Shown here: positions 1 to 61,390 of the stretch, one piece after another
Layout: the number at the start of each line of letters is the position of its first letter
Position numbering within the stretch: the stretch's first letter is position 1
Assembly (NCBI GenBank): GCA_036787065.1
Contig: DAIQPZ010000001.1
Span: 1-61,390 of the forward strand
Direction of reading: 5' to 3'
Source of the DNA: Anaerolineaceae bacterium
GTDB taxonomy: Bacteria; Chloroflexota; Anaerolineae; Anaerolineales; Anaerolineaceae
Length of the DNA stretch: 61,390 nt
Program-made: the position numbers and the translations under genes
The notes under the pieces: model-generated
Database searches by the model: none
What the model was told of the DNA's origin: nothing
The model's input: only the letters and a program-made list of their open reading frames with translations

Positions 1-26
1 TAGCTTATCACTACCCTGTTTTTTTT

Positions 27-112
27 GTTACCGAATTTGAGGTGTTTGCGGGTGCTTCGCACCCGCAAACACCTCAAATTCGGGTCTTTTTCACAAGAGC
101 TGAGCAGTTACG
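27..112 (+). mobile_element. Family-1 nested-palindrome MITE-like element, copy lacking the left terminal repeat
   Basis: Perfect 25-bp inner stem 31-55 / 59-83 (ccgaatttgaggtgtttgcgggtgc), then gggtctttttcac and right terminal repeat ctgagcagttac ending at 112. This is 5 nt from the stop codon (118-120) of the neighbouring pseudogene. Confidence 0.85.
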
Positions 113-117
113 CTCAA

Positions 118-993
118 TCAAGGTAAATAGCGCCGCACGCTGACCTGGTAGCTTGAATGAAGGACCTCTCCCAATGGATGGATGGTTAATCCTTTGGGGC
201 TGTCTTCATCGATCACCAGCCCATTGCCCCAGACCATAACCACATGCGTGACAGAACCCCCTTTTTTATCGGTCGTAAAGATCAAGTCGCCGCGCTTAAC
301 CGCCCCCCCTGCACCTCAGCCCCCGACAAAGCCTGGTCACCGGCGTCGCGCGGCAGGGTAATACCATAAGCATGGTAAAGACGATACAAAAATCCTGAGC
401 AATCCAAAGAGCCGCTGGGTGAACAAAACCATCACCACCGCAACCTTGTCCGCCTGGCTCCAACCGTTAACCAGGCTGCCCCGGCGCACCCAACCTGGAT
501 AACCACGTGGATCTTTGTGAGATGGCTGCTCAACTGCCACAATGCTTGCCCAATCCCCCACTTCTGCCAGAATTAACACACGCTCGCCCAAAATAAGCTG
601 GGTCTGGCGGCTCCAATAATCCTTCTCGTGAGCCGGTTCATCCCATACATCTAAAACCTCTACGGATACGGTTGCAGGAACTCCCTCCCGAGATAGTTGA
701 GTCATTGTGGGCAATTGGGCCGTTCTCGGTGTTGGAACCGGCGGAGGAAATGGGCCGGTGGGTGTCAAAAATGGCATCATCCTGGCGGGGCTTGCCTGAT
801 TCGTCTGGTTTGCCCGACTCGTCGGAATTGCAGGTCTCATCTGGCTGGCCAAATCTGTCTTCAACGGTTGAGTCAATAAGGGCCGCGGTGTCGATGTGAC
901 CGGGCTGCAGCCAGCTATCAAGGCAGCCCAACAGGCGATCCATAACCAGATCCATCCAAAGCATGTGTGATTTCCTTTTCCGAAAGCTGCCAT
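118..993 (-). pseudogene. NlpC/P60 cell-wall hydrolase lipoprotein with SH3b-like segment, disrupted by two frameshifts
   Basis: Frame A (337-993) gives the lipobox LIAGC and an SH3b-like region. Frame B (286-431) carries the catalytic motif DCSGFLYRLYHAYGITLPRDA. Frame C (118-~309) carries VKRGDLIF..THVVMVWG and the stop. The shifts map to an A4 run (~425-428) and a C7 run (303-309). Confidence 0.7.
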
Positions 994-1029
994 TGCATAG
1001 ATTCTACCGTACTTCTAATCACCGGTCAC
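994..1029 (-). promoter_or_regulatory. Putative leaderless promoter of the NlpC/P60 gene
   Basis: Minus strand reads GTGACC (1024-1029), 17 nt, TAGAAT (1001-1006), 7 nt, ATG (993). No SD. Confidence 0.35.
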
Positions 1030-1048
1030 CTGGCGATCTAGCCTGGCA

Positions 1049-1064
1049 TGCTATAATAACCGTC
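1049..1064 (+). promoter_or_regulatory. Extended -10 promoter, leaderless GTG start of the TrmH-family gene
   Basis: TGcTATAAT at 1049-1057, 7 nt, in-frame GTG at 1065. No SD. Confidence 0.45.
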
Positions 1065-1880
1065 GTGATCACATCCGCGCAAAACTCAAAAATTCAAAGC
1101 GTGCGCGCACTTCAAGCAAGGTCCCGTGAACGCGTTTCTACCGGCGCGTTCGTCGTCGAAGGGGTGCGCCTGGTCGAAGAAGGGGCGAACTCCGGCTGGC
1201 CCGCCTCACTGGTCTTATACAGCGAAGATTTATCGACCCGTGGTAAGCAGGTGGTAGCGCACCTTGCTAACTCAGGGGCGGAAGTCGAGCTGGTTGCCGG
1301 GCATGTCCTGGCATCCATTGCTGATACAAACACGCCCCAGGGCCTCATGGCCGTATTTACAACCCAAGCCCAACCCATCCCAGAAGCAATTGATTTTGTG
1401 ATCATCGCGGATGGCCTACGCGACCCGGGCAACCTGGGCACGCTCCTGCGTACCACAGCCGCTGCTGGCGCACAGATGTTAATTGTTACGCCAGGTTCGG
1501 TGGATGCTTTTGCCCCAAAAGTCTTGCGGGCCGCGATGGGCGCCCATTTTCACCTGCCGATTCAAAACCTGGATTGGCTCGAGATCCAACACCTGCTGAA
1601 GGATCGCCCATCCCCACTGCGCTTATTTCTGGCTGACGCGGACCAGGGATTAGCCTGCTGGGAAACCAATCTGTGCCAACCCTGTGCATTGATTATCGGC
1701 AGTGAGGCAGAGGGCGCAAGCCAACCAGCCCGCGATCTGGCGGATGCCAGCCTGACCATCCCCATGCCAGGTAAAAGTGAATCCTTAAACGCAGCCGTAG
1801 CCGCGTCAATTTTAATTTTTGAAGTCGTTCGACAGCGAGCATCTTCCATCCCCCATCTCGATCTTAAAACTATCTTATGA
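1065..1880 (+). CDS. TrmH/SpoU-family RNA 2'-O-methyltransferase
   Basis: ORF 963-1880. SpoU motifs DPGNLGTLLRT, LIIGSEAEG and SLNAAVAASILIFE. Homology starts near ITSAQNSKIQ, and the promoter geometry favours GTG 1065 over ATG 963. Confidence 0.8.
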   Translation: MITSAQNSKIQSVRALQARSRERVSTGAFVVEGVRLVEEGANSGWPASLVLYSEDLSTRGKQVVAHLANSGAEVELVAGHVLASIADTNTPQGLMAVFTTQAQPIPEAIDFVIIADGLRDPGNLGTLLRTTAAAGAQMLIVTPGSVDAFAPKVLRAAMGAHFHLPIQNLDWLEIQHLLKDRPSPLRLFLADADQGLACWETNLCQPCALIIGSEAEGASQPARDLADASLTIPMPGKSESLNAAVAASILIFEVVRQRASSIPHLDLKTIL

Positions 1881-3133
1881 AAATCCGATCGATTACATAC
1901 TTTCTAAACCCTGGTTGGCCAATCCAAACCCAACGGATTAATGAAGCGGCCACCTTTATCCATGCTGCCCGCATCGCTTTAACTGAAGCCGGCTTTGAAG
2001 TCCAGTCAACCCGCCTGGCTACGGTACCCTTTTGTGATCTGGTGACCCCAACACAGAGCGTCCAGCTTGCCCAGACATTAGAAAAAATCGCTATCGAGAG
2101 CGGGTTTGGTTATGTAGCCCTTGGACCTGCCCGCCCTGATCACCTGGAGCATTACACCATTATTCCGGATATCCTGGCTGCTACCCAATCGGTGTTTGTC
2201 ACCGGTGAAATTGCCTCAAATCAGGGCATATCGCTGCCATGTGTGCGTGCCTGCGCCGCGGTCATACACCACACGGCGACACTCACCCCTGATGGGTTCG
2301 CCAACCTGCGTTTCGCCGCCCTGGCAAACGTACCACCAGGCGCGCCGTTCTTCCCGGCTGCATACTCAGCGGGGGAAGAGCCTGGATTTGCCCTGGCGAT
2401 CGAATCCGCCGATCTGTCTGTCAGCGCATTTACGAACGCCCACAGCATCACTGAAGCACGCAACACCTTGCGCAACAGTATTGAAACCGCCGCTAAAACC
2501 CTTGCGCCCATCTGCCAGGCGTTATCAGTCGAATATGGCATTCACTTCTTCGGCTTAGATTTTACTCTGGCGCCATACCCGGAAAAAGAGCGTTCAACCG
2601 CAACGGCCATAGAACGGGTCGGAGTCCCCGCCATCGGTCTGGCAGGCAGCCTGGCGGCGGCTGCAATTGTGGCCGAAGCCCTCGACCGCGCCGACTACCC
2701 CAGGACGGGTTTTAATGGGTTGATGCTTCCGGTACTTGAAGATTTCACCCTGGCCGAACGCGTTTCTCAAGGGATCTTAACCATCAATGATCTCCTGCTT
2801 TATTCGACCGTCTGTGGCACTGGCCTGGACACCATCCCCCTGCCAGGCGGAACCAGCATCGGGCATCTCACCGCGATCCTCCTGGATGTGGCGGCCCTGG
2901 CTACCCGTTTGAATAAACCATTGACCGCGCGCTTGATGCCTATCCCTGGTAAAACATCGGGCGATTTGACTAATTTTTCGTTTGCTTATTTTGCCAACAG
3001 CCGGATTCTCCCCCTGCCTGCGGCTACCCTGGAAGGATTGTTGGCCGGCAATGAGACCTTTGAATTAAAACCCCGCCGCCGCCAGGAACCCGCTCAAGAT
3101 AATAATCCAATGGGTAGTGAACCTGAGATTTGA
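1877..3133 (+). CDS. DUF711 / UPF0210 family protein
   Basis: N-terminus MKIRSITYFLNP is typical of UPF0210. The start overlaps the upstream stop (ATGA at 1877-1880). Confidence 0.7.
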   Translation: MKIRSITYFLNPGWPIQTQRINEAATFIHAARIALTEAGFEVQSTRLATVPFCDLVTPTQSVQLAQTLEKIAIESGFGYVALGPARPDHLEHYTIIPDILAATQSVFVTGEIASNQGISLPCVRACAAVIHHTATLTPDGFANLRFAALANVPPGAPFFPAAYSAGEEPGFALAIESADLSVSAFTNAHSITEARNTLRNSIETAAKTLAPICQALSVEYGIHFFGLDFTLAPYPEKERSTATAIERVGVPAIGLAGSLAAAAIVAEALDRADYPRTGFNGLMLPVLEDFTLAERVSQGILTINDLLLYSTVCGTGLDTIPLPGGTSIGHLTAILLDVAALATRLNKPLTARLMPIPGKTSGDLTNFSFAYFANSRILPLPAATLEGLLAGNETFELKPRRRQEPAQDNNPMGSEPEI

Positions 3134-3146
3134 GGTTCTTTCCTCC

Positions 3147-3740
3147 TTACACGGGAGGGGGGCCAGGGAGGATGGGATTGGTTTTCCAATAAGCCATCCC
3201 ATCCGGCTGGCGTGATAAAAGGTGGGTTGAGATCAATTCGCGCCGTAAACTGGCCGTATCTTCATGGTAGCGCGCCAGGATCCCATTGACTTGTTTTTCC
3301 GTGTAGATGATACCAGGATCGAAATCACACATAATCCTGTGCAGAATCACCTGCAACTTTTTTTGTTGGGAAGGGATAGTTTTTAAGTGTCCATCCGGGA
3401 GCAAATAATCGGTTAATACCTTCCGGTCAAATGCTTCGATATCCATTTTTTCGACCAGCGCTGGCAGCGTCCCACGCGCCAGGAGGCGGCGGGCTTTCTC
3501 TTCAATCTGGCCTATCTCCAGTTGGTAGACATTATAATAACTGGTGGCGCGCGCACTGACCAATCCAGCAGCCGCCAGGCGAGATAAGTGGTGCGAAACA
3601 GTTGAAGGGCCCAACCCTAAAATCGCCGCTAACTGCTCCACCGTCAGCGATTGTTGGGCCAACAAACCCACAATTTTTAACCGGTTAGCATCTGCCAATG
3701 CCTTGAAAAAGGTCAACAATTCTTCCGCTTGAGTTTCCAT
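3147..3740 (-). CDS. ArsR-family HTH transcriptional regulator with DUF2087-like C-terminal domain
   Basis: N-terminal FKALADANRLKIVGLL..LTVEQLAAILGLGPSTVSHHLSRL (ArsR wHTH). The C-terminal half resembles DUF2087. Confidence 0.75.
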   Translation of the reverse strand: METQAEELLTFFKALADANRLKIVGLLAQQSLTVEQLAAILGLGPSTVSHHLSRLAAAGLVSARATSYYNVYQLEIGQIEEKARRLLARGTLPALVEKMDIEAFDRKVLTDYLLPDGHLKTIPSQQKKLQVILHRIMCDFDPGIIYTEKQVNGILARYHEDTASLRRELISTHLLSRQPDGMAYWKTNPILPGPPPV

Positions 3741-3748
3741 AAAATAAT

Positions 3749-3794
3749 ACTCCGTAGAATTAATTCGATAAACATCGAATTAATTCTACGGAGT
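3749..3794. promoter_or_regulatory. Perfect 21-bp inverted repeat (4-nt loop) containing two GAATTAATTC palindromes; candidate operator and doxX terminator
   Basis: actccgtagaattaattcgat aaac atcgaattaattctacggagt. On the minus strand it is followed by ATTATTTT and the ATG at 3740. The SD (GGAG) lies in the 3' arm. Confidence 0.6.
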
Positions 3795-3811
3795 TTGCGT
3801 TATCCTGTCAA
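3783..3811 (-). promoter_or_regulatory. Sigma-70-like promoter of the ArsR-family gene, -10 embedded in the palindrome
   Basis: Minus strand reads TTGACA (3806-3811), 17 nt, TAGAAT (3783-3788). Confidence 0.5.
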
Positions 3812-3842
3812 GAGGATTATAGGATGGGGTCTTTTTAGCCGG

Positions 3843-4421
3843 CTACTTCTTGAGCAGCTTTCCCGGAGCAAGTGGTGTACCCAACAAGGGTAAAATCCAA
3901 TGATCCAGTCCAAGCCAGCCAGCCGTCTTCCAGGCCAAAACTAACCAGGTGGCAAAGACAAACAGGAATGGGTTTGTGCTGACCGTGCCAGCCATCAGGT
4001 AGTTGACGTTCATAAAACCGCCAAAGAAGGCCGCAATCCCGGTGAAAATGCCTAAAATCAATGCAATACCAACCAACAATTCACCGAATGACACAAAATA
4101 GCTCCACAAAGCCGCATTGGGTAAAACTGCGTTCTGCAAGAACGAGGCGTACCAGGACTGAACGCTGGGATGTGCACCCGCGGTTAGTTTTAAAGCACCC
4201 TGAATGAAACCGGTGAGGGCTGTACCCGCTTTTGCGCCAACCCAGACTGGGTTGATAATTTTTTCATAACCCGCAATCAGCCATTCATAACCGACATATA
4301 AACGGATTATTAGCCAAAACCAAGACAACCGGATATCCCCGAACAGGAACTTTGCCACGGGTGCATCTTCGATGACGGTATAAGATGTGGCTGAATTTTG
4401 CTCTCTACTAGCGACGCTCAT
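3843..4421 (-). CDS. DoxX-family membrane protein
   Basis: Four predicted TM helices, WFWLIIRLYVGYEWLIAGYEK, DoxX-like layout. AAGGAG SD upstream. Confidence 0.7.
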   Translation of the reverse strand: MSVASREQNSATSYTVIEDAPVAKFLFGDIRLSWFWLIIRLYVGYEWLIAGYEKIINPVWVGAKAGTALTGFIQGALKLTAGAHPSVQSWYASFLQNAVLPNAALWSYFVSFGELLVGIALILGIFTGIAAFFGGFMNVNYLMAGTVSTNPFLFVFATWLVLAWKTAGWLGLDHWILPLLGTPLAPGKLLKK

Positions 4422-4523
4422 GAATTATCTCCTTATCGAATGAAGAATATGAAATTATTGTGACCTTGGGACCAAAATAATCATATCACAATTGGTAATT
4501 TTGAAAAGGTATTAAAGGTAAAT

Positions 4524-4554
4524 AAAACCGAGAATATCGGCTATTCTCGGTTTT
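4524..4554 (-). terminator. Intrinsic terminator downstream of 4674-5438
   Basis: 13-bp stem aaaaccgagaata / tattctcggtttt with a 5-nt loop. T-rich tail on the minus strand. Confidence 0.55.
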
Positions 4555-4568
4555 CTCGTACAAACTTT

Positions 4569-4680
4569 GTAATGGGTCAGCCTTGAAGAGAAAGTTGGCG
4601 AATTCGAGGAATTTGCGTGTGCGAAGCAAGCGCAAATTCCTCGAATTCGGGTCTTTTTCACAGGGGCCCGGTGTCAGCGC
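4569..4680 (+). mobile_element. Family-1 MITE-like element, degenerate terminal repeats
   Basis: Inner stem gaattcgaggaatttgcg / cgcaaattcctcgaattc (4600-4648) with compensated variants. The left end is gtaatgggtcag. The right end overlaps the stop codon of 4674-5438. Confidence 0.8.
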
Positions 4681-5438
4681 ACCTGTTTAAATTTTAACAG
4701 GATTAAGTTCTTTGAGCAGTCGTCACTCGTCTCAAAATACACTTTTGCTGAGAGCTGTAAACCCGCCTGGTCAAGCAGTTGCAGCCAGAGAGTCTTCTTA
4801 GTAGCGATGGGTTTTTCCGCTAATGAAAATTCATACCCGGCTGGGCCGTATTGGAGCGCCGTTCCGGTGAGACTGAGCATATCCAGATACTTATTACCCA
4901 GGACGCCGCCTAATTGGATCGTCACCCCAACGATTGGCGCATTGCGCAGATCCAACACCTGCCCGCCGACGCCCATCCAACTGCAGTCGCTGTCGGGGTG
5001 AGTGATGATGCTGGCGACAAACACGGGCGTACCGACCATTTCATAAGGCATATTTGCTTTAACCGTCACGGGGGTCGACGTGGTTGGCGTATGGAGGGGT
5101 TGGGCGCCAGACGTGTAGGGGATCGAATAGGGTGTTGGGGTGGTTGTTTCCGGATGAGGTGTGCTGGTATCCGTTGGCAATGGAGAAGCGGTCGGGGTCC
5201 AGGTTGGGGGAAACTCTTTAATCGGTTTTTGCGTCGCAGTGGCGGTGGGTAATACAATTTCAGCGGGAAATGAAATGGGCGGGAAAGGATTAATCGGCAA
5301 ATAAGGATCAATATAAATTATTCCAAAATAAGCCACCATCAAGACGATCCCCAATAGGACCAGGGTGGTTAACATATTCCAGACGGATCCCCTGTCATTT
5401 AGGGAAGGGCGTGTTTCACTATCTTCGTAATGCATCAT
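4674..5438 (-). CDS. Hypothetical membrane-anchored protein with Pro/Thr-rich linker
   Basis: One N-terminal TM helix, a PT-rich segment and a C-terminal globular domain. No recognisable family. Confidence 0.5.
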   Translation of the reverse strand: MMHYEDSETRPSLNDRGSVWNMLTTLVLLGIVLMVAYFGIIYIDPYLPINPFPPISFPAEIVLPTATATQKPIKEFPPTWTPTASPLPTDTSTPHPETTTPTPYSIPYTSGAQPLHTPTTSTPVTVKANMPYEMVGTPVFVASIITHPDSDCSWMGVGGQVLDLRNAPIVGVTIQLGGVLGNKYLDMLSLTGTALQYGPAGYEFSLAEKPIATKKTLWLQLLDQAGLQLSAKVYFETSDDCSKNLILLKFKQVR

Positions 5439-5484
5439 CTATTCTCCAGCGACCTATCTTGCGCTTTGGCCTACTATTCGAGAA

Positions 5485-6474
5485 TCAAGGAAGGAAAATA
5501 TTAATCTTACTTTGCGCACGTGAATCTTCCAGCCATTTTCGTAATACTTGCTTTTCTATAAATGCTCGTGTCTGGGGCGTAAGCGAATGGTTGAGGTCAC
5601 GTTCAAGCACTAAAATGATATGGTATCCTACCTTACTTTTAATAATTTCCGAGACCTTGCCAGGTGTGAGTAAAAAAGCCGCTTTATCGACTTCTGGCGT
5701 CGTCAGAAAGCCTTGCGGGAACCAATCCAGGTCTCCACCCATCACTGGATCAATCTTCACAGCTAACGTTGCAAAATCTGCGCCAGATTGGAGCCGGGAA
5801 TAAATAAGTTTTGCATCATCCTCATTGTAGACAAGAATCTGCACCACATGCACCTGATCGGCAGTATCTGGGATCCTGGCAATAATTTGGTCGCGCTGCC
5901 AGGCTGCATGCATCGATAACGCTAAAGATTGGCGGAAGCTGGCATCGTTATATCCATGCTGGCCTTCCCAATCGGTTAAGGCCTGGTTATCACCCAGCTG
6001 GTTGACCAACTGTCCAATACGGGTCTGGATATCGTTACCTGTCACAAGATGACCTGCCCGGACTGCAGCCTGCGCCAACAATAGGTTATCCACCATATCG
6101 TTGATCACCACCTGTTGTTGATCTTTATCGGCTAAGGGAACGCCGCCGCTAGATTTTTGAGCGGCCTGATAACGCCCCAGTTCTGCCTGAAACTCAACCA
6201 GGGTAATGCCCTCACCATTCACCTCAGCCGCCAGCGGCCCAGGGATAAGCGTTGGGGTCGGGGTATTCTTGGCTGTCTTTTCTACTAGCGGTGTCACGGT
6301 CATCGGTGCAGCAACCTGACCGCTGGCTACTGACGTGAGCGTAGCGGTCGTTGCAATCGGTGGCACAAACGGCGTACTGGTCTTTTTACCCCCACAGGCT
6401 GCCAGTAAAGACACGATAACCAATCCACAAATGAACTGCCCAATTTTAAATTGATGATGAAATGGGTAAAGCAT
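5485..6474 (-). CDS. PpiC-type (parvulin) peptidyl-prolyl isomerase lipoprotein, SurA/PrsA-like
   Basis: Lipobox LLAACGG. C-terminal parvulin motif GGDLDWFPQG..VGYHIILV. The ORF extends to 6483 but the promoter geometry favours ATG 6474. Confidence 0.75.
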   Translation of the reverse strand: MLYPFHHQFKIGQFICGLVIVSLLAACGGKKTSTPFVPPIATTATLTSVASGQVAAPMTVTPLVEKTAKNTPTPTLIPGPLAAEVNGEGITLVEFQAELGRYQAAQKSSGGVPLADKDQQQVVINDMVDNLLLAQAAVRAGHLVTGNDIQTRIGQLVNQLGDNQALTDWEGQHGYNDASFRQSLALSMHAAWQRDQIIARIPDTADQVHVVQILVYNEDDAKLIYSRLQSGADFATLAVKIDPVMGGDLDWFPQGFLTTPEVDKAAFLLTPGKVSEIIKSKVGYHIILVLERDLNHSLTPQTRAFIEKQVLRKWLEDSRAQSKINIFLP

Positions 6475-6511
6475 ACGAGTCATTATAACCTTGTCTGGTC
6501 AATCCCGTCAA
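6475..6511 (-). promoter_or_regulatory. Putative leaderless promoter of the PPIase gene
   Basis: Minus strand reads TTGACG (6506-6511), 18 nt, TATAAT (6482-6487), 7 nt, ATG (6474). Confidence 0.4.
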
Positions 6512-6549
6512 ACAAGGCGAGAAATTCTAAACTGATTGTAAGGTAGGGT

Positions 6550-6660
6550 GTTACTCCTCAGGCCTCTGTGAAAAAGACCCAAAATTTAGGGGTTTGCGGG
6601 TACAAAGCATCCGCAAACCCCTAAATTTTGGCAACTTTCTTCGCATGGCTGAGTAGTTAT
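6550..6660 (-). mobile_element. Family-1 MITE-like element, full length
   Basis: Ends gttactcctcag / ctgagtagttat. Inner stem aaaatttaggggtttgcgg / ccgcaaacccctaaatttt (6581-6629). gtgaaaaagaccc comes first, which gives minus orientation. Confidence 0.85.
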
Positions 6661-6741
6661 GATAAAACACCCCGAACGATGATGCCATTCGGGGTGTTTC
6701 AACCTTTATCCAGAGTCATTACTCCGGGTCACACGCCAAAA

Positions 6742-8373
6742 TTAGTATTCAGGCGGGGGCATGGGCGAGGACTTTTCCTTCTCAGGAACATCGGTGATCA
6801 AGGCTTCGGTGGTGAGGATCATTGCGGCAATGGAAGCCGCATTTTCGAGTGCGCCACGGGTCACTTTGGCGGGATCGATGACGCCACCCTTAACCATGTC
6901 GCCGTACTCTTCGCTCAACACATCATAACCGATGCGGTTGTTTTTCTTGCTCTTCTGCATCTGGCGCACGTTCTCCACGATGACGGAGCCGTCTTTGCCA
7001 GCGTTCTCAGCGATTTTGCGCATGGGAACTTCAAGAGCTTTGCGGACGATATTGAGGCCGATTTGCTCATCCTCATTGTCCAATTTCTTGCCATCCAGGG
7101 CAGGGATCGCATTGATCAGCGCGACACCACCGCCAGGGACAATACCTTCTTCGACTGCCGCGCGAGTGGCAGACAGGGCATCTTCCACGCGATGCTTCTT
7201 TTCCTTCAGTTCAGTCTCGGTCGCTGCGCCAACACGGATGATGGCTACACCACCGGACATTTTCGCCAGGCGTTCCTGGAGTTTTTCGCGGTCATAATCG
7301 CTGGTGGTATTTTCGATTTCGACACGAATCTGTTCGATGCGTCCCTTGATCGCGGATGTATCGCCCTTACCGCCGATGATGGTGGTGTTATCTTTATCGG
7401 TGTTGACTTTTTCAGCCCGGCCCAGATCACCCATGGTGATGGTCTCGAGCTTGCGGCCGGTCTCATCCGAGATGACGGTACCGCCGGTCAGGGTTGCGAT
7501 ATCCTGCAGCATGGCCTTGCGGCGATCGCCAAAACCAGGGGCTTTGACGGCAACGACATTCAGCATACCGCGCAGTTTGTTTAGAACAAGGGTCGCCAGG
7601 GCCTCGCCATCGATGTCTTCCGCCAGGATTAACAGGTCGCGCTTGCCAATCTGGACGAGTTTTTCGAGGATTGGAACGATGTCGGCTGCGGCAGAGATTT
7701 TCTTATCGTGGATCAAGATGTAAGGCTCACTAATCACCGCTTCCATGTGTTCGTTATCAGTTACGAAGTAGGAAGAAATATAACCGCGATCGAACTGCAT
7801 ACCTTCTACATACTCGGTCTCGAATTCGAGGCCTTTGGATTCCTCAACGGTGATCACGCCATCTTTACCGACTTTGTCCATGACTTCGGCGATCAAAGAA
7901 CCGATATTGCGGTCCTGGGCAGAGATCGTGGCGACATTGCTGATCTCGTCTTTGGTGGTGATTTCGATGGACTGTTTCTTAATGGCTTCGGCAACCATCT
8001 TGGAAGCCGCTTCAATACCGTGCTTCAAGAGCATGGGATTTGCGCCAGCAGCCAGATTCTTAAGGCCTTCGCTAACGATTGCGTGAGCCAGGACGGTCGA
8101 AGTGGTGGTGCCATCCCCGGCGATATCATTCGTCTTGGTGGCGGCTTCTTTCAAAAGTTGAGCTCCCATATTCTCAAAGGGATCTTCAAGCTCAATTTCC
8201 TTGGCGACAGTCACGCCATCATGAGTGATGGTCGGAGAACCGAATTTGCGGTCTAAGGCCACATTGCGTCCCTTAGGTCCAAGGGTCGTGGCGACTGCAT
8301 TAGCCACGATATCAATCCCATTCTTCAGGCGCCGTCGCGCCTCATCACCGAAAACCAGTTGTTTGGCTCCCAT
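6742..8373 (-). CDS. groL: Chaperonin GroEL
   Basis: 543 aa, [12 protein letters not shown], full-length Cpn60 similarity. Confidence 0.98.
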
Positions 8374-8402
8374 AGTTGTTTATCTCCTTCTTAGTTTATT
8401 AA

Positions 8403-8699
8403 TTACTTACCCACGATAGCAAGAAGATCTGATTCACGGAGGATCAGAATTTTTTTGCCGTCAACCTTGATTTCGGTGCCCGAATACTTTGCGAATAGCA
8501 CCACATCACCCACTGCTACATCCAAAGGGATACGAGCGCCTTTTTCATTGCGATCGCCGGGGCCGATGGATAAAACATTGCCCTTTTGGGGTTTTTCTTT
8601 TGCGGTTTCAGGTAAAACGATCCCACCAGCAGTCACTTCTTCTTGCTCAATGGGTTCAACCACAACCCGGTTGCCTAAAGGTTTTAAAGAGAATGCCAT
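8403..8699 (-). CDS. groS: Co-chaperonin GroES
   Basis: [16 protein letters not shown].. with an AGGAGG SD. The ORF track start 8753 is an upstream extension. Confidence 0.95.
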
Positions 8700-8838
8700 A
8701 GCTTGCCTCCTGTTCAATATGATGACCTGAATTAAATTTTGCTGCCGGCACAATGATGCCCAGCCGCACAGTTAAAAGGCGCACATAATGCCTTGATGTG
8801 ATCTCGATACATTACCGCCTTTGTGACATCCTGGAAGT

Positions 8839-8865
8839 TTAGCACTCTCATACCTTGAGTGCTAA
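8839..8865 (-). promoter_or_regulatory. CIRCE operator (HrcA binding site)
   Basis: ttagcactc-N9-gagtgctaa, an exact match to the CIRCE consensus, in the groES leader. Confidence 0.9.
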
Positions 8866-8875
8866 TCCGCTTCGA

Positions 8876-8904
8876 ATGATACCTGTGTTTTAGATTGAAG
8901 TCAA
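8876..8904 (-). promoter_or_regulatory. groESL sigma-70-like promoter
   Basis: Minus strand reads TTGACT (8899-8904), 17 nt, TATCAT (8876-8881), immediately upstream of CIRCE. Confidence 0.6.
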
Positions 8905-8957
8905 GGGGGTTGACAGTGGGATTGTTTAATTTCTTATAAATCTCTTACACTTCCAAC

Positions 8958-10277
8958 CTATTGCACACTGCAGATGTCTTCACTGGCCTTCACAATGCTC
9001 ATGATGGTTGAATCGGACGCGTAAACATTCTTTACTTTCGTCAGAACCACTATCGCCTCCTTGCAATTATTGTCCCCGGGCCGGTGCATGGCTGCCAGGA
9101 TTGAACCATATGAATAAAAATAACCCACGGTATTATCGGTTAATGGCACGCCCGTGAGCACTACGGGGGCATCCGCCGAATCATCGCAAGTGTTGCGCAC
9201 CAGGCAGCTCGCGGCTGCATCGCAGCCATCGATCGCGCATTTGAAAGCCGGCAAGGCGCTTTCATAATTCCGCGACTTGATGTAAATCATACCCAGTTGG
9301 GCATAAACGTCCGGGCTGTTAGGGTTCAATGAAATGGCTTTCTTTACATTGAGCACCGCCGTCAGCGCCTCCCCTTTCTGAGCATAAGTATTCGCAATTG
9401 CCAGGTAGGGGATCGGGTCTTTAATCCCCAACTGTGCGTTGGTTTTCGCCGCCTTATCAAAATAATCCAGGGCCTGGGGATAATTCTCCAGTCTGCGGTA
9501 AATCTTACCGATGGAGATGTAAAGGAAAGTCAGGTTGGGGGAAATCGTTGTGGCTGCTATATATTCCTCGATCGCCAGGCGGTATTCCCCCAAACTCTCA
9601 TAGACGTATCCATTAATGCGCCTCACATCCATCAGGTTCGGATTCATCACCATGGCCTGTTGGATATATTCCAGGGCGAGTGACCATTTCTGTTCATCCA
9701 CCAGGATCTCGGCATAAAAAGCCAGCGCCAACGTGTTGGTGTTGTCCAGGTGCCTGGCATTATTGGCTTCCTGATCCGCCTCGAACAGGTTAGCCACCTG
9801 TTCCTCGGGGGCCACCAACTTATTCGATGAACGCCAATCCAAGGCAAAAGCCAGAACAGCATGCGCGCTGCTTTCATTGGGGGCAACTTTGACACCTTGC
9901 CTGGCATTGGCCACGGCAGCGGTCAAGAGATCGTATTTTTGCTGGTCGGTCGTCTGCAGCGCAGACGAATAAGTCTGAACGCGAGCCAGATTAGACCACG
10001 ATTGAAAGTTATTCGGGTCCTGAACGGTGGCCTTAAGATAAGCCACGATGGATTTGTCGATATCGCCAGCGGTGAAATTGGTCTCGGCTTCTTGAGCGTA
10101 TGAATTGGTCGTGCGGGTCGGCGTCGGGGTTGGCAAGAAGGGCCGGAAATCGCCTTGCACGTTAGCCCGCAGGAGCGCCACACAGCCCACAATTAATACG
10201 ACCCAAACCATCATCCGATAAGGATTGGAATGTGATTTAACTTTTCGAAATGAAGGTTCGTGTCCGTTGAGTTGCAT
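8958..10277 (-). CDS. TM-anchored tetratricopeptide-repeat protein
   Basis: N-terminal TM helix, PTPTPTR linker, SYAQEAE motif and multiple TPR units. Paralogous to the adjacent gene. Confidence 0.7.
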   Translation of the reverse strand: MQLNGHEPSFRKVKSHSNPYRMMVWVVLIVGCVALLRANVQGDFRPFLPTPTPTRTTNSYAQEAETNFTAGDIDKSIVAYLKATVQDPNNFQSWSNLARVQTYSSALQTTDQQKYDLLTAAVANARQGVKVAPNESSAHAVLAFALDWRSSNKLVAPEEQVANLFEADQEANNARHLDNTNTLALAFYAEILVDEQKWSLALEYIQQAMVMNPNLMDVRRINGYVYESLGEYRLAIEEYIAATTISPNLTFLYISIGKIYRRLENYPQALDYFDKAAKTNAQLGIKDPIPYLAIANTYAQKGEALTAVLNVKKAISLNPNSPDVYAQLGMIYIKSRNYESALPAFKCAIDGCDAAASCLVRNTCDDSADAPVVLTGVPLTDNTVGYFYSYGSILAAMHRPGDNNCKEAIVVLTKVKNVYASDSTIMSIVKASEDICSVQ

Positions 10278-10279
10278 AA

Positions 10280-11545
10280 TCAGGGTTTAGGCGTCGCGCT
10301 GGCCTTTGGCGTTGGACTGGGCGTCGCGGTGCCGTTGATATTTTCCTGGCATATCTGCACCATCGCGTGGGCATTATAGATGGTGTCCTCATCATTGGGA
10401 ACACCCTGGATCAGCGCCTGGGAGATTTGAACCGCCTCGTTGCATTGGTTCTGGCGAGCCAGGGCCAGGCCGTAGCGTGCATAATATATTAATACCGTGG
10501 TATCGTAACTTAATGGGATGCCTTGAACCGCCTGACCACCCGTAGCCATTCCACCGCGGATAGCCATACGCAAATTCGTGATAGCTTTGTCGTATTCGTG
10601 ATTGCGATAATACATCGAGCCAAGGTTGCCATAAAGGTCGGGGTCTACCGGGCTATATTTTAAGGCCTGTTCCCCGTACTGGATGGCCTTGGCAATATCA
10701 CCTGATTTATTGTAGGTCCTTGAGATGTACAGGTTAGGCAGCGGGTCGGTTGGGATAAGTGCTGCAGCCAGGCTGAATTCGTCGACTGCTTTTGAATAAT
10801 TAGCCATCAATTCCAGCGTGCGCCCATAAGATAAATGAAGATCGGCGATATTGCCATTTATTTTGATCGCGGCACTGTATTCCGCGGCGGCTTCCTGGAG
10901 GTTTTGGGTAACTTCCAACACCATCCCCCGCGCGCGATGGACCTCCATCAAGCTGTTGTCAAGCGCCAGGGCCTTCTTGGAATATTCCGATGCCTTATCC
11001 GTACTTAATCCACCTTTATTATTATTTATTTGCAAGGCAAGCATCTCGGCATAATATGCATAAATGATAGCATTGTTTGGGTCCATTTCCAGGGCGCTGT
11101 CGAGAGATGCTTTGGCAGCCAGGTAATCACCCAGGTACCCCATATCCCAGCCCAACATGGCCAAGGCTTCCGCGTTATTTTTATTGAGCAGGATCGCGTT
11201 TTCAATATTCGGCTGCGCATCTTTATACGCGCCGATGTAAACTTGCAGCCGTGCCAAAGCCAGGTAATTGGCCGCATTTTTGGGGTCAGCCTCGTTAGCT
11301 TGCTTGTATAGGTCGATCGCCTGAGAGATCTTACCTTCATTTAATCGGGCTTCAGCTTCCTGCGCGTAACTGCGTGGATCGCGGGTCGGGGTGGTAGTAG
11401 GGATAAATAACGGTTGTGCCGTCGGAACGACAAACACATCGAGATACACAAAGGCGCCGACTGCGGCCAATAAAAAGATGACTAACCAGAAATTGACCGA
11501 CCTCCGGCGGCGCTTCATCGTCCATTTACTGCCACGTAGATACAT
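10280..11545 (-). CDS. TM-anchored tetratricopeptide-repeat protein
   Basis: Same architecture as 8958-10277 ([17 protein letters not shown] units). The start may be the Met at 11518. Confidence 0.7.
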
Positions 11546-11559
11546 ACTATAATAATATC
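11525..11559 (+). promoter_or_regulatory. Putative leaderless promoter of trmD
   Basis: TTTACT (11525-11530), 17 nt, TATAAT (11548-11553), 6 nt, ATG 11560. No SD. Confidence 0.45.
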
Positions 11560-12312
11560 ATGCGCTTTGACGTTTTCAGCCTCTTCCCCCAAATCTTCCA
11601 ACCCTACTTTGAAGTGAGCATTTTACAGCGTGCTATCCAGCGCGGATTGGTAGAGATCGAACTGTACGATATTCGCACCTGGACCACAGACCGGCATCAT
11701 GTCACGGATGATGCACCCTATGGCGGTGGTGGCGGCATGGTCATGAAGCCTGCGCCGGTTTTCGAGGCGATCGAATCAGTCCTGGGCCAGCAGCCAGGCC
11801 AGGCCGCACCTTGCCCCATTATCCTGATGACCCCTCAAGGACGGGTATTCAACCAGACCATTGCCCGGGAGCTGGCTTATTATGATCGCGTCGCTGTCCT
11901 GTGCGGGCGGTATGAAGGTATTGACGAACGCATTCGCCAGCACCTGGTGACGGATGAACTGTCGATTGGTGATTATGTCCTCACCGGTGGAGAATTGCCA
12001 GCCCTGGTGGTGATGGATGCGATCGCTAGGCTCATTCCAGGTGTATTAGGTGACCCGGATGGCGCTTCAGACGATTCACATGCCACCGGCCTGCTGGAAT
12101 ATCCCCATTATACCCGCCCCCCCGAATTTCGTGGTTGGAACGTCCCTGAAGTGCTGCTATCTGGCAACCATTTAGAAATCGCGCGTTGGCGCCGGGAGCA
12201 GTCGTTGTTACGCACCTATCAACGCCGGCCTGATCTTTTAGCCAAAGCCGATTTATCCCAATCCGATCAAGACTTTTTGCAACGCTCTATCCAGCACTTG
12301 AGTGATCAATAA
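11560..12312 (+). CDS. trmD: tRNA (guanine37-N1)-methyltransferase
   Basis: 250 aa, [23 protein letters not shown]. Confidence 0.95.
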
Positions 12313-12345
12313 CCCATCTGCTCACCCAACCATGAAAAGGCCCGC

Positions 12346-13599
12346 ATGAAATTCAATTACGGAAAGATATTTTTACTTGGGTTTGGTTTTTTTGGAGTCA
12401 GTATCGTCTGGGGCGTTTACAACGCGTTTGTGCCTCTTTTCCTGGCGAATAAGTTCCATCTTGCGCCAGGATTAATCGGATTTTTTATGACCCTGGATAA
12501 TATTGCCGCTCTGTTCATCCAACCGCCTCTTGGCGCATGGTCTGACCGCCTGCGCACCCCCATTGGAAGGCGTTTGCCATTTATCTTGATCGGTGCGCCC
12601 ATCAGCGCGGTAGCCTTTGGCTTCATCCCTATGGCCGCGATCCTGCCATTATTTGTCGCCTGTACCAGCACCTTACTCCTCAGCATGGCTTTTTGGCGGA
12701 CACCGGTCATTGCCTTAATGCCGGATCTCACCCCATCTCGATACCGCTCGCAAGCCAATGGAATCATCAACCTGATGGGCGGGGTCGGCGCAATCCTATC
12801 CTTTTTAGGCGGAGCCAAACTATATAGTATGAACAAGGCCTTTCCTTTTTGGATGGGTTCAATCCTGGTCCTCGTGGCTGCCTTCATGCTCTTCATCTTT
12901 ATCCGTGAGCCCAAAGATTACGATGCTGCAGAAAAACAGCCCGGCTTGTTTAAAAGTCTGAAAGAGCTGACTCAGGATAGCGATAAAAGTGGTATCCGTA
13001 TTTTGTTAGCGATTTTCTTCTGGTTCATTGGCTATTCTGCCATCGAGGCATTTTTCACACTGTATGCGGTAAACCATCTGGGGGTGGCTGAGGCCGATGG
13101 AGCGCGTTTATTGGGCCATCTCTCATTATTCTTTGTCTTGTTTGCCTTACCCGCCGGTTATTTCGGCAGCCGCATTGGCCGGCGGAACACGATTTCTATC
13201 GGCATAGTGACCTTATCGATTGCCATGCTTTTAATGTATTTTCTGCCCGTGCCCTTCCTGACAATTTTATTGGGTAAGCTGCCCGTCCTGGGGACCATTC
13301 CAGTGGTCGGTGTAATCCTGATGTTGGCAGGCGCATCCTGGGCATTGATTAATATTAATTCATTACCGATGGTCGTGGATATGACCGATAACGCCCGTCT
13401 CGGCACTTTTACAGGCCTCTATTATCTTTTCTCAACCTTATCCGCCATTGTTGGCCCCAACGTCAACGGATGGATTATCCAGTTTTCCGGGAACAATTAC
13501 AACACCATCATGATCGTCGCCCCGATTTTTATGGCGGTGGCTCTGATCATGATGCTGGGTGTAAAGCGCGGTGAAGCAAGCGCTGCATTACCCACATAG
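12346..13599 (+). CDS. MFS transporter, SLC45/GPH-like (sugar:cation symporter type)
   Basis: 12 TM segments, GAWSDRLRTPIGRRLPFIL motif. Confidence 0.7.
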   Translation: MKFNYGKIFLLGFGFFGVSIVWGVYNAFVPLFLANKFHLAPGLIGFFMTLDNIAALFIQPPLGAWSDRLRTPIGRRLPFILIGAPISAVAFGFIPMAAILPLFVACTSTLLLSMAFWRTPVIALMPDLTPSRYRSQANGIINLMGGVGAILSFLGGAKLYSMNKAFPFWMGSILVLVAAFMLFIFIREPKDYDAAEKQPGLFKSLKELTQDSDKSGIRILLAIFFWFIGYSAIEAFFTLYAVNHLGVAEADGARLLGHLSLFFVLFALPAGYFGSRIGRRNTISIGIVTLSIAMLLMYFLPVPFLTILLGKLPVLGTIPVVGVILMLAGASWALININSLPMVVDMTDNARLGTFTGLYYLFSTLSAIVGPNVNGWIIQFSGNNYNTIMIVAPIFMAVALIMMLGVKRGEASAALPT

Positions 13600-13784
13600 G
13601 TTGAAAGCTGATCCTCTAAAGATCGGCTGATTGGTGAAAAAAAACTTATTGATGCCTTGCATCCCATTTCAATCAGCAGTATACTTATTTGGGGTGGTTG
13701 AACAAGATATATGCTTGGGAAAACCTCACCCATACACAGCTTTTCGTATAATTCCATACTTTCTCACTCAGGAGGAGAGCATCT

Positions 13785-14843
13785 ATGACCAAGAAGATAT
13801 CCATCGTTTTGGTAATGGTTCTATTAGCTTCGGCCTTATTGGCCGCCTGTTCAACAACGGGGAGCAGTACCAAGCTAAAGGTAGGCCTGGTAACTGATAC
13901 AGGTGGCGTCAATGATAAATCATTCAACCAATCAGCCTGGGCTGGCGTCCAGAAAGCCGCCACAGAATTTGGCTTTGATGCCAAGTTCATCGAATCCAAG
14001 CAGCCGACCGACTACGAGAAGAATATCGATCAATTTGCCACTGAAAATTATAACGTCATCATCACCGTAGGTTTCTTGATGGGCGATGCGACCGCTGCCA
14101 AAGCCAAGCAGTATCCCACCATCAAATTTGCCATCATCGACAATCAGTATTTCCCAACCAAGGGATCAGCCGCTTGCGCCGATACCGTCAAAGACTGCTA
14201 TGACGACGGTGGCCTCAAGAATGTCAACAGCTTGATGTTCCAGGAAGATCAGGTGGGTTACCTGGCGGGCGTTTTGGCCGCTGGAATAAGCAAGACCGGC
14301 ACCATTTGCACCGTTTCTGGGATGCAGATCCCGCCCGTCGAGCGCTACGTCATTGGTTTCCAGGCCGGCGCCCAGTGGGAAAAAGCCGGCACCAAGACCA
14401 TGAATGTCTACATCCCCTCGTTCACCGACCCCACCAAGGGTAAGGAAACCGCGGTCAGTATGATCGGCCAGGGCTGCGATGTGATCTTTGGCGTAGGCGG
14501 CAACACGGGTAACGGTGGTTTGCTGGCAGCCAGTGAAAAAGGTCTGGCGGCTATTGGGGTGGATGTCGATCAATACGGCACCTATCCAGAAGTTAAAGGC
14601 TCCCTGGTCTCCAGCGCCATGAAGAACGTCGACGTGGCCGTGTACGAATACCTGAAGGGCGTACAGAATAAGACAGATAAAGCCGGCGCTATAACCGCGA
14701 ACATCAGCAATGGCGGTGTAGGTCTGGCCCCCTTCCACGATTGGGACAGCAAGGTCCCGGCCGATGTCAAATCCAAGATTCAGGCGGCATCAGACGGGAT
14801 AAAGGGCGGAACGATTAAAATCGACTTAAGCGCAGTCAAGTAA
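13785..14843 (+). CDS. BMP-family ABC transporter substrate-binding lipoprotein (nucleoside-type)
   Basis: Lipobox LLAAC, GLVTDTGGVNDKSFNQSAW, strong AGGAGG SD. Confidence 0.85.
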   Translation: MTKKISIVLVMVLLASALLAACSTTGSSTKLKVGLVTDTGGVNDKSFNQSAWAGVQKAATEFGFDAKFIESKQPTDYEKNIDQFATENYNVIITVGFLMGDATAAKAKQYPTIKFAIIDNQYFPTKGSAACADTVKDCYDDGGLKNVNSLMFQEDQVGYLAGVLAAGISKTGTICTVSGMQIPPVERYVIGFQAGAQWEKAGTKTMNVYIPSFTDPTKGKETAVSMIGQGCDVIFGVGGNTGNGGLLAASEKGLAAIGVDVDQYGTYPEVKGSLVSSAMKNVDVAVYEYLKGVQNKTDKAGAITANISNGGVGLAPFHDWDSKVPADVKSKIQAASDGIKGGTIKIDLSAVK

Positions 14844-14863
14844 ATCCAGCACAAAGTAACACG

Positions 14864-14898
14864 GGGTGCTGTACCACTCAGGTACAGCACCCTTTTTT
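14864..14898 (+). terminator. Intrinsic terminator/attenuator after the binding-protein gene
   Basis: 12-bp stem gggtgctgtacc / ggtacagcaccc followed by T6. Confidence 0.7.
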
Positions 14899-14915
14899 CT
14901 AATTATATCCAGGAT

Positions 14916-16469
14916 ATGATTATGACATTTGCCTTACAAGCTACGGGCATCACCAAACGCTTCCCTGGGGTTTTGGCTAACGACCATGTGAGTTTTGACC
15001 TGGTGAAGGGTGAGATTCACGCTTTATTAGGTGAAAACGGCGCGGGAAAATCAACCTTGATGAACATTCTGTACGGCTTGTACCAGCCCGATCAAGGGGA
15101 GATCGGCATCAACGGCGCAACAACCCAAATTAAATCACCTCACGATGCCATTTCTCAGGGAATAGGCATGGTCCACCAGCATTTCATGCTGGTCGCGCCC
15201 CTGACAGTCACCGAAAACATCATGCTGGGCCAGGAAACCATCAAAGAGTCGACCCGGTTACTGGGGCAAATCGCGGTTTTAGACAGGCGCACCGTGGCCA
15301 GACGGATCCTGGCCTTGAGCCAGGAGTACAGCCTGATGGTCGACCCAAACGCCATCATCCAGGATTTAACCGTTGGCGCGCAACAACGGGTTGAAATTGT
15401 CAAAGCCCTCTATCGCAATGCTGAAATCCTTATTCTCGATGAGCCTACCGCGGTTTTGACACCCCAGGAGGCGGACGAACTCTTCGTCATCATGCGCACA
15501 TTGGTCAAACAGGGGAAATCAATCATCTTTATCACCCACAAACTGCGCGAAGTATTTGCCGTCGCCGACCGGATCAGCGTCATGCGCGGCGGGCAAATGA
15601 TCGGTACAGTCAAACCCAGCGAGGCCTCTCAAGAGACACTGGCCGAAATGATGGTCGGGCGTAAAGTTATTTTACAGATAGATAAAGACGATGCTCACCC
15701 TGGCCAATCGGTATTGAGAGTTGAAAATCTGACCGTTGAAGATGACCGCCGCCACATGGTGGTCAATGGCGTCACCCTCGATGTCCGCGCGGGTGAAATT
15801 CTTGGGATTGCGGGGGTCCAGGGGAATGGTCAAACCGAATTAACCGAGGCCTTAACCGGCTTACGCCGCACGAACAGCGGCCATACGTTCATCCTCGATC
15901 ATGAAACAACCCTTGCTAACCCGCGCAAGGTTCAGGAAACCGGGGCCGCTCACATTCCCGAAGACCGTCACAAACATGGTCTGGTGCTTTCCTTCCCTAT
16001 TCGAGACAACCTGGTTTTGAATACCTATTATCGCAAGCCATTCGCCAGGGGGATCGAGCTGGTTTATGCGACGATTGAGCAGCAGGCTGAAGAGCTGATC
16101 GAGACTTTTGACATCCGCACGCCCAGTATTCTTACCCCCGCCAGCTCTTTATCGGGTGGCAACCAGCAAAAGGTCATCATTGCCCGGGAACTTTCCCGCC
16201 CGGTGAAACTCTTAATCGCCAGCCAACCCACCCGTGGCCTGGACGTTGGCTCGATTGAGTTTATTCACCACCGCATTGTTGAAGCCCGAGATAAAGGTGC
16301 GGCTGTGCTGCTGATCAGCGCTGAATTGGACGAAATCATGAGCCTATCCGATCGGATCGCCGTCATGTATAAGGGCCGGATTTTGGACACCCTGGATGCA
16401 AAATCAGCGACCCGCGAAGAGCTTGGCATGTTGATGGCGGGTGTATCAAGGGAGAAGGCCCATGTCTGA
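14916..16469 (+). CDS. ABC transporter ATP-binding protein, duplicated ATPase (sugar/nucleoside uptake type)
   Basis: Two Walker A / signature (LSGGNQQK) / Walker B sets, 517 aa. Confidence 0.9.
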   Translation: MIMTFALQATGITKRFPGVLANDHVSFDLVKGEIHALLGENGAGKSTLMNILYGLYQPDQGEIGINGATTQIKSPHDAISQGIGMVHQHFMLVAPLTVTENIMLGQETIKESTRLLGQIAVLDRRTVARRILALSQEYSLMVDPNAIIQDLTVGAQQRVEIVKALYRNAEILILDEPTAVLTPQEADELFVIMRTLVKQGKSIIFITHKLREVFAVADRISVMRGGQMIGTVKPSEASQETLAEMMVGRKVILQIDKDDAHPGQSVLRVENLTVEDDRRHMVVNGVTLDVRAGEILGIAGVQGNGQTELTEALTGLRRTNSGHTFILDHETTLANPRKVQETGAAHIPEDRHKHGLVLSFPIRDNLVLNTYYRKPFARGIELVYATIEQQAEELIETFDIRTPSILTPASSLSGGNQQKVIIARELSRPVKLLIASQPTRGLDVGSIEFIHHRIVEARDKGAAVLLISAELDEIMSLSDRIAVMYKGRILDTLDAKSATREELGMLMAGVSREKAHV

Positions 16470-17835
16470 ATCGAAAATGACCCAGCCTGAGCTAATCCCT
16501 TCCCCAAAAACCACCTTTCAGCGACTCCTGAAACCCCTGGGGACGCCTCTCTTGTCTATCGCCATCGCCTTTATTATAGGCGGCCTGGTCATCTGGCTAA
16601 CCAGCGGAAGCTTTCAAACCATGCTCCAGGCTTATGAAGGCCTGTTAAAAGGCGCCTTTTTAAAACAGCGCGGCCTGTCCGAAACGTTGGTGGCAACCAT
16701 CCCTTATATTTTCCTGAGCCTGGCGGTGGCCGTTGGTTTCAAAACCGGCCTGTTCAACATTGGCGTGGAAGGCCAGTTCTATATCGGGGCCATTTGCGCT
16801 GCCTACGTTGGCCAGGTCTTACCGAATGTGCCAGCCATCATTCACCTTCCATTAACCCTGCTCGCGGCTGTTCTTGGCGGTGCTCTCTGGGCCGGTATCC
16901 CAGGTTATCTTAAAGCCCGCACAGGCGCCCATGAAGTCATCACCACCATTATGATGAACTACATCGCTTTCCGCCTGGTGGAATTCCTGGTCAGTGGGCC
17001 GGTCAAAGATCAATATAGCACGGCCGTACAGACGCCGCCCTCGGCAAAATCAGCCTGGCTCTGGTCTTTGGCCAGTATCCCACAGCGACTGCAAGACCCA
17101 TTGAACGCACTGGGCGCTGCTCTATTTATCGCATTTTTAGCTTATCTTCTGGCCCGCTGGATCATCGGACGCACCAGTTTGAAAACCCGCTGGCAGCAAG
17201 GCCATCAAAAAATGTTTATCTGCTCTGGTTTTGCTTTGATCATTGGGCTGCTGATCTTCCTGGCCCTGCCACCTATATCCAGGATTTACTGGCCTTTCAC
17301 GGACCAATATGACCGGCTGCATATCGGCTTACTCCTGGCAGTATGCGCCAGCGTCTTGGTGTGGTGGTTATTATGGAAAACGACCCTGGGATTTGAGTTG
17401 CGCACGGTGGGTGCGAATGCCAACGCAGCTCGCTACGCCGGGATCAACATCACCCGAAGTATTGTGGTTGCCATGGCAATTTCCGGCGCACTGGCGGGCG
17501 TGGCAGGCGGTGTTGAGGTGCTGGGCGTATCTGACTGTCACTGTTTACCCATGTTCTTCTCCAGCGGATATGGCTTCGACTCGATTGCCATCTCGTTATT
17601 AGCCAAAAATGATCCATTGGGCATCCTCGCGGCCGCTTTCTTATTCGGTGCTATGCGTAACGGCGCGGATCTGATGGAATTAAACTCAGGGGTGTCCAAA
17701 TATATCATTTCGCTGATCCAGGCGCTGGCCTTATTATTTGTAGCCGCCCCCGCCATTATCCGCACGCTGGTCTCTTTCCGGATCAGGAAGCAAATCAAAG
17801 AAGAACACCCGATCTCAACCCGCCCGGGAGGGTAA
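16462..17835 (+). CDS. ABC transporter permease
   Basis: Multi-TM protein. ATG 16462 overlaps the ATPase stop (ATGTCTGA). The ORF track start 16441 is GTG. Confidence 0.8.
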   Translation: MSESKMTQPELIPSPKTTFQRLLKPLGTPLLSIAIAFIIGGLVIWLTSGSFQTMLQAYEGLLKGAFLKQRGLSETLVATIPYIFLSLAVAVGFKTGLFNIGVEGQFYIGAICAAYVGQVLPNVPAIIHLPLTLLAAVLGGALWAGIPGYLKARTGAHEVITTIMMNYIAFRLVEFLVSGPVKDQYSTAVQTPPSAKSAWLWSLASIPQRLQDPLNALGAALFIAFLAYLLARWIIGRTSLKTRWQQGHQKMFICSGFALIIGLLIFLALPPISRIYWPFTDQYDRLHIGLLLAVCASVLVWWLLWKTTLGFELRTVGANANAARYAGINITRSIVVAMAISGALAGVAGGVEVLGVSDCHCLPMFFSSGYGFDSIAISLLAKNDPLGILAAAFLFGAMRNGADLMELNSGVSKYIISLIQALALLFVAAPAIIRTLVSFRIRKQIKEEHPISTRPGG

Positions 17836-17838
17836 ACC

Positions 17839-18936
17839 ATGCGCACAATCACACAAACAAAAGAAGAAAAGCGGTTCTCTTTACGGGGTAAATGGTGGGT
17901 CACATTTTTGTTTGCGATCTTCGCCTTGTTGACAGCTTATTGGCTGCTCAACCTGATCATCGCCGGGCAATGTAATGGCAACTGTGTCATTAACACCCTG
18001 TCACAAACCTTGCGCCTGGCCACACCTATCGCCTTCGCGGCCTTGACCGGCCTGCTGTGCGAGAGAGCCGGGATTGTCAATATCGGTATCGAGGGCCAGA
18101 TGCTGATGGGCGCGATGGTCGGATATGCCATCAACCTGTTTTCATTCCAGGTCTTCAAACAATGGATCGACCCAGCCATGGCTGGCTCACTCAGTCGACT
18201 TATGGCCGTCGTGGCTGGGATTTTATCGACGGTGATCCTGGGTTTATTACTGGCAGTCGTCTCGATCAAATATAAAACGGATCAAGTAATCGGCGGTACA
18301 GTGATTAATATACTTTCGCTGGGTGTCACAGGCTATTTTTACCGCCAGTTTCTATCACAAAATCTTCCAGCGGGACCGGGTACCTTCCCAATTATTCCCA
18401 TCCCTGGCTTGAGTCAGATCCCGGTGCTTGGGCCCATTCTATTTACCCAGAAGCCGCTCACCTACGTCATGTTGATCCTGGTGGTTTTCATCCATTACAT
18501 GCTTTACTTTACACCCTGGGGCTTAAGGATGCGCGCCGTCGGTGAGCATCCTCGCGCCGCGGACACGCTTGGCATCAACGTATTCAAAACGCGTTATATC
18601 AGCGTCGTCCTGGGCAGTATTGTCGCCGGGCTGGGTGGCGTTTGGTTTACACTGGAGGCAGTGGACGTCTTCAACCCTGCGATGACCAATGGCCTTGGTT
18701 TTATCGGGTTGGCCGCCATGATCTTCGGTAAATGGAACCCGTTTGGCGCGCTAATTGGCGCTTTGATTTTTGGCCTTGGCAGCAGCGTCACTTCCACGGT
18801 GAGTATTTTCAGACCTGACATACCCTCACAAATCCCACAGATGCTCCCTTACGTCTTGACAATCATCGTCCTGACAGGCGTGGTAGGCCGAGCCATTCCA
18901 CCCGCTGCCGAAAACACTCCTTACGAGAAGCAATAA
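17839..18936 (+). CDS. ABC transporter permease
   Basis: Multi-TM protein, paralogous to the permease family of BMP systems. Confidence 0.8.
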   Translation: MRTITQTKEEKRFSLRGKWWVTFLFAIFALLTAYWLLNLIIAGQCNGNCVINTLSQTLRLATPIAFAALTGLLCERAGIVNIGIEGQMLMGAMVGYAINLFSFQVFKQWIDPAMAGSLSRLMAVVAGILSTVILGLLLAVVSIKYKTDQVIGGTVINILSLGVTGYFYRQFLSQNLPAGPGTFPIIPIPGLSQIPVLGPILFTQKPLTYVMLILVVFIHYMLYFTPWGLRMRAVGEHPRAADTLGINVFKTRYISVVLGSIVAGLGGVWFTLEAVDVFNPAMTNGLGFIGLAAMIFGKWNPFGALIGALIFGLGSSVTSTVSIFRPDIPSQIPQMLPYVLTIIVLTGVVGRAIPPAAENTPYEKQ

Positions 18937-19007
18937 AGGCCCAAAAATAGTCAACCTTCGGGAAGGCAGATGTGTTCTCCCGGCCTTTGTGATTTTCCAC
19001 CCAAACC

Positions 19008-19100
19008 GTAACTGCTCCGCCATGCGAAGAAAGTTGCCGAATTTGAGGTGTTTGATTGTGCTTCGCACACGCAAACACCTCGAATTCGGGTCTTTTTCAT
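19008..19100 (+). mobile_element. Family-1 MITE-like element, right terminal repeat missing, stem partly decayed
   Basis: gtaactgctc..gaaagttgccgaatttgaggtgtttgattgtgcttcgcacacgcaaacacctcgaattcgggtctttttcat. Confidence 0.8.
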
Positions 19101-19195
19101 ACGAGAAGAAACCCTGCTTGGGATTGTGCTCATGGATCCTACATTATCTCGGTACGGGCCGGTTGAGAGCGTGGTTTAATGATATGTATTGTGCT

Positions 19196-19210
19196 ACACC
19201 TCAAATTCGG
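19196..19210. repeat. Solo fragment of a family-1 inner arm
   Basis: acacctcaaattcgg, a 15-nt exact match to the consensus right arm, ~95 bp after the truncated copy. Confidence 0.6.
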
Positions 19211-19288
19211 TGACTTAATTCTGTGTTAACCGGATTAAAAGTCATAAGCAATCTAGATTTCGAAACAACAGCACGAAAGGAATGGACC

Positions 19289-20194
19289 ATGCCAACTGTC
19301 GAAGTATCTCATCTTGTCAAGACCTTTGGTACCTTGCGAGCAGTAGATGATGTCTCTTTTGTGGTGGACAAAGGTGAAATATTCGGTCTTTTGGGACCCA
19401 ATGGCGCTGGTAAGACCACAGCCATCCGCATCCTCGTGGATATCTTTAAACCCGACCAGGGCACGGTATCGATATTAAACGGCCCAATAACCGAAGCAAA
19501 GAAAAATCGCATCGGTTATCTACCTGAAGAACGCGGTCTTTACCAGGATGTCTCGTTGGAACGCTGCCTGATCTATCTGGCAACCCTGAAGGGATTATCC
19601 ACCGCCAAAGCCCGGTCACAGATCAGCCTTTTTTTAGAGCGATTTGACCTGGCAGAGCATAAAAAGAAAAAAGTAAAAGAATTGAGCAAAGGCATGCAGC
19701 AAAAAGCGCAGTTGATTGTCACCCTGGTTCACAATCCAGAAGTGTTGATCATTGACGAGCCCTTCAGCTCACTCGATCCGGTTAACACACAAATGGTTAA
19801 AGACTTGCTCAAAGAGGAACGCAGCAAGGGTAAGACCATCATCATGTGCACCCACCAGATGAACCAGGTTGAGGAATTATGTGACCGTCTGGTGCTGATT
19901 AATCACGGTAAAACTGTTTTATATGGCTCATTGGGCGAAATCCGGCGCCAATTTACCAGCAAAGACGTTTTAGTACGCGCTTCAAGAGAATTACCCAGCC
20001 TGATCCCTGGAGTCGAAAAAATTGAGCCGCATAACGGTTTAACCAAGCTAATCCTAGCGGCAAATTCTACTCCTCAAAGCGTCTTGCGAGAATTGGTTAA
20101 CTCCAATGTCATCCTGGAGCAATATGAGATCGCAATCCCAACCCTGGATGAGATCTTCATCCATGTAGTCCAGGACAAAGGGGAAGAAGAATGA
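19289..20194 (+). CDS. ABC-2 type exporter ATP-binding protein (NatA-like)
   Basis: GLLGPNGAGKTT, LSKGMQQK, IIDEPFSSLD. ATG 19289 has an AAGGA SD. The ORF track start 19223 is upstream. Confidence 0.85.
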   Translation: MPTVEVSHLVKTFGTLRAVDDVSFVVDKGEIFGLLGPNGAGKTTAIRILVDIFKPDQGTVSILNGPITEAKKNRIGYLPEERGLYQDVSLERCLIYLATLKGLSTAKARSQISLFLERFDLAEHKKKKVKELSKGMQQKAQLIVTLVHNPEVLIIDEPFSSLDPVNTQMVKDLLKEERSKGKTIIMCTHQMNQVEELCDRLVLINHGKTVLYGSLGEIRRQFTSKDVLVRASRELPSLIPGVEKIEPHNGLTKLILAANSTPQSVLRELVNSNVILEQYEIAIPTLDEIFIHVVQDKGEEE

Positions 20195-21387
20195 CCAAGT
20201 TCCTGCACGTCTTCTGGAATGAATATACCCGGCATGTCTTGCGTAAAAGGTTCCTTTTCGCCCTGTTCAGCGTACCCTTCTTTATCGTGTTTCTCGGCCT
20301 GGTAAGCATTCTGACCGTGGTGCTTTCTACCGATACCTCCCCGATTGGCTACGTCGATCACTCGGGATTACTTGTCTCTCCCAGGCGTGTGACCAGTTCA
20401 ACCGATATCATCATCAAGCCCGTGACGCTCATCTCATACCAGAATGAGGTGGATGCGCGCGCTGCATTGGAAAGTAAGAGAATCCAGGCTTATTATATCC
20501 TGGCGCCCGATTACAAGACGTCATCCCGGTCTGAGCTAATATACTTAAAAGAACCCGATTCGTCCATACAAAACCAGTTCGAGGCATTTTTAAAGACCAA
20601 TCTCTTAACGAGTGAACCCACTCTGGTTGCCAAACGGGTCGACCAGGGAACAATTTTCATCATCCAATCGGCGGACGGCAAACAGGAATTGGATACCTCA
20701 GAATGGTACAACATCCTCCTCCCCATCATTTCCGGTGTTTTGTTTATTTCAATCATCTTTACCAGTGGGGGTTATCTGATGCAGGCGGTGGTTGAAGAGA
20801 AAGAGAACCGAACGATGGAAATGATCATCACGTCCGTCTCACCCGGGCAGTTAATGGCCGGAAAGATCGCAGGGGATGTTGGGGTCGGGCTGACTCAACT
20901 CCTGACCTGGATCATGTTTGGCGCTGTGGCTATCGGGATTGGCGGCCAGTATTTCGGCTGGATATCTCATATTCACGTGGGAATAAACTTCACCCTGCTC
21001 CTGCTGACTCTTTTTCCTTCCTTTGTGCTGATCGCTGCCCTCATGGCGGCAGTTGGCGCGACTGTTACGGAAGCTCACGAAGCCCAATCGATCACGGGGC
21101 TCTTTTCCTTGCCCATCTGGATCCCCTATTGGTTCATTTATCCAATTATGACCAACCCCAACGGGCCACTTGCCATTGGCCTGAGTTTCTTTCCACTCAC
21201 CGCCCCGGTCACTCTCAGTCTGCGCATGGCATTTACCGAAATACCAGTCTGGCAGTTAAGCCTCAATATCATTGTGCTGTTCTTATTCGCGATCGGTGCA
21301 CTCTGGTTGGCTGCGCGCACTTTTCAATTGGGGATGCTGCGTTACGGTAAACGACTTTCCTGGCGGGAAGTGTTTGGTAAGGCTTGA
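20191..21387 (+). CDS. ABC-2 type exporter permease (NatB-like)
   Basis: N-terminal TM helix, large extracytoplasmic loop, C-terminal 5-TM bundle with EEKENRTMEMI. ATGA overlap with the ATPase gene. Confidence 0.75.
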   Translation: MTKFLHVFWNEYTRHVLRKRFLFALFSVPFFIVFLGLVSILTVVLSTDTSPIGYVDHSGLLVSPRRVTSSTDIIIKPVTLISYQNEVDARAALESKRIQAYYILAPDYKTSSRSELIYLKEPDSSIQNQFEAFLKTNLLTSEPTLVAKRVDQGTIFIIQSADGKQELDTSEWYNILLPIISGVLFISIIFTSGGYLMQAVVEEKENRTMEMIITSVSPGQLMAGKIAGDVGVGLTQLLTWIMFGAVAIGIGGQYFGWISHIHVGINFTLLLLTLFPSFVLIAALMAAVGATVTEAHEAQSITGLFSLPIWIPYWFIYPIMTNPNGPLAIGLSFFPLTAPVTLSLRMAFTEIPVWQLSLNIIVLFLFAIGALWLAARTFQLGMLRYGKRLSWREVFGKA

Positions 21388-21392
21388 AAACT

Positions 21393-22628
21393 ATGAATAA
21401 GACTATCCTCGTGTTTAAAAATGAGCTGATCTCAACGATCACCAGCCGGTCTTTCATCGTCACCTTGTTACTGGTGCCGGGAGTTTCTGCCATCATGATG
21501 GTGGTCATATCCATCCTGGGGCAGAATACTTCCCAGGTCGTATCCCAGGTGGTGTTCTCATCCGCACCCAAAACCATCACTGAAGGGTATGTCGATCAAT
21601 CCGGATTGATTAAAACCCTCCCGGATGGGATCAATGCCAGCCGGTTGATCGCTTATCCAGATGAGACGCATGCCCGGCAGGCCCTGGCTCAAAAGGCTAT
21701 TTCAGGCTTTTACGTAATTCCTCAAGATTACATCAGCTCTGGAAAGGTGCTTTATATACGTAACGATTTCAATCCTCTGGCAGGACTCGATCAAACCCGT
21801 ATAATTGAAGAGGTGATTCATTTCAATCTTTTAGGTGGGAATGAATCCCTGGTCAGGAAGCTGAATGCGCCGATGCAATTGAACCGGGTCAGTTTGCTAC
21901 CCCAGACGTCACAACGCGATCAAGGTAGTTTTCTCACTTTTTTCCTGCCGTATACGGTTACCATGATTTTTTATATCGTCATCCTGACCGCTGCCAGCCT
22001 GATGCTGAACAGTGTGACCGCTGAAAAACAAAACCGGATCATGGAGATTTTGATGGTATCCATGACTCCCACTCAGATGCTGACCGGCAAGATCATTGCG
22101 CTTGGCCTGGTCGGGCTCATCCAGACGATCGTATGGACTGGGGCTGGATATGGCCTGTTAATCTTAAGCGGACAGAAATTAAACCTTTCGCCGGCATTTA
22201 GCCTGCCGCCATCCATCCTTTTATGGGGAATGATATTTTTCCTCCTCGGGTATGCCGTATATGCCGGGCTAATGGCTGGGGTTGGCGCATTAGTGCCCAA
22301 CCTGCGTGAGGCTTCTCAGGCCACCACCATTATGATCATCCCAATGATCATTCCATTGATATTGATTTCGACCTTGATTAATGCTCCCAACGGGGTCATC
22401 TCTATGGTTCTCAGCCTTTTTCCCCTGACTGCACCGGTAGCCATGATGGCCCGCCTATCCGCTGGGGTGGTTCCAATTTGGGAGATACTCCTATCGATCG
22501 GACTTCTGGCAATCACCGCCGTGTTGATCATCCGCTCGGTAGCCGGGATGTTCCGCGCGCAAACTTTATTATCCGGCCAGGCCTTCAATTTCAAAGTGTT
22601 CTTTAAGGCCTTAACCGGCATGAACTAA
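21393..22628 (+). CDS. ABC-2 type exporter permease (NatB-like), second copy
   Basis: Same topology, AEKQNRIMEIL. An alternative TTG start at 21384 overlaps the upstream stop. Confidence 0.75.
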   Translation: MNKTILVFKNELISTITSRSFIVTLLLVPGVSAIMMVVISILGQNTSQVVSQVVFSSAPKTITEGYVDQSGLIKTLPDGINASRLIAYPDETHARQALAQKAISGFYVIPQDYISSGKVLYIRNDFNPLAGLDQTRIIEEVIHFNLLGGNESLVRKLNAPMQLNRVSLLPQTSQRDQGSFLTFFLPYTVTMIFYIVILTAASLMLNSVTAEKQNRIMEILMVSMTPTQMLTGKIIALGLVGLIQTIVWTGAGYGLLILSGQKLNLSPAFSLPPSILLWGMIFFLLGYAVYAGLMAGVGALVPNLREASQATTIMIIPMIIPLILISTLINAPNGVISMVLSLFPLTAPVAMMARLSAGVVPIWEILLSIGLLAITAVLIIRSVAGMFRAQTLLSGQAFNFKVFFKALTGMN

Positions 22629-22640
22629 AGCCCCGGTCAG

Positions 22641-22745
22641 GTTAATCCTTCAGTTAAAGTTGCCGAATTTGAGGTGTTTGCGCTTGCCAAGTAAGCGCCT
22701 ACCCCTCAAATTCAGGTCTTTTTTTACACAAGCCTGAGCAATTAC
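22641..22745 (+). mobile_element. Family-1 MITE-like element, full length, decayed stem
   Basis: Ends gttaatccttcag / ctgagcaattac. The inner arms have 3 mismatches. Confidence 0.8.
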
Positions 22746-22846
22746 CTGGAACTAATCATAAAAAGAAATCGTCATATCGTATATAATGTGAATCAGGTTA
22801 ATCACGCCAACTGTTTCAAGTCATCATGATTTAAGGAGAAGAAGAA

Positions 22847-23992
22847 ATGAGAAGGGTTCAAAAAACCGTCATCTTATTTTTAGTTGCAATGCTTTTACTC
22901 AGCGCTTGCAACCTACCCAAAAGTACCGCGACCCCATTCGCTACGCAGTTTGGCGAACAGGACATAATCAGAACAGCCGCTGCCCAAACGGTCGAAGCAA
23001 TGGGGACTGAACTGGCCAGCTCATCCACCCCGGCGCCCCCAACCGTTCCACCCGTTTTTACCCAAACGCCGGTCCCAAATCAACAAGATACCTCCACAGC
23101 CTTGCAAACCCTGGTCTCGATCAAGACCAACACGCCCTTGCCCCCAATGCCATCCAACACGCCGACCGGGTCGTGCGATAAAGCGAAATTCTCGGGTGAA
23201 ACCATTAAGGATGGTACGACTTATTCACCCGGCGCCACATTCTCCAAGGCCTGGACCTTTACCAATGATGGTAACTGCACCTGGGATTCGAATTACATGC
23301 TGGTTTTCATCAGCGGTGACGCGATGAATGCGGTTGCCTCTAAACCCCTCACCACCGCGAATGTTGCGACCGGTCAAACGGTACAAATTTCGGTTGATTT
23401 GACCGCCCCCAGCAAAACAGGTACTTTCCATGGTGATTGGGGACTGCGCAATGGCACAGGCGTTATCTTCTCGAAATTTTGGGTCGAGATCGTCGTCCCT
23501 GGGACTACCTATAACTTTTTAGATAATATGTGCAAGGCAGAATGGCGCACCGCGGCAGGCGTCCTGTCTTGCCCAGGCACCACCACCGACCTGAGTGGGT
23601 ATGTCTTAAAAGTGGACAATCCCAAATTAGACGGTGGGTACCAGGATAATGAATCAGCCATCGAGACTGCTCCCCAGCCGGTGAACAACGGTTACATCAC
23701 CGGTAAATTCCCTGCCTTTAGCGTCACCACGGGCAGCCATTTTAAAACAGTGATCGGCTGTTTATCGGGTTCGACCAACTGCTCGGTGAAATTCACCCTG
23801 GCCTACATCGCTGACGGTGGCGCTCAAACCAATCTGAAAGAATGGGCCAAAACAAACGATGGTAAGTTTATCTCCGTGGACGAAGATTTATCCCCATTGG
23901 CTGGAAAATCAGTCCAATTCATTTTGCAAGTGACCGCCAACGGCACAGGAAGCGCAACCACTCCCTATTGGCTGAAACCAAGAGTTCAATAA
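22847..23992 (+). CDS. Secreted lipoprotein with NBR1-like Ig domain
   Basis: Lipobox LLSAC, PT-rich linker, FSKAWTFTNDGNCTWDSNYMLVF. Confidence 0.55.
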   Translation: MRRVQKTVILFLVAMLLLSACNLPKSTATPFATQFGEQDIIRTAAAQTVEAMGTELASSSTPAPPTVPPVFTQTPVPNQQDTSTALQTLVSIKTNTPLPPMPSNTPTGSCDKAKFSGETIKDGTTYSPGATFSKAWTFTNDGNCTWDSNYMLVFISGDAMNAVASKPLTTANVATGQTVQISVDLTAPSKTGTFHGDWGLRNGTGVIFSKFWVEIVVPGTTYNFLDNMCKAEWRTAAGVLSCPGTTTDLSGYVLKVDNPKLDGGYQDNESAIETAPQPVNNGYITGKFPAFSVTTGSHFKTVIGCLSGSTNCSVKFTLAYIADGGAQTNLKEWAKTNDGKFISVDEDLSPLAGKSVQFILQVTANGTGSATTPYWLKPRVQ

Positions 23993-24013
23993 ATATCAAT
24001 TTTTTCATATCCA

Positions 24014-24056
24014 TGAGGTAATTTAAGCGGTTGCACTCAAATTACCTCACCTTTTC
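24014..24056 (+). terminator. Intrinsic terminator
   Basis: 11-bp stem tgaggtaattt / aaattacctca, tail ccttttc. Confidence 0.5.
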
Positions 24057-24085
24057 GGGGGATTTTTAAGATAGAATAAAGATAG

Positions 24086-24192
24086 ATCCTCAGACTTGAG
24101 GTGACAATCGCCGAACTTCAGGTGATTGCGGATGCGAAGAACCCGCAATCACCTGAAATTCCGACCTTTTTCACGCGAGCCAGAGCAGTAAA
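24086..24192 (+). mobile_element. Family-1 MITE-like element, degenerate ends
   Basis: Inner stem gaacttcaggtgattgcgg / ccgcaatcacctgaaattc (24113-24161) with compensated variants, then cctttttcac and ccagagcagtaa. Confidence 0.8.
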
Positions 24193-24218
24193 AAGAATTA
24201 TTACAGGAGACCGTTTTT

Positions 24219-24983
24219 ATGTTAATAAAACAAACAGCTTTTTGGATCACCACACTCATCCTAACCTCAATGCTAATAACTGCATGCGCCAGTTCTGGTC
24301 CCACAGCAACCCCGACTCAAGACGCTCAGGCAGTTTACACCCAGGCGGCTCAGGCTGTCCAGTCAGAATTAACCCAATCCGCCGCGCTCACCCCTTCAGC
24401 GACCGTGCAACCCACAGATACGCCCACAATGCCGGTTATCCCTACCCTGGCAGTCACGGCTATGCCCCCTGCGACCCAAACGCCAGCCACACCGGCGGCC
24501 ACTTTAACCAATACCGTCCCAGCCGGCAGCGCCTCCTTGGACCAGGCCACCCTGGTGACCCAATCCGTCGCGGATAAGACCACCTATGGGCCTGGCGAAT
24601 CTTTTAAGGTTACCTGGACATTGAAAAATACAGGTAAATCCACCTGGACCACCTTGTATGCGCTCAAATGGTACAGCGGTTTACAGGGAGATAACTTGAA
24701 TGTTGCCAATACAGTCAATCTGGCTAACCCGGTCAAACCAGATGAAAGTATTGATATCAGCGTGTCATTCGTTTCGCCCAAAGACATTAGTATTGCGCGG
24801 ACTGTCTGGTATTTACAAGACACAATGACCGGCGCGAATATCCTTAAATTAACTCTCGAAATTGAAGTCGCCAACGTCCCCACCGCCACATTAACCGTAA
24901 CGACTGCAGTAACTGCCACCACAGCCGCTACACTTACGCCAACCGCTGCTTCTAATACCCCAACGGTTACACCCACCAAATAA
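24219..24983 (+). CDS. Secreted lipoprotein with NBR1-like Ig domain (paralog-like)
   Basis: Lipobox LITAC, PT/AT-rich linkers, FKVTWTLKNTGKSTWTTLYALKW. Confidence 0.55.
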   Translation: MLIKQTAFWITTLILTSMLITACASSGPTATPTQDAQAVYTQAAQAVQSELTQSAALTPSATVQPTDTPTMPVIPTLAVTAMPPATQTPATPAATLTNTVPAGSASLDQATLVTQSVADKTTYGPGESFKVTWTLKNTGKSTWTTLYALKWYSGLQGDNLNVANTVNLANPVKPDESIDISVSFVSPKDISIARTVWYLQDTMTGANILKLTLEIEVANVPTATLTVTTAVTATTAATLTPTAASNTPTVTPTK

Positions 24984-25032
24984 CTTTGGCCCACAATCGC
25001 CTGAACGCCTGGTCGGTATCCCTTGAACAACG

Positions 25033-26202
25033 ATGGCAAAAAATCTGTCCATTCTAACAGAAGATGTAAAAACCGAGGCTTATCGCCTCGGTTTTTCACT
25101 GGTTGGGGTGACGACACCCGATCCACCCGACCATCTCGATGTTTACCAGCACTGGCTGCAATCCCGACGGCATGCCAGTATGGGCTACCTGGCTACTGAG
25201 TCAGCTCGCCAGCGGCGCGCTGATCCCAGACTGGTCATGCCGGAATGTCGCAACATCCTGACATTAGGGCTGCGTTACCCGTCGCCAGTATCGCTGCCTG
25301 TCCCTCAAACAGAGCATCCTTTTGGGCGAATCGCATCTTATGCATGGGGTGAAGATTATCATTTTATCTTTCCCGAACTTATGGGACAACTCAAGGATGG
25401 CTTAAGGCGCCTCGCCGGACGGGAGGTAACCACCCGGGGATATACTGATACTGGGCCGATCCTGGAAAGGGAGTTAGCCCAACGCGCAGGTCTGGGGTGG
25501 ATCGCCAAAAACTCATGCCTGATCGCTCTTCGTCAGGGTTCCTATTATTTATTAGCGGAGCTCTTTATGAAGCTGGAATTGGAGCCCGATCCGCCCTTTA
25601 CACTGGATGGATGTGGGTCTTGCCGGCGGTGTATCGAGGCCTGTCCGACCCAATGCATCCTTCCCGACCGGACGCTAGACTCGGCCCGCTGCATCTCTTA
25701 TCTGACGATCGAGAACAAAGGGCCGATCAACCGTGAATTGAGGCCCTTCATGGGAAAATGGTTATTTGGGTGCGACGTGTGCCAGATGGTCTGCCCCTGG
25801 AATCAACGCTTTGCAGATGCCGCCAGGGAAGGGCCTACCCCAGGATCGCCCATCTTCACACCCCGGTCAGAGGTTCCCTTTCCCGACCTTATCCGGGAAT
25901 TGGCATTAACCCCACAGGCCTATAATCAAAAATTTAAACGCAGCCCGGTACAAAGACCCAGGCGGCGCGGTTACTTGCGCAATGTGGCGATTGCCCTGGG
26001 AAACAGCACTGACCGGGCGGGGCTTCTCGCGTTAGCCGCGACCATCCAGCACGAACCGGAAGTGCTTGTTCGAGGCGCCGCTGCCTGGGCATTGGGTCAA
26101 TTCGATCTCCCCGCAGCTCGCCAGGCATTAAGTAAAGCCTCATCAACAGAAACCGATCCAGGTGTTCTGGATGAAATCGGCAAGGCACTGAGCAATCATT
26201 AA
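25033..26202 (+). CDS. queG: tRNA epoxyqueuosine(34) reductase
   Basis: 4Fe-4S motifs CGSCRRCIEACPTQC and CDVCQMVCPWN, C-terminal HEAT-like repeats. Confidence 0.85.
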   Translation: MAKNLSILTEDVKTEAYRLGFSLVGVTTPDPPDHLDVYQHWLQSRRHASMGYLATESARQRRADPRLVMPECRNILTLGLRYPSPVSLPVPQTEHPFGRIASYAWGEDYHFIFPELMGQLKDGLRRLAGREVTTRGYTDTGPILERELAQRAGLGWIAKNSCLIALRQGSYYLLAELFMKLELEPDPPFTLDGCGSCRRCIEACPTQCILPDRTLDSARCISYLTIENKGPINRELRPFMGKWLFGCDVCQMVCPWNQRFADAAREGPTPGSPIFTPRSEVPFPDLIRELALTPQAYNQKFKRSPVQRPRRRGYLRNVAIALGNSTDRAGLLALAATIQHEPEVLVRGAAAWALGQFDLPAARQALSKASSTETDPGVLDEIGKALSNH

Positions 26203-26211
26203 ATGATCCTG

Positions 26212-27573
26212 TTATGGCAGCCAGGCCGGTAAGGCAGCATTTTGCGCGATCACCTGGCTTTGGTGGGTAACCTTATCCCAAACGAGCACTTCGGGCTGGC
26301 TGTCGGAGCGTCCTAATTCAAAGCGTTGATATACAATAGCGGTGCCCTGGTTATTCCAATGATACGCCGCCTGGGTATAGATCTGATTATCCGTCACATC
26401 CACAGGCGGCTCTTGCTTAAAACCCAACACCCATAGTTGCTTGCTCTGCCCGCCTTCAAGGGAGCGCAGCCCTAAAACCACCGATTGGCCATCCGCCGAC
26501 CAATCGGGTATGCTGGCATCCAGGCCAGCGAGACTATCCTTAAATGGCTCTCCACCTTTACCACGGGTCATGTCATACGAGTAAACTGATAAATAGCTTT
26601 GCTCGCCGGTGGAAAGTTCATTCACAAATAACAACTGGTTTCCGTCTGGTGACCAGGCAATAACCTGATCGATTTGGGTCTGGAGTAGGGTGTCTTTACT
26701 GTTTTGAAGGTTTAGCACGTGGAGACTCTGGTGAGCAGTATCATAAAAAGCCAGGTATTTCCCTTCAGGCGACCAGTTGGGTGAATCGCCCGTAATGCTC
26801 GCATCCTGGAATAACGACGCTGATTGACCCGAGGTCACTTCGATTGTCCATACTCGGGGGGCATTAAAGGCACTATTTGGCCCATTTTTACGGCTCTTCC
26901 GGCTGAAAGCGATTCGATCACTGTTCCAGGACCAGGCTGGCTGGCTGCATTGGTCCGCCCCACAGCTGAGTAACAGTGTATGATTGGCGCCATCACGGGG
27001 CATCAACCATATATCGGCGCCATTCTGGTCGTTCAGCAAGGTATAAGCGATGGTCTCGCCATCTCGAGAAACCGCAAAATCTTGAACGGCATTCGCTGTA
27101 TCGGTTAATTTTTGGGGATTGCCCGTACCCACATCCTTGTACCAAAGATCGCTGCCCTCTTGCGCCGGTGAAATATAGATCAAACTTGGGGACCGAATGG
27201 TGAATTTCCAGCTAAAATTTTTCTTTAACTTTCGTCCATCCGTCCCTGGCGCACCAGAAGTTACACTGGCTGAGTAGTTTCCTCCAGCTTTAAAGGGTTC
27301 TCGCGGTTCGAACCAGAGGGTCTTTCCATCCCACTGGAACTGCCCGGCAATTTCTGGGGTAATCTTAAAAACCTTTTCGGTAAGATCCTTTACCATCGCC
27401 TGGCCAAACTCAACCCCAACTTTCCCCCATGGTCCAATTTGGGTTCCATCCAAGGGATAGGCTTTGACGATACTCACACCCGACTTATTGAAAATAATCA
27501 AAATAATTGCCAGTGCCAGCCCTAGAACAGCCAGCGCTGCCCAAACCAAACGATCGAAATGAGGTATTTTCAT
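26212..27573 (-). CDS. TM-anchored Ig-like + PD40/TolB-like beta-propeller protein
   Basis: N-terminal TM helix, SbsA-type Ig-like segment, and repeated S.DG..IAF / W.PDG motifs. Confidence 0.65.
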   Translation of the reverse strand: MKIPHFDRLVWAALAVLGLALAIILIIFNKSGVSIVKAYPLDGTQIGPWGKVGVEFGQAMVKDLTEKVFKITPEIAGQFQWDGKTLWFEPREPFKAGGNYSASVTSGAPGTDGRKLKKNFSWKFTIRSPSLIYISPAQEGSDLWYKDVGTGNPQKLTDTANAVQDFAVSRDGETIAYTLLNDQNGADIWLMPRDGANHTLLLSCGADQCSQPAWSWNSDRIAFSRKSRKNGPNSAFNAPRVWTIEVTSGQSASLFQDASITGDSPNWSPEGKYLAFYDTAHQSLHVLNLQNSKDTLLQTQIDQVIAWSPDGNQLLFVNELSTGEQSYLSVYSYDMTRGKGGEPFKDSLAGLDASIPDWSADGQSVVLGLRSLEGGQSKQLWVLGFKQEPPVDVTDNQIYTQAAYHWNNQGTAIVYQRFELGRSDSQPEVLVWDKVTHQSQVIAQNAALPAWLP

Positions 27574-27579
27574 GGATTG

Positions 27580-28323
27580 TTAAGGGATAATAAAGGGCAT
27601 ATCCGGATCTGGCGCCATTTGCACACTTTGCGCCCTTATTTTTGGGATGGCCTTGCCATCCAGATAAGCAGCTATGACCTCACCCCGGACCTGGACCCAT
27701 TGATTATCTGCCAGGTTGGCGGATTGCGGCCATTCCACTTGCATGCCCACCGGTTGGAGATCCGCGACGCTGTTTGTGATCACAAACCGAACCAATAAAA
27801 AAGAGCTTGAACTCAACCCAGGCGCATGGTAGATAAAGCCCGTCACATTGGCCGTCTCTCGATTTATTATCGCCGGATCTGGAACTTTTCGAATAAGCCA
27901 CACCCAATCCAAAATCGTATAGTTATCTGGCTTCATAGCCGCAGGAAAATCTGGGATTTTAGCGCCTGGAGGTAACGGGACAGCCTGGTTAATCCCAGAT
28001 AACGCCATAGCCCTGACCGGGTAGGGCAATGACTGGCCAATTAAATCGGCGGTAATTGGCAGGATTAACATTAGAAGACTTAAAACCGCCCACCGGCTGC
28101 CCGTGACAGGTCGCTGGTTGATTTCTGTCGACGGATCATCCGGCCGGTTGAACAGAATTCTTTGAGCCAGGATAAAAAAAACCAGGGTCACTAACAAAAC
28201 TAAAAGGGTAAACCTTGGATTGATATAGAACTGGATCTCGTCACCCCCCAACTTATCCAGTAAGTAGAATCCTAAGACGGCCATGATTAAGGCCTGAAAA
28301 GTGCGGTAAGTTTTGATCCGCAT
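27580..28323 (-). CDS. TIGR03943/DUF1980-family membrane protein
   Basis: The N-terminal two TM helices (LGFYLLDKL..YINPRF) and the C-terminal domain layout resemble the TIGR03943 family. Confidence 0.5.
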   Translation of the reverse strand: MRIKTYRTFQALIMAVLGFYLLDKLGGDEIQFYINPRFTLLVLLVTLVFFILAQRILFNRPDDPSTEINQRPVTGSRWAVLSLLMLILPITADLIGQSLPYPVRAMALSGINQAVPLPPGAKIPDFPAAMKPDNYTILDWVWLIRKVPDPAIINRETANVTGFIYHAPGLSSSSFLLVRFVITNSVADLQPVGMQVEWPQSANLADNQWVQVRGEVIAAYLDGKAIPKIRAQSVQMAPDPDMPFIIP

Positions 28324-28397
28324 ATTGGGATTATAAACCCGCTCGAGACGTTGGGCGTATAGACTTTGACATTGTCACATTTCCCAACCCCCTCACC

Positions 28398-28581
28398 CAT
28401 ATGCGCTAACATAAGCAGAACATTAGCGAGCGAAAAAAAGTGCAGAACCTCACTTATTTGATTGAAATGCTGCGAGGCTTTGCGAAGCAATCAGATTGCT
28501 TCGCAAAGCCTCCATTAGACATTTCTCTTGTTCATGTCATGTGCCCAATGCAAGCGCGAGCGGCTTAAGTTAGCGCATATG
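28398..28581. repeat. 184-bp element bounded by 19-bp inverted repeats with a central 39-bp palindrome
   Basis: catatgcgctaacataagc (28398-28416) pairs with gcttaagttagcgcatatg (28563-28581) with 1 mismatch. The central perfect palindrome gaggctttgcgaagcaatc a gattgcttcgcaaagcctc is at 28474-28512. Confidence 0.6.
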
Positions 28582-28677
28582 CCCCACTCGCCCCCTTCCG
28601 GGGAAGAGGAAATACAAGACCGCTTTTTACAACGGTCTTGTAACAAACAGACTCGGATTGTATTTCCCGATCAGGCT

Positions 28678-29853
28678 TTATTTATCCAACAAAGCCGCCA
28701 GACCGGGCAGCACCAAACCCTCTAACATCTCGAGGGAGGCGCCCCCACCGGTCGAAATATGGGTTATTTTTTCAGCCAGCCCCGATTCCTGAATAGCTGC
28801 GACCGAATCACCGCCGCCAATGATGGTGATACCGCCGCAATCAGCGACAGCCTTGGCCACACCATACGTGCCCTTGGCAAAGCGCGGGAACTCAAACACG
28901 CCCATGGGTCCATTCCATACCACTGTGCCAGCACCCTTTAGAAAACCAGTGTAAGCTTCAATCGTTTTTGGTCCAATATCTAAAATACGCCAGCCATCCG
29001 GAACGGGTCCGGTAGCCATTTCTTTGAGTTGCGCTTCAGCATCGAATTTATCGCCTAAGACCACATCCACGGGTAGGTGAAGCTTGCTCGAGCCATCAGC
29101 CAGGAGCTGGCGAGCCGTTTCAACCGCATCGGCCTCGACCAGTGAATCGCCCATAGAAATTCCTTTCGCCGCCAGGAAGGTGTTCGCCATGCCACCACCG
29201 ATCAGGATGGCGTCCGCTTTGCTCAACAGGTTGCGAATGACGCCAATTTTATCGCTGATTTTAGCACCACCCAGGATTGTGATGAAAGGCCGCTTGGGAT
29301 CGGCAATGGCCTGCCCCAAATAGCGGATTTCTTTTTCCATCAAAAAGCCTGCCACAGCCGGTAAGAAGTGGGCGACGCCTTCTGTCGAGGAATGTGCGCG
29401 ATGGGCTGAGCCAAAGGCATCGTTGACATAGACATCAGCTAATGCGGCCATCTTGCGGGCGAGTTCCATGTCATTCTTTTCCTCTTCAGGATGGAAGCGT
29501 GTATTTTCAAGCAGCAATATCTGCCCTGGTTTCAGGGCTTTGGCTGCCGCTTCGGTCGCAGGGCCAACACAATCTTCGGCAAAAGCCACTGGTTTGCCCA
29601 TTAAACCGCTGAGGTAATCCGCGACTGGGCGCAAGGAGAGCTTGGGATCAGGGCCGCCCTTTGGCCGCCCCAGGTGTGAACACAGAATAACTGCAGCGCC
29701 GTGCTGCAGGAGATATTCAATCGTTGGAAGCGCCGCCCGGATACGGGTATCATCACCCACTTTACCGTCTTTGATCGGCACGTTAAAGTCAACCCTTACC
29801 AGGACTCTTTTGCCGTTGACATCAATATCGTTTACAGTTTTTTTATTGAACAT
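28678..29853 (-). CDS. pgk: Phosphoglycerate kinase
   Basis: [10 protein letters not shown], 391 aa, full-length PGK similarity. Confidence 0.97.
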
Positions 29854-29934
29854 CGATCCCTCTCTTGGTTGCTTCTAATCATAATTCGCCGGCATAACCC
29901 CGATTATGCCAGGTTTAGGTGCTTACAAAGTGAG

Positions 29935-29992
29935 TAAATAAAATGCGTAAGGGTGTTGCCCATGAGCAGACATCCACTACGCATTTATTTTA
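29935..29992 (-). terminator. Possible hairpin between gap and pgk
   Basis: aaatgcgta / tacgcattt stem with AT-rich extensions and a large (28-nt) loop. Confidence 0.25.
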
Positions 29993-30017
29993 CGATAAGG
30001 CTGCCTCCAACGTTGTG

Positions 30018-31070
30018 TTAGAGTGACTTTGCCATCATTTCAGCCAGGTCAGCGGTCCGGCAGGAGTAACCCCATTCGTTATCGTACCAGGCTACGACTT
30101 TCACCAGGCTTCCGCCCATGACCATGTTCGACGCAAGGTCGACGATCGATGAACGGGGATCGCCCTTGAAGTCCATCGAAACCAGGGGATCGTAATATTC
30201 ACCGCTGGTCACACCCAGGATACCCTTCATAGGACCCTTTGATGCTTCAATAAAAGCGGCATTCAATTCTTCTTTGGTCGTCGGATTGGCCAGGGTTGCC
30301 ACGAAGTCTACGATGGACACGGTGGGGGTCGGGACGCGCAGGGAATAGCCGTCGAATTTACCCTTCAGCTCAGGGATGACCAGGGAAAGGGCCTTGGCGG
30401 CGCCGGTGGTGGTGGGGATGATATTCAAGGCAGCCGCGCGCGAACGGCGCAACTCTTTCTTATGCCCCTGATCCAGGATCACCTGATCGTTGGTATAAGA
30501 ATGAATGGTCGTCATCACACCGTACACAATACCCCATTTGGAATGCACAACTTTGACCGCCGGGGCCAGGCAGTTTGTAGTGCAAGATGCATTCGAAACG
30601 ACATGATGCTTGGCAGGATCATATTTCTCATCGTTAACGCCCAGGACGATGGTAAGGTCTTCATTTTTAGCAGGAGCCGAAATAATAACTTTCTTGGCGC
30701 CACCTTTATCGATATGAACCCGCGCGCCAGGCTTGCCCTTGGCGGGATCGCCGATGGCATCCGTGAAGATACCGGTTGATTCAACCACGATATCCACACC
30801 CAAATCGGCCCACTTCAGGTTGCCCGGATCTTTTTCGGCAAAGACACGCACGGTTTTGCCATCGATTACCAGGTCATTCCCATCGACTTTGACTTCACCA
30901 TGATAGATTCCATAATTGGAGTCATATTTGAACAGGTGGGCATTGGTCTGGGAATCGAATAAATCGTTGATCGCAACGACTTCCAACGAACCAGCATGAT
31001 GTTCTATGATTGCTTTAAGGATTTGGCGGCCTATACGGCCAAAGCCATTAATCCCAACTCGAACGGTCAT
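30018..31070 (-). CDS. gap: Glyceraldehyde-3-phosphate dehydrogenase
   Basis: [26 protein letters not shown]. Confidence 0.97.
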
Positions 31071-31145
31071 TGTTTACCTCCAGAAATATATATTGGATAT
31101 TTAATTTTACCATGCCTTACCCAGATCGGGAAAGTAATTGGTTCT

Positions 31146-31255
31146 GTTACTGCTCAGGTATACGTGAATAAGACCCGAATTTGAGGTGTTTACAGGTGCT
31201 CAGCACCCGCAAACACCTCAAATTCTGGGATTCTTTTCTCATGGCTGAGCAGAAC
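31146..31255 (-). mobile_element. Family-1 MITE-like element, full length
   Basis: Ends gttactgctcag / ctgagcagaac. The right end abuts the stop codon (31256-31258) of the YvcK-like gene. Confidence 0.85.
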
Positions 31256-32587
31256 CTAATCAGCTAATGGGCCTGTCCGTTCGTAAAAGAGGTCATTAAT
31301 GACCTGCGCAAGCTTGGTTGAATCGTGTCGCCAGGGGTTTTCTTCGTCGATCAGATCGGCCTGATAAACGGCATAATTTTCTTCTAGATTCGGATCCGTT
31401 TTAACCCACCCGATCCCTTGGGGTAACAGCCCGTCATAACGCCGGTTGCAGATTATCAGATCGAATAACCGCCCAGTGACATGCTTTTCTAAGGTGTACA
31501 AATGATCAGTAGAAGAATAACCATCGGTTTCCCCCGGTTGGGTGGCCACGTTGCATACATAAAACTTAATCGCCCGGCTCGCACGAATTGCTTCAGCCAG
31601 ATCAGACACTAAAAGATTGGGCAGCAAGCTGGTATACAGGCTTCCCGGACCCACAATGATCAAATCAGCCGATAGGATTGCCGCGATAGCGGGTGGAAAC
31701 GCGGGTGCATTACCCGGTTCAAGCCAGACGCGTTTAATCTTTCCCGCCGTTTTAGGGATATTGCTTTCGCCGCTCACCTGTACGCGCTTTTTTGTATCGG
31801 CCATTTCCACGTCAGCCACCAGATGCACATCGTGTAAAGTGGCTGGGATAACCTGCCCATGAACCGCCAGAACCCGCCCCGATTCGGCCACAGCCTCTTC
31901 AAAACTTCCCGTTATGTCCGTAAGCGCGGAGATAAACAGGTTCCCCAGGGTATGCCCACTTAACCCATCCCCGGTGGCAAATCGGTATTGAAATATTTGG
32001 GTCAAGAGGGCTTCATCGTTGGAGAGGGCCGCCAGGCAGTTGCGGATGTCCCCAGGTGGCAGGATACCCATGCTCCGGCGCAGTTCACCGGATGACCCTC
32101 CGTCGTCCGCAACCGTAACAATAGCGGTAATGTTGTGGGTGTAGGCTTTCAATCCCCGCAGCAAGTTGGATAACCCGTGCCCACCCCCGATCGCAACGAT
32201 CCGCGGACCGCGATCTCGCCGCCGGTAATCTGATACAGCTTCGATAACAGTTTTCCCAGGACGGATGAATGGGCGCAGTAATGTGCGGTTAAAACCCCAA
32301 ATCCCACTCAAAACCAGACCAACTCCAAGCGTACCAAAGATCAACACGCGGATAGGCCGGTCAATAAAACGCAAGGACAGGGTGGATAAAACCGGCAGCC
32401 ACCAGGTATCGGGCGCTGAGCGGTAAACATCCAGAGTAAAAACCGCCAGGCCAATCCCAAGTAAGGTCGTGCCCGCCAGGATTAACAACAGCCAACGTTT
32501 AACCCCTATCCCGGGGATCAGCCAGCGTAATTCCTGGAGCATCGCTTGCCAGCGATGCTTTCTTTTTCTGTCTTTCTCATTGACCAT
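31256..32587 (-). CDS. YvcK/CofD-like (UPF0052) protein with N-terminal membrane domain
   Basis: IVAIGGGHGLSNLLRGLK, PPGDIRNCLAALS. The first ~100 aa form 3 predicted TM helices. Confidence 0.8.
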   Translation of the reverse strand: MVNEKDRKRKHRWQAMLQELRWLIPGIGVKRWLLLILAGTTLLGIGLAVFTLDVYRSAPDTWWLPVLSTLSLRFIDRPIRVLIFGTLGVGLVLSGIWGFNRTLLRPFIRPGKTVIEAVSDYRRRDRGPRIVAIGGGHGLSNLLRGLKAYTHNITAIVTVADDGGSSGELRRSMGILPPGDIRNCLAALSNDEALLTQIFQYRFATGDGLSGHTLGNLFISALTDITGSFEEAVAESGRVLAVHGQVIPATLHDVHLVADVEMADTKKRVQVSGESNIPKTAGKIKRVWLEPGNAPAFPPAIAAILSADLIIVGPGSLYTSLLPNLLVSDLAEAIRASRAIKFYVCNVATQPGETDGYSSTDHLYTLEKHVTGRLFDLIICNRRYDGLLPQGIGWVKTDPNLEENYAVYQADLIDEENPWRHDSTKLAQVINDLFYERTGPLAD

Positions 32588-32625
32588 AGCTTACCCATCA
32601 TAGCAGTCTTTGAGCGGTGCGTCAA
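32588..32625 (-). promoter_or_regulatory. Putative near-leaderless promoter of the YvcK-like gene
   Basis: Minus strand reads TTGACG (32620-32625), 17 nt, TATGAT (32597-32602), 9 nt, ATG 32587. Confidence 0.45.
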
Positions 32626-32675
32626 CAATTTATTCGACTACAGCCATTCTATTCATGGCGGAGACGTTACACTCA

Positions 32676-32690
32676 TGCTATAATTTAAGC
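32676..32690 (+). promoter_or_regulatory. Extended -10 promoter, leaderless ROK kinase gene
   Basis: TGcTATAAT (32676-32684), 6 nt, ATG 32691. Confidence 0.45.
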
Positions 32691-33620
32691 ATGAGTGTAA
32701 CGATTGCTGTAGACATTGGGGGGACCCAATTGCGGGTCGCTGTTTTCCCAGAAAAAGGGATTGTACCCTTACAACAAGCAAAAATCCCTACCAGGGGTGA
32801 TAGTGAAACAGCCGTGGAGCGCCTGATCAAGCTGATATCGAGCGTGTGGCCGACGGATGAGCGGGTGAGAGCCATTGGAATGGCCGCGCCTGGTCCCCTT
32901 GACCCCAAAAAGGGCATTATTTTCTCGGCTCCGAACATACCCGGCTGGACCAACCTCCCGCTCAAAAAGATCATTGAGGAGCGCTTCGGTCTTCCCGTAA
33001 CCCTGGGCAATGACGCCAACCTGGCAGCCGTGGGTGAATGGAAATTTGGCGCGGGTCACGGGCATCATAACCTCCTCTACATGACGATCAGCACCGGCAT
33101 TGGCGGCGGGGTCATTTGTGATGACCGCCTGGTGCTGGGTGAAAATGGTCTCGCTACCGAATTGGGTCACGTCATGATCATGCCCGATGGCCCCGTTTGT
33201 GGCTGCGGGCACAAAGGACACCTTGAAGCTTTTGGCTCTGGTACGGCCATTTCCCGTTATGTTCTTGAACAGCTTCAAAAGGGTGTGCCATCCATCCTAC
33301 CCATTGCCCCACCCCCTTCTGCCCGCGACGTCAGCCAGGCAGCCGAACAAGGTGACGCTTTGGCGATTGAAGCCATCACCCGCGCGGGGACTTACATCGG
33401 CTACGCGATGGCAAATTACCTTCACATTTTTAATCCATCCATCATTATTCTCGGTGGAGGGGTATCCAAGATCGGCGACCTTTTGATTAACCCATTAAAA
33501 GCCACCATGCGCGCGAGCATTCTGGCCCCGGTTTACATGGATAAACTGATTATCACCACGGCCGCCCTGGGTGACGACGCAGGTTTATTGGGCGCCCTTG
33601 CCGTAGCAAAAGATTTGTAA
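32691..33620 (+). CDS. ROK-family glucokinase
   Basis: IAVDIGGTQLRVA, zinc motif GCGHKGHLE. The ORF track TTG start 32610 is an extension. Confidence 0.85.
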   Translation: MSVTIAVDIGGTQLRVAVFPEKGIVPLQQAKIPTRGDSETAVERLIKLISSVWPTDERVRAIGMAAPGPLDPKKGIIFSAPNIPGWTNLPLKKIIEERFGLPVTLGNDANLAAVGEWKFGAGHGHHNLLYMTISTGIGGGVICDDRLVLGENGLATELGHVMIMPDGPVCGCGHKGHLEAFGSGTAISRYVLEQLQKGVPSILPIAPPPSARDVSQAAEQGDALAIEAITRAGTYIGYAMANYLHIFNPSIIILGGGVSKIGDLLINPLKATMRASILAPVYMDKLIITTAALGDDAGLLGALAVAKDL

Positions 33621-33694
33621 TTGATTCGGTCCTGAAACCGAGTATAAAGAGCCGGCCAATTCTCTTTATACTCACTGTTTTTAAAGGCTTAATG

Positions 33695-33805
33695 GTAACT
33701 GCTCAGGCTAGAGTGAAAAAGACCCGAATTTGATGTGTTTGCGGGTGCGAAGCATCCGCAAACACATCAAATTCGGGAACTTTCACCCCAAGGCTGAGTA
33801 GTTAC
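33695..33805 (-). mobile_element. Family-1 MITE-like element, full length
   Basis: Ends gtaactgctcag / ctgagtagttac. Inner stem gaatttgatgtgtttgcgg / ccgcaaacacatcaaattc (33726-33774). Confidence 0.9.
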
Positions 33806-33836
33806 AAGAACCCTGTCTTATTTATAGGAGGTTGTC

Positions 33837-34386
33837 ATGGAACCGCTGAAATTGCCCGGGCCAAAAGCGAGGGCCATCGTCGAACGTGATCAGGCTGTGA
33901 TCTCTCCTTCCTACCCCAGGGGCTACCCATTCGTCATGGATCATGGCCGCGGTACAGAAGTTTGGGACATGGACGGCAATCGCTTTCTCGATTTTTCCGC
34001 AGGTATCGCGGTTGCATCAACGGGGCACAGTCACCCTGAAGCTGATCGAAGAACAGTACATGAAGAATGCCGCAGAAGTTGGCCGCTATACCCTGGATGC
34101 ACTCCAAGAAATCATGATGCGCCATCCAATGATTGGTCAGGTACGTGGTATTGGCTTGATGATTGGTGTAGAATTTGTTAAGGACCGCCTTACCAAAGAA
34201 CCAGCGGTCCATTTTAGAGATGACATTGTGGATCATGCGTTTGAACGGGGTTTACTCACCCTCGGCTGTGGTAAAAGCACCATTCGCATCTCCCCTCCTC
34301 TGAGCACAAGTCGGTCAGAAATAGACGAAGGCTTGCAAATTCTCGAAGAAGCAATCGCTGTGACGGAGAAATTGGCTATCCATTGA
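33837..34386 (+). pseudogene. Class-III (GabT-like) aminotransferase remnant with internal deletion
   Basis: An N-terminal ~68 aa (..FLDFSAGIAVASTGHSHPE) joins out of frame at ~34036-34046 to a C-terminal ~115 aa (..QVRGIGLMIGVEF..TIRISPPL). The PLP-lysine core (~250 aa) is absent. Confidence 0.75.
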
Positions 34387-34388
34387 GA

Positions 34389-35945
34389 ATGTTACCTGAT
34401 TTTCGCGTGCGACAAAGAGATTACCTGCTCGAAATTGCCAGGGCGCTCAATCAAGACTTAGACCTGGATAAGCTTCTGGGGCGGATTCTGGTCATTTCTA
34501 TCGAGATGTTAGCCGGCCAGGGTGGTCTGATCGCGCTTCGCGATACCTCCGGGGGGTGGCGTATTGCGGTCTCGCATGGTATCCAGCCTGCGTTTCTAAA
34601 ATCGTTGGAACCCTGGTTAGCTCAAATACCTGATAACGAAGATCCGGCCAAATTCGAAGTGCCCGAGATTAACCGCCTGCTGAAAGAACTAACCTATACT
34701 GTCAGCCTGGGCTTCCTTACCGGGGTCGGTCTTCCGTTGATTGATCGCCAACAGGTCATCGGGTTGACGTTTATATTCCGGAATTATCTCGACGTCTTTT
34801 CGTCCAATGATCGTCTGGTTTTAAGCAGTTTTGCCAACCAGGCCGCTGTAGCCGTCCGCAATGCCCAACTCTACACCCAGGTGAGGCAGGAGAAACAGCG
34901 CGCGGATGCCCTGCTTGACTCGGCTGGGGATGGTATCTTAATCATGAGCCCAGACCACAAAATAGAAAGAGCCAACCCCGCGTTTGGCAGAATGGTCGGC
35001 GCCAACCCGGTCGATCTCCAGAACCAGACTCACGAAGATATTATTCGTTGGAACGGTAAACCCCAGGGATTGACTCTGGATTCCGCCGAAGCTGGCGGTT
35101 GGCCGCTGACGCCCCTGGCCCAGTTATATGTCGAAGGCGACATCAAACGCGGACAGCAGTCTCCACTGCCTGTCGGCATCACTTACGCGCCATTAATCTC
35201 ACCTGAAGGGACTCTGTTGAATATCATCGCGACGGTGAGAGATATCACCCGGTTCAGGCAGGCGGAAGAGCTAAAAAGCACCTTCATTTCTATTATCAGC
35301 CATGAATTAAAAACCCCGATCGCCCTGATCAAAGGATACGTCAGCACGCTGCGCCGTGAAGATGCCTCGTGGGATCCTCAGGTTGTAAAAGATAGCCTGG
35401 AAGTCATCGAAGAGGAGGCCGATCATCTGGCCGGATTGATCGAAGATATGTTGGACGCTTCACGTCTACAGGCAGGTGGTTTTTCTTTGCGTCGCTCAGA
35501 CGTATCCATGGTAGAAATTGCCCGTCACCTGGCTGAACGATTTCAAACCCAGACCAATCGCCATCAGATCATCGTGGACATGCCATCTGATCTTCCGATC
35601 ATCTTTGGCGATGAAAACCGGTTGCGGCAGGTATTATCGAACTTGATCTCCAACGCGATTAAGTATTCACCGGGGGGCGAAATCCGCATTACTGCCCAAG
35701 AACGGCCCGACCAGATCATCATTGGGGTGAGCGACCAGGGCCCTGGCATTGCCACGGCCGACATCCCACACATATTTGACCGTTTTTACCGCGCCCCAGA
35801 TATGAGCCGGCAGACGAAAGGGACCGGGTTGGGTCTTTACCTGGCAAGAGCCATCATCGAGGCGCATGGGGGCAGTATCTGGGTCGATCCGAAGGTCAAG
35901 GAAGGCGGAAAAATCTGTTTTTCTCTGCCTCGATCAGCCGATTAA
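34389..35945 (+). CDS. GAF-PAS sensor histidine kinase (no adjacent response regulator)
   Basis: H-box SHELKTP, N-box LSNLISNAIKYSP, DQGPGI, GTGLGL. ATG 34389 lies 2 codons inside the ORF track start. Confidence 0.85.
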   Translation: MLPDFRVRQRDYLLEIARALNQDLDLDKLLGRILVISIEMLAGQGGLIALRDTSGGWRIAVSHGIQPAFLKSLEPWLAQIPDNEDPAKFEVPEINRLLKELTYTVSLGFLTGVGLPLIDRQQVIGLTFIFRNYLDVFSSNDRLVLSSFANQAAVAVRNAQLYTQVRQEKQRADALLDSAGDGILIMSPDHKIERANPAFGRMVGANPVDLQNQTHEDIIRWNGKPQGLTLDSAEAGGWPLTPLAQLYVEGDIKRGQQSPLPVGITYAPLISPEGTLLNIIATVRDITRFRQAEELKSTFISIISHELKTPIALIKGYVSTLRREDASWDPQVVKDSLEVIEEEADHLAGLIEDMLDASRLQAGGFSLRRSDVSMVEIARHLAERFQTQTNRHQIIVDMPSDLPIIFGDENRLRQVLSNLISNAIKYSPGGEIRITAQERPDQIIIGVSDQGPGIATADIPHIFDRFYRAPDMSRQTKGTGLGLYLARAIIEAHGGSIWVDPKVKEGGKICFSLPRSAD

Positions 35946-36031
35946 GATGGGCCTGACCGAATTTACAGTGGAATATGCCCTGTTTAAACCGTTATTACCT
36001 TTATACCCGATGGTATAATTCGCACATTAAA

Positions 36032-36139
36032 CTAACTGCTCAGACCTTCGTAAAACGCCGAATTTGAGGTGTTTGCGCTTTCAAAGCAAGCGCAAACACC
36101 TCAAATTCAGGTCTCTTTCAAGAGATTCTGAGTAGTTAC
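36032..36139 (+). mobile_element. Family-1 MITE-like element, full length
   Basis: Ends ctaactgctcag / ctgagtagttac. Inner stem with a gcgctt..aagcgc upper part. Confidence 0.85.
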
Positions 36140-36171
36140 GATTAAATAAATTTTTTTTGTGAGAGTGAACG

Positions 36172-37521
36172 ATGCCCCAAACCCGATCGTCTTGTCCGCG
36201 CTGTCGCCAGCCGGTTGTTGTTGATCTAAATCAATTATTTGATGTAAATACTGATCCAAAAGCGAAACAATTGCTTTTATCTGGAGGTTATAACCTGATC
36301 CAATGCCAAAATTGTGGCTATCAAGGTAACTTAAGTACGCCGATTGTTTACCATGATGCGGATAAAGAGCTGCTGCTCACCTTCTTTCCCCCTGAGCTTG
36401 GCCTCCCTCTCAATGAACAAGAACGGCTGATTGGACCCTTAATCACCCAGGTGACTAACCGCCTCCCTAATGAAAAACGAAAGGCTTACCTGTTCCGCCC
36501 CCAGACCGTTTTCACCATGCAGGGTTTGATTGAGCGCATTCTCGAAAAAGATGGCGTTACAAAAGAAATGCTGCAAGCCCAACAGCAGCGCGTGAATGTG
36601 CTTCAACGCCTGATGACTGCTACAACTGACGATGCACGGGTGGCCATAGCACAGCAAGAGGATCTATTAATCGATGAGCAGTTCTTCATGATCGTCAACC
36701 GGCTGCTTGAATCGGCGGCAGCCAGTGGAGACGAACAGGGCGCTAAGGCATTGGCCGAATTGATGAGCAAGCTCATGCCGATCACCTCGGTGGGGAGAGC
36801 CCTCCAGGCCCAGGCGCAGGAACAAGATGAGGCGGTGAAATCCGTTCAGGAAGCGGCAAAAAATGGTCTGACGCGCGAAGCCTTAATCGAGTTGGTGGTC
36901 AATGCGCCCAGCGAAACACGCCTGGCGACCATCGTCAGCCTGACCCGCACCGGTTTGGATTACACCTTCTTCCAACTTCTCAGCCAGAAAATCGAAAACG
37001 CCAGCGAGGCGGATCGACAGAAGTTAATCGACTTACGTGAAAAGCTGGTCGATATGACCCAAGAAATCGACCAGGAAGTCAAGAAACAGGTCGAAGAAGC
37101 CCGAAATTTGCTGGAAAGCCTGATCAAGTCGAATGATATTGAACAGGCCCTCGTACAAAACCTGCCCAAAATGACCGATCTGTTTGTTGAAATCCTCAAA
37201 AATGAGCTCCAGACCTCGCAGAAGAACGGCGATAAGGTTAGGCAGGATAAATTGCAAAAAATCGTCGCCGTGATCCAACAGGTCAGCGCCCCCCCGGCTG
37301 AAGTGGCCCTCATCGAAGAAATGCTGGATGCCGAAAATGACATCGAGCTGCGGAAAATTTTCGAGGATCACCGGGCTGAAATAACGACTGAATTTATCCA
37401 GTTCATGAATGGCCTGGTAAACCAGGCTCAAGCGCAAAAACAAGAACCCGAAATTGTCGATAAACTGCAAAAAGCTTACCGGATGGCAATGCGCTTTACT
37501 ATGGAAGCAAATCTCAAGTAA
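36172..37521 (+). CDS. CpXC-domain protein with long helical C-terminal extension
   Basis: CPRC..(30 aa)..CQNCGY..IVYHD, a CpXC zinc-ribbon-like N-terminus. About 330 aa of E/Q/K/L-rich helical sequence follow. Confidence 0.6.
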   Translation: MPQTRSSCPRCRQPVVVDLNQLFDVNTDPKAKQLLLSGGYNLIQCQNCGYQGNLSTPIVYHDADKELLLTFFPPELGLPLNEQERLIGPLITQVTNRLPNEKRKAYLFRPQTVFTMQGLIERILEKDGVTKEMLQAQQQRVNVLQRLMTATTDDARVAIAQQEDLLIDEQFFMIVNRLLESAAASGDEQGAKALAELMSKLMPITSVGRALQAQAQEQDEAVKSVQEAAKNGLTREALIELVVNAPSETRLATIVSLTRTGLDYTFFQLLSQKIENASEADRQKLIDLREKLVDMTQEIDQEVKKQVEEARNLLESLIKSNDIEQALVQNLPKMTDLFVEILKNELQTSQKNGDKVRQDKLQKIVAVIQQVSAPPAEVALIEEMLDAENDIELRKIFEDHRAEITTEFIQFMNGLVNQAQAQKQEPEIVDKLQKAYRMAMRFTMEANLK

Positions 37522-37539
37522 AATCGACCTGACACAACC

Positions 37540-37571
37540 AAAAAGGAGCTGGAAAACACCAGCTCCTTTTT
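37540..37571. terminator. Bidirectional intrinsic terminator between convergent genes
   Basis: 13-bp stem aaaaaggagctgg / ccagctccttttt, with A/T tracts on both sides. Confidence 0.7.
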
Positions 37572-37574
37572 ATT

Positions 37575-38252
37575 TTATAATTCTGGCGTTTCTTCGGGAT
37601 TATCCAGGCGTAAACCATGACCTCTAACTGTCAAGATATAGGCATGCTCTGAATCCAGTGCCGCAAGGCGGTCCCGCAGGCGGCGAACCAACGCATCAAT
37701 GGCTTGTTCAGAAACACCTTCGCCCTGTTCATCCCCCCAGATCGATTCAACCAATTCCTGACGTGAAACAACCTGGTCGCGGTGTTCAAACAAGACGTGT
37801 AACAGGCGAAACTGTTGAACCGACAAGGGAGGAATTAATTCCTGCCGCTTCACCCACACCCGCCTTGAGCGGTTATCCATATGCAAACTGTAAACCGGTT
37901 CTTCGCTGCTCGCAATATTGGTATCCAACGGCATGGTCGCATCGGAACTCAGATACACGAAATGTTGTGCCAGAGCAATCTGGATCAGATCGCCATCTTG
38001 CATCACCATCGATTCATTGATCCGCTGGCCATTGACAAACGTCCCATTTTTGGAGTCCAGATCTTCCAAAATAACCCCTTCCGATGAAGGCATCAGACGG
38101 GCATGGTAACGAGAAACCTGGCGATCCTGGACAACAATTTCGCACGATCCATCGCGGCCAATCACCAACGCATCATTGATTGTCCATCGCTGACCATTTA
38201 AAGGGCCCGTTTGCGCAATTAATATCGGCAAATCTATATGATTGCGCTCCAT
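37575..38252 (-). CDS. FHA domain + OmpR/PhoB-type winged-helix DNA-binding protein
   Basis: FHA: GRDGSCEIVV.DRQVSRYHARL..SKNGTFVNG. C-terminus: LSVQQFRLLHVLFEH..VSRQELVESIWG..LTVRGHGLRL. Confidence 0.8.
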   Translation of the reverse strand: MERNHIDLPILIAQTGPLNGQRWTINDALVIGRDGSCEIVVQDRQVSRYHARLMPSSEGVILEDLDSKNGTFVNGQRINESMVMQDGDLIQIALAQHFVYLSSDATMPLDTNIASSEEPVYSLHMDNRSRRVWVKRQELIPPLSVQQFRLLHVLFEHRDQVVSRQELVESIWGDEQGEGVSEQAIDALVRRLRDRLAALDSEHAYILTVRGHGLRLDNPEETPEL

Positions 38253-38304
38253 GACTGTACTCCTCTAAACAGGTAATTTGGCTCTCTGGTTATTTGCTAT
38301 ATAC

Positions 38305-38365
38305 CGCGCGTACGCGTGCTCAAACCCCAAAATGCGGACCATTCCACAGGAAATCCTGGAGAACC
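38305..38365 (-). repeat. Family-2 element, half copy
   Basis: cgcgcgtacgcgtgctcaaaccccaaaatgcggaccattccacaggaaatcctggagaacc matches the right half of 50827-50938. Confidence 0.7.
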
Positions 38366-38700
38366 AATTTAAATTGTTAATGCTTAGAGGTATAATATAG
38401 CAGATCTTTGAGATTTTGTGTGACTGATTTTTGGGTGCGGCGGATAGATTTTTGTAACTATTCAGGTTATAATGCCAACCCTAACATCGTTGAAGAGAAG
38501 TTGTATGCTTACGCCGTCATTAATTTATCGACCAGCAGCGGCTTATTTGCCGGTAAGCCGCCCGGCATGATCGGGTCATCCAGGTAGTTGGTTGATTTTT
38601 TATCAGCCCAGATTTATTTCAGCCAACCCTGCTATCATGTTTTTAAGTCATTCATCCAAGAAACGGATTTTACAGCCGGAAGTTCATTCAGGTCTGGATT

Positions 38701-39690
38701 ATGTTAATCCCGCTTAAAGCAGGAGAAGTTCTCCGGGGGCGTTATAAGATCCGCCGGATTATTGGCCAGGGTGGCATGGGAAGCATTTACCTGGCGGATG
38801 ATCTGCGCCTTGAAGGCCGCCTGTGTGCATTGAAAGAAGTGGAACAAGACCGTACACTTTCTGCTGATCTTCAAAAAGAAGCGCGAGACCAATTTTTGCG
38901 TGAGGCCACCGTCCTGGCCAGGTTGGACCACCCCAATCTGCCCAAAGTATCTGACTTTTTCTCGATCGGCGGGCGTGATTATCTGATTATGGATTTTGTA
39001 CCCGGCAAAGACCTGCGCACTTTGATGTCTGAGGCTCACCAAAACAATATTTTTTTGAATGAAAACGACGTTTTAAATTGGGCCAGCCAGTTAGCCGACG
39101 CGCTCAGCTATCTTCACAGCCAGGAACCGCCCATCCTCCACCGCGATATTAAACCCAGTAATTTAAAAGTGACTCCCAGTGGATTATTGAAACTGGTCGA
39201 TTTTGGTCTGGTGAAAGTTTTGGCGCCTGGCGAAGTGACCGTCACGATTCTACAAGGGCAAGGCACCGCGCTTTACACGCCCCTCGAACAATATGGAGGA
39301 GACAGTGGACACACGGACGTCCGGAGTGACATTTATGCCTTCGGCTCAACCCTCTACCACCTCTTCACCAACCGGCCTCCCGCCGACGCAAAAGAAAGAT
39401 TTCTACACCCACAAAGCCTGATCCCGCTGCGAGAAATCAACCCGGCCATCTCTCAAAGGGTTGAGCGAGCCGTCCTGTGGGCCATGAGCCTGCATCCCGA
39501 TGAACGGCCCCAAACCATCGAAATTTTACGCCAGGCGCTCCTTGGAGACCGGCCAATTTTTATCCAACCCAGACCGCTGACCCGTAAACCTGGCTTGCGG
39601 GATTACTTAAGATCCACACCTGATAAATTTTTAGTCTGGACCACCATTGGATTAATTTTAATCAGCCTGGTTACTACGCTAATGAAATAA
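38701..39690 (+). CDS. Ser/Thr protein kinase, C-terminally tail-anchored
   Basis: GQGGMGSIY, HRDIKPSNL, DFGL. A single C-terminal TM helix ends at the stop. Confidence 0.85.
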   Translation: MLIPLKAGEVLRGRYKIRRIIGQGGMGSIYLADDLRLEGRLCALKEVEQDRTLSADLQKEARDQFLREATVLARLDHPNLPKVSDFFSIGGRDYLIMDFVPGKDLRTLMSEAHQNNIFLNENDVLNWASQLADALSYLHSQEPPILHRDIKPSNLKVTPSGLLKLVDFGLVKVLAPGEVTVTILQGQGTALYTPLEQYGGDSGHTDVRSDIYAFGSTLYHLFTNRPPADAKERFLHPQSLIPLREINPAISQRVERAVLWAMSLHPDERPQTIEILRQALLGDRPIFIQPRPLTRKPGLRDYLRSTPDKFLVWTTIGLILISLVTTLMK

Positions 39691-39790
39691 AATTAAAGAC
39701 CCGAATTTGAAGTGTTTGCCGGTGCTTCGCACCGGCAAACACTTCAAATTCGGAGACTCTCTTCTACCGGTGATCGCGGCTGAGCATTGG
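39670..39790 (-). mobile_element. Family-1 MITE-like element filling the kinase/GH3 convergent spacer; degenerate ends lie inside both coding 3' ends
   Basis: Perfect core hairpin 39701-39725 / 39729-39753. gttactacgct (39670-39680) and ctgagcattgg (39780-39790) resemble the terminal repeats. Confidence 0.7.
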
Positions 39791-42580
39791 CGTATAGTGC
39801 CAGATAATTGCCGCGACCCAGCCTGATAGAATCCCCATCAATGTGCCCATCAGTATCCCGTTAGTCCCCGCGCCTTGTATCCACACGGTTCCCCCAGGCA
39901 TGCCCGCTGCCAGGTAAAGGTAGCCAGCTAAACCACCTAAAACCGCGCATAAACTCCAACGCATTCCCCAACGCAGCGAACCCCATAACCAGAATCCCAG
40001 GCCGTAGGCCAAACCGGCTGCCATAGCAATCAACAGGATGGATAAGGCCCATTCGCTTAAGAATGGGCGGCCAGGCCGGGGAAGGATCGGGGTCGGTGCG
40101 GTTGTGGGTGTCAACGTTAATGTAGGCGTGGTAGTGGATGTGGGTGTGGGTGTAATGGATAGAGCCTGGGTTGGAAAGATAACCAGCGTACTGCCCGTAT
40201 CGGTCACATTTAAACCGAGCACATCCGACTTTGTGGCTTTTTCGCTGGTAGCTTTGATCACCAACGAACCAGGTTTCTCGATCCGGTAAGTAGCATGCGC
40301 GATTCCAACCTGAGTTTCCGATTCCACCTGTTGGACAGGGCCAGTTTCTCCACCCGTCTGGAATAAAAAATATACCACGGTTTGATTGGGCACCAGGTTG
40401 TGGTTTTGATCGTAGATTGGACCCGCTTTGAGTGGGATCGAATCACCAATTTTATAGGTTGGTACGGGGGTTGGTTGGGGTGTTGAGGTTCCAACTACCC
40501 TGGGCTTTTCAGGTATATCAAAAGCCAGTGGAATCACCTGAGTGGGATCCGCGGATAAGGCCACACCAATATCATAGCCTACCCCAGGAACAGATACAGG
40601 CAGTGCACCGGCCGGGACAATTTCATGGAAAAGCACTTTGGCCGCCACGTCAATAAATTGGGGCGCTTTACTATATAACCCATAATAAGCAGTAATCTTA
40701 GAAATATCGGTTGCATCCAAATTATAAGGTGCGCCAAAGGCAAATATAATCACCTTTTTATTATTTAAAAGGTCGGGTCTGGCGCTGAGCAGGTGTTTGT
40801 ATGCCAGGGTTTCTGGTTTATCCGCAATAGGATTGAGAATCGCGAATACAACCCAGGTAGCATTTTGCAGATCGGTTTCAATGTTTGCTGGCGCTTTGAC
40901 CTTATTCAGAAAATTATCGACATCAGCCAGAGAATATGAAGTGAGACGGTCAGAATTTACCTGCCTTGATTGTGACGGACCATAAAATTTCAATACCGAA
41001 TTTTGCAGTGCGTCGACGGTTAATGGAGTCTGGTCCTGGCATTGGTTACACTGCTTTCCGGTCTGAACATCCGTGAGGAATACAATTCTGTCGCGAGCAT
41101 CTGGCGCCTTGGGCAAGACGCTATCCAGTTCTGTCGCTGAAGGGCTGATGACAGTGACCGATTGGCGGGCGACATCCGATACAACCAGCTTCGACTTATC
41201 CAATTGTAGATTCGTCAGGTTGCTATCCGATGACACGACATTTTTAAGGCTGAACGGACTGTTATACAAACGGAGCTTCAAAGTAATAATGCGCACCAGA
41301 GAAGCATCCACCTGCTGTTGGAACACCGCATCTGCCTTATATTTTTTAACAAAGAAATCGAGCGTGTTCTTGATCGTTGTATAACTATCCGCATCGCCAT
41401 TCGATACGAAATTATCCGCATAAAGCAGATCGTTGCCGGCTAAAAAAGCGTTTAATGCGACATTACTCGCATTAAAGCTCTTACCAGAAGGATCATAAAA
41501 TAATCGTAAGGCGCGGCTGCCTAAATCATCACTGACCGTCAACCCGCCTTTTTGCCTCCAGGTAGCAAATTGTGGGAGAGCCATTAAGCTGCTCATAGCG
41601 GCCGGGTCGGAACTGACAGGCTTAATGGAAGGACTGATATTGCCCTGAAAACCCTGATAACGGATATGGGTTACCAACAATCCATCTGTAGTCGACTCGA
41701 CCGATTGGGCATTCCCGGTGACTGCAGCGAACGGGACTAATTCATTTTTCTTCAAATCATCTATAGTCTTTCTCACAGTGGACACTTCATCGTCAGGCAG
41801 GCGGTCAGCCGACCCGCTTCCCGGGAAGAATTTTGAAATCACCGCCAGGCGATTATCGCCGCCCTGATGCAGGCCGGTGATAAAAGCGCGGCCCATTTCA
41901 CCCACCCAATAAGCGTTACCCCCGAAACTGCGCGTCCCCAAATTCTTACTGCTTTCCGTATGAGTTGTGTCCAAAACATCCAATGATGGCCCAAAGTAAA
42001 GGTTAAAACCCAGGTCTTGAAGCTCACTCCCCATAATTACACCAACCTGGGTTGCCAGATCTGGTTTCCAGGTCGCTCCAAGCGCCATTTCATCTGGAAG
42101 CATGGTGGCGCCATTGAAGATCTGGTCGGTTGGGTACCCATCTCCCTCTTGGGATAAACCCACAAATAATGGGATATAAGCGGGTTGGTAGGTAGTCCCG
42201 GTATTTGGAACCGTCGCAAAGCGGATGGCTGCGTCGCCTTCAATACTTTGCATTTGACCGATTAACTGGTGGACTCCTTCGGGTGTGCGTCCTGCCGGTG
42301 CAAAATTATCGTTGGCAGAAGATAAAACAACACCCCCGATGTGGTAATTCGTAATCAGGTCATAGATCTGGCTCGTGCTGCTGACATCCGTCCCCTTAAA
42401 TGTGATCAGAAAAAGCTGGCCGATCTTTTCCTCGGGGATGAGGGTTTTAATCAAACTTTGCGCCTGCAGCACCGCCGGATCGGTCTGTTGTAAATCTTCA
42501 GCCTGGGCATTCCAGGATAACAGGCTCGACGCCAAGATCACGACCAACAAAAAGAAATTACGAAGCCTGTTCAACAACAA
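39764..42580 (-). CDS. Glycoside hydrolase family 3 (NagZ/beta-hexosaminidase-like), large, C-terminal multi-TM anchor
   Basis: KFFPGSGSADR, VSDDLGSRAL, signal peptide, PT-rich linker and 4 C-terminal TM helices. Three consecutive TTG codons sit at the start. Confidence 0.75.
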   Translation of the reverse strand: MLLNRLRNFFLLVVILASSLLSWNAQAEDLQQTDPAVLQAQSLIKTLIPEEKIGQLFLITFKGTDVSSTSQIYDLITNYHIGGVVLSSANDNFAPAGRTPEGVHQLIGQMQSIEGDAAIRFATVPNTGTTYQPAYIPLFVGLSQEGDGYPTDQIFNGATMLPDEMALGATWKPDLATQVGVIMGSELQDLGFNLYFGPSLDVLDTTHTESSKNLGTRSFGGNAYWVGEMGRAFITGLHQGGDNRLAVISKFFPGSGSADRLPDDEVSTVRKTIDDLKKNELVPFAAVTGNAQSVESTTDGLLVTHIRYQGFQGNISPSIKPVSSDPAAMSSLMALPQFATWRQKGGLTVSDDLGSRALRLFYDPSGKSFNASNVALNAFLAGNDLLYADNFVSNGDADSYTTIKNTLDFFVKKYKADAVFQQQVDASLVRIITLKLRLYNSPFSLKNVVSSDSNLTNLQLDKSKLVVSDVARQSVTVISPSATELDSVLPKAPDARDRIVFLTDVQTGKQCNQCQDQTPLTVDALQNSVLKFYGPSQSRQVNSDRLTSYSLADVDNFLNKVKAPANIETDLQNATWVVFAILNPIADKPETLAYKHLLSARPDLLNNKKVIIFAFGAPYNLDATDISKITAYYGLYSKAPQFIDVAAKVLFHEIVPAGALPVSVPGVGYDIGVALSADPTQVIPLAFDIPEKPRVVGTSTPQPTPVPTYKIGDSIPLKAGPIYDQNHNLVPNQTVVYFLFQTGGETGPVQQVESETQVGIAHATYRIEKPGSLVIKATSEKATKSDVLGLNVTDTGSTLVIFPTQALSITPTPTSTTTPTLTLTPTTAPTPILPRPGRPFLSEWALSILLIAMAAGLAYGLGFWLWGSLRWGMRWSLCAVLGGLAGYLYLAAGMPGGTVWIQGAGTNGILMGTLMGILSGWVAAIIWHYTPMLSRDHR

Positions 42581-42595
42581 TACTCCTGAAATAGT

Positions 42596-42706
42596 GTAAC
42601 TGCTCAGACATGTAAAGAAAGTTGCCGAATTTGAGGTGTTTGCGGGTGCTTCGCACCCGCAAACACCTCAAATTCGGGTCTTTTTCACGGGGCTCTGAGC
42701 AGTTAC
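42596..42706 (+). mobile_element. Family-1 MITE-like element, canonical 111-bp copy with 8-bp target-site duplication
   Basis: Perfect ends gtaactgctcag / ctgagcagttac. The flanking direct repeat gaaatagt is at 42588-42595 and 42707-42714. Confidence 0.95.
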
Positions 42707-42746
42707 GAAATAGTTATAGTCGCAATCAATCCAGTAATAATGGAAC

Positions 42747-43496
42747 CTACTCAACCATTAATTTTCGCACCAGACCAGGATCGTCAGAAATGATCCCGTC
42801 AATACCCATGGATAACAACTGCTTAATCCCTTCCGGCTGCGCCTCCAACCAGGCGAACATCTTTCGTAACTGCCTGTGCTCTCGTCCAATCAACTCGGAA
42901 CGGACATCCGTATAATAAGAAATAAGCAACTGGTGGGGAAGTACACCCACAATGGAGCCACGCGCCAGATTGCCCGCCCGGCCAACCTGAGTCAGCAGCC
43001 CGGCAGGCACATCAGGCATTAAACGGCTGGAGCGAATCAAATTCAAAGGGTGAAATGAAGAGACAAAAACCCGGTCTGCCAGGTTATGGCGCTTAATTAA
43101 TTCAGCTACTTTAACTGGGAGCGCATCTCCAGGTGACGCATAATTGGTCAACTCAATATCAATTATTCCGCGCTGACCCATAACCGCAAATACTTCCTCA
43201 AGGGTCGGTACGCATTCGCCCCTAAATTCGGCGGAAAAATGGCTCCCGGCATCCAGATCGCGTAATTCTGCCAGGGTATATTTCGATATGGATCCGTGAC
43301 CATCCGTGGTCCGGTCAACCGTCTGATCGTGCATAACAACTACCACGCCGTCGGCCGTCAATTTGGTGTCTAACTCAACCCCATCGGCGCCATTGTCGAT
43401 GGCCAGTTTAAATGCAGCCAGTGTGTTTTCAGGCGCGTGGACTTTATCGCCTCGGTGACCCAAAATGATTGGCTTGGGCAGTAAATCCAGCTTCAA
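42747..43496 (-). CDS. Glycerophosphodiester phosphodiesterase
   Basis: ILGHRGD..APENT, ELD, DGV..MHD (GDPD motifs). The TTG start overlaps the upstream stop (TTGA). Confidence 0.8.
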   Translation of the reverse strand: MKLDLLPKPIILGHRGDKVHAPENTLAAFKLAIDNGADGVELDTKLTADGVVVVMHDQTVDRTTDGHGSISKYTLAELRDLDAGSHFSAEFRGECVPTLEEVFAVMGQRGIIDIELTNYASPGDALPVKVAELIKRHNLADRVFVSSFHPLNLIRSSRLMPDVPAGLLTQVGRAGNLARGSIVGVLPHQLLISYYTDVRSELIGREHRQLRKMFAWLEAQPEGIKQLLSMGIDGIISDDPGLVRKLMVE

Positions 43497-44845
43497 TCAA
43501 GCTCCACAAAGTAAGATTCGGCTGCGCGATCTAACAAATCGCGAGACATAGTCGGTTCTACCGCCATATAACGGGAAATATCCAAAATCTGATCACACAG
43601 ATCGCGCGGATGAGAAGCGCGCAGCTTGCGATTGCGTTTCACATACCACTCCTGCAACAGATAGGCCAGGCCCTGATCACTATATTCGACGCCTTTTGCT
43701 GCCGTCACACGTTTAAAAATTTCTCGATATTCTTCATAAGATGGGTCGCCGATTTCAATTTTATAGCGCAAACGGCGCAAAAACGCCTCATCCACCAGGT
43801 CCTTGGGCAGCAGGTTGGTCGAAAAAACCACCAACACATCAAACGGAATTTCGATTTTCCGCCCGGTGTGGAGAGTCAAATAATCGATCCGGTTTTCGAG
43901 GGGCACGATCCAGCGATTAAGCAAATCTCTCGGGCGGATTTGCTGCCGGCCAAAATCATCAATTAACAGAATGCCACCATTCGCCTTGACCTGGAAAGGC
44001 GCTTCATAATATTTGTGGGTCTCATCGAATACCAGATCAAGACCTGTGAGGGTTAATTCACCGCCCACTACCACAAATGGCCGTCGTATCTTCATCCAAC
44101 GCATATCCCGCCGTAAGCCGGCGCGCAGCGACCCCGTATCTTTCTTGGGAACATCCTCATCCTGGGCCAACTCGTGGTTGACCGAATCATACAGTTTGAT
44201 CACCTGACCATCCACGTAAATGGAATATGGGATATAAATCGACTGGGTGGCTACCAGATCACCAATCGACCTGGCGATGCTGGTTTTACCGTTGCCAGGC
44301 GGTCCGTAAAGAAAAATCGAGGTTCCAGAATTAATCGCCGGCCCTACCCGGTGAAAAGTCTTCTCAGATAAAACCAGTTGCGAGAGCACCTGGCGCATAT
44401 TGCGGTTAGTGACCATGATCCGTCCCCGGCTTTGCCGGCGGATGGACTCGTTATATGCGGCGAGTGGCACCGGCGCAGGGCCAGCATACTGGCTGCGGTC
44501 AAGCGCTTCACGCGCTCTGGCCATGCCTCCTCCAGTGATGGCATACATATAAGCCCCTTCGCCCAGCCCCATTTCAGACGACTTGACCTCGACCAACTTA
44601 TCCCGTTTAAGAATGTCTAAAATCTGGTCAACCAGCCCAGAGAAAGGCAAAGCCATCTCCTCGGCAATTTTAAAACCGGTTGCATAGCCCTGGTAATAAA
44701 GGATTTTTAAGGTCAGGTCCTGCACCCAGAGCGGGGGCAAGCCAGTTTGCTCGATTTTTGAGATTGGAGGTGGAACAAAAGCCACAGGTGGCATTGCCGA
44801 TGAACCCGAAACACTGCTTGATTTGGTTGGCACGGAATTTATCAT
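43493..44845 (-). CDS. AAA+ ATPase with N-terminal winged-helix-like domain
   Basis: Walker A GPPGNGKTS, Walker B ILLIDDFG, arginine-rich sensor region. Subfamily not recognised. Confidence 0.6.
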   Translation of the reverse strand: MINSVPTKSSSVSGSSAMPPVAFVPPPISKIEQTGLPPLWVQDLTLKILYYQGYATGFKIAEEMALPFSGLVDQILDILKRDKLVEVKSSEMGLGEGAYMYAITGGGMARAREALDRSQYAGPAPVPLAAYNESIRRQSRGRIMVTNRNMRQVLSQLVLSEKTFHRVGPAINSGTSIFLYGPPGNGKTSIARSIGDLVATQSIYIPYSIYVDGQVIKLYDSVNHELAQDEDVPKKDTGSLRAGLRRDMRWMKIRRPFVVVGGELTLTGLDLVFDETHKYYEAPFQVKANGGILLIDDFGRQQIRPRDLLNRWIVPLENRIDYLTLHTGRKIEIPFDVLVVFSTNLLPKDLVDEAFLRRLRYKIEIGDPSYEEYREIFKRVTAAKGVEYSDQGLAYLLQEWYVKRNRKLRASHPRDLCDQILDISRYMAVEPTMSRDLLDRAAESYFVELD

Positions 44846-45024
44846 GACTTTCTACCTGGCCTTTCGTTTTCACGTCGCAATGAACCGGACAATGATTCCT
44901 TGCATCGAAATGGGCTACCCGATTTTAAACCGGCCAGAATAACAATCAGCCGATTAGAGCCACCCCAATAGGGTATTATAGCACGCCAAATTAAACTGCT
45001 ATTGAATTAATTCCACTTAAATAC

Positions 45025-45060
45025 TTGCCTAATTAGAACAGGCTTCGTATAATCGTCACC
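45025..45060 (+). promoter_or_regulatory. Putative leaderless promoter of the GT2 gene
   Basis: TTGCCT (45025-45030), 17 nt, TATAAT (45048-45053), 7 nt, ATG 45061. No SD. Confidence 0.45.
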
Positions 45061-45744
45061 ATGAATATCACCGTACTTATTCCTGCATACAATGAAATTA
45101 ATACCATCCGTGAAATTATCAAGCGAGTTAAGATTACTGGAATAGTTAATGAGATCATCGTGGTCGATGATGGATCGAAAGATGGCACCCGGGAAGTCTT
45201 GACGGAACTGGATCAAGCCGGCGCCATCCGAGCAATTTTCCATGAAAATAATCAGGGAAAAGGCGCGGCGGTCCGTACAGGCATTTTAGCCGCCACACAA
45301 GACGTGATCATCATCCAGGATGCTGACCTGGAATATGATCCGCGCGATTACCCGGCATTAATCTGCCCTATTGAAGAAGGTATCGCCGATGTGGTGTTTG
45401 GGTCGCGCTTCCTGGGTGGCGCGCGCCGCCCCGCCTTGTATTGGAATATGGTCGCAAATAAAATCTTGAATATGCTGACCAATATACTTTACAACAACAT
45501 CATAAGCGACATGGAAACAGGGTATAAAGTTTTCCGTCGCGAAGTGGTTAAGGACATTACCCTGCGATCGCACCGTTTCGATTTTGAGCCCGAATTTACT
45601 GCTAAAATTTTAAAGCGGCATGTCAAGATTTTTGAGGTTCCGATTACGTTTAACCCGCGAGATTATTCTCAGGGGAAGAAGATCCACCTGATTGATGCTT
45701 TCTACGCGGTTTGGGCTTTGCTAAAATATCGCTTTGTAGATTAA
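45061..45744 (+). CDS. Family-2 glycosyltransferase (polyprenol-phosphate glycosyltransferase-like)
   Basis: VLIPAYNE, VVDDGSKDGT, QDADLEYDP. Confidence 0.8.
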   Translation: MNITVLIPAYNEINTIREIIKRVKITGIVNEIIVVDDGSKDGTREVLTELDQAGAIRAIFHENNQGKGAAVRTGILAATQDVIIIQDADLEYDPRDYPALICPIEEGIADVVFGSRFLGGARRPALYWNMVANKILNMLTNILYNNIISDMETGYKVFRREVVKDITLRSHRFDFEPEFTAKILKRHVKIFEVPITFNPRDYSQGKKIHLIDAFYAVWALLKYRFVD

Positions 45745-45789
45745 TATCCTAGAATAACAATCAAACTGGTCCGCTGGAATTACTCAAGC

Positions 45790-47529
45790 CTAACTGCCTA
45801 TCCTAACTGGATTGATGTCTTTTACATTTAACTGCAGCGATTGCTGCCCCTTGTATTCATTGAGCTCTAACGTGTAAAAAAGATCAATCCGCTCTCCCTC
45901 TGCAAGCTGATCCTTCAAGTAACCCTGCCGGAAGGCAATCGCGTCGTAGATAACGCCATGATCATCGGTGACTTTCAATTTCAAATGACTGCCTTCCTTG
46001 CCCACCTGCGTGGTCCGTTTCACCTTTAAATTTCGTGAAATGAAGCTGATCTCCGGGTTCCCAATCCCAAAGGGTTGGAAGCGATCAAAATATGGCATCA
46101 AATCCGGTAAATTTTTGCCCCAAACTTGCGATAACACCAATTCGGCGTCGGCGTGTAAAATAGGGTGAAGATCTAATCCGGAAAGCGTCGATTGGGCTAT
46201 TTCAGTCAACCGCTCGATCAGCTCGGGCAAATTCGTATTGCGAACGGTAAAGCCGGCGGCAGCTTTATGTCCGCCGTGACGCACCAGCAGGTGAGCGCAT
46301 TGATCCAGTGCTTCGGTAATATGGAATTCGGGGATACTTCGGCAGGATGCGCGAGTAAACTCTTCCCCAGAGTGTCCCACAATTGCCGGGCGGTAATATG
46401 CCTCCACCAATCGAGAGGCCGCCAATCCGACCACGCCCTCATTAAAACCAGGATCCGCTGCAAAAATGATCCAGGCCCCAGTTGATTTTTTTAATACCTG
46501 GTCGATCGCCTGCTTTTGGATATCCCGGGTGATCTGCTGGCGCTGTACATTTTGGGTGTCTAATTTTTGAGCTAATTCACTGGCTCGATTGGGGTCTGTC
46601 GCGGTCAACAGCTCAAAAGAAGCCAGGGCCGACTCTAAACGACCCGCCGCATTCAACCGCGGGCCCAACATATATCCAATATCACCGGCGGTCGTTTTAT
46701 CCAGCCTCAAATTGGCAACCTGTGCCAAAGAATATAGGCCCTGCCGTTTTTGGGCATGAATTCGCGCCAGACCTGCCGCGACCAGCTCCCGATTTTCTCC
46801 GGACAATGGCGCCAGATCAGCCACCGTACCTAAGGCAACCAGATCCAGCCAATCTTCAACCTTCACACCATCCACAGGGTAATGCTTCAAATACGATTGG
46901 GCAATCTTGTAAGCCAGGCCAACGCCTGCCAGATTTTTATCCGGGTAGACATCCCCGGGCTGCTTGGGATTAATCAATGCCCACACGCTTGGCAGTTCTG
47001 GTCCAGGTTGGTGGTGGTCGCAGATGATCAAATCTAAAGGTAATGAGCGCGCAAAATCCGCTTCACGCGGTGAACGAACACCACAATCGACGGTTATAAC
47101 CAGTCCGATCCCCTGCGCCGCCAATAACGCCAGGGCATCATTATTTAGCCCATAACCTTCATCAAAACGGTTGGGAATATATTCTTTAACCTGAGCGCCA
47201 GCCACCCGGAGGACCTCAACCAGGAGAGCGGTTGCGGTCACACCATCCACATCATAATCACCATACACCGCAATGGGTTCATTCTTTAGCACCGCCGCAT
47301 GCAGCCGCTCGATTGTAATAGACATATCTTTTAATAAATCGGGGTCGGTTTGCGCAGCAGAACGCGCCAGTAAAAAATCAATGGCCTGGTCGGCCGTGGT
47401 GATACCCCGGTTGAAAAACAACTGCCGGATTAAAGGCGGATATTCTGTTAACCCTTCACTGATCGAAACGGGTATTTTGGGATCCACCAGCCATCGTTTT
47501 GCTACTGGGATCTGATTTTCACTATCCAT
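45790..47529 (-). CDS. recJ: Single-stranded-DNA-specific exonuclease RecJ
   Basis: DHH motifs YGDYDVDGVTA, TVDCG, CDHH and GGHKAAAGF. Confidence 0.92.
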   Translation of the reverse strand: MDSENQIPVAKRWLVDPKIPVSISEGLTEYPPLIRQLFFNRGITTADQAIDFLLARSAAQTDPDLLKDMSITIERLHAAVLKNEPIAVYGDYDVDGVTATALLVEVLRVAGAQVKEYIPNRFDEGYGLNNDALALLAAQGIGLVITVDCGVRSPREADFARSLPLDLIICDHHQPGPELPSVWALINPKQPGDVYPDKNLAGVGLAYKIAQSYLKHYPVDGVKVEDWLDLVALGTVADLAPLSGENRELVAAGLARIHAQKRQGLYSLAQVANLRLDKTTAGDIGYMLGPRLNAAGRLESALASFELLTATDPNRASELAQKLDTQNVQRQQITRDIQKQAIDQVLKKSTGAWIIFAADPGFNEGVVGLAASRLVEAYYRPAIVGHSGEEFTRASCRSIPEFHITEALDQCAHLLVRHGGHKAAAGFTVRNTNLPELIERLTEIAQSTLSGLDLHPILHADAELVLSQVWGKNLPDLMPYFDRFQPFGIGNPEISFISRNLKVKRTTQVGKEGSHLKLKVTDDHGVIYDAIAFRQGYLKDQLAEGERIDLFYTLELNEYKGQQSLQLNVKDINPVRIGS

Positions 47530-47541
47530 AATTTTTTTCAG

Positions 47542-48687
47542 TTATGAGATATAACTGTTAAGTTCCTTCCCAGATGAATTTAGATATACCCTGGGCAGCC
47601 GGGCAGCTAACCCACACACGACCTCATAATTGTTTGTCCCCCACCGCCGGGCAATATCTTCAGCGCTGATCACCTGGCTGCCTTGCCGGCCCAATATAAC
47701 CACTTCATCCTCAAGGTTTGCCAGTGGCAGTTTATCAATCTGCAGCATGCATTGATCCATGCATACTCTTCCGACCACGCGTACAATTTGCCCGTTGAGC
47801 AAAACTTCCTGGTTATCCACGCGGCGGAATCCATCCGCGTAACCCACCGGGATCACGCCAATCCTTTCGACCTTGCTGGTCAGATAATGCGAACCATAAC
47901 TAATGCCATACCCAGCGGGTAGATCTTTGATCGAGGTGAGACGGGTTTTCCAACTCAAAGCGGGTAAGAAATTTCCTGGCAGCGGCGCCGCAGCGGAAGG
48001 ATGCAGTCCATAAATGGCCACCCCGGCCCGGACCAGATTAAACCTGCCATCCTGATGATAGATAGTCCCCGCGGAATTAGAAGCGTGCACCCATGCGGGA
48101 TAAATCCCCTGTGCATTAATCGCATCTAACACCGCTTGAAATCGGTTAATCTGCAGACGGGTGGCGCTGGCCTCTGGTTCATCCGCCCTGGCAAAATGGG
48201 TAAAAATCCCTTCAATTTTCAATCCTGGCTGGCGATTAAGTGAGAAGATAAAATCCGCTGCTTTTTCATACGCGATCCCCAACCGGCCCATTCCAGTCTC
48301 GATTTTCACATGAACCCGCAAATCCCCCAGCCCATCCTGGGCATATGCCACATATTTGGCCACCAGCGCCGGATCATAAACCGTCAGGCTGACGCGGTTC
48401 GCGATGGCTAACGGCGCCCTATCGGGGGGAGTATAGCCCAAAACTAAAATAGAGCCTACCAAACCGGCCTGCCGCAAAGCCAAAGCCTCCTCAAGCCGGC
48501 TTACCCCACACCAGGCCGCGCCCGCCTCAACGACCGCCTGGGCCACCGGAATGGCCCCATGCCCGTACGCATTGGCTTTAATCACCGCCATCACCGGGCA
48601 GCCGGATAGAACCTGCAAAGCAGACACGTTGTTGCGGATAGCGCCCAGATCGATTTCTAACCAGGTTGAATAACTGCACGGATCCAT
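47542..48687 (-). CDS. alr: Alanine racemase
   Basis: AVIKANAYGHG (PLP lysine), 381 aa. Confidence 0.92.
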   Translation of the reverse strand: MDPCSYSTWLEIDLGAIRNNVSALQVLSGCPVMAVIKANAYGHGAIPVAQAVVEAGAAWCGVSRLEEALALRQAGLVGSILVLGYTPPDRAPLAIANRVSLTVYDPALVAKYVAYAQDGLGDLRVHVKIETGMGRLGIAYEKAADFIFSLNRQPGLKIEGIFTHFARADEPEASATRLQINRFQAVLDAINAQGIYPAWVHASNSAGTIYHQDGRFNLVRAGVAIYGLHPSAAAPLPGNFLPALSWKTRLTSIKDLPAGYGISYGSHYLTSKVERIGVIPVGYADGFRRVDNQEVLLNGQIVRVVGRVCMDQCMLQIDKLPLANLEDEVVILGRQGSQVISAEDIARRWGTNNYEVVCGLAARLPRVYLNSSGKELNSYIS

Positions 48688-48723
48688 TCATGGTAGTATA
48701 TCCCGGCTTACATCCCGAAGCAA
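48688..48723 (-). promoter_or_regulatory. Putative leaderless promoter of alr
   Basis: Minus strand reads TTGCTT (48718-48723), 17 nt, TATACT (48695-48700), 7 nt, ATG 48687. Confidence 0.45.
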
Positions 48724-48746
48724 GCTATTTAAATTCTTCGATGCTC

Positions 48747-48781
48747 TTGACAATCCTGAACCTTTTGATGATACTGGCATA
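48747..48781 (+). promoter_or_regulatory. Putative leaderless promoter of tgt
   Basis: TTGACA (48747-48752), 17 nt, GATACT (48770-48775), 6 nt, ATG 48782. Confidence 0.45.
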
Positions 48782-49894
48782 ATGATGGATTATTTTTCTT
48801 TTGAAGTGATAGCTCGCCAGGGACGCGCGCGCGCCGGGATTATACACACTCCCCATGGCGATATTCCGACCCCTATTTTTGCTCCCGTCGGGACACAGGC
48901 CACGGTTAAATCCCTTACGCCGGCGCAGCTTTACGAGCTGGATGCAAAACTGATCCTTTCCAACACCTATCATCTGTATTTACGACCTGGGGATGAGCTG
49001 GTAGCCAGTCTGGGGGGACTGCACCGGTTTATGAGTTGGGATCGCCCAATCTTAACCGATTCAGGTGGTTTCCAGGTCTTTTCTTTAAACGAAATGCGGA
49101 AAGTGGATGACGATGGGGTCACGTTTAAAAGCCACATCGATGGGTCCACCCATCGTTTTACCCCTGAAAAAGCTATTTCGATCCAGGAAAACCTTGGAGC
49201 CGATATCATCATGGCCTTCGACGAATGTGCCCCACCGTACGACCGGCCTTACATTGAAAAAGCCATGCTCAGGACCCACCAATGGGCTGAACGCTGTCTC
49301 AAAGCCAAGACACGTCCAGACCAGGCCCTTTATGGGATCGTGCAGGGGGGTATATACCCAGATCTCCGCCAGAGATCCGCCGAAGTGATCGCAAGCTTAG
49401 GTTTTCCAGGACATGCGATTGGCGGGTTATCGGTGGGCGAAACTAAGGACGAAATGCACAAGATTCTGGAGCTGGTTGACACTATCTTGCCAGAAAATAA
49501 ACCACGCTACCTGATGGGCGTTGGCACGCCCGGCGACCTGGTCAATGGCATCCAGCGCGGAATTGATATCTTTGACTGTGTCTTACCAACCCGGCTGGCC
49601 CGCCACCAGGCAGCCATGACGCCAACCGGACGGATCAATTTACTCAATGCTTCTAATGCCCGCGATGAACATCCCATTGTTACGGGCTGCACCTGCTATA
49701 CCTGCCAGCACTTCAGCCGGGCCTATATCCGCCATCTGTTCGTTGCCAGGGAGATGCTCTCAGCCACCCTGGTTTCGATCCATAATATCCACATACTGCT
49801 TAAGATCGCGCGGGATATTCGCCAGGCGATTATCGAAGGTCGCTTTAGTGAACTGCGCAGTGACTACGAGCTCATGCTCGAAACTGGTGAATAA
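48782..49894 (+). CDS. tgt: tRNA-guanine transglycosylase (queuine tRNA-ribosyltransferase)
   Basis: TDSGGFQV, zinc site CTCYTC..H. Confidence 0.95.
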   Translation: MMDYFSFEVIARQGRARAGIIHTPHGDIPTPIFAPVGTQATVKSLTPAQLYELDAKLILSNTYHLYLRPGDELVASLGGLHRFMSWDRPILTDSGGFQVFSLNEMRKVDDDGVTFKSHIDGSTHRFTPEKAISIQENLGADIIMAFDECAPPYDRPYIEKAMLRTHQWAERCLKAKTRPDQALYGIVQGGIYPDLRQRSAEVIASLGFPGHAIGGLSVGETKDEMHKILELVDTILPENKPRYLMGVGTPGDLVNGIQRGIDIFDCVLPTRLARHQAAMTPTGRINLLNASNARDEHPIVTGCTCYTCQHFSRAYIRHLFVAREMLSATLVSIHNIHILLKIARDIRQAIIEGRFSELRSDYELMLETGE

Positions 49895-50669
49895 AATTTT
49901 TAACGGCCTCCTCGGATTTGTGATGGTCTGCCTGGCCGGCTGCGAACCGATCCACGCTTCACCCCAGCCCACCCTTCAGGTAATGATGATCACATCCACA
50001 CCGTCTTTGGCCGCATGGCGAAAAATCATCGGCGGCTGTGGATTAAAAATCCCAGGCATAGGTCTGATGGTTGGCGAATATCCCGCCGGTCAACCCGGCC
50101 TATCGCAGGCTGATCTTAGCTTACGCCTGGGAACCATCCCCGATCCGCACCTGCCTTACAGCGCCGTTATCGGCTGGGACGAAGTCACTATTATCGTCCA
50201 GACGGAAAATCCGCTGAAAGATCTCACCCTTGAAGATATCAGTGCCCTATTCAATGGCAAAGTCCTGGGGTGGAATGATTGGTTAAATACCAAGGGTGTG
50301 ACAGGATCAATCTCTGCACCTCTGCAGATCTGGACATATCCACCAGGAGATGATTTACGTGATTTCTTTCAACAGGCGATTAACCAAAAGACATCTGCAG
50401 GGTCTCCACCCGCGGATGTTAATCAGATCGACCTGTGGACTGCGCCGGATCCATCAGCGATGATTCAAGCCATCAGCCAAAACCCAGGAGCTATCGGGTT
50501 CACGTTGAAAAGTAATCTGGTCCAGGGGGATCCGAAGGTACGACCGGTCCAACTGGATGCAAATTCGCGGGACACTTTACGTTTACCAGTTACCGCTGCC
50601 ACGAAAACAGAACCCCAAGGCTTGTTGCGCCAGCTTATCCTCTGCTCTCAGGCGGCAGCCCATCCATAA
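49887..50669 (+). CDS. PstS-like (PBP type 2) substrate-binding-domain lipoprotein
   Basis: In-frame GTG 49887 gives MNKIFNGLLGFVMVCLAGC (lipobox). LTLEDISALFNGKVLGWNDW. The ORF track start 49647 runs through tgt in another frame. Confidence 0.65.
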   Translation: MNKIFNGLLGFVMVCLAGCEPIHASPQPTLQVMMITSTPSLAAWRKIIGGCGLKIPGIGLMVGEYPAGQPGLSQADLSLRLGTIPDPHLPYSAVIGWDEVTIIVQTENPLKDLTLEDISALFNGKVLGWNDWLNTKGVTGSISAPLQIWTYPPGDDLRDFFQQAINQKTSAGSPPADVNQIDLWTAPDPSAMIQAISQNPGAIGFTLKSNLVQGDPKVRPVQLDANSRDTLRLPVTAATKTEPQGLLRQLILCSQAAAHP

Positions 50670-50826
50670 CCGGTAAAATGTGCGAGCTGCGGCTAATGTC
50701 AGCCGTCTTTCCAAAGCTTAATCTTCTCCTTGACACCCATAATCAAGCGTGATAACCTTGCAATTCCAAGGTCAAAGCTCCCCTTCAGTGGTTAGGTCTC
50801 CATGTATGTTTTGCCCTGGAAAAACT

Positions 50827-50938
50827 GGATCATTGGGGATTTCCGTGGTGAAACCCCGCATTTTGGGGAGTGGGCGGGTGCTTCGCACCCGCCCACTCCC
50901 CAAAATGCGGACCATTCCACGGGAAATCCTGGAGAACC
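50827..50938 (-). mobile_element. Family-2 nested-palindrome MITE-like element
   Basis: Inner stem ccgcattttggggagtgggcgggtg / cacccgcccactccccaaaatgcgg (50856-50910). Outer repeats ggatttccgtgg / ccacgggaaatcc. The apex gcgggtgcttcgcacccgc is identical to family 1. Confidence 0.85.
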
Positions 50939-50977
50939 AAAACCTTAAGTCTAAATTTTAATGTATGGAGTAAGGGT

Positions 50978-51190
50978 ATGGCTGAACGTTTTGTTGGGAC
51001 CGTTAAGTGGTTTAACGCCTCCAAAGGTTATGGTTTCATCGGACGTGAAGGCGGCGAAGATGTCTTTGTTCATTTCTCTGCCATTCAAATGGAAGGTTAT
51101 AAACGTCTTAAAGAAGGCCAACAAGTGGAATTTTCGATTGAAAATGGTCCCAAAGGCCTGCAGGCCGCTGATGTTATGATTCCTGAGTAA
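50978..51190 (+). CDS. Cold-shock protein (CspA family)
   Basis: [29 protein letters not shown], 70 aa. The ORF track start 50870 is an extension through the repeat. Confidence 0.93.
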
Positions 51191-51211
51191 TCATTTTATC
51201 CAAAACTAACC

Positions 51212-51241
51212 AAAAGAGCCCCTGAATTCAGCGGCTCTTTT
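51212..51241 (+). terminator. Intrinsic terminator of the csp gene
   Basis: 9-bp stem aaaagagcc / ggctctttt with a T-rich tail. Confidence 0.6.
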
Positions 51242-51274
51242 GCATTTAATCACATTCCTGGTCACCATCTGGGT

Positions 51275-51308
51275 CCGGCAACTTTCTCTGCTTGGCTGAG
51301 TAGTAACG
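51275..51308 (-). repeat. Family-1 terminal fragment (one end only)
   Basis: ccggcaactttctctgcttggctgagtagtaacg matches the ..ggcaactttcttcgcatggctgagtagttat end of 6550-6660. It lies 4 nt from the stop of 51313-52467. Confidence 0.7.
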
Positions 51309-51312
51309 TTTT

Positions 51313-52467
51313 TTATCTTTTTGCCAGCGCATGCGCCATTTTTTCTAGGGCTTCAGCCAACATCGAGCGCGGACAGCCAAAGTTCAAGCGGACAAAACCT
51401 TCGCCTCCTTTGCCAAACCCTTTGCCGTCATTAAGCGCTACCCGGGCTTTTTTCAAAAAGAATTCGCTCGGGTTTTGATCCAGACCCAATTGGCGGCAGT
51501 CCAACCAGGCCAGGTAGGTGCCCTCGGGGATGCCCATGCCTATTTGCGGCAGATTGTCTGCGACGAACTGGACCATGAAATCACGGTTGCTTTCCAGATA
51601 AACCAGCAGTTCATCTAACCACGGCTGACCATCTTTATAGGCGGCTAAAGCCGCGGTCAATCCCAACACATTGACCCCTTTGACCAGGCCTTTACCTGAA
51701 CTGGTGAACTGCTTACGCAACTGAGCATCCTGTATCACCGCGACGGAACAATCCAGGCCAGCAATATTGAAGGTCTTGCTTGGCGCCATCAAGGTAATTG
51801 TCCGCCTGGCAATTTCAGGAGATATTGAACCCATGGGTATATGCGTTTGCCCGGAAAAAACCAGATCACAATGAATTTCATCCGAGCAAATGACCAGGCC
51901 ATGGTGCAGGCAAATTTCAGCCATACGGATTAATTCTTCATGGGTATAAACCCGCCCAATCGGGTTATGTGGGTTACATAAAATAAACAAACGAGTCTTC
52001 TCAGTGATGGTCCGTTCAAATTCTTCAAAATCAATTTGATATTGCCCATCCGCTTGACGAACCAGGTTTGACTCGACCCGGTTCAATTGGGCGCACTTGG
52101 GAGCCCCGAGAAATGGCCCGTAAACCGGCGTCTGGATTAGGACATCTTCACCCGGTTGACAAAATGCGTGGCATGCCAGATTAAACCCGGTAACCACCCC
52201 TGGCAATAACAGGATCTCCTCTGGGGTGACCGTCCAGTGATAACGCTCGGCCAGACGTTCTACCACAACTTTACGCAGCTCGGCTGGCTCTTGTGGATAT
52301 CCGAAGACCCCATGCTGAACTCGATCAAGCAAAGCCGCGATCACGGGTTCTGGGGAACGAAAGTCCATATCAGCCACCCACATCGGCAGCACATCCGGAT
52401 CGTAATGATGCCACTTGATACTTTCAGTTTGCTGCCGGTCGATAATTTGATCAAACGAATAAGTCAT
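51313..52467 (-). CDS. PatB/MalY-type PLP-dependent C-S lyase (class I/II aminotransferase fold)
   Basis: LCNPHNPIGRV, APSKTFNIAGL (PLP lysine). Confidence 0.8.
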   Translation of the reverse strand: MTYSFDQIIDRQQTESIKWHHYDPDVLPMWVADMDFRSPEPVIAALLDRVQHGVFGYPQEPAELRKVVVERLAERYHWTVTPEEILLLPGVVTGFNLACHAFCQPGEDVLIQTPVYGPFLGAPKCAQLNRVESNLVRQADGQYQIDFEEFERTITEKTRLFILCNPHNPIGRVYTHEELIRMAEICLHHGLVICSDEIHCDLVFSGQTHIPMGSISPEIARRTITLMAPSKTFNIAGLDCSVAVIQDAQLRKQFTSSGKGLVKGVNVLGLTAALAAYKDGQPWLDELLVYLESNRDFMVQFVADNLPQIGMGIPEGTYLAWLDCRQLGLDQNPSEFFLKKARVALNDGKGFGKGGEGFVRLNFGCPRSMLAEALEKMAHALAKR

Positions 52468-52498
52468 GAGTCACAGTTCTTCTTTCATTGCGAAATTT

Positions 52499-52606
52499 GG
52501 TTCTCAAGAATTTCCCGTGGAGTGGGCCGTATTTTGGGGTATGAGCGCAGGTACGCGCGCTCATACCCCAAAATACGGGATTCACCCCGGCAATTCCTAA
52601 AGACCC
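52499..52606 (+). mobile_element. Family-2 MITE-like element with 8-bp target-site duplication
   Basis: ggttctcaagaatttcccgtgg..ccgtattttggggtatgagcgc..gcgctcataccccaaaatacgg..agaccc. The direct repeat cgaaattt is at 52491-52498 and 52607-52614. Confidence 0.85.
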
Positions 52607-52696
52607 CGAAATTTAATGGTATTTCAGTTCTCGATTATAATATACTCATAAGCATTGGTGGATTTTTTAGCCATTCCTTCAAACAACAAATCACTG

Positions 52697-52709
52697 TATA
52701 CTATGAAGG
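52697..52709 (+). promoter_or_regulatory. Putative -10 element, leaderless methyltransferase gene
   Basis: TATACT (52697-52702), 7 nt, ATG 52710. The -35 is weak. Confidence 0.3.
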
Positions 52710-53618
52710 ATGAGTCCTCTTCACCCTCCCACACAAATCCCCCAACTAAACTGTCTGAATTCTCCGGACTGGAAGGATTATGAATTATTGGACAGCGGAG
52801 ATGGGATAAAGCTTGAACGCTTCGGACCCTATACCTTCGTCAGGCCCGAAATGCAGGCAGTTTGGAGAAAATCCCTGCCCGAGCGCAGGTGGCAGACCGC
52901 TCACGCTATCTTTCAACCCTCAAACGAAGAAAATGGCGGTCATTTCCACAAGTTATCCGTGATCGAACCCCGCTGGGAAATGACCTACAAAGATCTTAAA
53001 TTCTGGTCACAAATTTCTTCTTCACGACACCTCGGTGTCTTTCCGGAGCAGGCCAATCACTGGGATTGGATCCAGGATCAAATCCGGCCATCCAGTAAAC
53101 CACTCAATGTGCTCAATTTATTTGGGTACACAGGCCTGGCCAGCCTGGCTGCCGCCCGGGCCGGTGCGCGGGTGACACACGTGGATGCCTCAAAAAAAGT
53201 AGTCACCTGGGCGCGCGACAACCAGGTCCTTTCCGGCCTGGGCGACCAACCAATCCGCTGGATTGTGGATGACGCCATAAAATTTGTACAACGTGAGGTG
53301 CGGCGCCAGGCAAACTATGACGGCTTGATCCTCGATCCGCCCAAGTTTGGCCGCGGTCCCAAAGGCGAAGTTTGGGAGTTTTACAAACTGCTCCCTTCGC
53401 TGCTTCAGGAATGCCGCCAGATCTTATCTCCCCAGCCTGTGTTTATTGTGCTGACAGCCTATGCCATTCAGGCTTCGGCCTTGACCATCTATTACGCGCT
53501 TCAGGAAACCGTGGCTGGTCTGGGTGGATCGATTGGCACAGGCGAATTGGTCACGGTTGAAGGCAGTGCCGGGCGGTGTATATCGAATGCAATTTATGCC
53601 CGTTGGAAAGCGAGTTAA
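52710..53618 (+). CDS. Class I SAM-dependent (RlmI/COG1092-like) methyltransferase
   Basis: DYELLDSGDGIKLERFG, VLNLFGYTGLASLAAA, LILDPPKFG. Confidence 0.75.
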   Translation: MSPLHPPTQIPQLNCLNSPDWKDYELLDSGDGIKLERFGPYTFVRPEMQAVWRKSLPERRWQTAHAIFQPSNEENGGHFHKLSVIEPRWEMTYKDLKFWSQISSSRHLGVFPEQANHWDWIQDQIRPSSKPLNVLNLFGYTGLASLAAARAGARVTHVDASKKVVTWARDNQVLSGLGDQPIRWIVDDAIKFVQREVRRQANYDGLILDPPKFGRGPKGEVWEFYKLLPSLLQECRQILSPQPVFIVLTAYAIQASALTIYYALQETVAGLGGSIGTGELVTVEGSAGRCISNAIYARWKAS

Positions 53619-53624
53619 TTAAAT

Positions 53625-54482
53625 ATGCCAACCCACAAACCATCGATTACCTTTATTGGACCAGGCGTTATGGCAGAAGCCATCATCTCTGGCCTGATCC
53701 GCCAATCTGTCGCCACCCCCGAACAAATCAGTATCTCCGGACCGGACGAAGAGCACAATCAGGTCCTGCAAACCCGTTATCACGTCACCCCTTATACAGA
53801 TAATTTTGCCGCGGCTCAGGCGGCAGATGTCGTCATCTTATCGGTCAAGCCCCAACGCCTGGAAAGGGTATTAAAAGGGTTAAAAGGTGGCATCAACCCG
53901 GATGCTCTGGTTTTATCTATCATCGCCGGGGCATCCATCCACACCATCCAACTGGGTCTGAACCACCACATCATCGTGCGCGCCATGCCCAATACGCCCG
54001 CGCAAATCGGTGAAGGGGTAACCGTTTGGACAGCTTCTGCCACGGTTAACCCTGAACAGATCGATCTGGCGCGACAGATCCTGGCCGCGTTGGGGGTAGA
54101 AATATTAGTTGAGGAAGAGAGCTACCTCGATATGGCCACCGCGGTCTCTGGGTCTGGCCCGGCTTACGTATTCCTCTTCCTGGAAGCCATGGTCGATGCG
54201 GGGGTCCATCTCGGACTTCCCAGGCGGATTGCGGAGGAGATGGTCGTCCAGACCCTGCGCGGCTCGGTCGACTACTTCGAGATTAACAAGGCCCACCCGG
54301 CTCACCTGCGAAACCAGGTGACCTCTCCCGGAGGCACGTCCGCCGCCGCTTTATATTACCTGGAAAAAGCTGGCTTCCGCACGGCTATTTCGCGCGCAAT
54401 TTGGGCAGCCTATGAACGCTCCCAGGAATTGGGCAAAGGGATGGTAAGCCACCCGCTCGATAATCCCGACCATACTGACTAA
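53625..54482 (+). CDS. proC: Pyrroline-5-carboxylate reductase
   Basis: ITFIGPGVMAEAIISGL, MPNTPAQIGEG, VTSPGGTS. Confidence 0.92.
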   Translation: MPTHKPSITFIGPGVMAEAIISGLIRQSVATPEQISISGPDEEHNQVLQTRYHVTPYTDNFAAAQAADVVILSVKPQRLERVLKGLKGGINPDALVLSIIAGASIHTIQLGLNHHIIVRAMPNTPAQIGEGVTVWTASATVNPEQIDLARQILAALGVEILVEEESYLDMATAVSGSGPAYVFLFLEAMVDAGVHLGLPRRIAEEMVVQTLRGSVDYFEINKAHPAHLRNQVTSPGGTSAAALYYLEKAGFRTAISRAIWAAYERSQELGKGMVSHPLDNPDHTD

Positions 54483-54521
54483 ACCCAGGTCCCATACCAG
54501 TTTGTTTGAATATTACCCTTT

Positions 54522-55583
54522 ATGAGCCAGACAGACCAGTCTAAACCCATCCAGATCATCAATAGTGTCGCGCCCATCCGCATTTGTGATAATGGCGGGT
54601 GGACCGACACATGGTTTGCCGGTCACGGCGCTATTTTCAATATTGGTGTTTACCCATATGCCGAAGTCCAGATCGAGGTATTCCCCCTTGCGGACCGGGA
54701 ACACCGCATCGTCATCCACGCTGAAAATTACGGCGAAAAGTTTGTGGTCCATCCCGAAAATGGCACGTATGATAAACATCCTCTGCTCGAGGCTGCCATC
54801 GATTACATGAAGGTCCCAGAAAATTTGGCTTTTGAAGTTACCATTTTTTCTGAAGCACCAGGCGGCGCCTCCACAGGCACCTCTGCCGCGGTCACCGTCG
54901 CACTCATTGGGGCTTTAGACAGCCTGTCTCCCGGGCAGCTAACTCCACACGAGGTGGCATACGCGGCCCATGCCGTTGAAGTTGAGATGCTGCACCAACA
55001 GTCCGGCATTCAAGATCAGTTATGCTCGGCTTACGGCGGGATCAATTACATTGAGATGGAAGCTTACCCGCATGCTTCGGTTTCCCAAATCGTCGTACCC
55101 AATACCACCTGGTGGGAGCTTGAACGCCGGTTAACTTTGATCTATCTGGGCAAATCCCACCATTCATCCGTTGTCCACGAGATGGTGATCAATAACCTGC
55201 AAGGCGCAGGTCCAGATTGCAAACAGTTGGAAGACCTCCGGCAGACAGCGCGCCAATCGCGCGATGCCTTATACGCGGGCGACTTTGAGGCGTTTGGAAA
55301 AGCAATGGTTGCCAACACCGAAGCGCAGGGGAGGCTCCATCCCGCATTAATTGGCCCAGACGCCACCCGGGTGATTGAGATTGCCAGACAATTCGGGGCA
55401 AAGGGCTGGAAATTGAATGGGGCGGGCGGAGATGGCGGTTCAGTCACCATCCTGTGCGGGGATCTCTCACACGTCAAACGCGCGATGATCCGCGAGATCG
55501 AACAAGAAAACCGGCTCTACAAAAATATACCGGTTTACCTCAGCCGTTACGGTTTGCGTATCTGGAAGCGAGATTGCTGTTAA
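54522..55583 (+). CDS. GHMP-family sugar/sugar-phosphate kinase
   Basis: GHMP motif PGGASTGTSAAVTVALIGAL. Substrate not assignable. Confidence 0.7.
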   Translation: MSQTDQSKPIQIINSVAPIRICDNGGWTDTWFAGHGAIFNIGVYPYAEVQIEVFPLADREHRIVIHAENYGEKFVVHPENGTYDKHPLLEAAIDYMKVPENLAFEVTIFSEAPGGASTGTSAAVTVALIGALDSLSPGQLTPHEVAYAAHAVEVEMLHQQSGIQDQLCSAYGGINYIEMEAYPHASVSQIVVPNTTWWELERRLTLIYLGKSHHSSVVHEMVINNLQGAGPDCKQLEDLRQTARQSRDALYAGDFEAFGKAMVANTEAQGRLHPALIGPDATRVIEIARQFGAKGWKLNGAGGDGGSVTILCGDLSHVKRAMIREIEQENRLYKNIPVYLSRYGLRIWKRDCC

Positions 55584-55590
55584 AGATTGC

Positions 55591-57903
55591 CTATTTCTGA
55601 GCCAAGAAGGGCAGCCAGAACAAGTCGTCCACTGTGACCGACGCTGGAGGTGAAAAAGGACCTACCCCACACGGGTTAGCAACTCGCACGCGCCAGTAAA
55701 ATCTTTTTCCCGTCGACAAATCATTGGGCGCCACGAAGGCCGCGCCAGTCAGACCGGTCCGGTCGAGTACGATTTGTTTGAAATCAACATCCAACGCAAT
55801 TTGCAGCTCGTAAGTCGCTGGACTTGTGACCGACTGCCATTTGAATTCCGGCCGGCGCAGTAAGAGCGCCGCACCGTCAGCCGGCGCCACCAGCGCGATC
55901 GAACCCGGTAGACTTTGTGCCACCCCCACCTGAAGGGTCACTGAACGTTTAACCGCGCCGCTTTCTCCCAGGATCGTGACCGGGTAAACCCCTGGCAGCG
56001 TTGTGCCATCCGCGGTTAAATCCAACCCAATCGATAAGCCAGGGTCTACCGGGTTCAGGCTAAAAGATGCCACCATGCCCTGTGGTAGGCCAGACAGGCT
56101 CAGGCTAATTGGCGTGATAAAGTTCCTGGCAGCGCTGCTTTGCAGCCCCAACAGGTTTTCACTCGCCATACAGAACTGAGGGTTATCAGATGGTGCCCTT
56201 AAGCTATATTCCGCATCCAGAAAAGTTGCACCGGCTACACCCCATTGACCCGCTGTATCCTGGCTGTCAATATAGACGGTATGGCGACCGGCATCCAGAC
56301 CCGTCAGGTCGATCCGTGCGGCCACCGGCTCTACTGGTTGGTCAAATGCGCCATCCACCGGCGCCATCAGGCCGCTCGAACCCCCTGTCCAGGCAGGTGT
56401 ATCGATGCTGTACCGGCTGGCCTGGATGGCGATTGGCGTGTGCTGACCGCTCACCGCACCGGCAAAACGGGTATCATCTGCCACCGCGTTGAGCGTGACA
56501 CCATCCAGGCTATCAACCGCCGGAGTAAGGGTATCTGGACCCGCCGGCAGTTGGTAAGGCAGCCGGGCCGTTTTAGCAGCATACATCAGGGCTTCCATGT
56601 TGTCCGGTAAAACAAGCTGCTCGAACTGGTCGCAAGACTCAAAGAAGGATGTGCCCAGTTCAAACGTGTAGCCTGGTACCCCCAGGCTGGCGTAAGCCCA
56701 TTCGTCGGTGGTGCCTGTGGTTGGGTACAGGCATGTATTCGACTGGCAAACCGTGTAATGATTAAAAAATCCGAATTTCTGCCCCAGGAGGTTGAGTTGT
56801 GATTGGTTAGGAGAGGGTAAAGCGGTCCAACCCCAGGGAAAAAGTACATTTTTACCAAAACTATGCAGGCTGATGAATAACCCGGCATAATCGGAAGGCG
56901 CGGGATCGCTGTCATTGGGTCCGCGCCTGGCCGGAAAGAGCCCCGCTATATACGCCTGTAGAGCCTGTGTTTCAGGCTCAGAGGCGCTGGATGGCCCTTG
57001 AAAATCTTCGTCGCATGGGTTGCGCGATGCACCCCCCCATTTGAAGTCGAAGTTCCGGTTGAGATCGACGCCAAACCAGCCCGTCCCGCAAAAATTGAGG
57101 TTATCCCGGTTTTTCCGCCATTCAACCCCACCCTCAGCAATTTTCCGGCCATCTGGATTGGCCTGAGGAATCACATCAATCTCGGTATCGTCCAACAGCC
57201 AGGTGACAGTTGGGTCCGTACCGTAAGCTTGCAGCAGGGTTTCAGCGAAGCGTGTGGCCAGCTCAGCCGTGGTATATTCCCTGGCGTGGATTGCGGCTAT
57301 CACCAGCAGAACCGGTTTCGGTCCAGGTTTTGACCGGTTGGTCAGCTTGAGCACAATGAGATCGGATCCCCCTGCACCGGCGTGGTTAACTTTATCCCAG
57401 CTCTGGCCAAAAACAACTGACTGGGCCAGGGCGGGGTAGTGGTCCACCATGGATTGTATGGATTGGTAAGTCTCTTCTACGGTGCGATAACACGGAAAAT
57501 TGGTAATTCCTGCGATTTGATCCGGTGAGTTGGCGGATGGGGGTTTAATCGCCTGGGTGCGCTTGAGATCGATTGCCAGGGTGAAACCGGCCTGCCGTAG
57601 GGCCTGCGCCTGGTTGGCGGTCAAGTAAACCAACGCCTGCTGCCTGGCATGATCGACTTCCCAAATATCCACGGAATTCGCCAGCCATGTAAGCTGGTTG
57701 GAATCCGAAAAATGGACCCAGGCCAATACCTGGGATGGCTGAACCGTCTCTAGGCTTGACCCCGTGGCGCGGCCCACAGGCAGCGCCGATCCGATCGTTG
57801 AAAGGCACGCGGCGATTAATCCTATCCAAACCCAACGCCACATAACCCGGCCCAAACCATCAAGCATAAATGCCCCGCATCTCATCTGGAAGCTGCCGCG
57901 CAA
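55591..57903 (-). CDS. Secreted M14 zinc carboxypeptidase with C-terminal Ig/Fn3-like domains
   Basis: IHAREYTTAE (HxxE), NRNF, SLHSFG. The start is uncertain: 57903, 57867 (ATG overlapping the upstream stop) or 57843. Confidence 0.8.
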   Translation of the reverse strand: MRGSFQMRCGAFMLDGLGRVMWRWVWIGLIAACLSTIGSALPVGRATGSSLETVQPSQVLAWVHFSDSNQLTWLANSVDIWEVDHARQQALVYLTANQAQALRQAGFTLAIDLKRTQAIKPPSANSPDQIAGITNFPCYRTVEETYQSIQSMVDHYPALAQSVVFGQSWDKVNHAGAGGSDLIVLKLTNRSKPGPKPVLLVIAAIHAREYTTAELATRFAETLLQAYGTDPTVTWLLDDTEIDVIPQANPDGRKIAEGGVEWRKNRDNLNFCGTGWFGVDLNRNFDFKWGGASRNPCDEDFQGPSSASEPETQALQAYIAGLFPARRGPNDSDPAPSDYAGLFISLHSFGKNVLFPWGWTALPSPNQSQLNLLGQKFGFFNHYTVCQSNTCLYPTTGTTDEWAYASLGVPGYTFELGTSFFESCDQFEQLVLPDNMEALMYAAKTARLPYQLPAGPDTLTPAVDSLDGVTLNAVADDTRFAGAVSGQHTPIAIQASRYSIDTPAWTGGSSGLMAPVDGAFDQPVEPVAARIDLTGLDAGRHTVYIDSQDTAGQWGVAGATFLDAEYSLRAPSDNPQFCMASENLLGLQSSAARNFITPISLSLSGLPQGMVASFSLNPVDPGLSIGLDLTADGTTLPGVYPVTILGESGAVKRSVTLQVGVAQSLPGSIALVAPADGAALLLRRPEFKWQSVTSPATYELQIALDVDFKQIVLDRTGLTGAAFVAPNDLSTGKRFYWRVRVANPCGVGPFSPPASVTVDDLFWLPFLAQK

Positions 57904-58639
57904 TGGCCTGCATCACGATCCGGCAGACGGCGCGGTCTGTCCCTGTTGAAGACAGGTCCCCGGTCTCTTCCAGGCAGAAAAGGCGGCCAAAACTAACCTG
58001 AAGGCTGCTATCCGCCTCAAAAACGCCTACAGGTAAAATGGGCAAACCCAGGCGAGCCAGATATTGAATAAAACGGCCCGAGCCACTTGGCGGCTCACCC
58101 AATTTCCCGGTTAAAATATCGCGCCCTTCGGGGGCAAGACCAATCACCGCATGTGGGCGCCGCCGCACAACCGTCACCACCTGGCGGACCGCCAGGGCTC
58201 GCTCTTCTGCTTCGGAGGGGTTCGGCGGCATTGCTGGCATATTGCTGAAACCATATACCCGGCCAATCGCATGCAATAACCATTGACTCATGGGCTTTAA
58301 AACCTTTTCCCGGGGCTGCCCCGGATAGGTAAACGCTCCGGTCATGATCCAAAAGATATCGAGTGGCACGGCTGCGCTGATGGCCAGAGACGTCCAAAAG
58401 GCATTATAACCAGGCCGGAAATAATGGTTAAGCGTGATCAGACACGGGCCTGTAACCGGTACATACTCTTGTCCATGGATAACCAGGTCTGGACTCAAGC
58501 CTTTGAGCGCTTCCACGGCATCCTTCTTGAAATCACGCTTCTGTTTGAAAAGAACAGCCCAAACCAGGTTTAAAACCAGACCAGAGGATAATGTATATGT
58601 GGGGAAAATCAATCTTTCGCTTGACTTCACTTTAATCAC
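57860..58639 (-). CDS. Putative LPLAT/PlsC-like acyltransferase (divergent)
   Basis: LNHYFRPG (degenerate HX4D) and LAPEGRD (PEG motif). Weak call. Confidence 0.4.
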   Translation of the reverse strand: MIKVKSSERLIFPTYTLSSGLVLNLVWAVLFKQKRDFKKDAVEALKGLSPDLVIHGQEYVPVTGPCLITLNHYFRPGYNAFWTSLAISAAVPLDIFWIMTGAFTYPGQPREKVLKPMSQWLLHAIGRVYGFSNMPAMPPNPSEAEERALAVRQVVTVVRRRPHAVIGLAPEGRDILTGKLGEPPSGSGRFIQYLARLGLPILPVGVFEADSSLQVSFGRLFCLEETGDLSSTGTDRAVCRIVMQAIARQLPDEMRGIYA

Positions 58640-58711
58640 GACCTATACTGATTTAAAGTAGACACAAAGTAGGGTCTGGCTATTCAGCCTGAGCTTTATC
58701 TTAGCATATTC

Positions 58712-58822
58712 GTAACTACTCAGCCATGGTAAGAAAGTTGCCGAATTTTGAGTGTTTGCGGGTGCGGAGCACCCGCAAACACTCAAAATTCGGGTCTTTT
58801 TCACACGGGTCTGAGCAGTTAC
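58712..58822 (+). mobile_element. Family-1 MITE-like element, 111-bp copy with 8-bp target-site duplication
   Basis: Ends gtaactactcag / ctgagcagttac. The flanking direct repeat gcatattc is at 58704-58711 and 58823-58830. Confidence 0.95.
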
Positions 58823-58998
58823 GCATATTCTATTCAAAGGGCTTAATTGATTTTGATTAGCCAGTGCTTAACCGAATTCAATCAAACTGGCATTAAACAT
58901 GTACGCTGATAAGGGAGGTTATCAGACCGATAATTTTTAATGCCGATTGGCAATCAACCGGCATTCCCAGTTTATTCATTCCGATCAGGAGTTTTCAA

Positions 58999-60156
58999 AT
59001 GTTATACCACCCTTCAATTGAATGTATCCTGCCCCCTTACATGCTCAAGCAGATTGTCGATCAGGGCTCCTCAGAACAACGCGAGTGGGCTGTGCGTACT
59101 CTGCGCCTTTCAGATCAAATACGGTCCCAACGCCTGGCCTTGGCGTCCACTTTGATGGCGCCTGAGCAGCACGTCGTGGCAGGCGGGGTCAAACGGCGCA
59201 CGGTTTATGATGCTCAGCAAGGTTCTACCCTGCCCGGATCAATCGTTCGCAATGAAGGCGATCTCGACGGCAGTGACCCGGCAGTCAACGAAGCCTACAC
59301 CGGCGCCGGGGCAACCTATGACCTCTATTGGGAAATATACCAGCGTAACTCGATTGATGATAAGGGCATGGCGATCGAGTCTTCTGTCCATTACCAAAAG
59401 AACTATGATAACGCCTTCTGGAACGGCAGCCAGATGGTTTATGGCGACGGCGATTCAGGACTTACCCCAGGACAGCAGCTCTTCAACCGTTTTACGATTT
59501 CCATCGATATCATCGGGCACGAACTGACCCACGGCGTCACCCAATTTACCGCCAACCTGACCTACCAGGATGAGCCAGGCGCATTGAACGAATCGATCTC
59601 CGACGTTTTTGGTTCTCTGGTTAAACAGCGCCAACTTAGCCAGACCGCAGCCGAGGCTGATTGGATTATTGGGCAGGGATTATTCACTCCTAACGTCAAA
59701 GGCGTGGGTATCCGCTCGATGAAAGCGCCTGGGACGGCTTATGACGATCCGGTCCTTGGCAAGGACCCTCAGCCGGCCAACATGAAAGATTACAATCACC
59801 TTCCGCCAACAGATGATTCGGGGGGCGTGCATATTAATTCGGGTATCCCGAATTTTGCTTTCTATTCAACCGCGCTCGCCATCGGCGGAAATGCCTGGGA
59901 AAAAGCCGGACGGATCTGGTATAAGACCCTGATAGAACAACTCAAACCTGCTTCAAACTTTCAAGATACCGCAAATCTGACCCTGACGGTGGCAGGTGAG
60001 CTTTATGGCAAGAACAGCCTGGAACAGCAGGCCGTTGTTAAGGGTTGGGCCGCCGCCGGTATTACCGCAGCGGAGATCGATTTGAATCCCGGTACCAACA
60101 CAACAGGCTGCCAGAATTTGCTCCGCGGTTTATTTAAAATAAATGCTCAGCCGTAA
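58999..60156 (+). CDS. M4 (thermolysin-family) protealysin-like metalloprotease, no signal peptide
   Basis: HELTHGVT (HExxH), GALNESISDVFG, and a short propeptide with ILPPYML (PPL-type motif). CAGGAG SD. Confidence 0.85.
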   Translation: MLYHPSIECILPPYMLKQIVDQGSSEQREWAVRTLRLSDQIRSQRLALASTLMAPEQHVVAGGVKRRTVYDAQQGSTLPGSIVRNEGDLDGSDPAVNEAYTGAGATYDLYWEIYQRNSIDDKGMAIESSVHYQKNYDNAFWNGSQMVYGDGDSGLTPGQQLFNRFTISIDIIGHELTHGVTQFTANLTYQDEPGALNESISDVFGSLVKQRQLSQTAAEADWIIGQGLFTPNVKGVGIRSMKAPGTAYDDPVLGKDPQPANMKDYNHLPPTDDSGGVHINSGIPNFAFYSTALAIGGNAWEKAGRIWYKTLIEQLKPASNFQDTANLTLTVAGELYGKNSLEQQAVVKGWAAAGITAAEIDLNPGTNTTGCQNLLRGLFKINAQP

Positions 60157-60252
60157 AAAAATAGAGAGACCCCGAATTTGAGGTGTTTGCGGGTGCGAAG
60201 CACCGCAAACACCTCAAATTCGGGTTATTATCAAACAGGTCCAGTAGACCCG
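60143..60252 (-). mobile_element. Family-1 MITE-like element between the protease and inhibitor genes; its left end overlaps the protease 3' end
   Basis: ataaatgctcagccgtaa (terminal-repeat-like, 10/12) encodes ..INAQP-stop. The core hairpin is at 60168-60226. The degenerate right end is ccagtagac. Confidence 0.75.
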
Positions 60253-60264
60253 AACAAGGGAACT

Positions 60265-60567
60265 ATGAAAATTTCCTTTAAACGCAGCGGCGGTTTCGCC
60301 GGAATGCGTCTTTCGTTCACCATCGATACCCTTAGTTTAACCGGCGGCGAGGGGCAAATTCTCGAAGACCTGGTCGAAAAGACCGGGTTCTTCGATATGC
60401 CACCCACCTTACCTTCACCACCGGGCAGCGTAGACCGCTTTCAATACCAAATCGTGGTTGAGACGTCTTCAAAACACCACGCGATCGACGTGGGGGAAGC
60501 AGCGTTACCCGACTCACTCCGTCCACTGATCGATCAACTGACCAGACTGGCGCGATCGTCAGGTTAG
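60265..60567 (+). CDS. Emfourin-like protein (candidate protealysin inhibitor)
   Basis: 100 aa, MKISFKRSGGFAGMRL..DRFQYQI, immediately downstream of a protealysin-like gene as in the described protealysin-emfourin operon. The ORF track start 60178 lies inside the repeat. Confidence 0.55.
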   Translation: MKISFKRSGGFAGMRLSFTIDTLSLTGGEGQILEDLVEKTGFFDMPPTLPSPPGSVDRFQYQIVVETSSKHHAIDVGEAALPDSLRPLIDQLTRLARSSG

Positions 60568-60622
60568 GACATTGATGCCAAGAAATGCCTCAATCCCAAA
60601 TAAATTGCCTGGGTATTAAAAA

Positions 60623-60657
60623 TTGACTTTTCAACCGATCTCATCTACACTTAAAGG
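60623..60657 (+). promoter_or_regulatory. Putative leaderless promoter of comM/yifB
   Basis: TTGACT (60623-60628), 17 nt, TACACT (60646-60651), 6 nt, ATG 60658. Confidence 0.4.
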
Positions 60658-61390
60658 ATGCTTGCGCGGGTTTATTCATGTGCGGTGATCGGGCTGGAAG
60701 GGGTAATCGTCGAAGTCGAAGTCGACACCGGCCCGGGCCTGCCTATGATGGTGATTGTCGGGCTGCCGGATGCGGCCGTCCAGGAAAGCCGTGAGCGCGT
60801 TCAATCTGCGGTTAAAAATGCTGGCCTGCCCTATCCACGCAAACGCGTGACGGTCAACCTGGCGCCGGCCTCCGTGCGCAAGGAGGGCCCAGCGTACGAT
60901 TTACCCATTGCCCTGGGCGTGTTGGTCGCAACTGAATTGATCCCCCCTGAAAGCCTGGAAAGCGCGCTGGTGATCGGTGAATTATCCCTGGATGGAAGTG
61001 TGCGCCACGTGCGCGGCGTGCTGCCCATGGCAGCCTTGGCGCGCCAGCAAGGTTTTAAACGCGTCTTCGTTCCCAAGACGGATTCAGCCGAAGCCGCCCT
61101 GATCCCCAACCTGGAAGTGGTTCCGGTGGAGTCTTTGAGCCACCTCGTAGCGTATCTGACCGGGCAAGAACCTGTCTGCATTGTCCCGCCGGTCAAGGTG
61201 GATGAAGGTGATATTACCGTTTTGACCGATTTCCGTGAGATCAAGGGCCAGGAACACGTCAAACGCGCCTTAGAAGTTGCGGCCGCCGGTGGGCATAATG
61301 TCCTGATGGTGGGTCCCCCCGGCTCGGGCAAGACGCTGCTTGCCAGGGCCATGCCGGCCATCCTGCCGGCCATGACCATTGAGGAAGCCC
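60658..61390 (+). CDS. comM: Mg-chelatase-like YifB/ComM family ATPase (3'-partial, runs off the window)
   Basis: My own translation gives MLARVYSCAVIGLEGVIVEVEVD..DLPIALGVL..IKGQEHVKRALEVAAAGGHNVLMVGPPGSGKT. It is not in the ORF track because there is no stop before the edge. Confidence 0.85.
   Translation, partial: MLARVYSCAVIGLEGVIVEVEVDTGPGLPMMVIVGLPDAAVQESRERVQSAVKNAGLPYPRKRVTVNLAPASVRKEGPAYDLPIALGVLVATELIPPESLESALVIGELSLDGSVRHVRGVLPMAALARQQGFKRVFVPKTDSAEAALIPNLEVVPVESLSHLVAYLTGQEPVCIVPPVKVDEGDITVLTDFREIKGQEHVKRALEVAAAGGHNVLMVGPPGSGKTLLARAMPAILPAMTIEEA

Follow-up and report, generated by a model that had tools for sequence, protein, structure and literature searches.

The window analysed here, a stretch of 61,390 nucleotides from an uncultured Anaerolineaceae bacterium (Chloroflexota), carries a short palindromic repeat at a density of about one copy per 4.7 kb, which raises the question of whether these repeats are mobile elements and why their central hairpins stay so well paired.

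Anatomy and inventory of the repeat

A covariance model trained on 10 copies, complemented by an exact 15-mer match for the fragment at 19196-19210, recovered in 61 kb the 13 copies and two fragments that had been listed in a preceding interpretation of the bare letters (hereafter the sequence-only reading). All 13 loci were retrieved with E values of 1e-13 to 1e-33 and the fragment 51275-51307 with an E value of 0.024, and one additional match in the window was a diverged relative at 50829-50938. The 24-mer of the inner stem has 19 arm matches with at most three mismatches (0 expected), and the 12-nt end has 20 matches with at most two mismatches (2.4 expected). The element is 111 bp long and bounded by terminal inverted repeats (TIRs) of 12-14 nt, which read GTAACTGCTCAG at one end and GTAACTACTCAG at the other, the form common to both ends being GTAACTRCTCAG(S)C. 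Inside the TIRs lie two spacers that differ from each other and measure about 17 nt, and the center is occupied by a perfect 24-26-bp hairpin capped by GCTTCGC or GCGAAGC. The nested hairpin has a predicted folding energy of -72.8 kcal/mol as RNA (z -12.5) and of -46 kcal/mol as DNA (z -14). Among 90 unique elements pooled from the window plus related contigs totalling about 0.84 Mb, 70 have a length of 110-119 bp; the element is non-coding and too small for a gene.

Of the thirteen loci to which the sequence-only reading attributed a single architecture, only about 6 have both ends intact (at most three mismatches each), i.e., the copies at 6550, 31146, 33695, 36032, 42596, and 58712, the rest being truncated or decayed. 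Full-length copies are located at 6550-6660 (-), directly after the native terminator hairpin of groEL, at 31146-31256 (-), in direct contact with the cofD stop codon (gene at 31256-32587, -), and at 36032-36139 (+). The copies at 42596-42706 (+), whose ends and hairpin are both perfect, and at 58712-58822 (+) are young. The ends are likewise perfect at 33695-33805 (-), where the target-site duplication is absent and a truncated aminotransferase remnant adjoins the copy; a rearrangement or deletion at this site is likely.

The copy at 27-111 (+) is left-truncated, with a T-run in place of the left end and spacer, and retains the inner hairpin as well as the spacer and perfect end of the right side; the one at 19008-19100 (+) has lost its right end, and the one at 22636-22745 (+) combines a decayed left end with a good right end. 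Old copies with decayed ends are found at 4569-4680 (+), which shows several compensated changes in the inner stem and runs into the stop codon of the gene located at 4674-5438 (-), and at 24082-24192 (+), which has compensated stem variants; the copies at 22636 and 24082 are present in all strains seen. Between convergent genes, the copy at 39691-39785 (-) has kept one end, in which the final codons and stop of a GH3 gene (39764-42580, -) are contained, and the left TIR formerly assigned to 39670 had to be withdrawn, since 39670-39690 is the C-terminal coding sequence of a protein kinase, conserved in the sister species. The old copy at 60139-60251 (-) supplies the final codons of an M4 peptidase gene along with its stop (60154-60156). 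The fragment at 19196-19210 (+) is an exact 15-nt piece of the right stem arm (ACACCTCAAATTCGG), and the one at 51275-51307 (-) is a solo end consisting of spacer and terminal repeat, located 3' of the csp terminator. The earlier statement that nearly all spacers longer than 100 bp are occupied was too strong, the count being about 12 of about 21.

Target-site duplications and IS66-like ends

Insertion takes place at A/T-rich 8-bp targets, which become duplicated in the process. In the pooled set, the duplication is exact (8/8) in 46 elements and matches at 7/8 positions in another 20 (together 66/90, against 0.4% in controls), compared with 0.04% and 0.35% in the respective controls, and the A+T content of the duplicated targets is 73% versus a background of 46%. 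For the window and the first related loci, a match of at least 7/8 was found in 17 of 30 elements, and the 8-bp register alone works. The young copy 42596 is flanked by GAAATAGT (42588-42595 and 42707-42714) and the young copy 58712 by GCATATTC (58704-58711 and 58823-58830). The TIRs are the mobilised unit, since duplications also flank 56-80-bp derivatives that have the same ends but no hairpin (L004:7778, L013:7291, and L024:4744).

Synteny comparison with the sister species L298 showed that the insertion sites differ between the two species. L298 is devoid of the window copies 36032, 39691, and 42596: the orthologous spacer of the first is without an element, that of the second measures 4 bp, and that of the third is 57 bp long and element-free; the solo end at 51275 is absent as well. 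Conversely, the element L298:19063-19172 has CCTCTAAG on either flank, where the window has a single uninterrupted CCTCTAAG. Empty sites within the species were not found, as the same-species contigs all share the same copies. The combination of TIRs, 8-bp duplications, dispersed copies, and filled and empty orthologous sites bears out the MITE-like character proposed in the sequence-only reading and supports the repeats as a genuine MITE family.

Hallmarks of the IS66 family are ends that start with GTAA and an 8-bp direct repeat (PMC11946415); the MITE has both, its ends beginning with GTAAC and its duplication comprising 8 bp. With the generic IS66 end GTAAGCG (PMC11946415), the MITE ends share GTAA alone. 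For ISDge4, an active IS66-family element of the ISBst12 group from Deinococcus, the printed terminal repeats are GTAACTGCTCAGCA and GTGACTACTCAGCA, accompanied by an 8-bp direct repeat (PMC12898284). In a comparison with this published text, the ends of ISDge4 match the MITE sequences GTAACTGCTCAG(C/G)C at 12/12 and GTAACTACTCAG(C/G)C at 11/12 positions, the same G/A difference distinguishes the two ends of both elements, and both give an 8-bp direct repeat. In contrast to the 111-bp non-coding MITE with its long internal hairpin, ISDge4 (Deinococcus geothermalis) belongs to another phylum and is autonomous with a single 449-aa transposase gene, and an ISDge4-like gene was not found in the Anaerolineae sequence examined. 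The family is new and unnamed, but because its ends match those of ISDge4 its kind is a known one, namely, a MITE with IS66-like ends. The sequence-only reading had included neither the 8-bp duplications nor the host phylum nor the equality of the ends with ISDge4.

Pfam and NCBIfam scans of essentially all window ORFs agreed with the earlier statement that no transposase, integrase, or RAYT gene is present, and neither the window nor related sequence amounting to about 0.9 Mb yielded an autonomous element or a transposase with such ends. No true pair of ends 0.3-6 kb apart with matching flanks was detected when the window was searched together with 30 loci from genomes and 119 from metagenomes; a search for generic GTRA...TYAC pairs with an 8-bp duplication yielded nothing, and 120 viral-contig matches to the exact 14-mer end contained zero end pairs with matching flanks, the 14-nt pattern being too short to discriminate in collection scans. 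An all-against-all search for IS-like internal repeats returned a two-component-system operon only. Two candidates were rejected: L238:1903-3276 consists of two separate elements around a 409-aa non-transposase gene, and the half copies of L025 and L030, considered as ends of a longer element, enclose a STAS-domain gene. Since no cognate transposase was found, the ISBst12 link rests on end sequences identical to those printed for an element of another phylum.

The whole is very probably best explained by a MITE that is moved in trans by an IS66/ISBst12-type transposase and whose palindrome is kept up after insertion. Insertion into an A/T-rich target generates the 8-bp duplication, with the terminal repeats as the unit that moves, and the transposase acting in trans would be a DDE enzyme of the ISBst12 group within the IS66 family. 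After insertion, the TIRs decay and the inner palindrome remains paired, and strand switching templated by the hairpin during replication probably homogenises the arms and flips the loop. As the ends are identical to those of an experimentally active Deinococcus IS, mobilisation is directly testable.

Upkeep of the inner hairpin

The inner helix is 95.9% paired, with double changes in 21 of its 24 pairs, compared with 70.3% for the end helix, and the loop orientation shows no bias. The internal hairpin is unusually well preserved for a mobile element of an otherwise ordinary kind. Variability between strains is 2.8-fold higher in the elements than in the remaining intergenic DNA. The stem pair 6587/6623 of copy 6550 is T-A, C.A, or C-G depending on the strain, and the paired positions 19044/19082 of copy 19008 vary. 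A variant at 31176 makes the arms of copy 31146 symmetric again in 3 of 7 strains, and in a 99.1%-identical strain the loop of copy 60139 is inverted from CGAAG to CTTCG and a 1-nt deletion renders its arms symmetric. Homogenised arms and inverted spacers are established results of template switching (PMC8604942, PMC8794818), and the outcomes of quasipalindrome correction and spacer inversion are the same as those seen here between 99%-identical strains. The loop flips and paired-position changes in near-identical strains look like the signature of hairpin template switching, a mutational process that acts on the element and does not define its family. We infer that strand switching templated by the hairpin is the main reason why pairing persists in the inner palindrome; selection acting on one of the RNA strands is the less likely cause of stem upkeep. 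These strain-level events represent a clean natural case of template switching that keeps a long stem perfect, and they call for caution in that a compensated stem need not mean selection on RNA.

Related cores with a 24-26-bp stem and a GCTTCGC/GCGAAGC apex are found in two or more MITE families whose ends are unrelated, i.e., the 111-bp element (family 1) and a second family represented at 38300, 50829, and 52497. The family-1 ends are in turn common to several core types, and the cores of all these types stay perfectly paired, in contrast to the decaying ends. A bolder scenario, which we regard as unlikely, is that of a self-homogenising palindrome module, repeatedly captured by Anaerolineae MITEs, which the host would employ as a terminator that is mobile and works in both directions, or as a stabiliser of 3' ends; the whole population would depend on a rare ISBst12-type transposase that was acquired horizontally and is shared with Deinococcus.

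A rival explanation holds that the repeats are functional hairpins selected by the host as bidirectional intrinsic terminators or stabilisers of mRNA 3' ends, so that selection on RNA structure, and not mobility, would account for their conservation and placement. In its favor, copies are mostly situated just 3' of genes (39 of 43 with known context are 3' of at least one gene); however, the asymmetric arms are unbiased in orientation with respect to transcription (15 to 17), as is the loop, the young copy 58712 sits in a divergent promoter spacer, and at least two copies adjoin a native terminator. On either strand, the sequence after the stem is T-rich (53-87% T at positions 4-7), and three copies passed a simple terminator scan, but at least five T within 9 nt were present after only 39% of the arms, and the tract is merely TT or TTT in many lineages. 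The predicted fold is very stable and the inner stem is preserved where the ends have decayed, both in favor of a function, but the variability between strains exceeds that of other intergenic DNA, and the differences resemble templated events and not independent compensations. A precedent exists in the terminator-like MITE SPRITE, likewise a small dispersed repeat with an intrinsic-terminator-like core (PMC10969869), whose sequence and host are unrelated to the present elements; terminator activity of the latter is putative, and their T-tracts are often short. That host selection on the RNA structure, and not mobility, is the primary explanation is quite improbable. A terminator role as such is possible but weakly supported, and the action of the hairpin and its flanking T-rich tracts as a bidirectional terminator or 3'-end stabiliser is speculative.

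Known repeat families, distribution, and host genomes

REP/REPIN-type palindromes, which are spread by RAYT, an IS200/IS605-like tyrosine transposase, share several features with the MITE: REPINs are hairpin doublets of about 100 bp, intergenic and with co-varying arms, and the present elements are abundant intergenic hairpins of about 110 bp with compensated stem changes. RAYT/IS200-type movement is not known to generate a target-site duplication. The exact 8-bp duplications, the absence of a Y1 transposase or RAYT from the window, and the match of the ends to a DDE-type IS make an origin as REPINs highly improbable.

The MITE assignment, in contrast, is consistent with the general properties of Correia, RUP, Nezha, and ERIC elements, which are likewise shorter than 500 bp, have TIRs, and, when young, are flanked by direct repeats; like the present elements, MITEs in general also target A/T-rich intergenic DNA, are predicted to form stable hairpins, and reach high copy numbers (PMC10969869, PMC3184786). 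There is no sequence similarity between these four families and the present elements. Correia and RUP duplicate TA, whereas the present elements duplicate 8 bp. Blastn searches against E. coli genomes, plasmids, and phages gave no match to the element, ruling out ERIC/REP, and Rfam returned no family match, only far-sub-threshold hits to microRNA hairpins, ruling out a known RNA family; the impression in the sequence-only reading that the consensus belongs to no named family is in line with these searches. A literature search retrieved no paper on MITEs of Chloroflexi or Anaerolineae, and Chloroflexota are not among the MITE host phyla reported in a 2024 review.

Among 185,579 species representatives, an exact 20-mer of the element was confined to Chloroflexota/Anaerolineae metagenome-assembled genomes, and the family was found in at least five further Chloroflexota/Anaerolineae species representatives and on more than 119 metagenome contigs; the copies are therefore not restricted to this locus, in agreement with the dispersal anticipated in the sequence-only reading. 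A local segmental duplication without any dispersed mobile family, suggested by the density in the window and by nothing else, deserves practically no credence in view of these occurrences, the differing insertion sites of syntenic species, and the flanks of the copies, which are unrelated except for the 8-bp duplications. One closed 4.87-Mb genome holds 25 of the 20-mer loci, about 50 copies are contained in 234 kb of related genomes, and the copy number probably amounts to hundreds per genome. With respect to the host, homologues of the RecJ protein encoded in the window are labelled Anaerolineaceae, Anaerolineales, or Brevefilum.

For the Anaerolineae, which are abundant, poorly studied, and mostly known from metagenomes, the MITE family represents a defined high-copy mobile element. 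Its copies alter the 3' ends of genes, some of them providing C-terminal codons and stops (three window genes take their stop codon from a copy), and can seed rearrangements, and repeats of this type disrupt short-read assemblies. Several of the contigs terminate within a copy.

Mobility of the palindromic family

A covariance model built on ten copies of the ~111-bp family (family 1) recovered all 13 loci listed in the sequence-only reading (E values of 1e-13 to 1e-33), the fragment at 51275 as a solo end (51275-51307), and one diverged relative (50829-50938). In the window, the 24-nt stem arm had 19 matches at ≤3 mismatches (0 expected) and the 12-nt end had 20 at ≤2 mismatches (2.4 expected), and repeat finding returned groups of 10 to 14 copies of 62 to 112 nt. 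Because 2.4 chance matches are expected, two isolated 12-mers within two mismatches of the end (38454-38465 and 27270-27281; one intergenic, the other in a gene) are not callable as remnants. A representative copy folds as a nested hairpin (-72.8 kcal/mol as RNA and -46 kcal/mol as DNA), 12 to 14 standard deviations under shuffles. The claim of thirteen copies with one architecture holds for the loci but not for the ends, both of which are intact in only about 6 of the 13; the supposed left terminal inverted repeat of copy 39670 (element 39691-39785) is native kinase coding sequence. Spacers had been described as almost all filled, but a copy is found in about 12 of the ~21 spacers of at least 100 bp. 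The gene content of the window is housekeeping, e.g., groES/groEL, recJ, alr, tgt, gap, and pgk, and, as reported before, it contains no transposase, integrase, or RAYT (REP-associated transposase) gene.

The clearest evidence of mobility is a textbook filled-versus-empty site shared with the sister species GCA_936417505.1 (L298), whose RecJ is 70% identical and which is gene-for-gene syntenic with the window from 35.9 to 57.9 kb. L298 carries its own copy (L298:19063-19172) with CCTCTAAG on each flank, and the corresponding site of the window, in a promoter-like region that is conserved apart from this insertion, has a single unbroken CCTCTAAG. Copies 36032, 39691, and 42596 and the 51275 fragment are missing from L298; every copy examined within the species proved to be fixed. 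Copies 42596 and 58712 have perfect ends and exact 8-bp direct repeats at both flanks (GAAATAGT and GCATATTC, respectively). Among 30 two-ended elements from the window and the first 30 loci, the flanks agreed at 8/8 positions in nine and at 7/8 in eight, and the matches appeared in the 8-bp register only. In a pooled set of 90 unique elements, obtained by adding 119 metagenome loci, duplications were perfect in 46 and near-perfect in 20, compared with 0.04% and 0.35%, respectively, for mismatched-flank controls. The duplicated targets are A/T-rich at positions 2 to 7 (73% A+T versus a background of 46%). Derivatives of 56 to 80 bp that have the ends and lack the hairpin are also flanked by 8-bp duplications, which marks the ends as the recognized part and the hairpin as cargo. 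The earlier interpretation as a MITE is thus borne out by the duplications, the hairpin-less derivatives, and the site in the sister species. Two minimal ends-only elements are present in the pooled set; a 26-bp element consists of the two ends alone (GTAACTGCCCAG GG TTGAGCAGTTAC; L238:3262-3287) and overlaps the end of a 409-aa ORF (2039-3268).

Ends, host range, and copy number

Ends with a GTAA start and 8-bp duplications pointed to the IS66 family, whose elements are characterized by ends starting with GTAAGCG and 8-bp direct repeats (PMC11946415). ISDge4, a single-ORF (449 aa) IS66 family member of the ISBst12 group whose transposition was demonstrated in Deinococcus geothermalis, has the ends GTAACTGCTCAGCA and GTGACTACTCAGCA and the 8-bp direct repeat CCTCGATG (PMC12898284). 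Its printed ends are identical to those of family 1 (GTAACTGCTCAG(C/G)C and GTAACTACTCAG(C/G)C) at 12/12 and 11/12 positions, and both elements show the same G/A difference from one end to the other. From this identity we infer that family 1 would be mobilized by an ISBst12-type DDE transposase; neither the window nor ~0.9 Mb of related sequence yielded a gene for it. The sequence-only reading did not recognize the consensus as a named family, and the collections searched gave no match: Rfam returned nothing beyond sub-threshold microRNA hairpins, and there was no similarity in E. coli genomes, plasmids, or phages, the absence from E. coli genomes ruling out ERIC, REP, or BIME identity. A literature search found no paper on MITEs of Chloroflexi or Anaerolineae, and a 2024 review of prokaryotic MITEs, all of whose testable MITE criteria apply to the element, mentions neither this phylum nor IS66. 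Family 1 is a new, unnamed MITE family of a well-known kind with the ends of a known IS group.

Among genomes representing 185,579 species (one each), the exact stem 20-mer occurred only in Chloroflexota metagenome-assembled genomes (MAGs), i.e., in 25 stretches of the closed 4.87-Mb "Chloroflexia" genome OY969938.1 and in four further MAGs labelled Chloroflexota, Anaerolineaceae, or Anaerolinea, to none of which the window belongs. Named homologues of its RecJ are from Anaerolineaceae, Anaerolineales, Chloroflexi, or Brevefilum, and several metagenomes, as well as MAG GCA_036382215.1, contain contigs of the same species. The host is thus an uncultured bacterium belonging to the class Anaerolineae. 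Densities of 13 copies in 61 kb of the window and about 22 copies without the search seed in 200 kb of OY969938.1 loci suggest, by extrapolation from these two values only, several hundred copies per genome. Several metagenome contigs (L162, L164, L159, L179, L197, and L253) start or stop inside a copy, consistent with repeat-caused breakage of short-read assemblies. OY969938.1 also contains a subfamily with family-1 ends, 8-bp duplications, and a different core hairpin (GGGGTGTTTTTATTGTTTTTCGCGTG-CGAAG-...) flanked by T-runs on both sides (L024:3299-3410, L022:4529-4639, L019:7121-7233, L002:6043-6153, and L005:2616-2717). In a ~196-bp composite (L015:5160-5355), a core of family 1 and one of the second type are adjacent within a single pair of ends.

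Maintenance of the hairpin

Across 46 aligned copies, pairing amounts to 95.9% in the inner 24-pair helix, where 21 pairs have changes on both sides, but to only 70.3% in the 12-pair helix of the two ends, indicating that the ends decay after insertion and the palindrome is kept. The apex, GCTTCGC or GCGAAGC, occurs in both orientations (27 to 22 relative to the asymmetric spacers and 18 to 14 relative to transcription); d(GCGAAGC) forms a mini-hairpin of notable stability in DNA. Variable sites make up 1.9% of the elements, compared with 0.7% of the remaining intergenic DNA and 0.35% of coding sequence (p = 0.003). Comparison of near-identical strains captures the process directly. Copy 60139, as present on a contig of 99.1% identity, carries an inverted loop (CGAAG to CTTCG) and arms made symmetric through a 1-nt deletion. 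The stem of copy 6550 holds the only polymorphisms within 340 bp, two at paired positions that read T-A, C.A, or C-G depending on the strain; arm symmetry of copy 31146 is restored by a variant in 3/7 strains, and paired positions of copy 19008 also vary between strains. High variability, retained pairing, and loop flips are the signature of replication template switching between inverted-repeat arms (PMC8604942, PMC8794818), and we consider this process the main cause of the stem "covariation," for which selection on RNA need not be invoked. Family 1 is an ordinary kind of element in a little-studied host, and it neatly demonstrates a mobile hairpin that keeps itself perfect.

Host genes and further palindromes

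A role in the host as terminator or 3'-end stabilizer, like that proposed for SPRITE (PMC10969869), is possible but less likely than not. Gene context (32 co-directional, 7 convergent, and 4 divergent copies), T-rich tracts following the stem on both strands, and three copies passing a simple terminator scan would agree with it, but the copies have no preferred orientation with respect to transcription (15 to 17), at least five T in 9 nt follow only 39% of the arms, and copies 6550 and 4569 directly adjoin two of the native terminators. These are short hairpins with T-runs (6661-6700, 4524-4554, 14863-14893, 37540-37571, and 51215-51243), and their presence means that intrinsic termination is used in this genome irrespective of the MITEs. 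Insertions have also reshaped coding sequences: the last codons and stop of a GH3 hydrolase gene and of an M4 peptidase gene (stop at 60154-60156) come from a copy, and a copy overlaps the stop of gene 4674-5438. Copy 33695, the only one to combine perfect ends with the lack of a duplication, lies ~140 bp from a 147-aa ORF (33806-34386). This ORF is a truncated gene, as its match to the class-III aminotransferase profile is confined to the last 100 positions, and a deletion associated with the element is likely.

A second MITE-like palindromic family has different, longer ends (GGTTCTCCAGGATTTCCCGTGG...) and a core hairpin ~72 to 76% similar to that of family 1 (72% by eye, 76% by repeat finding). 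Its three window copies (38300-38367, 50829-50945, and 52497-52610, the last a full copy flanked by CGAAATTT as an 8-bp duplication) are each located upstream of a gene on the + strand, one within the csp leader, and all are missing from the orthologous spacers of L298, which has a copy of its own (L298:~21330-21435). The sole Rfam match at gathering score, the cspA thermoregulator (50862-51243; 82.9 bits, cut-off 78), rests on the cold-shock protein CDS and its terminator instead of the 5' leader, the first helix of the model coinciding with the second-family hairpin, and probably does not represent a true thermosensor of the enterobacterial type. Upstream of a gene for an ArsR-type regulator (3147-3740, - strand), the spacer contains a palindrome with a perfect 20-bp stem and no relation to the MITEs (CTCCGTAGAATTAATTCGAT...; 3750-3793), which may serve as an operator or as a bidirectional terminator.

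Follow-up and report, generated by a model that had tools for sequence, protein, structure and literature searches.

A hairpin with mirrored arm changes is the core of an abundant MITE with ISBst12-like ends in an uncultured Anaerolineae bacterium

The window, meaning the whole 61,390 nt stretch of DNA analysed here, comes from an uncultured Anaerolineae bacterium and contains dispersed hairpins in which changes on one arm are mirrored on the other. Stem covariation is normally taken as proof of selection on RNA structure. The question raised by this locus is whether the matched arms reflect selection on an RNA or DNA hairpin, the copying of one arm from the other, or the presence of many distinct master copies, all of which were put forward in the first-pass annotation.

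The mirrored arm changes are real, and all six of the hairpins cited for them (6/6) are present where they had been placed. The consensus arm GAATTTGAGGTGTTTGCGGGTG has 20 matches with 3 or fewer mismatches in the window, against an expectation of 0, and these occur as inverted pairs spaced by 3 to 11 nt. Hairpins 39701-39753 and 58741-58793 are perfect over 25 bp, the latter with TTTTGAGTG/CACTCAAAA. GATGTG and CACATC lie on opposite arms of hairpin 33724-33776, and hairpin 6580-6630 has AAAATTTAGGGG/CCCCTAAATTTT. Arm complementarity is 92% in hairpin 4599-4649, with GAATTCGAGGAATTTGCG on each arm, and 95% in hairpin 24113-24161. In the decayed copies, arm complementarity is 88% at approximately 19037-19089 and 86% at approximately 22665-22713. 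The changes had also been described as private to individual copies; they are mirrored on both arms, but several are not confined to one copy, with segments of the variants at 4600 and 24113 (TTCGAGG, GTGATTG) found again in other copies. The density in the window is about 1 copy per 5 kb and the element is very abundant in the host.

The hairpin is the centre of a 111 bp MITE, a mobile DNA element, designated family A. This had been missed in the first-pass annotation, where the hairpin was not recognised as the centre of a transposable element that makes target-site duplications. The copies in the window, together with elements of a family B, are as follows.

27..116, + strand: family A copy, left end missing or diverged; perfect 25 bp hairpin 31-83 with loop TTC (loop GAA in the same-locus allele L064).
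4562..4670, + strand: family A copy; TTCGAGGAATTTGCG variant present on each arm of hairpin 4599-4649, which has mismatches at its apex; right terminal repeat decayed; strain alleles L023, L086 and L087 differ outside the stem only.
6550..6660, - strand: full-length 111 bp family A copy; hairpin 6580-6630, AAAATTTAGGGG variant; strains have either A or G at 6623, a polymorphism without compensation.
19002..19108, + strand: family A copy, right-truncated; imperfect hairpin 19037-19089.
19196..19221, + strand: isolated family A fragment, from the right arm (ACACCTCAAATTCGG...).
22632..22751, + strand: family A copy with a GCGCTTRC-type apex and an asymmetric TTT/AGG bubble; hairpin 22663-22715.
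24082..24197, + strand: family A copy; hairpin 24111-24163, CTTCAGGTGATTG variant; single-base strain differences in the flank only.
31144..31259, - strand: family A copy; hairpin 31175-31227, with C at 31176 mispaired with T on the opposite arm.
33695..33805, - strand: full-length 111 bp copy in the GATGTG/CACATC subfamily of family A; hairpin 33724-33776.
36032..36139, + strand: 108 bp family A copy with a GCGCTT-type apex; hairpin 36058-36110; strain contigs L001-L004 have it without change.
39666..39784, - strand: old family A copy with decayed ends, between convergent genes; perfect 25 bp hairpin 39701-39753 with 2 compensated positions; only 4-28 bp at this site in the relatives L078 and L079.
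42596..42706, + strand: full-length consensus family A copy; 8 bp duplication GAAATAGT; hairpin 42625-42677; fold of -46 kcal/mol as single-stranded DNA (z = -14).
50848..50916, no strand assigned: family B element with different termini (GGTTCTC...); perfect 26 bp hairpin 50856-50910, related to the family A core.
52491..52614, no strand assigned: family B element; 8 bp duplication CGAAATTT; inner stem with many compensated changes relative to the 50856 copy.
58712..58822, + strand: full-length copy in the TTTTGAGTG subfamily of family A; duplication GCATATTC; hairpin 58741-58793.
60134..60245, - strand: old family A copy; hairpin 60171-60224 with a 1 nt bulge; three alleles among strains.

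Family A elements have a modal length of 111 bp, are non-coding with no ORF that fits inside, and are found at 130 loci in approximately 417 kb of the same organism. A set of 64 full copies, defined by 2 or fewer mismatches per terminal end, has the 12 bp terminal inverted repeats GTAACTRCTCAG ... CTGAGYAGTTAC. The 8 bp target-site duplication is perfect for 36 of these 64 and has at least 6 of 8 positions matching for 52, compared with 2 perfect duplications in 5000 mismatched controls. The syntenic relatives L078 and L079 are empty at the site of window 42596-42706 and are without the copy of 39666-39784, and L078 carries a copy of its own with the duplication CCTCTAAG. Its short, non-coding sequence, terminal inverted repeats, duplication of fixed length, dispersed copies and empty sites identify the element as a MITE, and this identity explains the coexistence of so many variants. 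Pairing is better preserved in the central 25 bp stem than in the terminal repeats, and GCGNAGC is present at the stem apex in 61 of 100 copies. Derivatives from which the hairpin has been deleted persist with their target duplications intact. Family A elements also break short-read assemblies of the host organism.

The ends of the element resemble those of an insertion sequence. ISDge4 of Deinococcus geothermalis, a member of the ISBst12 group of the IS66 family, has the terminal repeats GTGACTACTCAGCA / GTAACTGCTCAGCA and an 8 bp direct repeat (PMC12898284). The terminal repeat of the element, GTAACTGCTCAGC(C), is nearly identical to GTAACTGCTCAGCA (PMC12898284), with 13 of 14 positions identical between the latter and GTAACTGCTCAGCC. 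As in the ISBst12 group, the ends begin with GTAA and insertion is accompanied by 8 bp direct repeats (PMC11946415, PMC12898284). By this resemblance, an ISBst12-group (IS66-family) transposase acting in trans is most likely to move the element. The link is limited to end sequence and duplication length, since no transposase gene with family A ends was found in the sequence sampled; nor was a long element bounded by such ends present in the window or the sampled loci (approximately 8% of a typical genome). In contrast to an ISBst12-group insertion sequence, the element is only 111 bp without a transposase gene, has no cognate full-length insertion sequence in the sampled DNA, and has an interior made up not of insertion-sequence subterminal sequence but of a long perfect palindrome. 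The literature library searched has no paper naming both ISBst12 and MITE. The present MITE family of the Anaerolineae, with its ISBst12-like (IS66-family) ends, is previously undescribed.

Statistical analysis of covariation, as the first-pass annotation had advised, places the pairing well above controls. In 79 gap-free copies from the window and approximately 340 kb of the same organism, 95.8% of 1875 cells are standard pairs, against 86.3% after shuffling, and this falls to 20-46% when the partner column is slid. Two-sided changes are present at 20 of the 25 stem pairs. There are 148 double-changed cells against 25.8 in shuffles, and 0 of 500 shuffles reached the observed value on any covariation measure. 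A tally over 100 unique copies gives 199 compensated and 147 one-sided pair changes, plus 6 double changes that do not pair.

For the common variants, the suggestion of many distinct master copies is true. The 58743 type forms a subfamily of 18 copies that has linked variants in the flanks and, among its members, ordinary mutations that are not compensated; the 33726 type has approximately 7 copies. There are 20 stem haplotypes among 43 perfect stems, with 13 perfect copies in the TTTTGAGTG type (18 in total). With the decay of target duplications, from the youngest copies (those with a perfect duplication) to the oldest, mean mismatched pairs climb (0.80, 1.47, 2.11, 2.27) whereas compensated pairs are flat (2.03, 1.76, 2.28, 1.90; rho -0.09), in a test of low power given the large variance between subfamilies and with a bias towards intact stems among old copies without recognisable ends, which are detected mainly through the stem. 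Compensated changes do not accumulate in old copies, therefore copying in place may contribute little standing variation. The majority of the compensated differences that separate copies appear to be inherited from founding variants, because variants with already matched arms would transpose and found subfamilies. The TTT/AGG bubble subfamily demonstrates that imperfect stems are transmitted too; a perfect stem is therefore not an absolute requirement for movement.

The copying of one arm from the other is also supported, having been observed directly at the same loci in strains that are 99-99.9% identical. Between hairpin 60171-60224 and the L085 allele there is a loop inversion and correction of the 1 nt bulge, and between L029 and L068 a loop inversion and correction of a mismatch. 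Both pairs are exactly reproduced by swapping the apex and loop of one arm for the reverse complement of the other's, so that two exact cases have the contiguous reverse complement of the opposite arm and the spacer inversion of a template switch. Template switching has been reported to homogenise the arms of inverted repeats and to invert spacers (PMC8604942, PMC8794818, PMC5941160). Window copy 31-83 and L064 differ by loop inversion alone. At 31175-31227 the C·T mismatch is replaced by an A-T pair, with A at 31176 in three strain contigs (L093, L094 and L095). Three of the four same-locus loop changes are exact reverse-complement flips and the fourth, GGA vs TCA, is one base off. Loops are present at approximately 1:1 with their reverse complements (TTC 22/GAA 19, TCC 15/GGA 15, CAG 4/CTG 3, CAA 4/TTG 2, AAA 4/TTT 3), including on the identical stems of a single subfamily (TCC 7/GGA 5), and the TTT/AGG bubble switches arm along with the loop. 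In the young subfamily, 1.1% of stem sites differ, compared with 5.6% of sites in the terminal repeats and 4.9% in subterminal sequence. Hairpin 19037-19089 is less simple: all 6 differences between this copy and allele L092 over 3372 bp are confined to 19044-19127, with a T/C variant on swapped arms, and are not accounted for by one simple switch.

These alleles bear on an explanation by master copies alone, in which the variation pre-exists in the sources, elements with intact hairpins are mobilised, and only ordinary decay follows insertion. The multi-copy subfamilies with their linked flanks and internal uncompensated mutations speak for it, as do the increase with age of mismatches and not of compensated pairs, and the hairpin-deleted derivatives that persist with intact duplications. 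Yet how the sources came by double changes that match, at 20 of 25 pairs, is left unexplained, and so are the same-locus alleles equal to one reverse-complement copy of the opposite arm, the in-place change at 31176, and the 1:1 loop orientations inside one subfamily. The spread of the imperfect-stem bubble subfamily also counts against it, and as a complete account it is unlikely.

It could be argued that the loop inversions are produced by short-read assembly through a perfect palindrome, leaving only the subfamilies as real. Contigs do often end inside elements (L002, L003, L005 and L006), the start of L082 is chimeric, and two of the inversion cases, 31-83 vs L064 and L029 vs L068, are hairpins near the contig ends of short-read assemblies, less than approximately 100 nt away. 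However, the cases at 60171-60224 and 31175-31227 are contig-internal, the 31176 variant is present in three independent assemblies, and the window, a k = 141 assembly, has both loop orientations among its own copies. Reasoning from the sequences, the L085 allele requires k-mers (GGTGCTTCGCACCGC) that are absent from both strands of the window allele. An artefact of assembly is thus very improbable.

Ectopic gene conversion could alter both arms together, if tracts longer than the 53 bp hairpin overwrote the core, spread matched variants and made the family a mosaic. At 60171-60224, L058 has approximately 75 bp of core replaced, comprising both arms, the apex type and a 7 bp indel, between flanks that are 100% identical. 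All 4 combinations of lower stem and apex exist (4/4), for example GATGTG with either apex, and the changes at 19037-19089 vs L092 are clustered. Conversion, however, moves existing compensated pairs and creates none, and it could not invert a loop against asymmetric flanks unless the donor was already inverted. No exact donor of the L058 core was found in the approximately 417 kb sampled. As the main cause, conversion seems rather improbable.

Selection on a transcribed hairpin, acting as a terminator, an RNA-stability element or a small RNA through compensatory substitution, found no support. All copies are intergenic, GGGTCTTTTTC follows one side, copy 42628-42674 is scored as terminator-like, and 39701-39753 occupies precisely the interval from one convergent stop codon to the other, all of which speak for such an RNA. 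Against it, G·T-type and A·C-type mismatches are equally common in element orientation (42 vs 42) and nearly so relative to flanking co-directional genes (23 vs 25). There is no orientation bias with respect to transcription (26 co-directional, 28 opposite), the gene contexts are 5 convergent, 14 divergent and 54 tandem, terminator-like sites are no commoner than in shuffles, and hairpin-deleted copies are tolerated. No Rfam family matches the hairpin at threshold; cspA, elsewhere in the window, is the only Rfam hit, and the hairpin itself has sub-threshold, generic miRNA-like matches. This explanation has very little to recommend it. An intrinsic (Rho-independent) terminator was specifically rejected, as the T-run begins 5 nt past the stem, orientation is 26/28, few contexts are convergent and the scan equals shuffles.

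The hairpin core of a mobile element, its arms matched by the spread of variant elements and by occasional recopying of an arm, with a contribution from core replacement, is the explanation that we consider probable. Variant multiplication and arm recopying by template switch are both known mechanisms. Within a copy, a template switch during replication of the (quasi)palindrome would rewrite a section of one arm, and often the loop as well, using the opposite arm as template, turning a mismatch into the old pair or a new compensated pair and inverting the loop. The apex GCGNAGC, a known and very stable DNA mini-hairpin (PMC13037366), plausibly nucleates the fold-back. Occasionally the whole core may be replaced, probably by ectopic conversion from another copy, changing both arms together. 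A bolder possibility, which we hold to be doubtful, is that the perfect palindrome is not a passive passenger but an evolved, self-repairing module needed for ISBst12-type mobilisation or for persistence of the element. The GCGNAGC-capped palindrome would then fold so readily on single-stranded DNA that switching would re-perfect and flip it far faster than point mutation. Related cores do occur within at least 2 (perhaps 3) MITE families with different ends. If true, this would provide a natural high-copy system in which to measure template-switch-driven compensatory evolution directly.

Here very strong covariation, at 20 of 25 pairs, belongs to a selfish DNA element that shows no trace of selection at the RNA level, the source of the covariation being the transposition of variant copies and mutational copying from arm to arm. 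This calls for caution in covariation-based RNA discovery in metagenomes. The share of template switching in compensatory evolution is an open question, for which the family is a natural system and a clean natural example, with two clean events of correction plus loop inversion. Extrapolation from the window, at approximately 1 per 5 kb, gives an estimate of at least several hundred hairpins in each genome that are almost identical to one another, and closely related strains are plentiful in public metagenomes.

Bacterial MITEs with long stem-loops are well known. ERIC, Correia/NEMIS, RUP, Nezha and MITEAba12 are intergenic elements of approximately 100-150 bp with terminal inverted repeats and subfamilies, and fold back over their whole length. 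The present element has no sequence relationship to these (no Rfam match, no plasmid match) and differs in having a central 25 bp stem more perfect than its terminal repeats and a loop at orientation equilibrium. In plastid non-coding DNA, close relatives differ by recurrent, homoplasious flips of small loops that lie between perfect short inverted repeats; that is a different type of genome, whereas here the hairpin is within a transposable element with very many copies per genome. REPINs, the REP doublets mobilised by RAYT tyrosine transposases, are thought to be mobile as single-stranded hairpins through a Y1 transposase and without fixed target duplications. The element has instead terminal inverted repeats and 8 bp duplications, typical of DDE transposition, and the regularity of the latter, with the 12 bp terminal repeats, speaks against a REP/REPIN origin. 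A likeness in mechanism is to quasipalindrome template switching (the Ripley model and E. coli reporter work) and to the maintenance of RNA hairpins by template switching. Common to all are multi-base changes that read as the opposite arm in reverse complement, arm homogenisation, inversion of the spacer or loop and outward extension of the palindrome (PMC8604942, PMC8794818, PMC7202029, PMC5941160). Here, unlike those systems, the changes occur as natural variation among strains that are 99-99.9% identical, and the sequence concerned is a non-coding mobile element of high copy number. A study of rRNA found compensation with loop inversion to be rare and not significant, with 6 cases (PMC8794818), whereas two clean cases of the combination are present in this one family.

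Sixty-four copies of the family A element, a MITE with a 25-bp-arm hairpin at its centre, are bounded by GTAACTRCTCAG ... CTGAGYAGTTAC, and their modal length is exactly 111 bp. The flanking 8 bp at both ends are identical in 36 of the 64 and agree at no fewer than 6 of the 8 positions in 52; the control, 5000 mismatched pairings, gave 2 identical. This identifies the element as a MITE whose insertion creates 8-bp target-site duplications; many of its copies are young. Folded as single-stranded DNA, the full element reaches -46 kcal/mol (z = -14), with the central 25 bp perfect and the outer part interrupted.

The ends of family A (GTAACTGCTCAGC) match those of ISDge4, a characterised insertion sequence from Deinococcus geothermalis that belongs to the ISBst12 group of the IS66 family; its terminal repeats are GTGACTACTCAGCA / GTAACTGCTCAGCA, and it makes an 8-bp direct repeat (PMC12898284). 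GTAA ends and 8-bp repeats are typical of IS66 (PMC11946415). Since no transposase gene was found in the DNA sampled (window and loci, about 417 kb), we infer the partner, and it is probably an ISBst12-type transposase that moves the element. When terminal-repeat-like 12-mers were sought outside the MITEs as a sign of an autonomous element, the hits belonged to short deletion derivatives or to a third family, and no element was of transposase size.

For the neighbouring GH3 (glycoside hydrolase family 3) gene, the names of the homologues point to Anaerolineae, phylum Chloroflexota. Together with gene content, they led to the rejection of an enterobacterial origin, to which the cspA match and the GC content had initially pointed. 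In two syntenic relatives (about 70% protein identity) the sites are empty where the window carries copies. The relative GCA_936417505.1 has a young copy of its own, flanked by the duplication CCTCTAAG; the stem of this copy has diverged, with compensation in the lower part and two mismatches at the apex. A scan of the genome collection with a stem-neutral flank pattern gave 13 matches, 12 by chance and one a real but diverged copy in a Chloroflexi metagenome-assembled genome (L019). The plasmid collection (blastn, distant mode) had no match to the element, and a scan for tRNA and tmRNA returned none. At 39666-39784 of the window the space between two convergent genes (stop codons at 39690 and 39764) is taken up by an old copy, whose decayed ends overlap the last codons of both ORFs; the corresponding gap in relatives is 4-28 bp only. 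Contigs of this organism in public assemblies often end inside a MITE (ends of L002, L003, L005 and L006), and positions 1-30 of contig L082 are a chimeric stretch from another copy. Short-read assemblies of this organism are broken up by the MITE.

Direct reading of the window places every hairpin listed in the first-pass annotation where, and with the variants, it was described. The consensus arm has 20 matches in the window at 3 or fewer mismatches, with 0 expected, always as closely spaced inverted pairs. The sample was enlarged with a stem-neutral pattern from the conserved flank, recovering 58 public-metagenome contigs, two of which overlap the window at 99.5-99.8% identity and are therefore from the same organism. 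A profile search identified 130 element loci, 108 of them with both arms. The sample amounts to about 417 kb of one population, so subfamily sizes are lower bounds; all of it comes from short-read metagenome assemblies, with contigs often broken in MITE repeats.

Covariation was assessed on 79 copies, gap-free and de-duplicated. That substitutions are mirrored on both arms is borne out: 95.8% of stem cells pair, and no shuffle of 500 reaches any measure. Changes on both sides are found in 20 of the 25 stem pairs, and pairing falls to 20-46% once the partner column is slid. Across 100 unique copies, the stem has 199 compensated, 147 one-sided and 6 non-pairing double changes.

One explanation offered for this mirroring was the existence of many master copies. 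This holds for the common variants, which multiply as subfamilies. The 58743 type (TTTTGAGTG/CACTCAAAA) is a subfamily of 18 copies with linked flank variants, and some of its members have uncompensated mutations of the ordinary kind. About 7 copies belong to the 33726 type (GATGTG), and a further large group is marked by the GCGCTTAC apex. The 4600 and 24113 variants are partly found again in other copies, and variants combine reticulately, GATGTG for example occurring with either apex type. The suggestion that variants are private to single copies survives only for some types: the 43 perfect stems fall into 20 stem sequence types (haplotypes), 16 of them seen once, which is weak evidence for privacy because the sample covers a small part of a genome. 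One mismatch, GCGGATGC opposite GCACCCGC (G-to-A, four bases from the loop), is on the same arm in six copies, which come from different subfamilies and both loop orientations; either a mutational hotspot or a mosaic remnant could explain this.

Copies with the recurrent GCGGATGC/GCACCCGC mismatch
window 33724-33776
window 6580-6630
window 24111-24163
L052 1434-1567
L069 5151-5284
L070 134-268

The age of copies was read from the decay of the target duplication and terminal repeats, a clock of 8 + 8 bp only, with old copies detected partly via their stems.

Pairs per stem in each age class (mismatched; compensated)
perfect duplication (n = 35): 0.80; 2.03
6-7 of 8: 1.47; 1.76
5 or fewer of 8: 2.11; 2.28
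ends not recognisable: 2.27; 1.90

Mismatched pairs increase with age (rho 0.35 against flank divergence, p = 4e-4) and compensated pairs are flat (rho -0.09). Therefore, most compensated differences predate insertion and are followed by ordinary decay. Multi-copy subfamilies with uncompensated decay inside them, the outcome that the first-pass annotation gave as counting against correction of one arm from the other, thus describe the bulk of the variation. In a young subfamily 1.1% of stem sites differ, against about 5% in the rest of the element; stems decay more slowly than flanks, with ascertainment bias accounting for part of the gap.

Alleles of the same locus were compared between the window or sampled loci and 99-99.9% identical strains from other assemblies, giving 16 loci with a second allele. 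The hairpin is unchanged at eight of these, one (6623) has a plain uncompensated single-base difference, and seven show the differences tabulated next. The first strain comparison (L001-L006) had no hairpin differences, the events emerging with more loci and strains sampled.

Hairpin differences between alleles
window 31-83 vs L064: loop TTC vs GAA, the sole difference inside the hairpin
L029 vs L068: loop GAA vs TTC and mismatch corrected
window 60171-60224 vs L085: 1-nt bulge in the window (GCGGGTGC opposite GCACC-GC); deletion on both arms and inverted loop in L085
window 31175-31227: C·T mismatch, against an A-T pair in three independent contigs
L059 vs L075: loop GGA vs TCA
window 60171-60224 vs L058: about 75 bp of core replaced, flanks identical
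window 19037-19089 vs L092: six differences in 3.4 kb, all within 84 bp (19044-19127) at the MITE, in 99.8% identical strains

It is clear that the loop can be inverted and the arms brought to match by events in place, and that the hairpin core is replaceable as a block. The L029/L068 and 60171-60224/L085 differences are each exactly reproduced by one operation, in which the apex and loop of one arm are swapped for the reverse complement of those of the other arm. This is the signature of a quasipalindrome template switch. Neither strand of the window allele contains the k-mers that L085 requires, and three independent assemblies share the 31176 variant; two loop-inversion cases are close to contig ends, whereas the best cases, 60171-60224 and 31176, are internal to their contigs. 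In the L092 comparison one variant switches arms without loop inversion, and one simple template switch is insufficient to explain it.

Every loop and its reverse complement occur about equally often (TTC 22 and GAA 19, TCC 15 and GGA 15), even among identical-stem copies. An asymmetric 3-nt bubble lies on the left or right arm depending on loop orientation, and in some copies asymmetric flanks have been symmetrised outward from the stem. The proposal that one arm is copied from the other is supported by the two exact cases and the near 1:1 loops, but the flatness of compensated pairs with age suggests that its share in the variation may be small. Regeneration of the arm at every transposition is rejected, since a subfamily whose 3-nt bubble is fixed has been able to spread and the flanks keep their asymmetry.

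Selection on an RNA hairpin had also been suggested. Would-be G·U and A·C transition mismatches number 42 and 42 in element orientation and 23 and 25 relative to flanking co-directional genes, so an RNA wobble reading finds no support in either frame of reference. Elements lie with transcription in 26 cases and against it in 28, only 5 sit between convergent genes, and hairpin-deleted derivatives with intact duplications exist. A terminator reading is not supported, the terminator scan not being enriched over shuffles and orientation being unbiased. At gathering scores, Rfam matched only cspA (50862-51243) in the whole window; in E-value mode one family A copy gave only generic miRNA-like hairpin matches, far below threshold. 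There is no support for RNA function as the cause of the covariation.

The cspA thermoregulator match begins inside a hairpin (50856-50910) of family B, so that the 5' region of a cold-shock gene contains a perfect MITE hairpin of 26 bp. Family B is a second MITE family with different termini (GGTTCTCNAGRATTTCC...) and a hairpin core recognisably related to that of family A. Many compensated changes separate its copies at 50848-50916 and 52491-52614, the latter flanked by the 8-bp duplication CGAAATTT.

Copies of family B
window 50848-50916
window 52491-52614
window 38300-38365, remnant
L031 3313-3448
L040 10069-10203
L078 about 16400-16490

A third family, C (L030 913-1004), shares the terminal repeats of family A (GTAACTTCTCA...) and is flanked by the 8-bp duplication GTTTCAGC. 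The hairpin of family C, GC-rich and wholly unlike that of family A, nevertheless again has a GC-TTC-GC apex. Two more perfect palindromes in the window, one at 28474-28512 with arms of 19 bp and one at 3749-3794 with arms of 21 bp, have no relation to the MITE, and the former has GCGAAGC/GCTTCGC within its arms. Short derivatives fit in-place deletion of an unstable palindrome.

Derivatives with terminal repeats kept and the central palindrome mostly or wholly lost
L048 12378-12418, target duplication also (near-)intact
L035 4125-4186, target duplication also (near-)intact
L031 3221-3291
L048 9-52
L074 10800-10856

The in-place events are probably replication template switches, a published mechanism of arm homogenisation and spacer inversion (PMC8604942, PMC8794818, PMC5941160). 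The apex reads GCGNAGC on one strand in 61 of 100 copies, and this motif is an extraordinarily stable DNA mini-hairpin (PMC13037366) that would favour fold-back. A mismatch arising in an active lineage would then be resolved by arm copying, either restoring the old pair or generating a new matched pair, which transposition would amplify into a subfamily. As arm copying would make the new pair and transposition amplify it, the two explanations are complementary rather than rival.

In the literature searched, no papers were found linking ISBst12 to MITEs or describing MITEs in Anaerolineae. Compensatory changes across the hairpin have been reported for REPINs, small bacterial mobile elements (PMC3116915). 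However, REPINs lack terminal repeats and target duplications and the family A element has both; it is therefore not a REPIN. In a study of template-switch stem maintenance in rRNA, compensation with loop inversion was rare and not significant, and its authors call the evidence for stem maintenance circumstantial (PMC8794818). Such maintenance is already published and family A fits known kinds, its value being that of a clean natural illustration.
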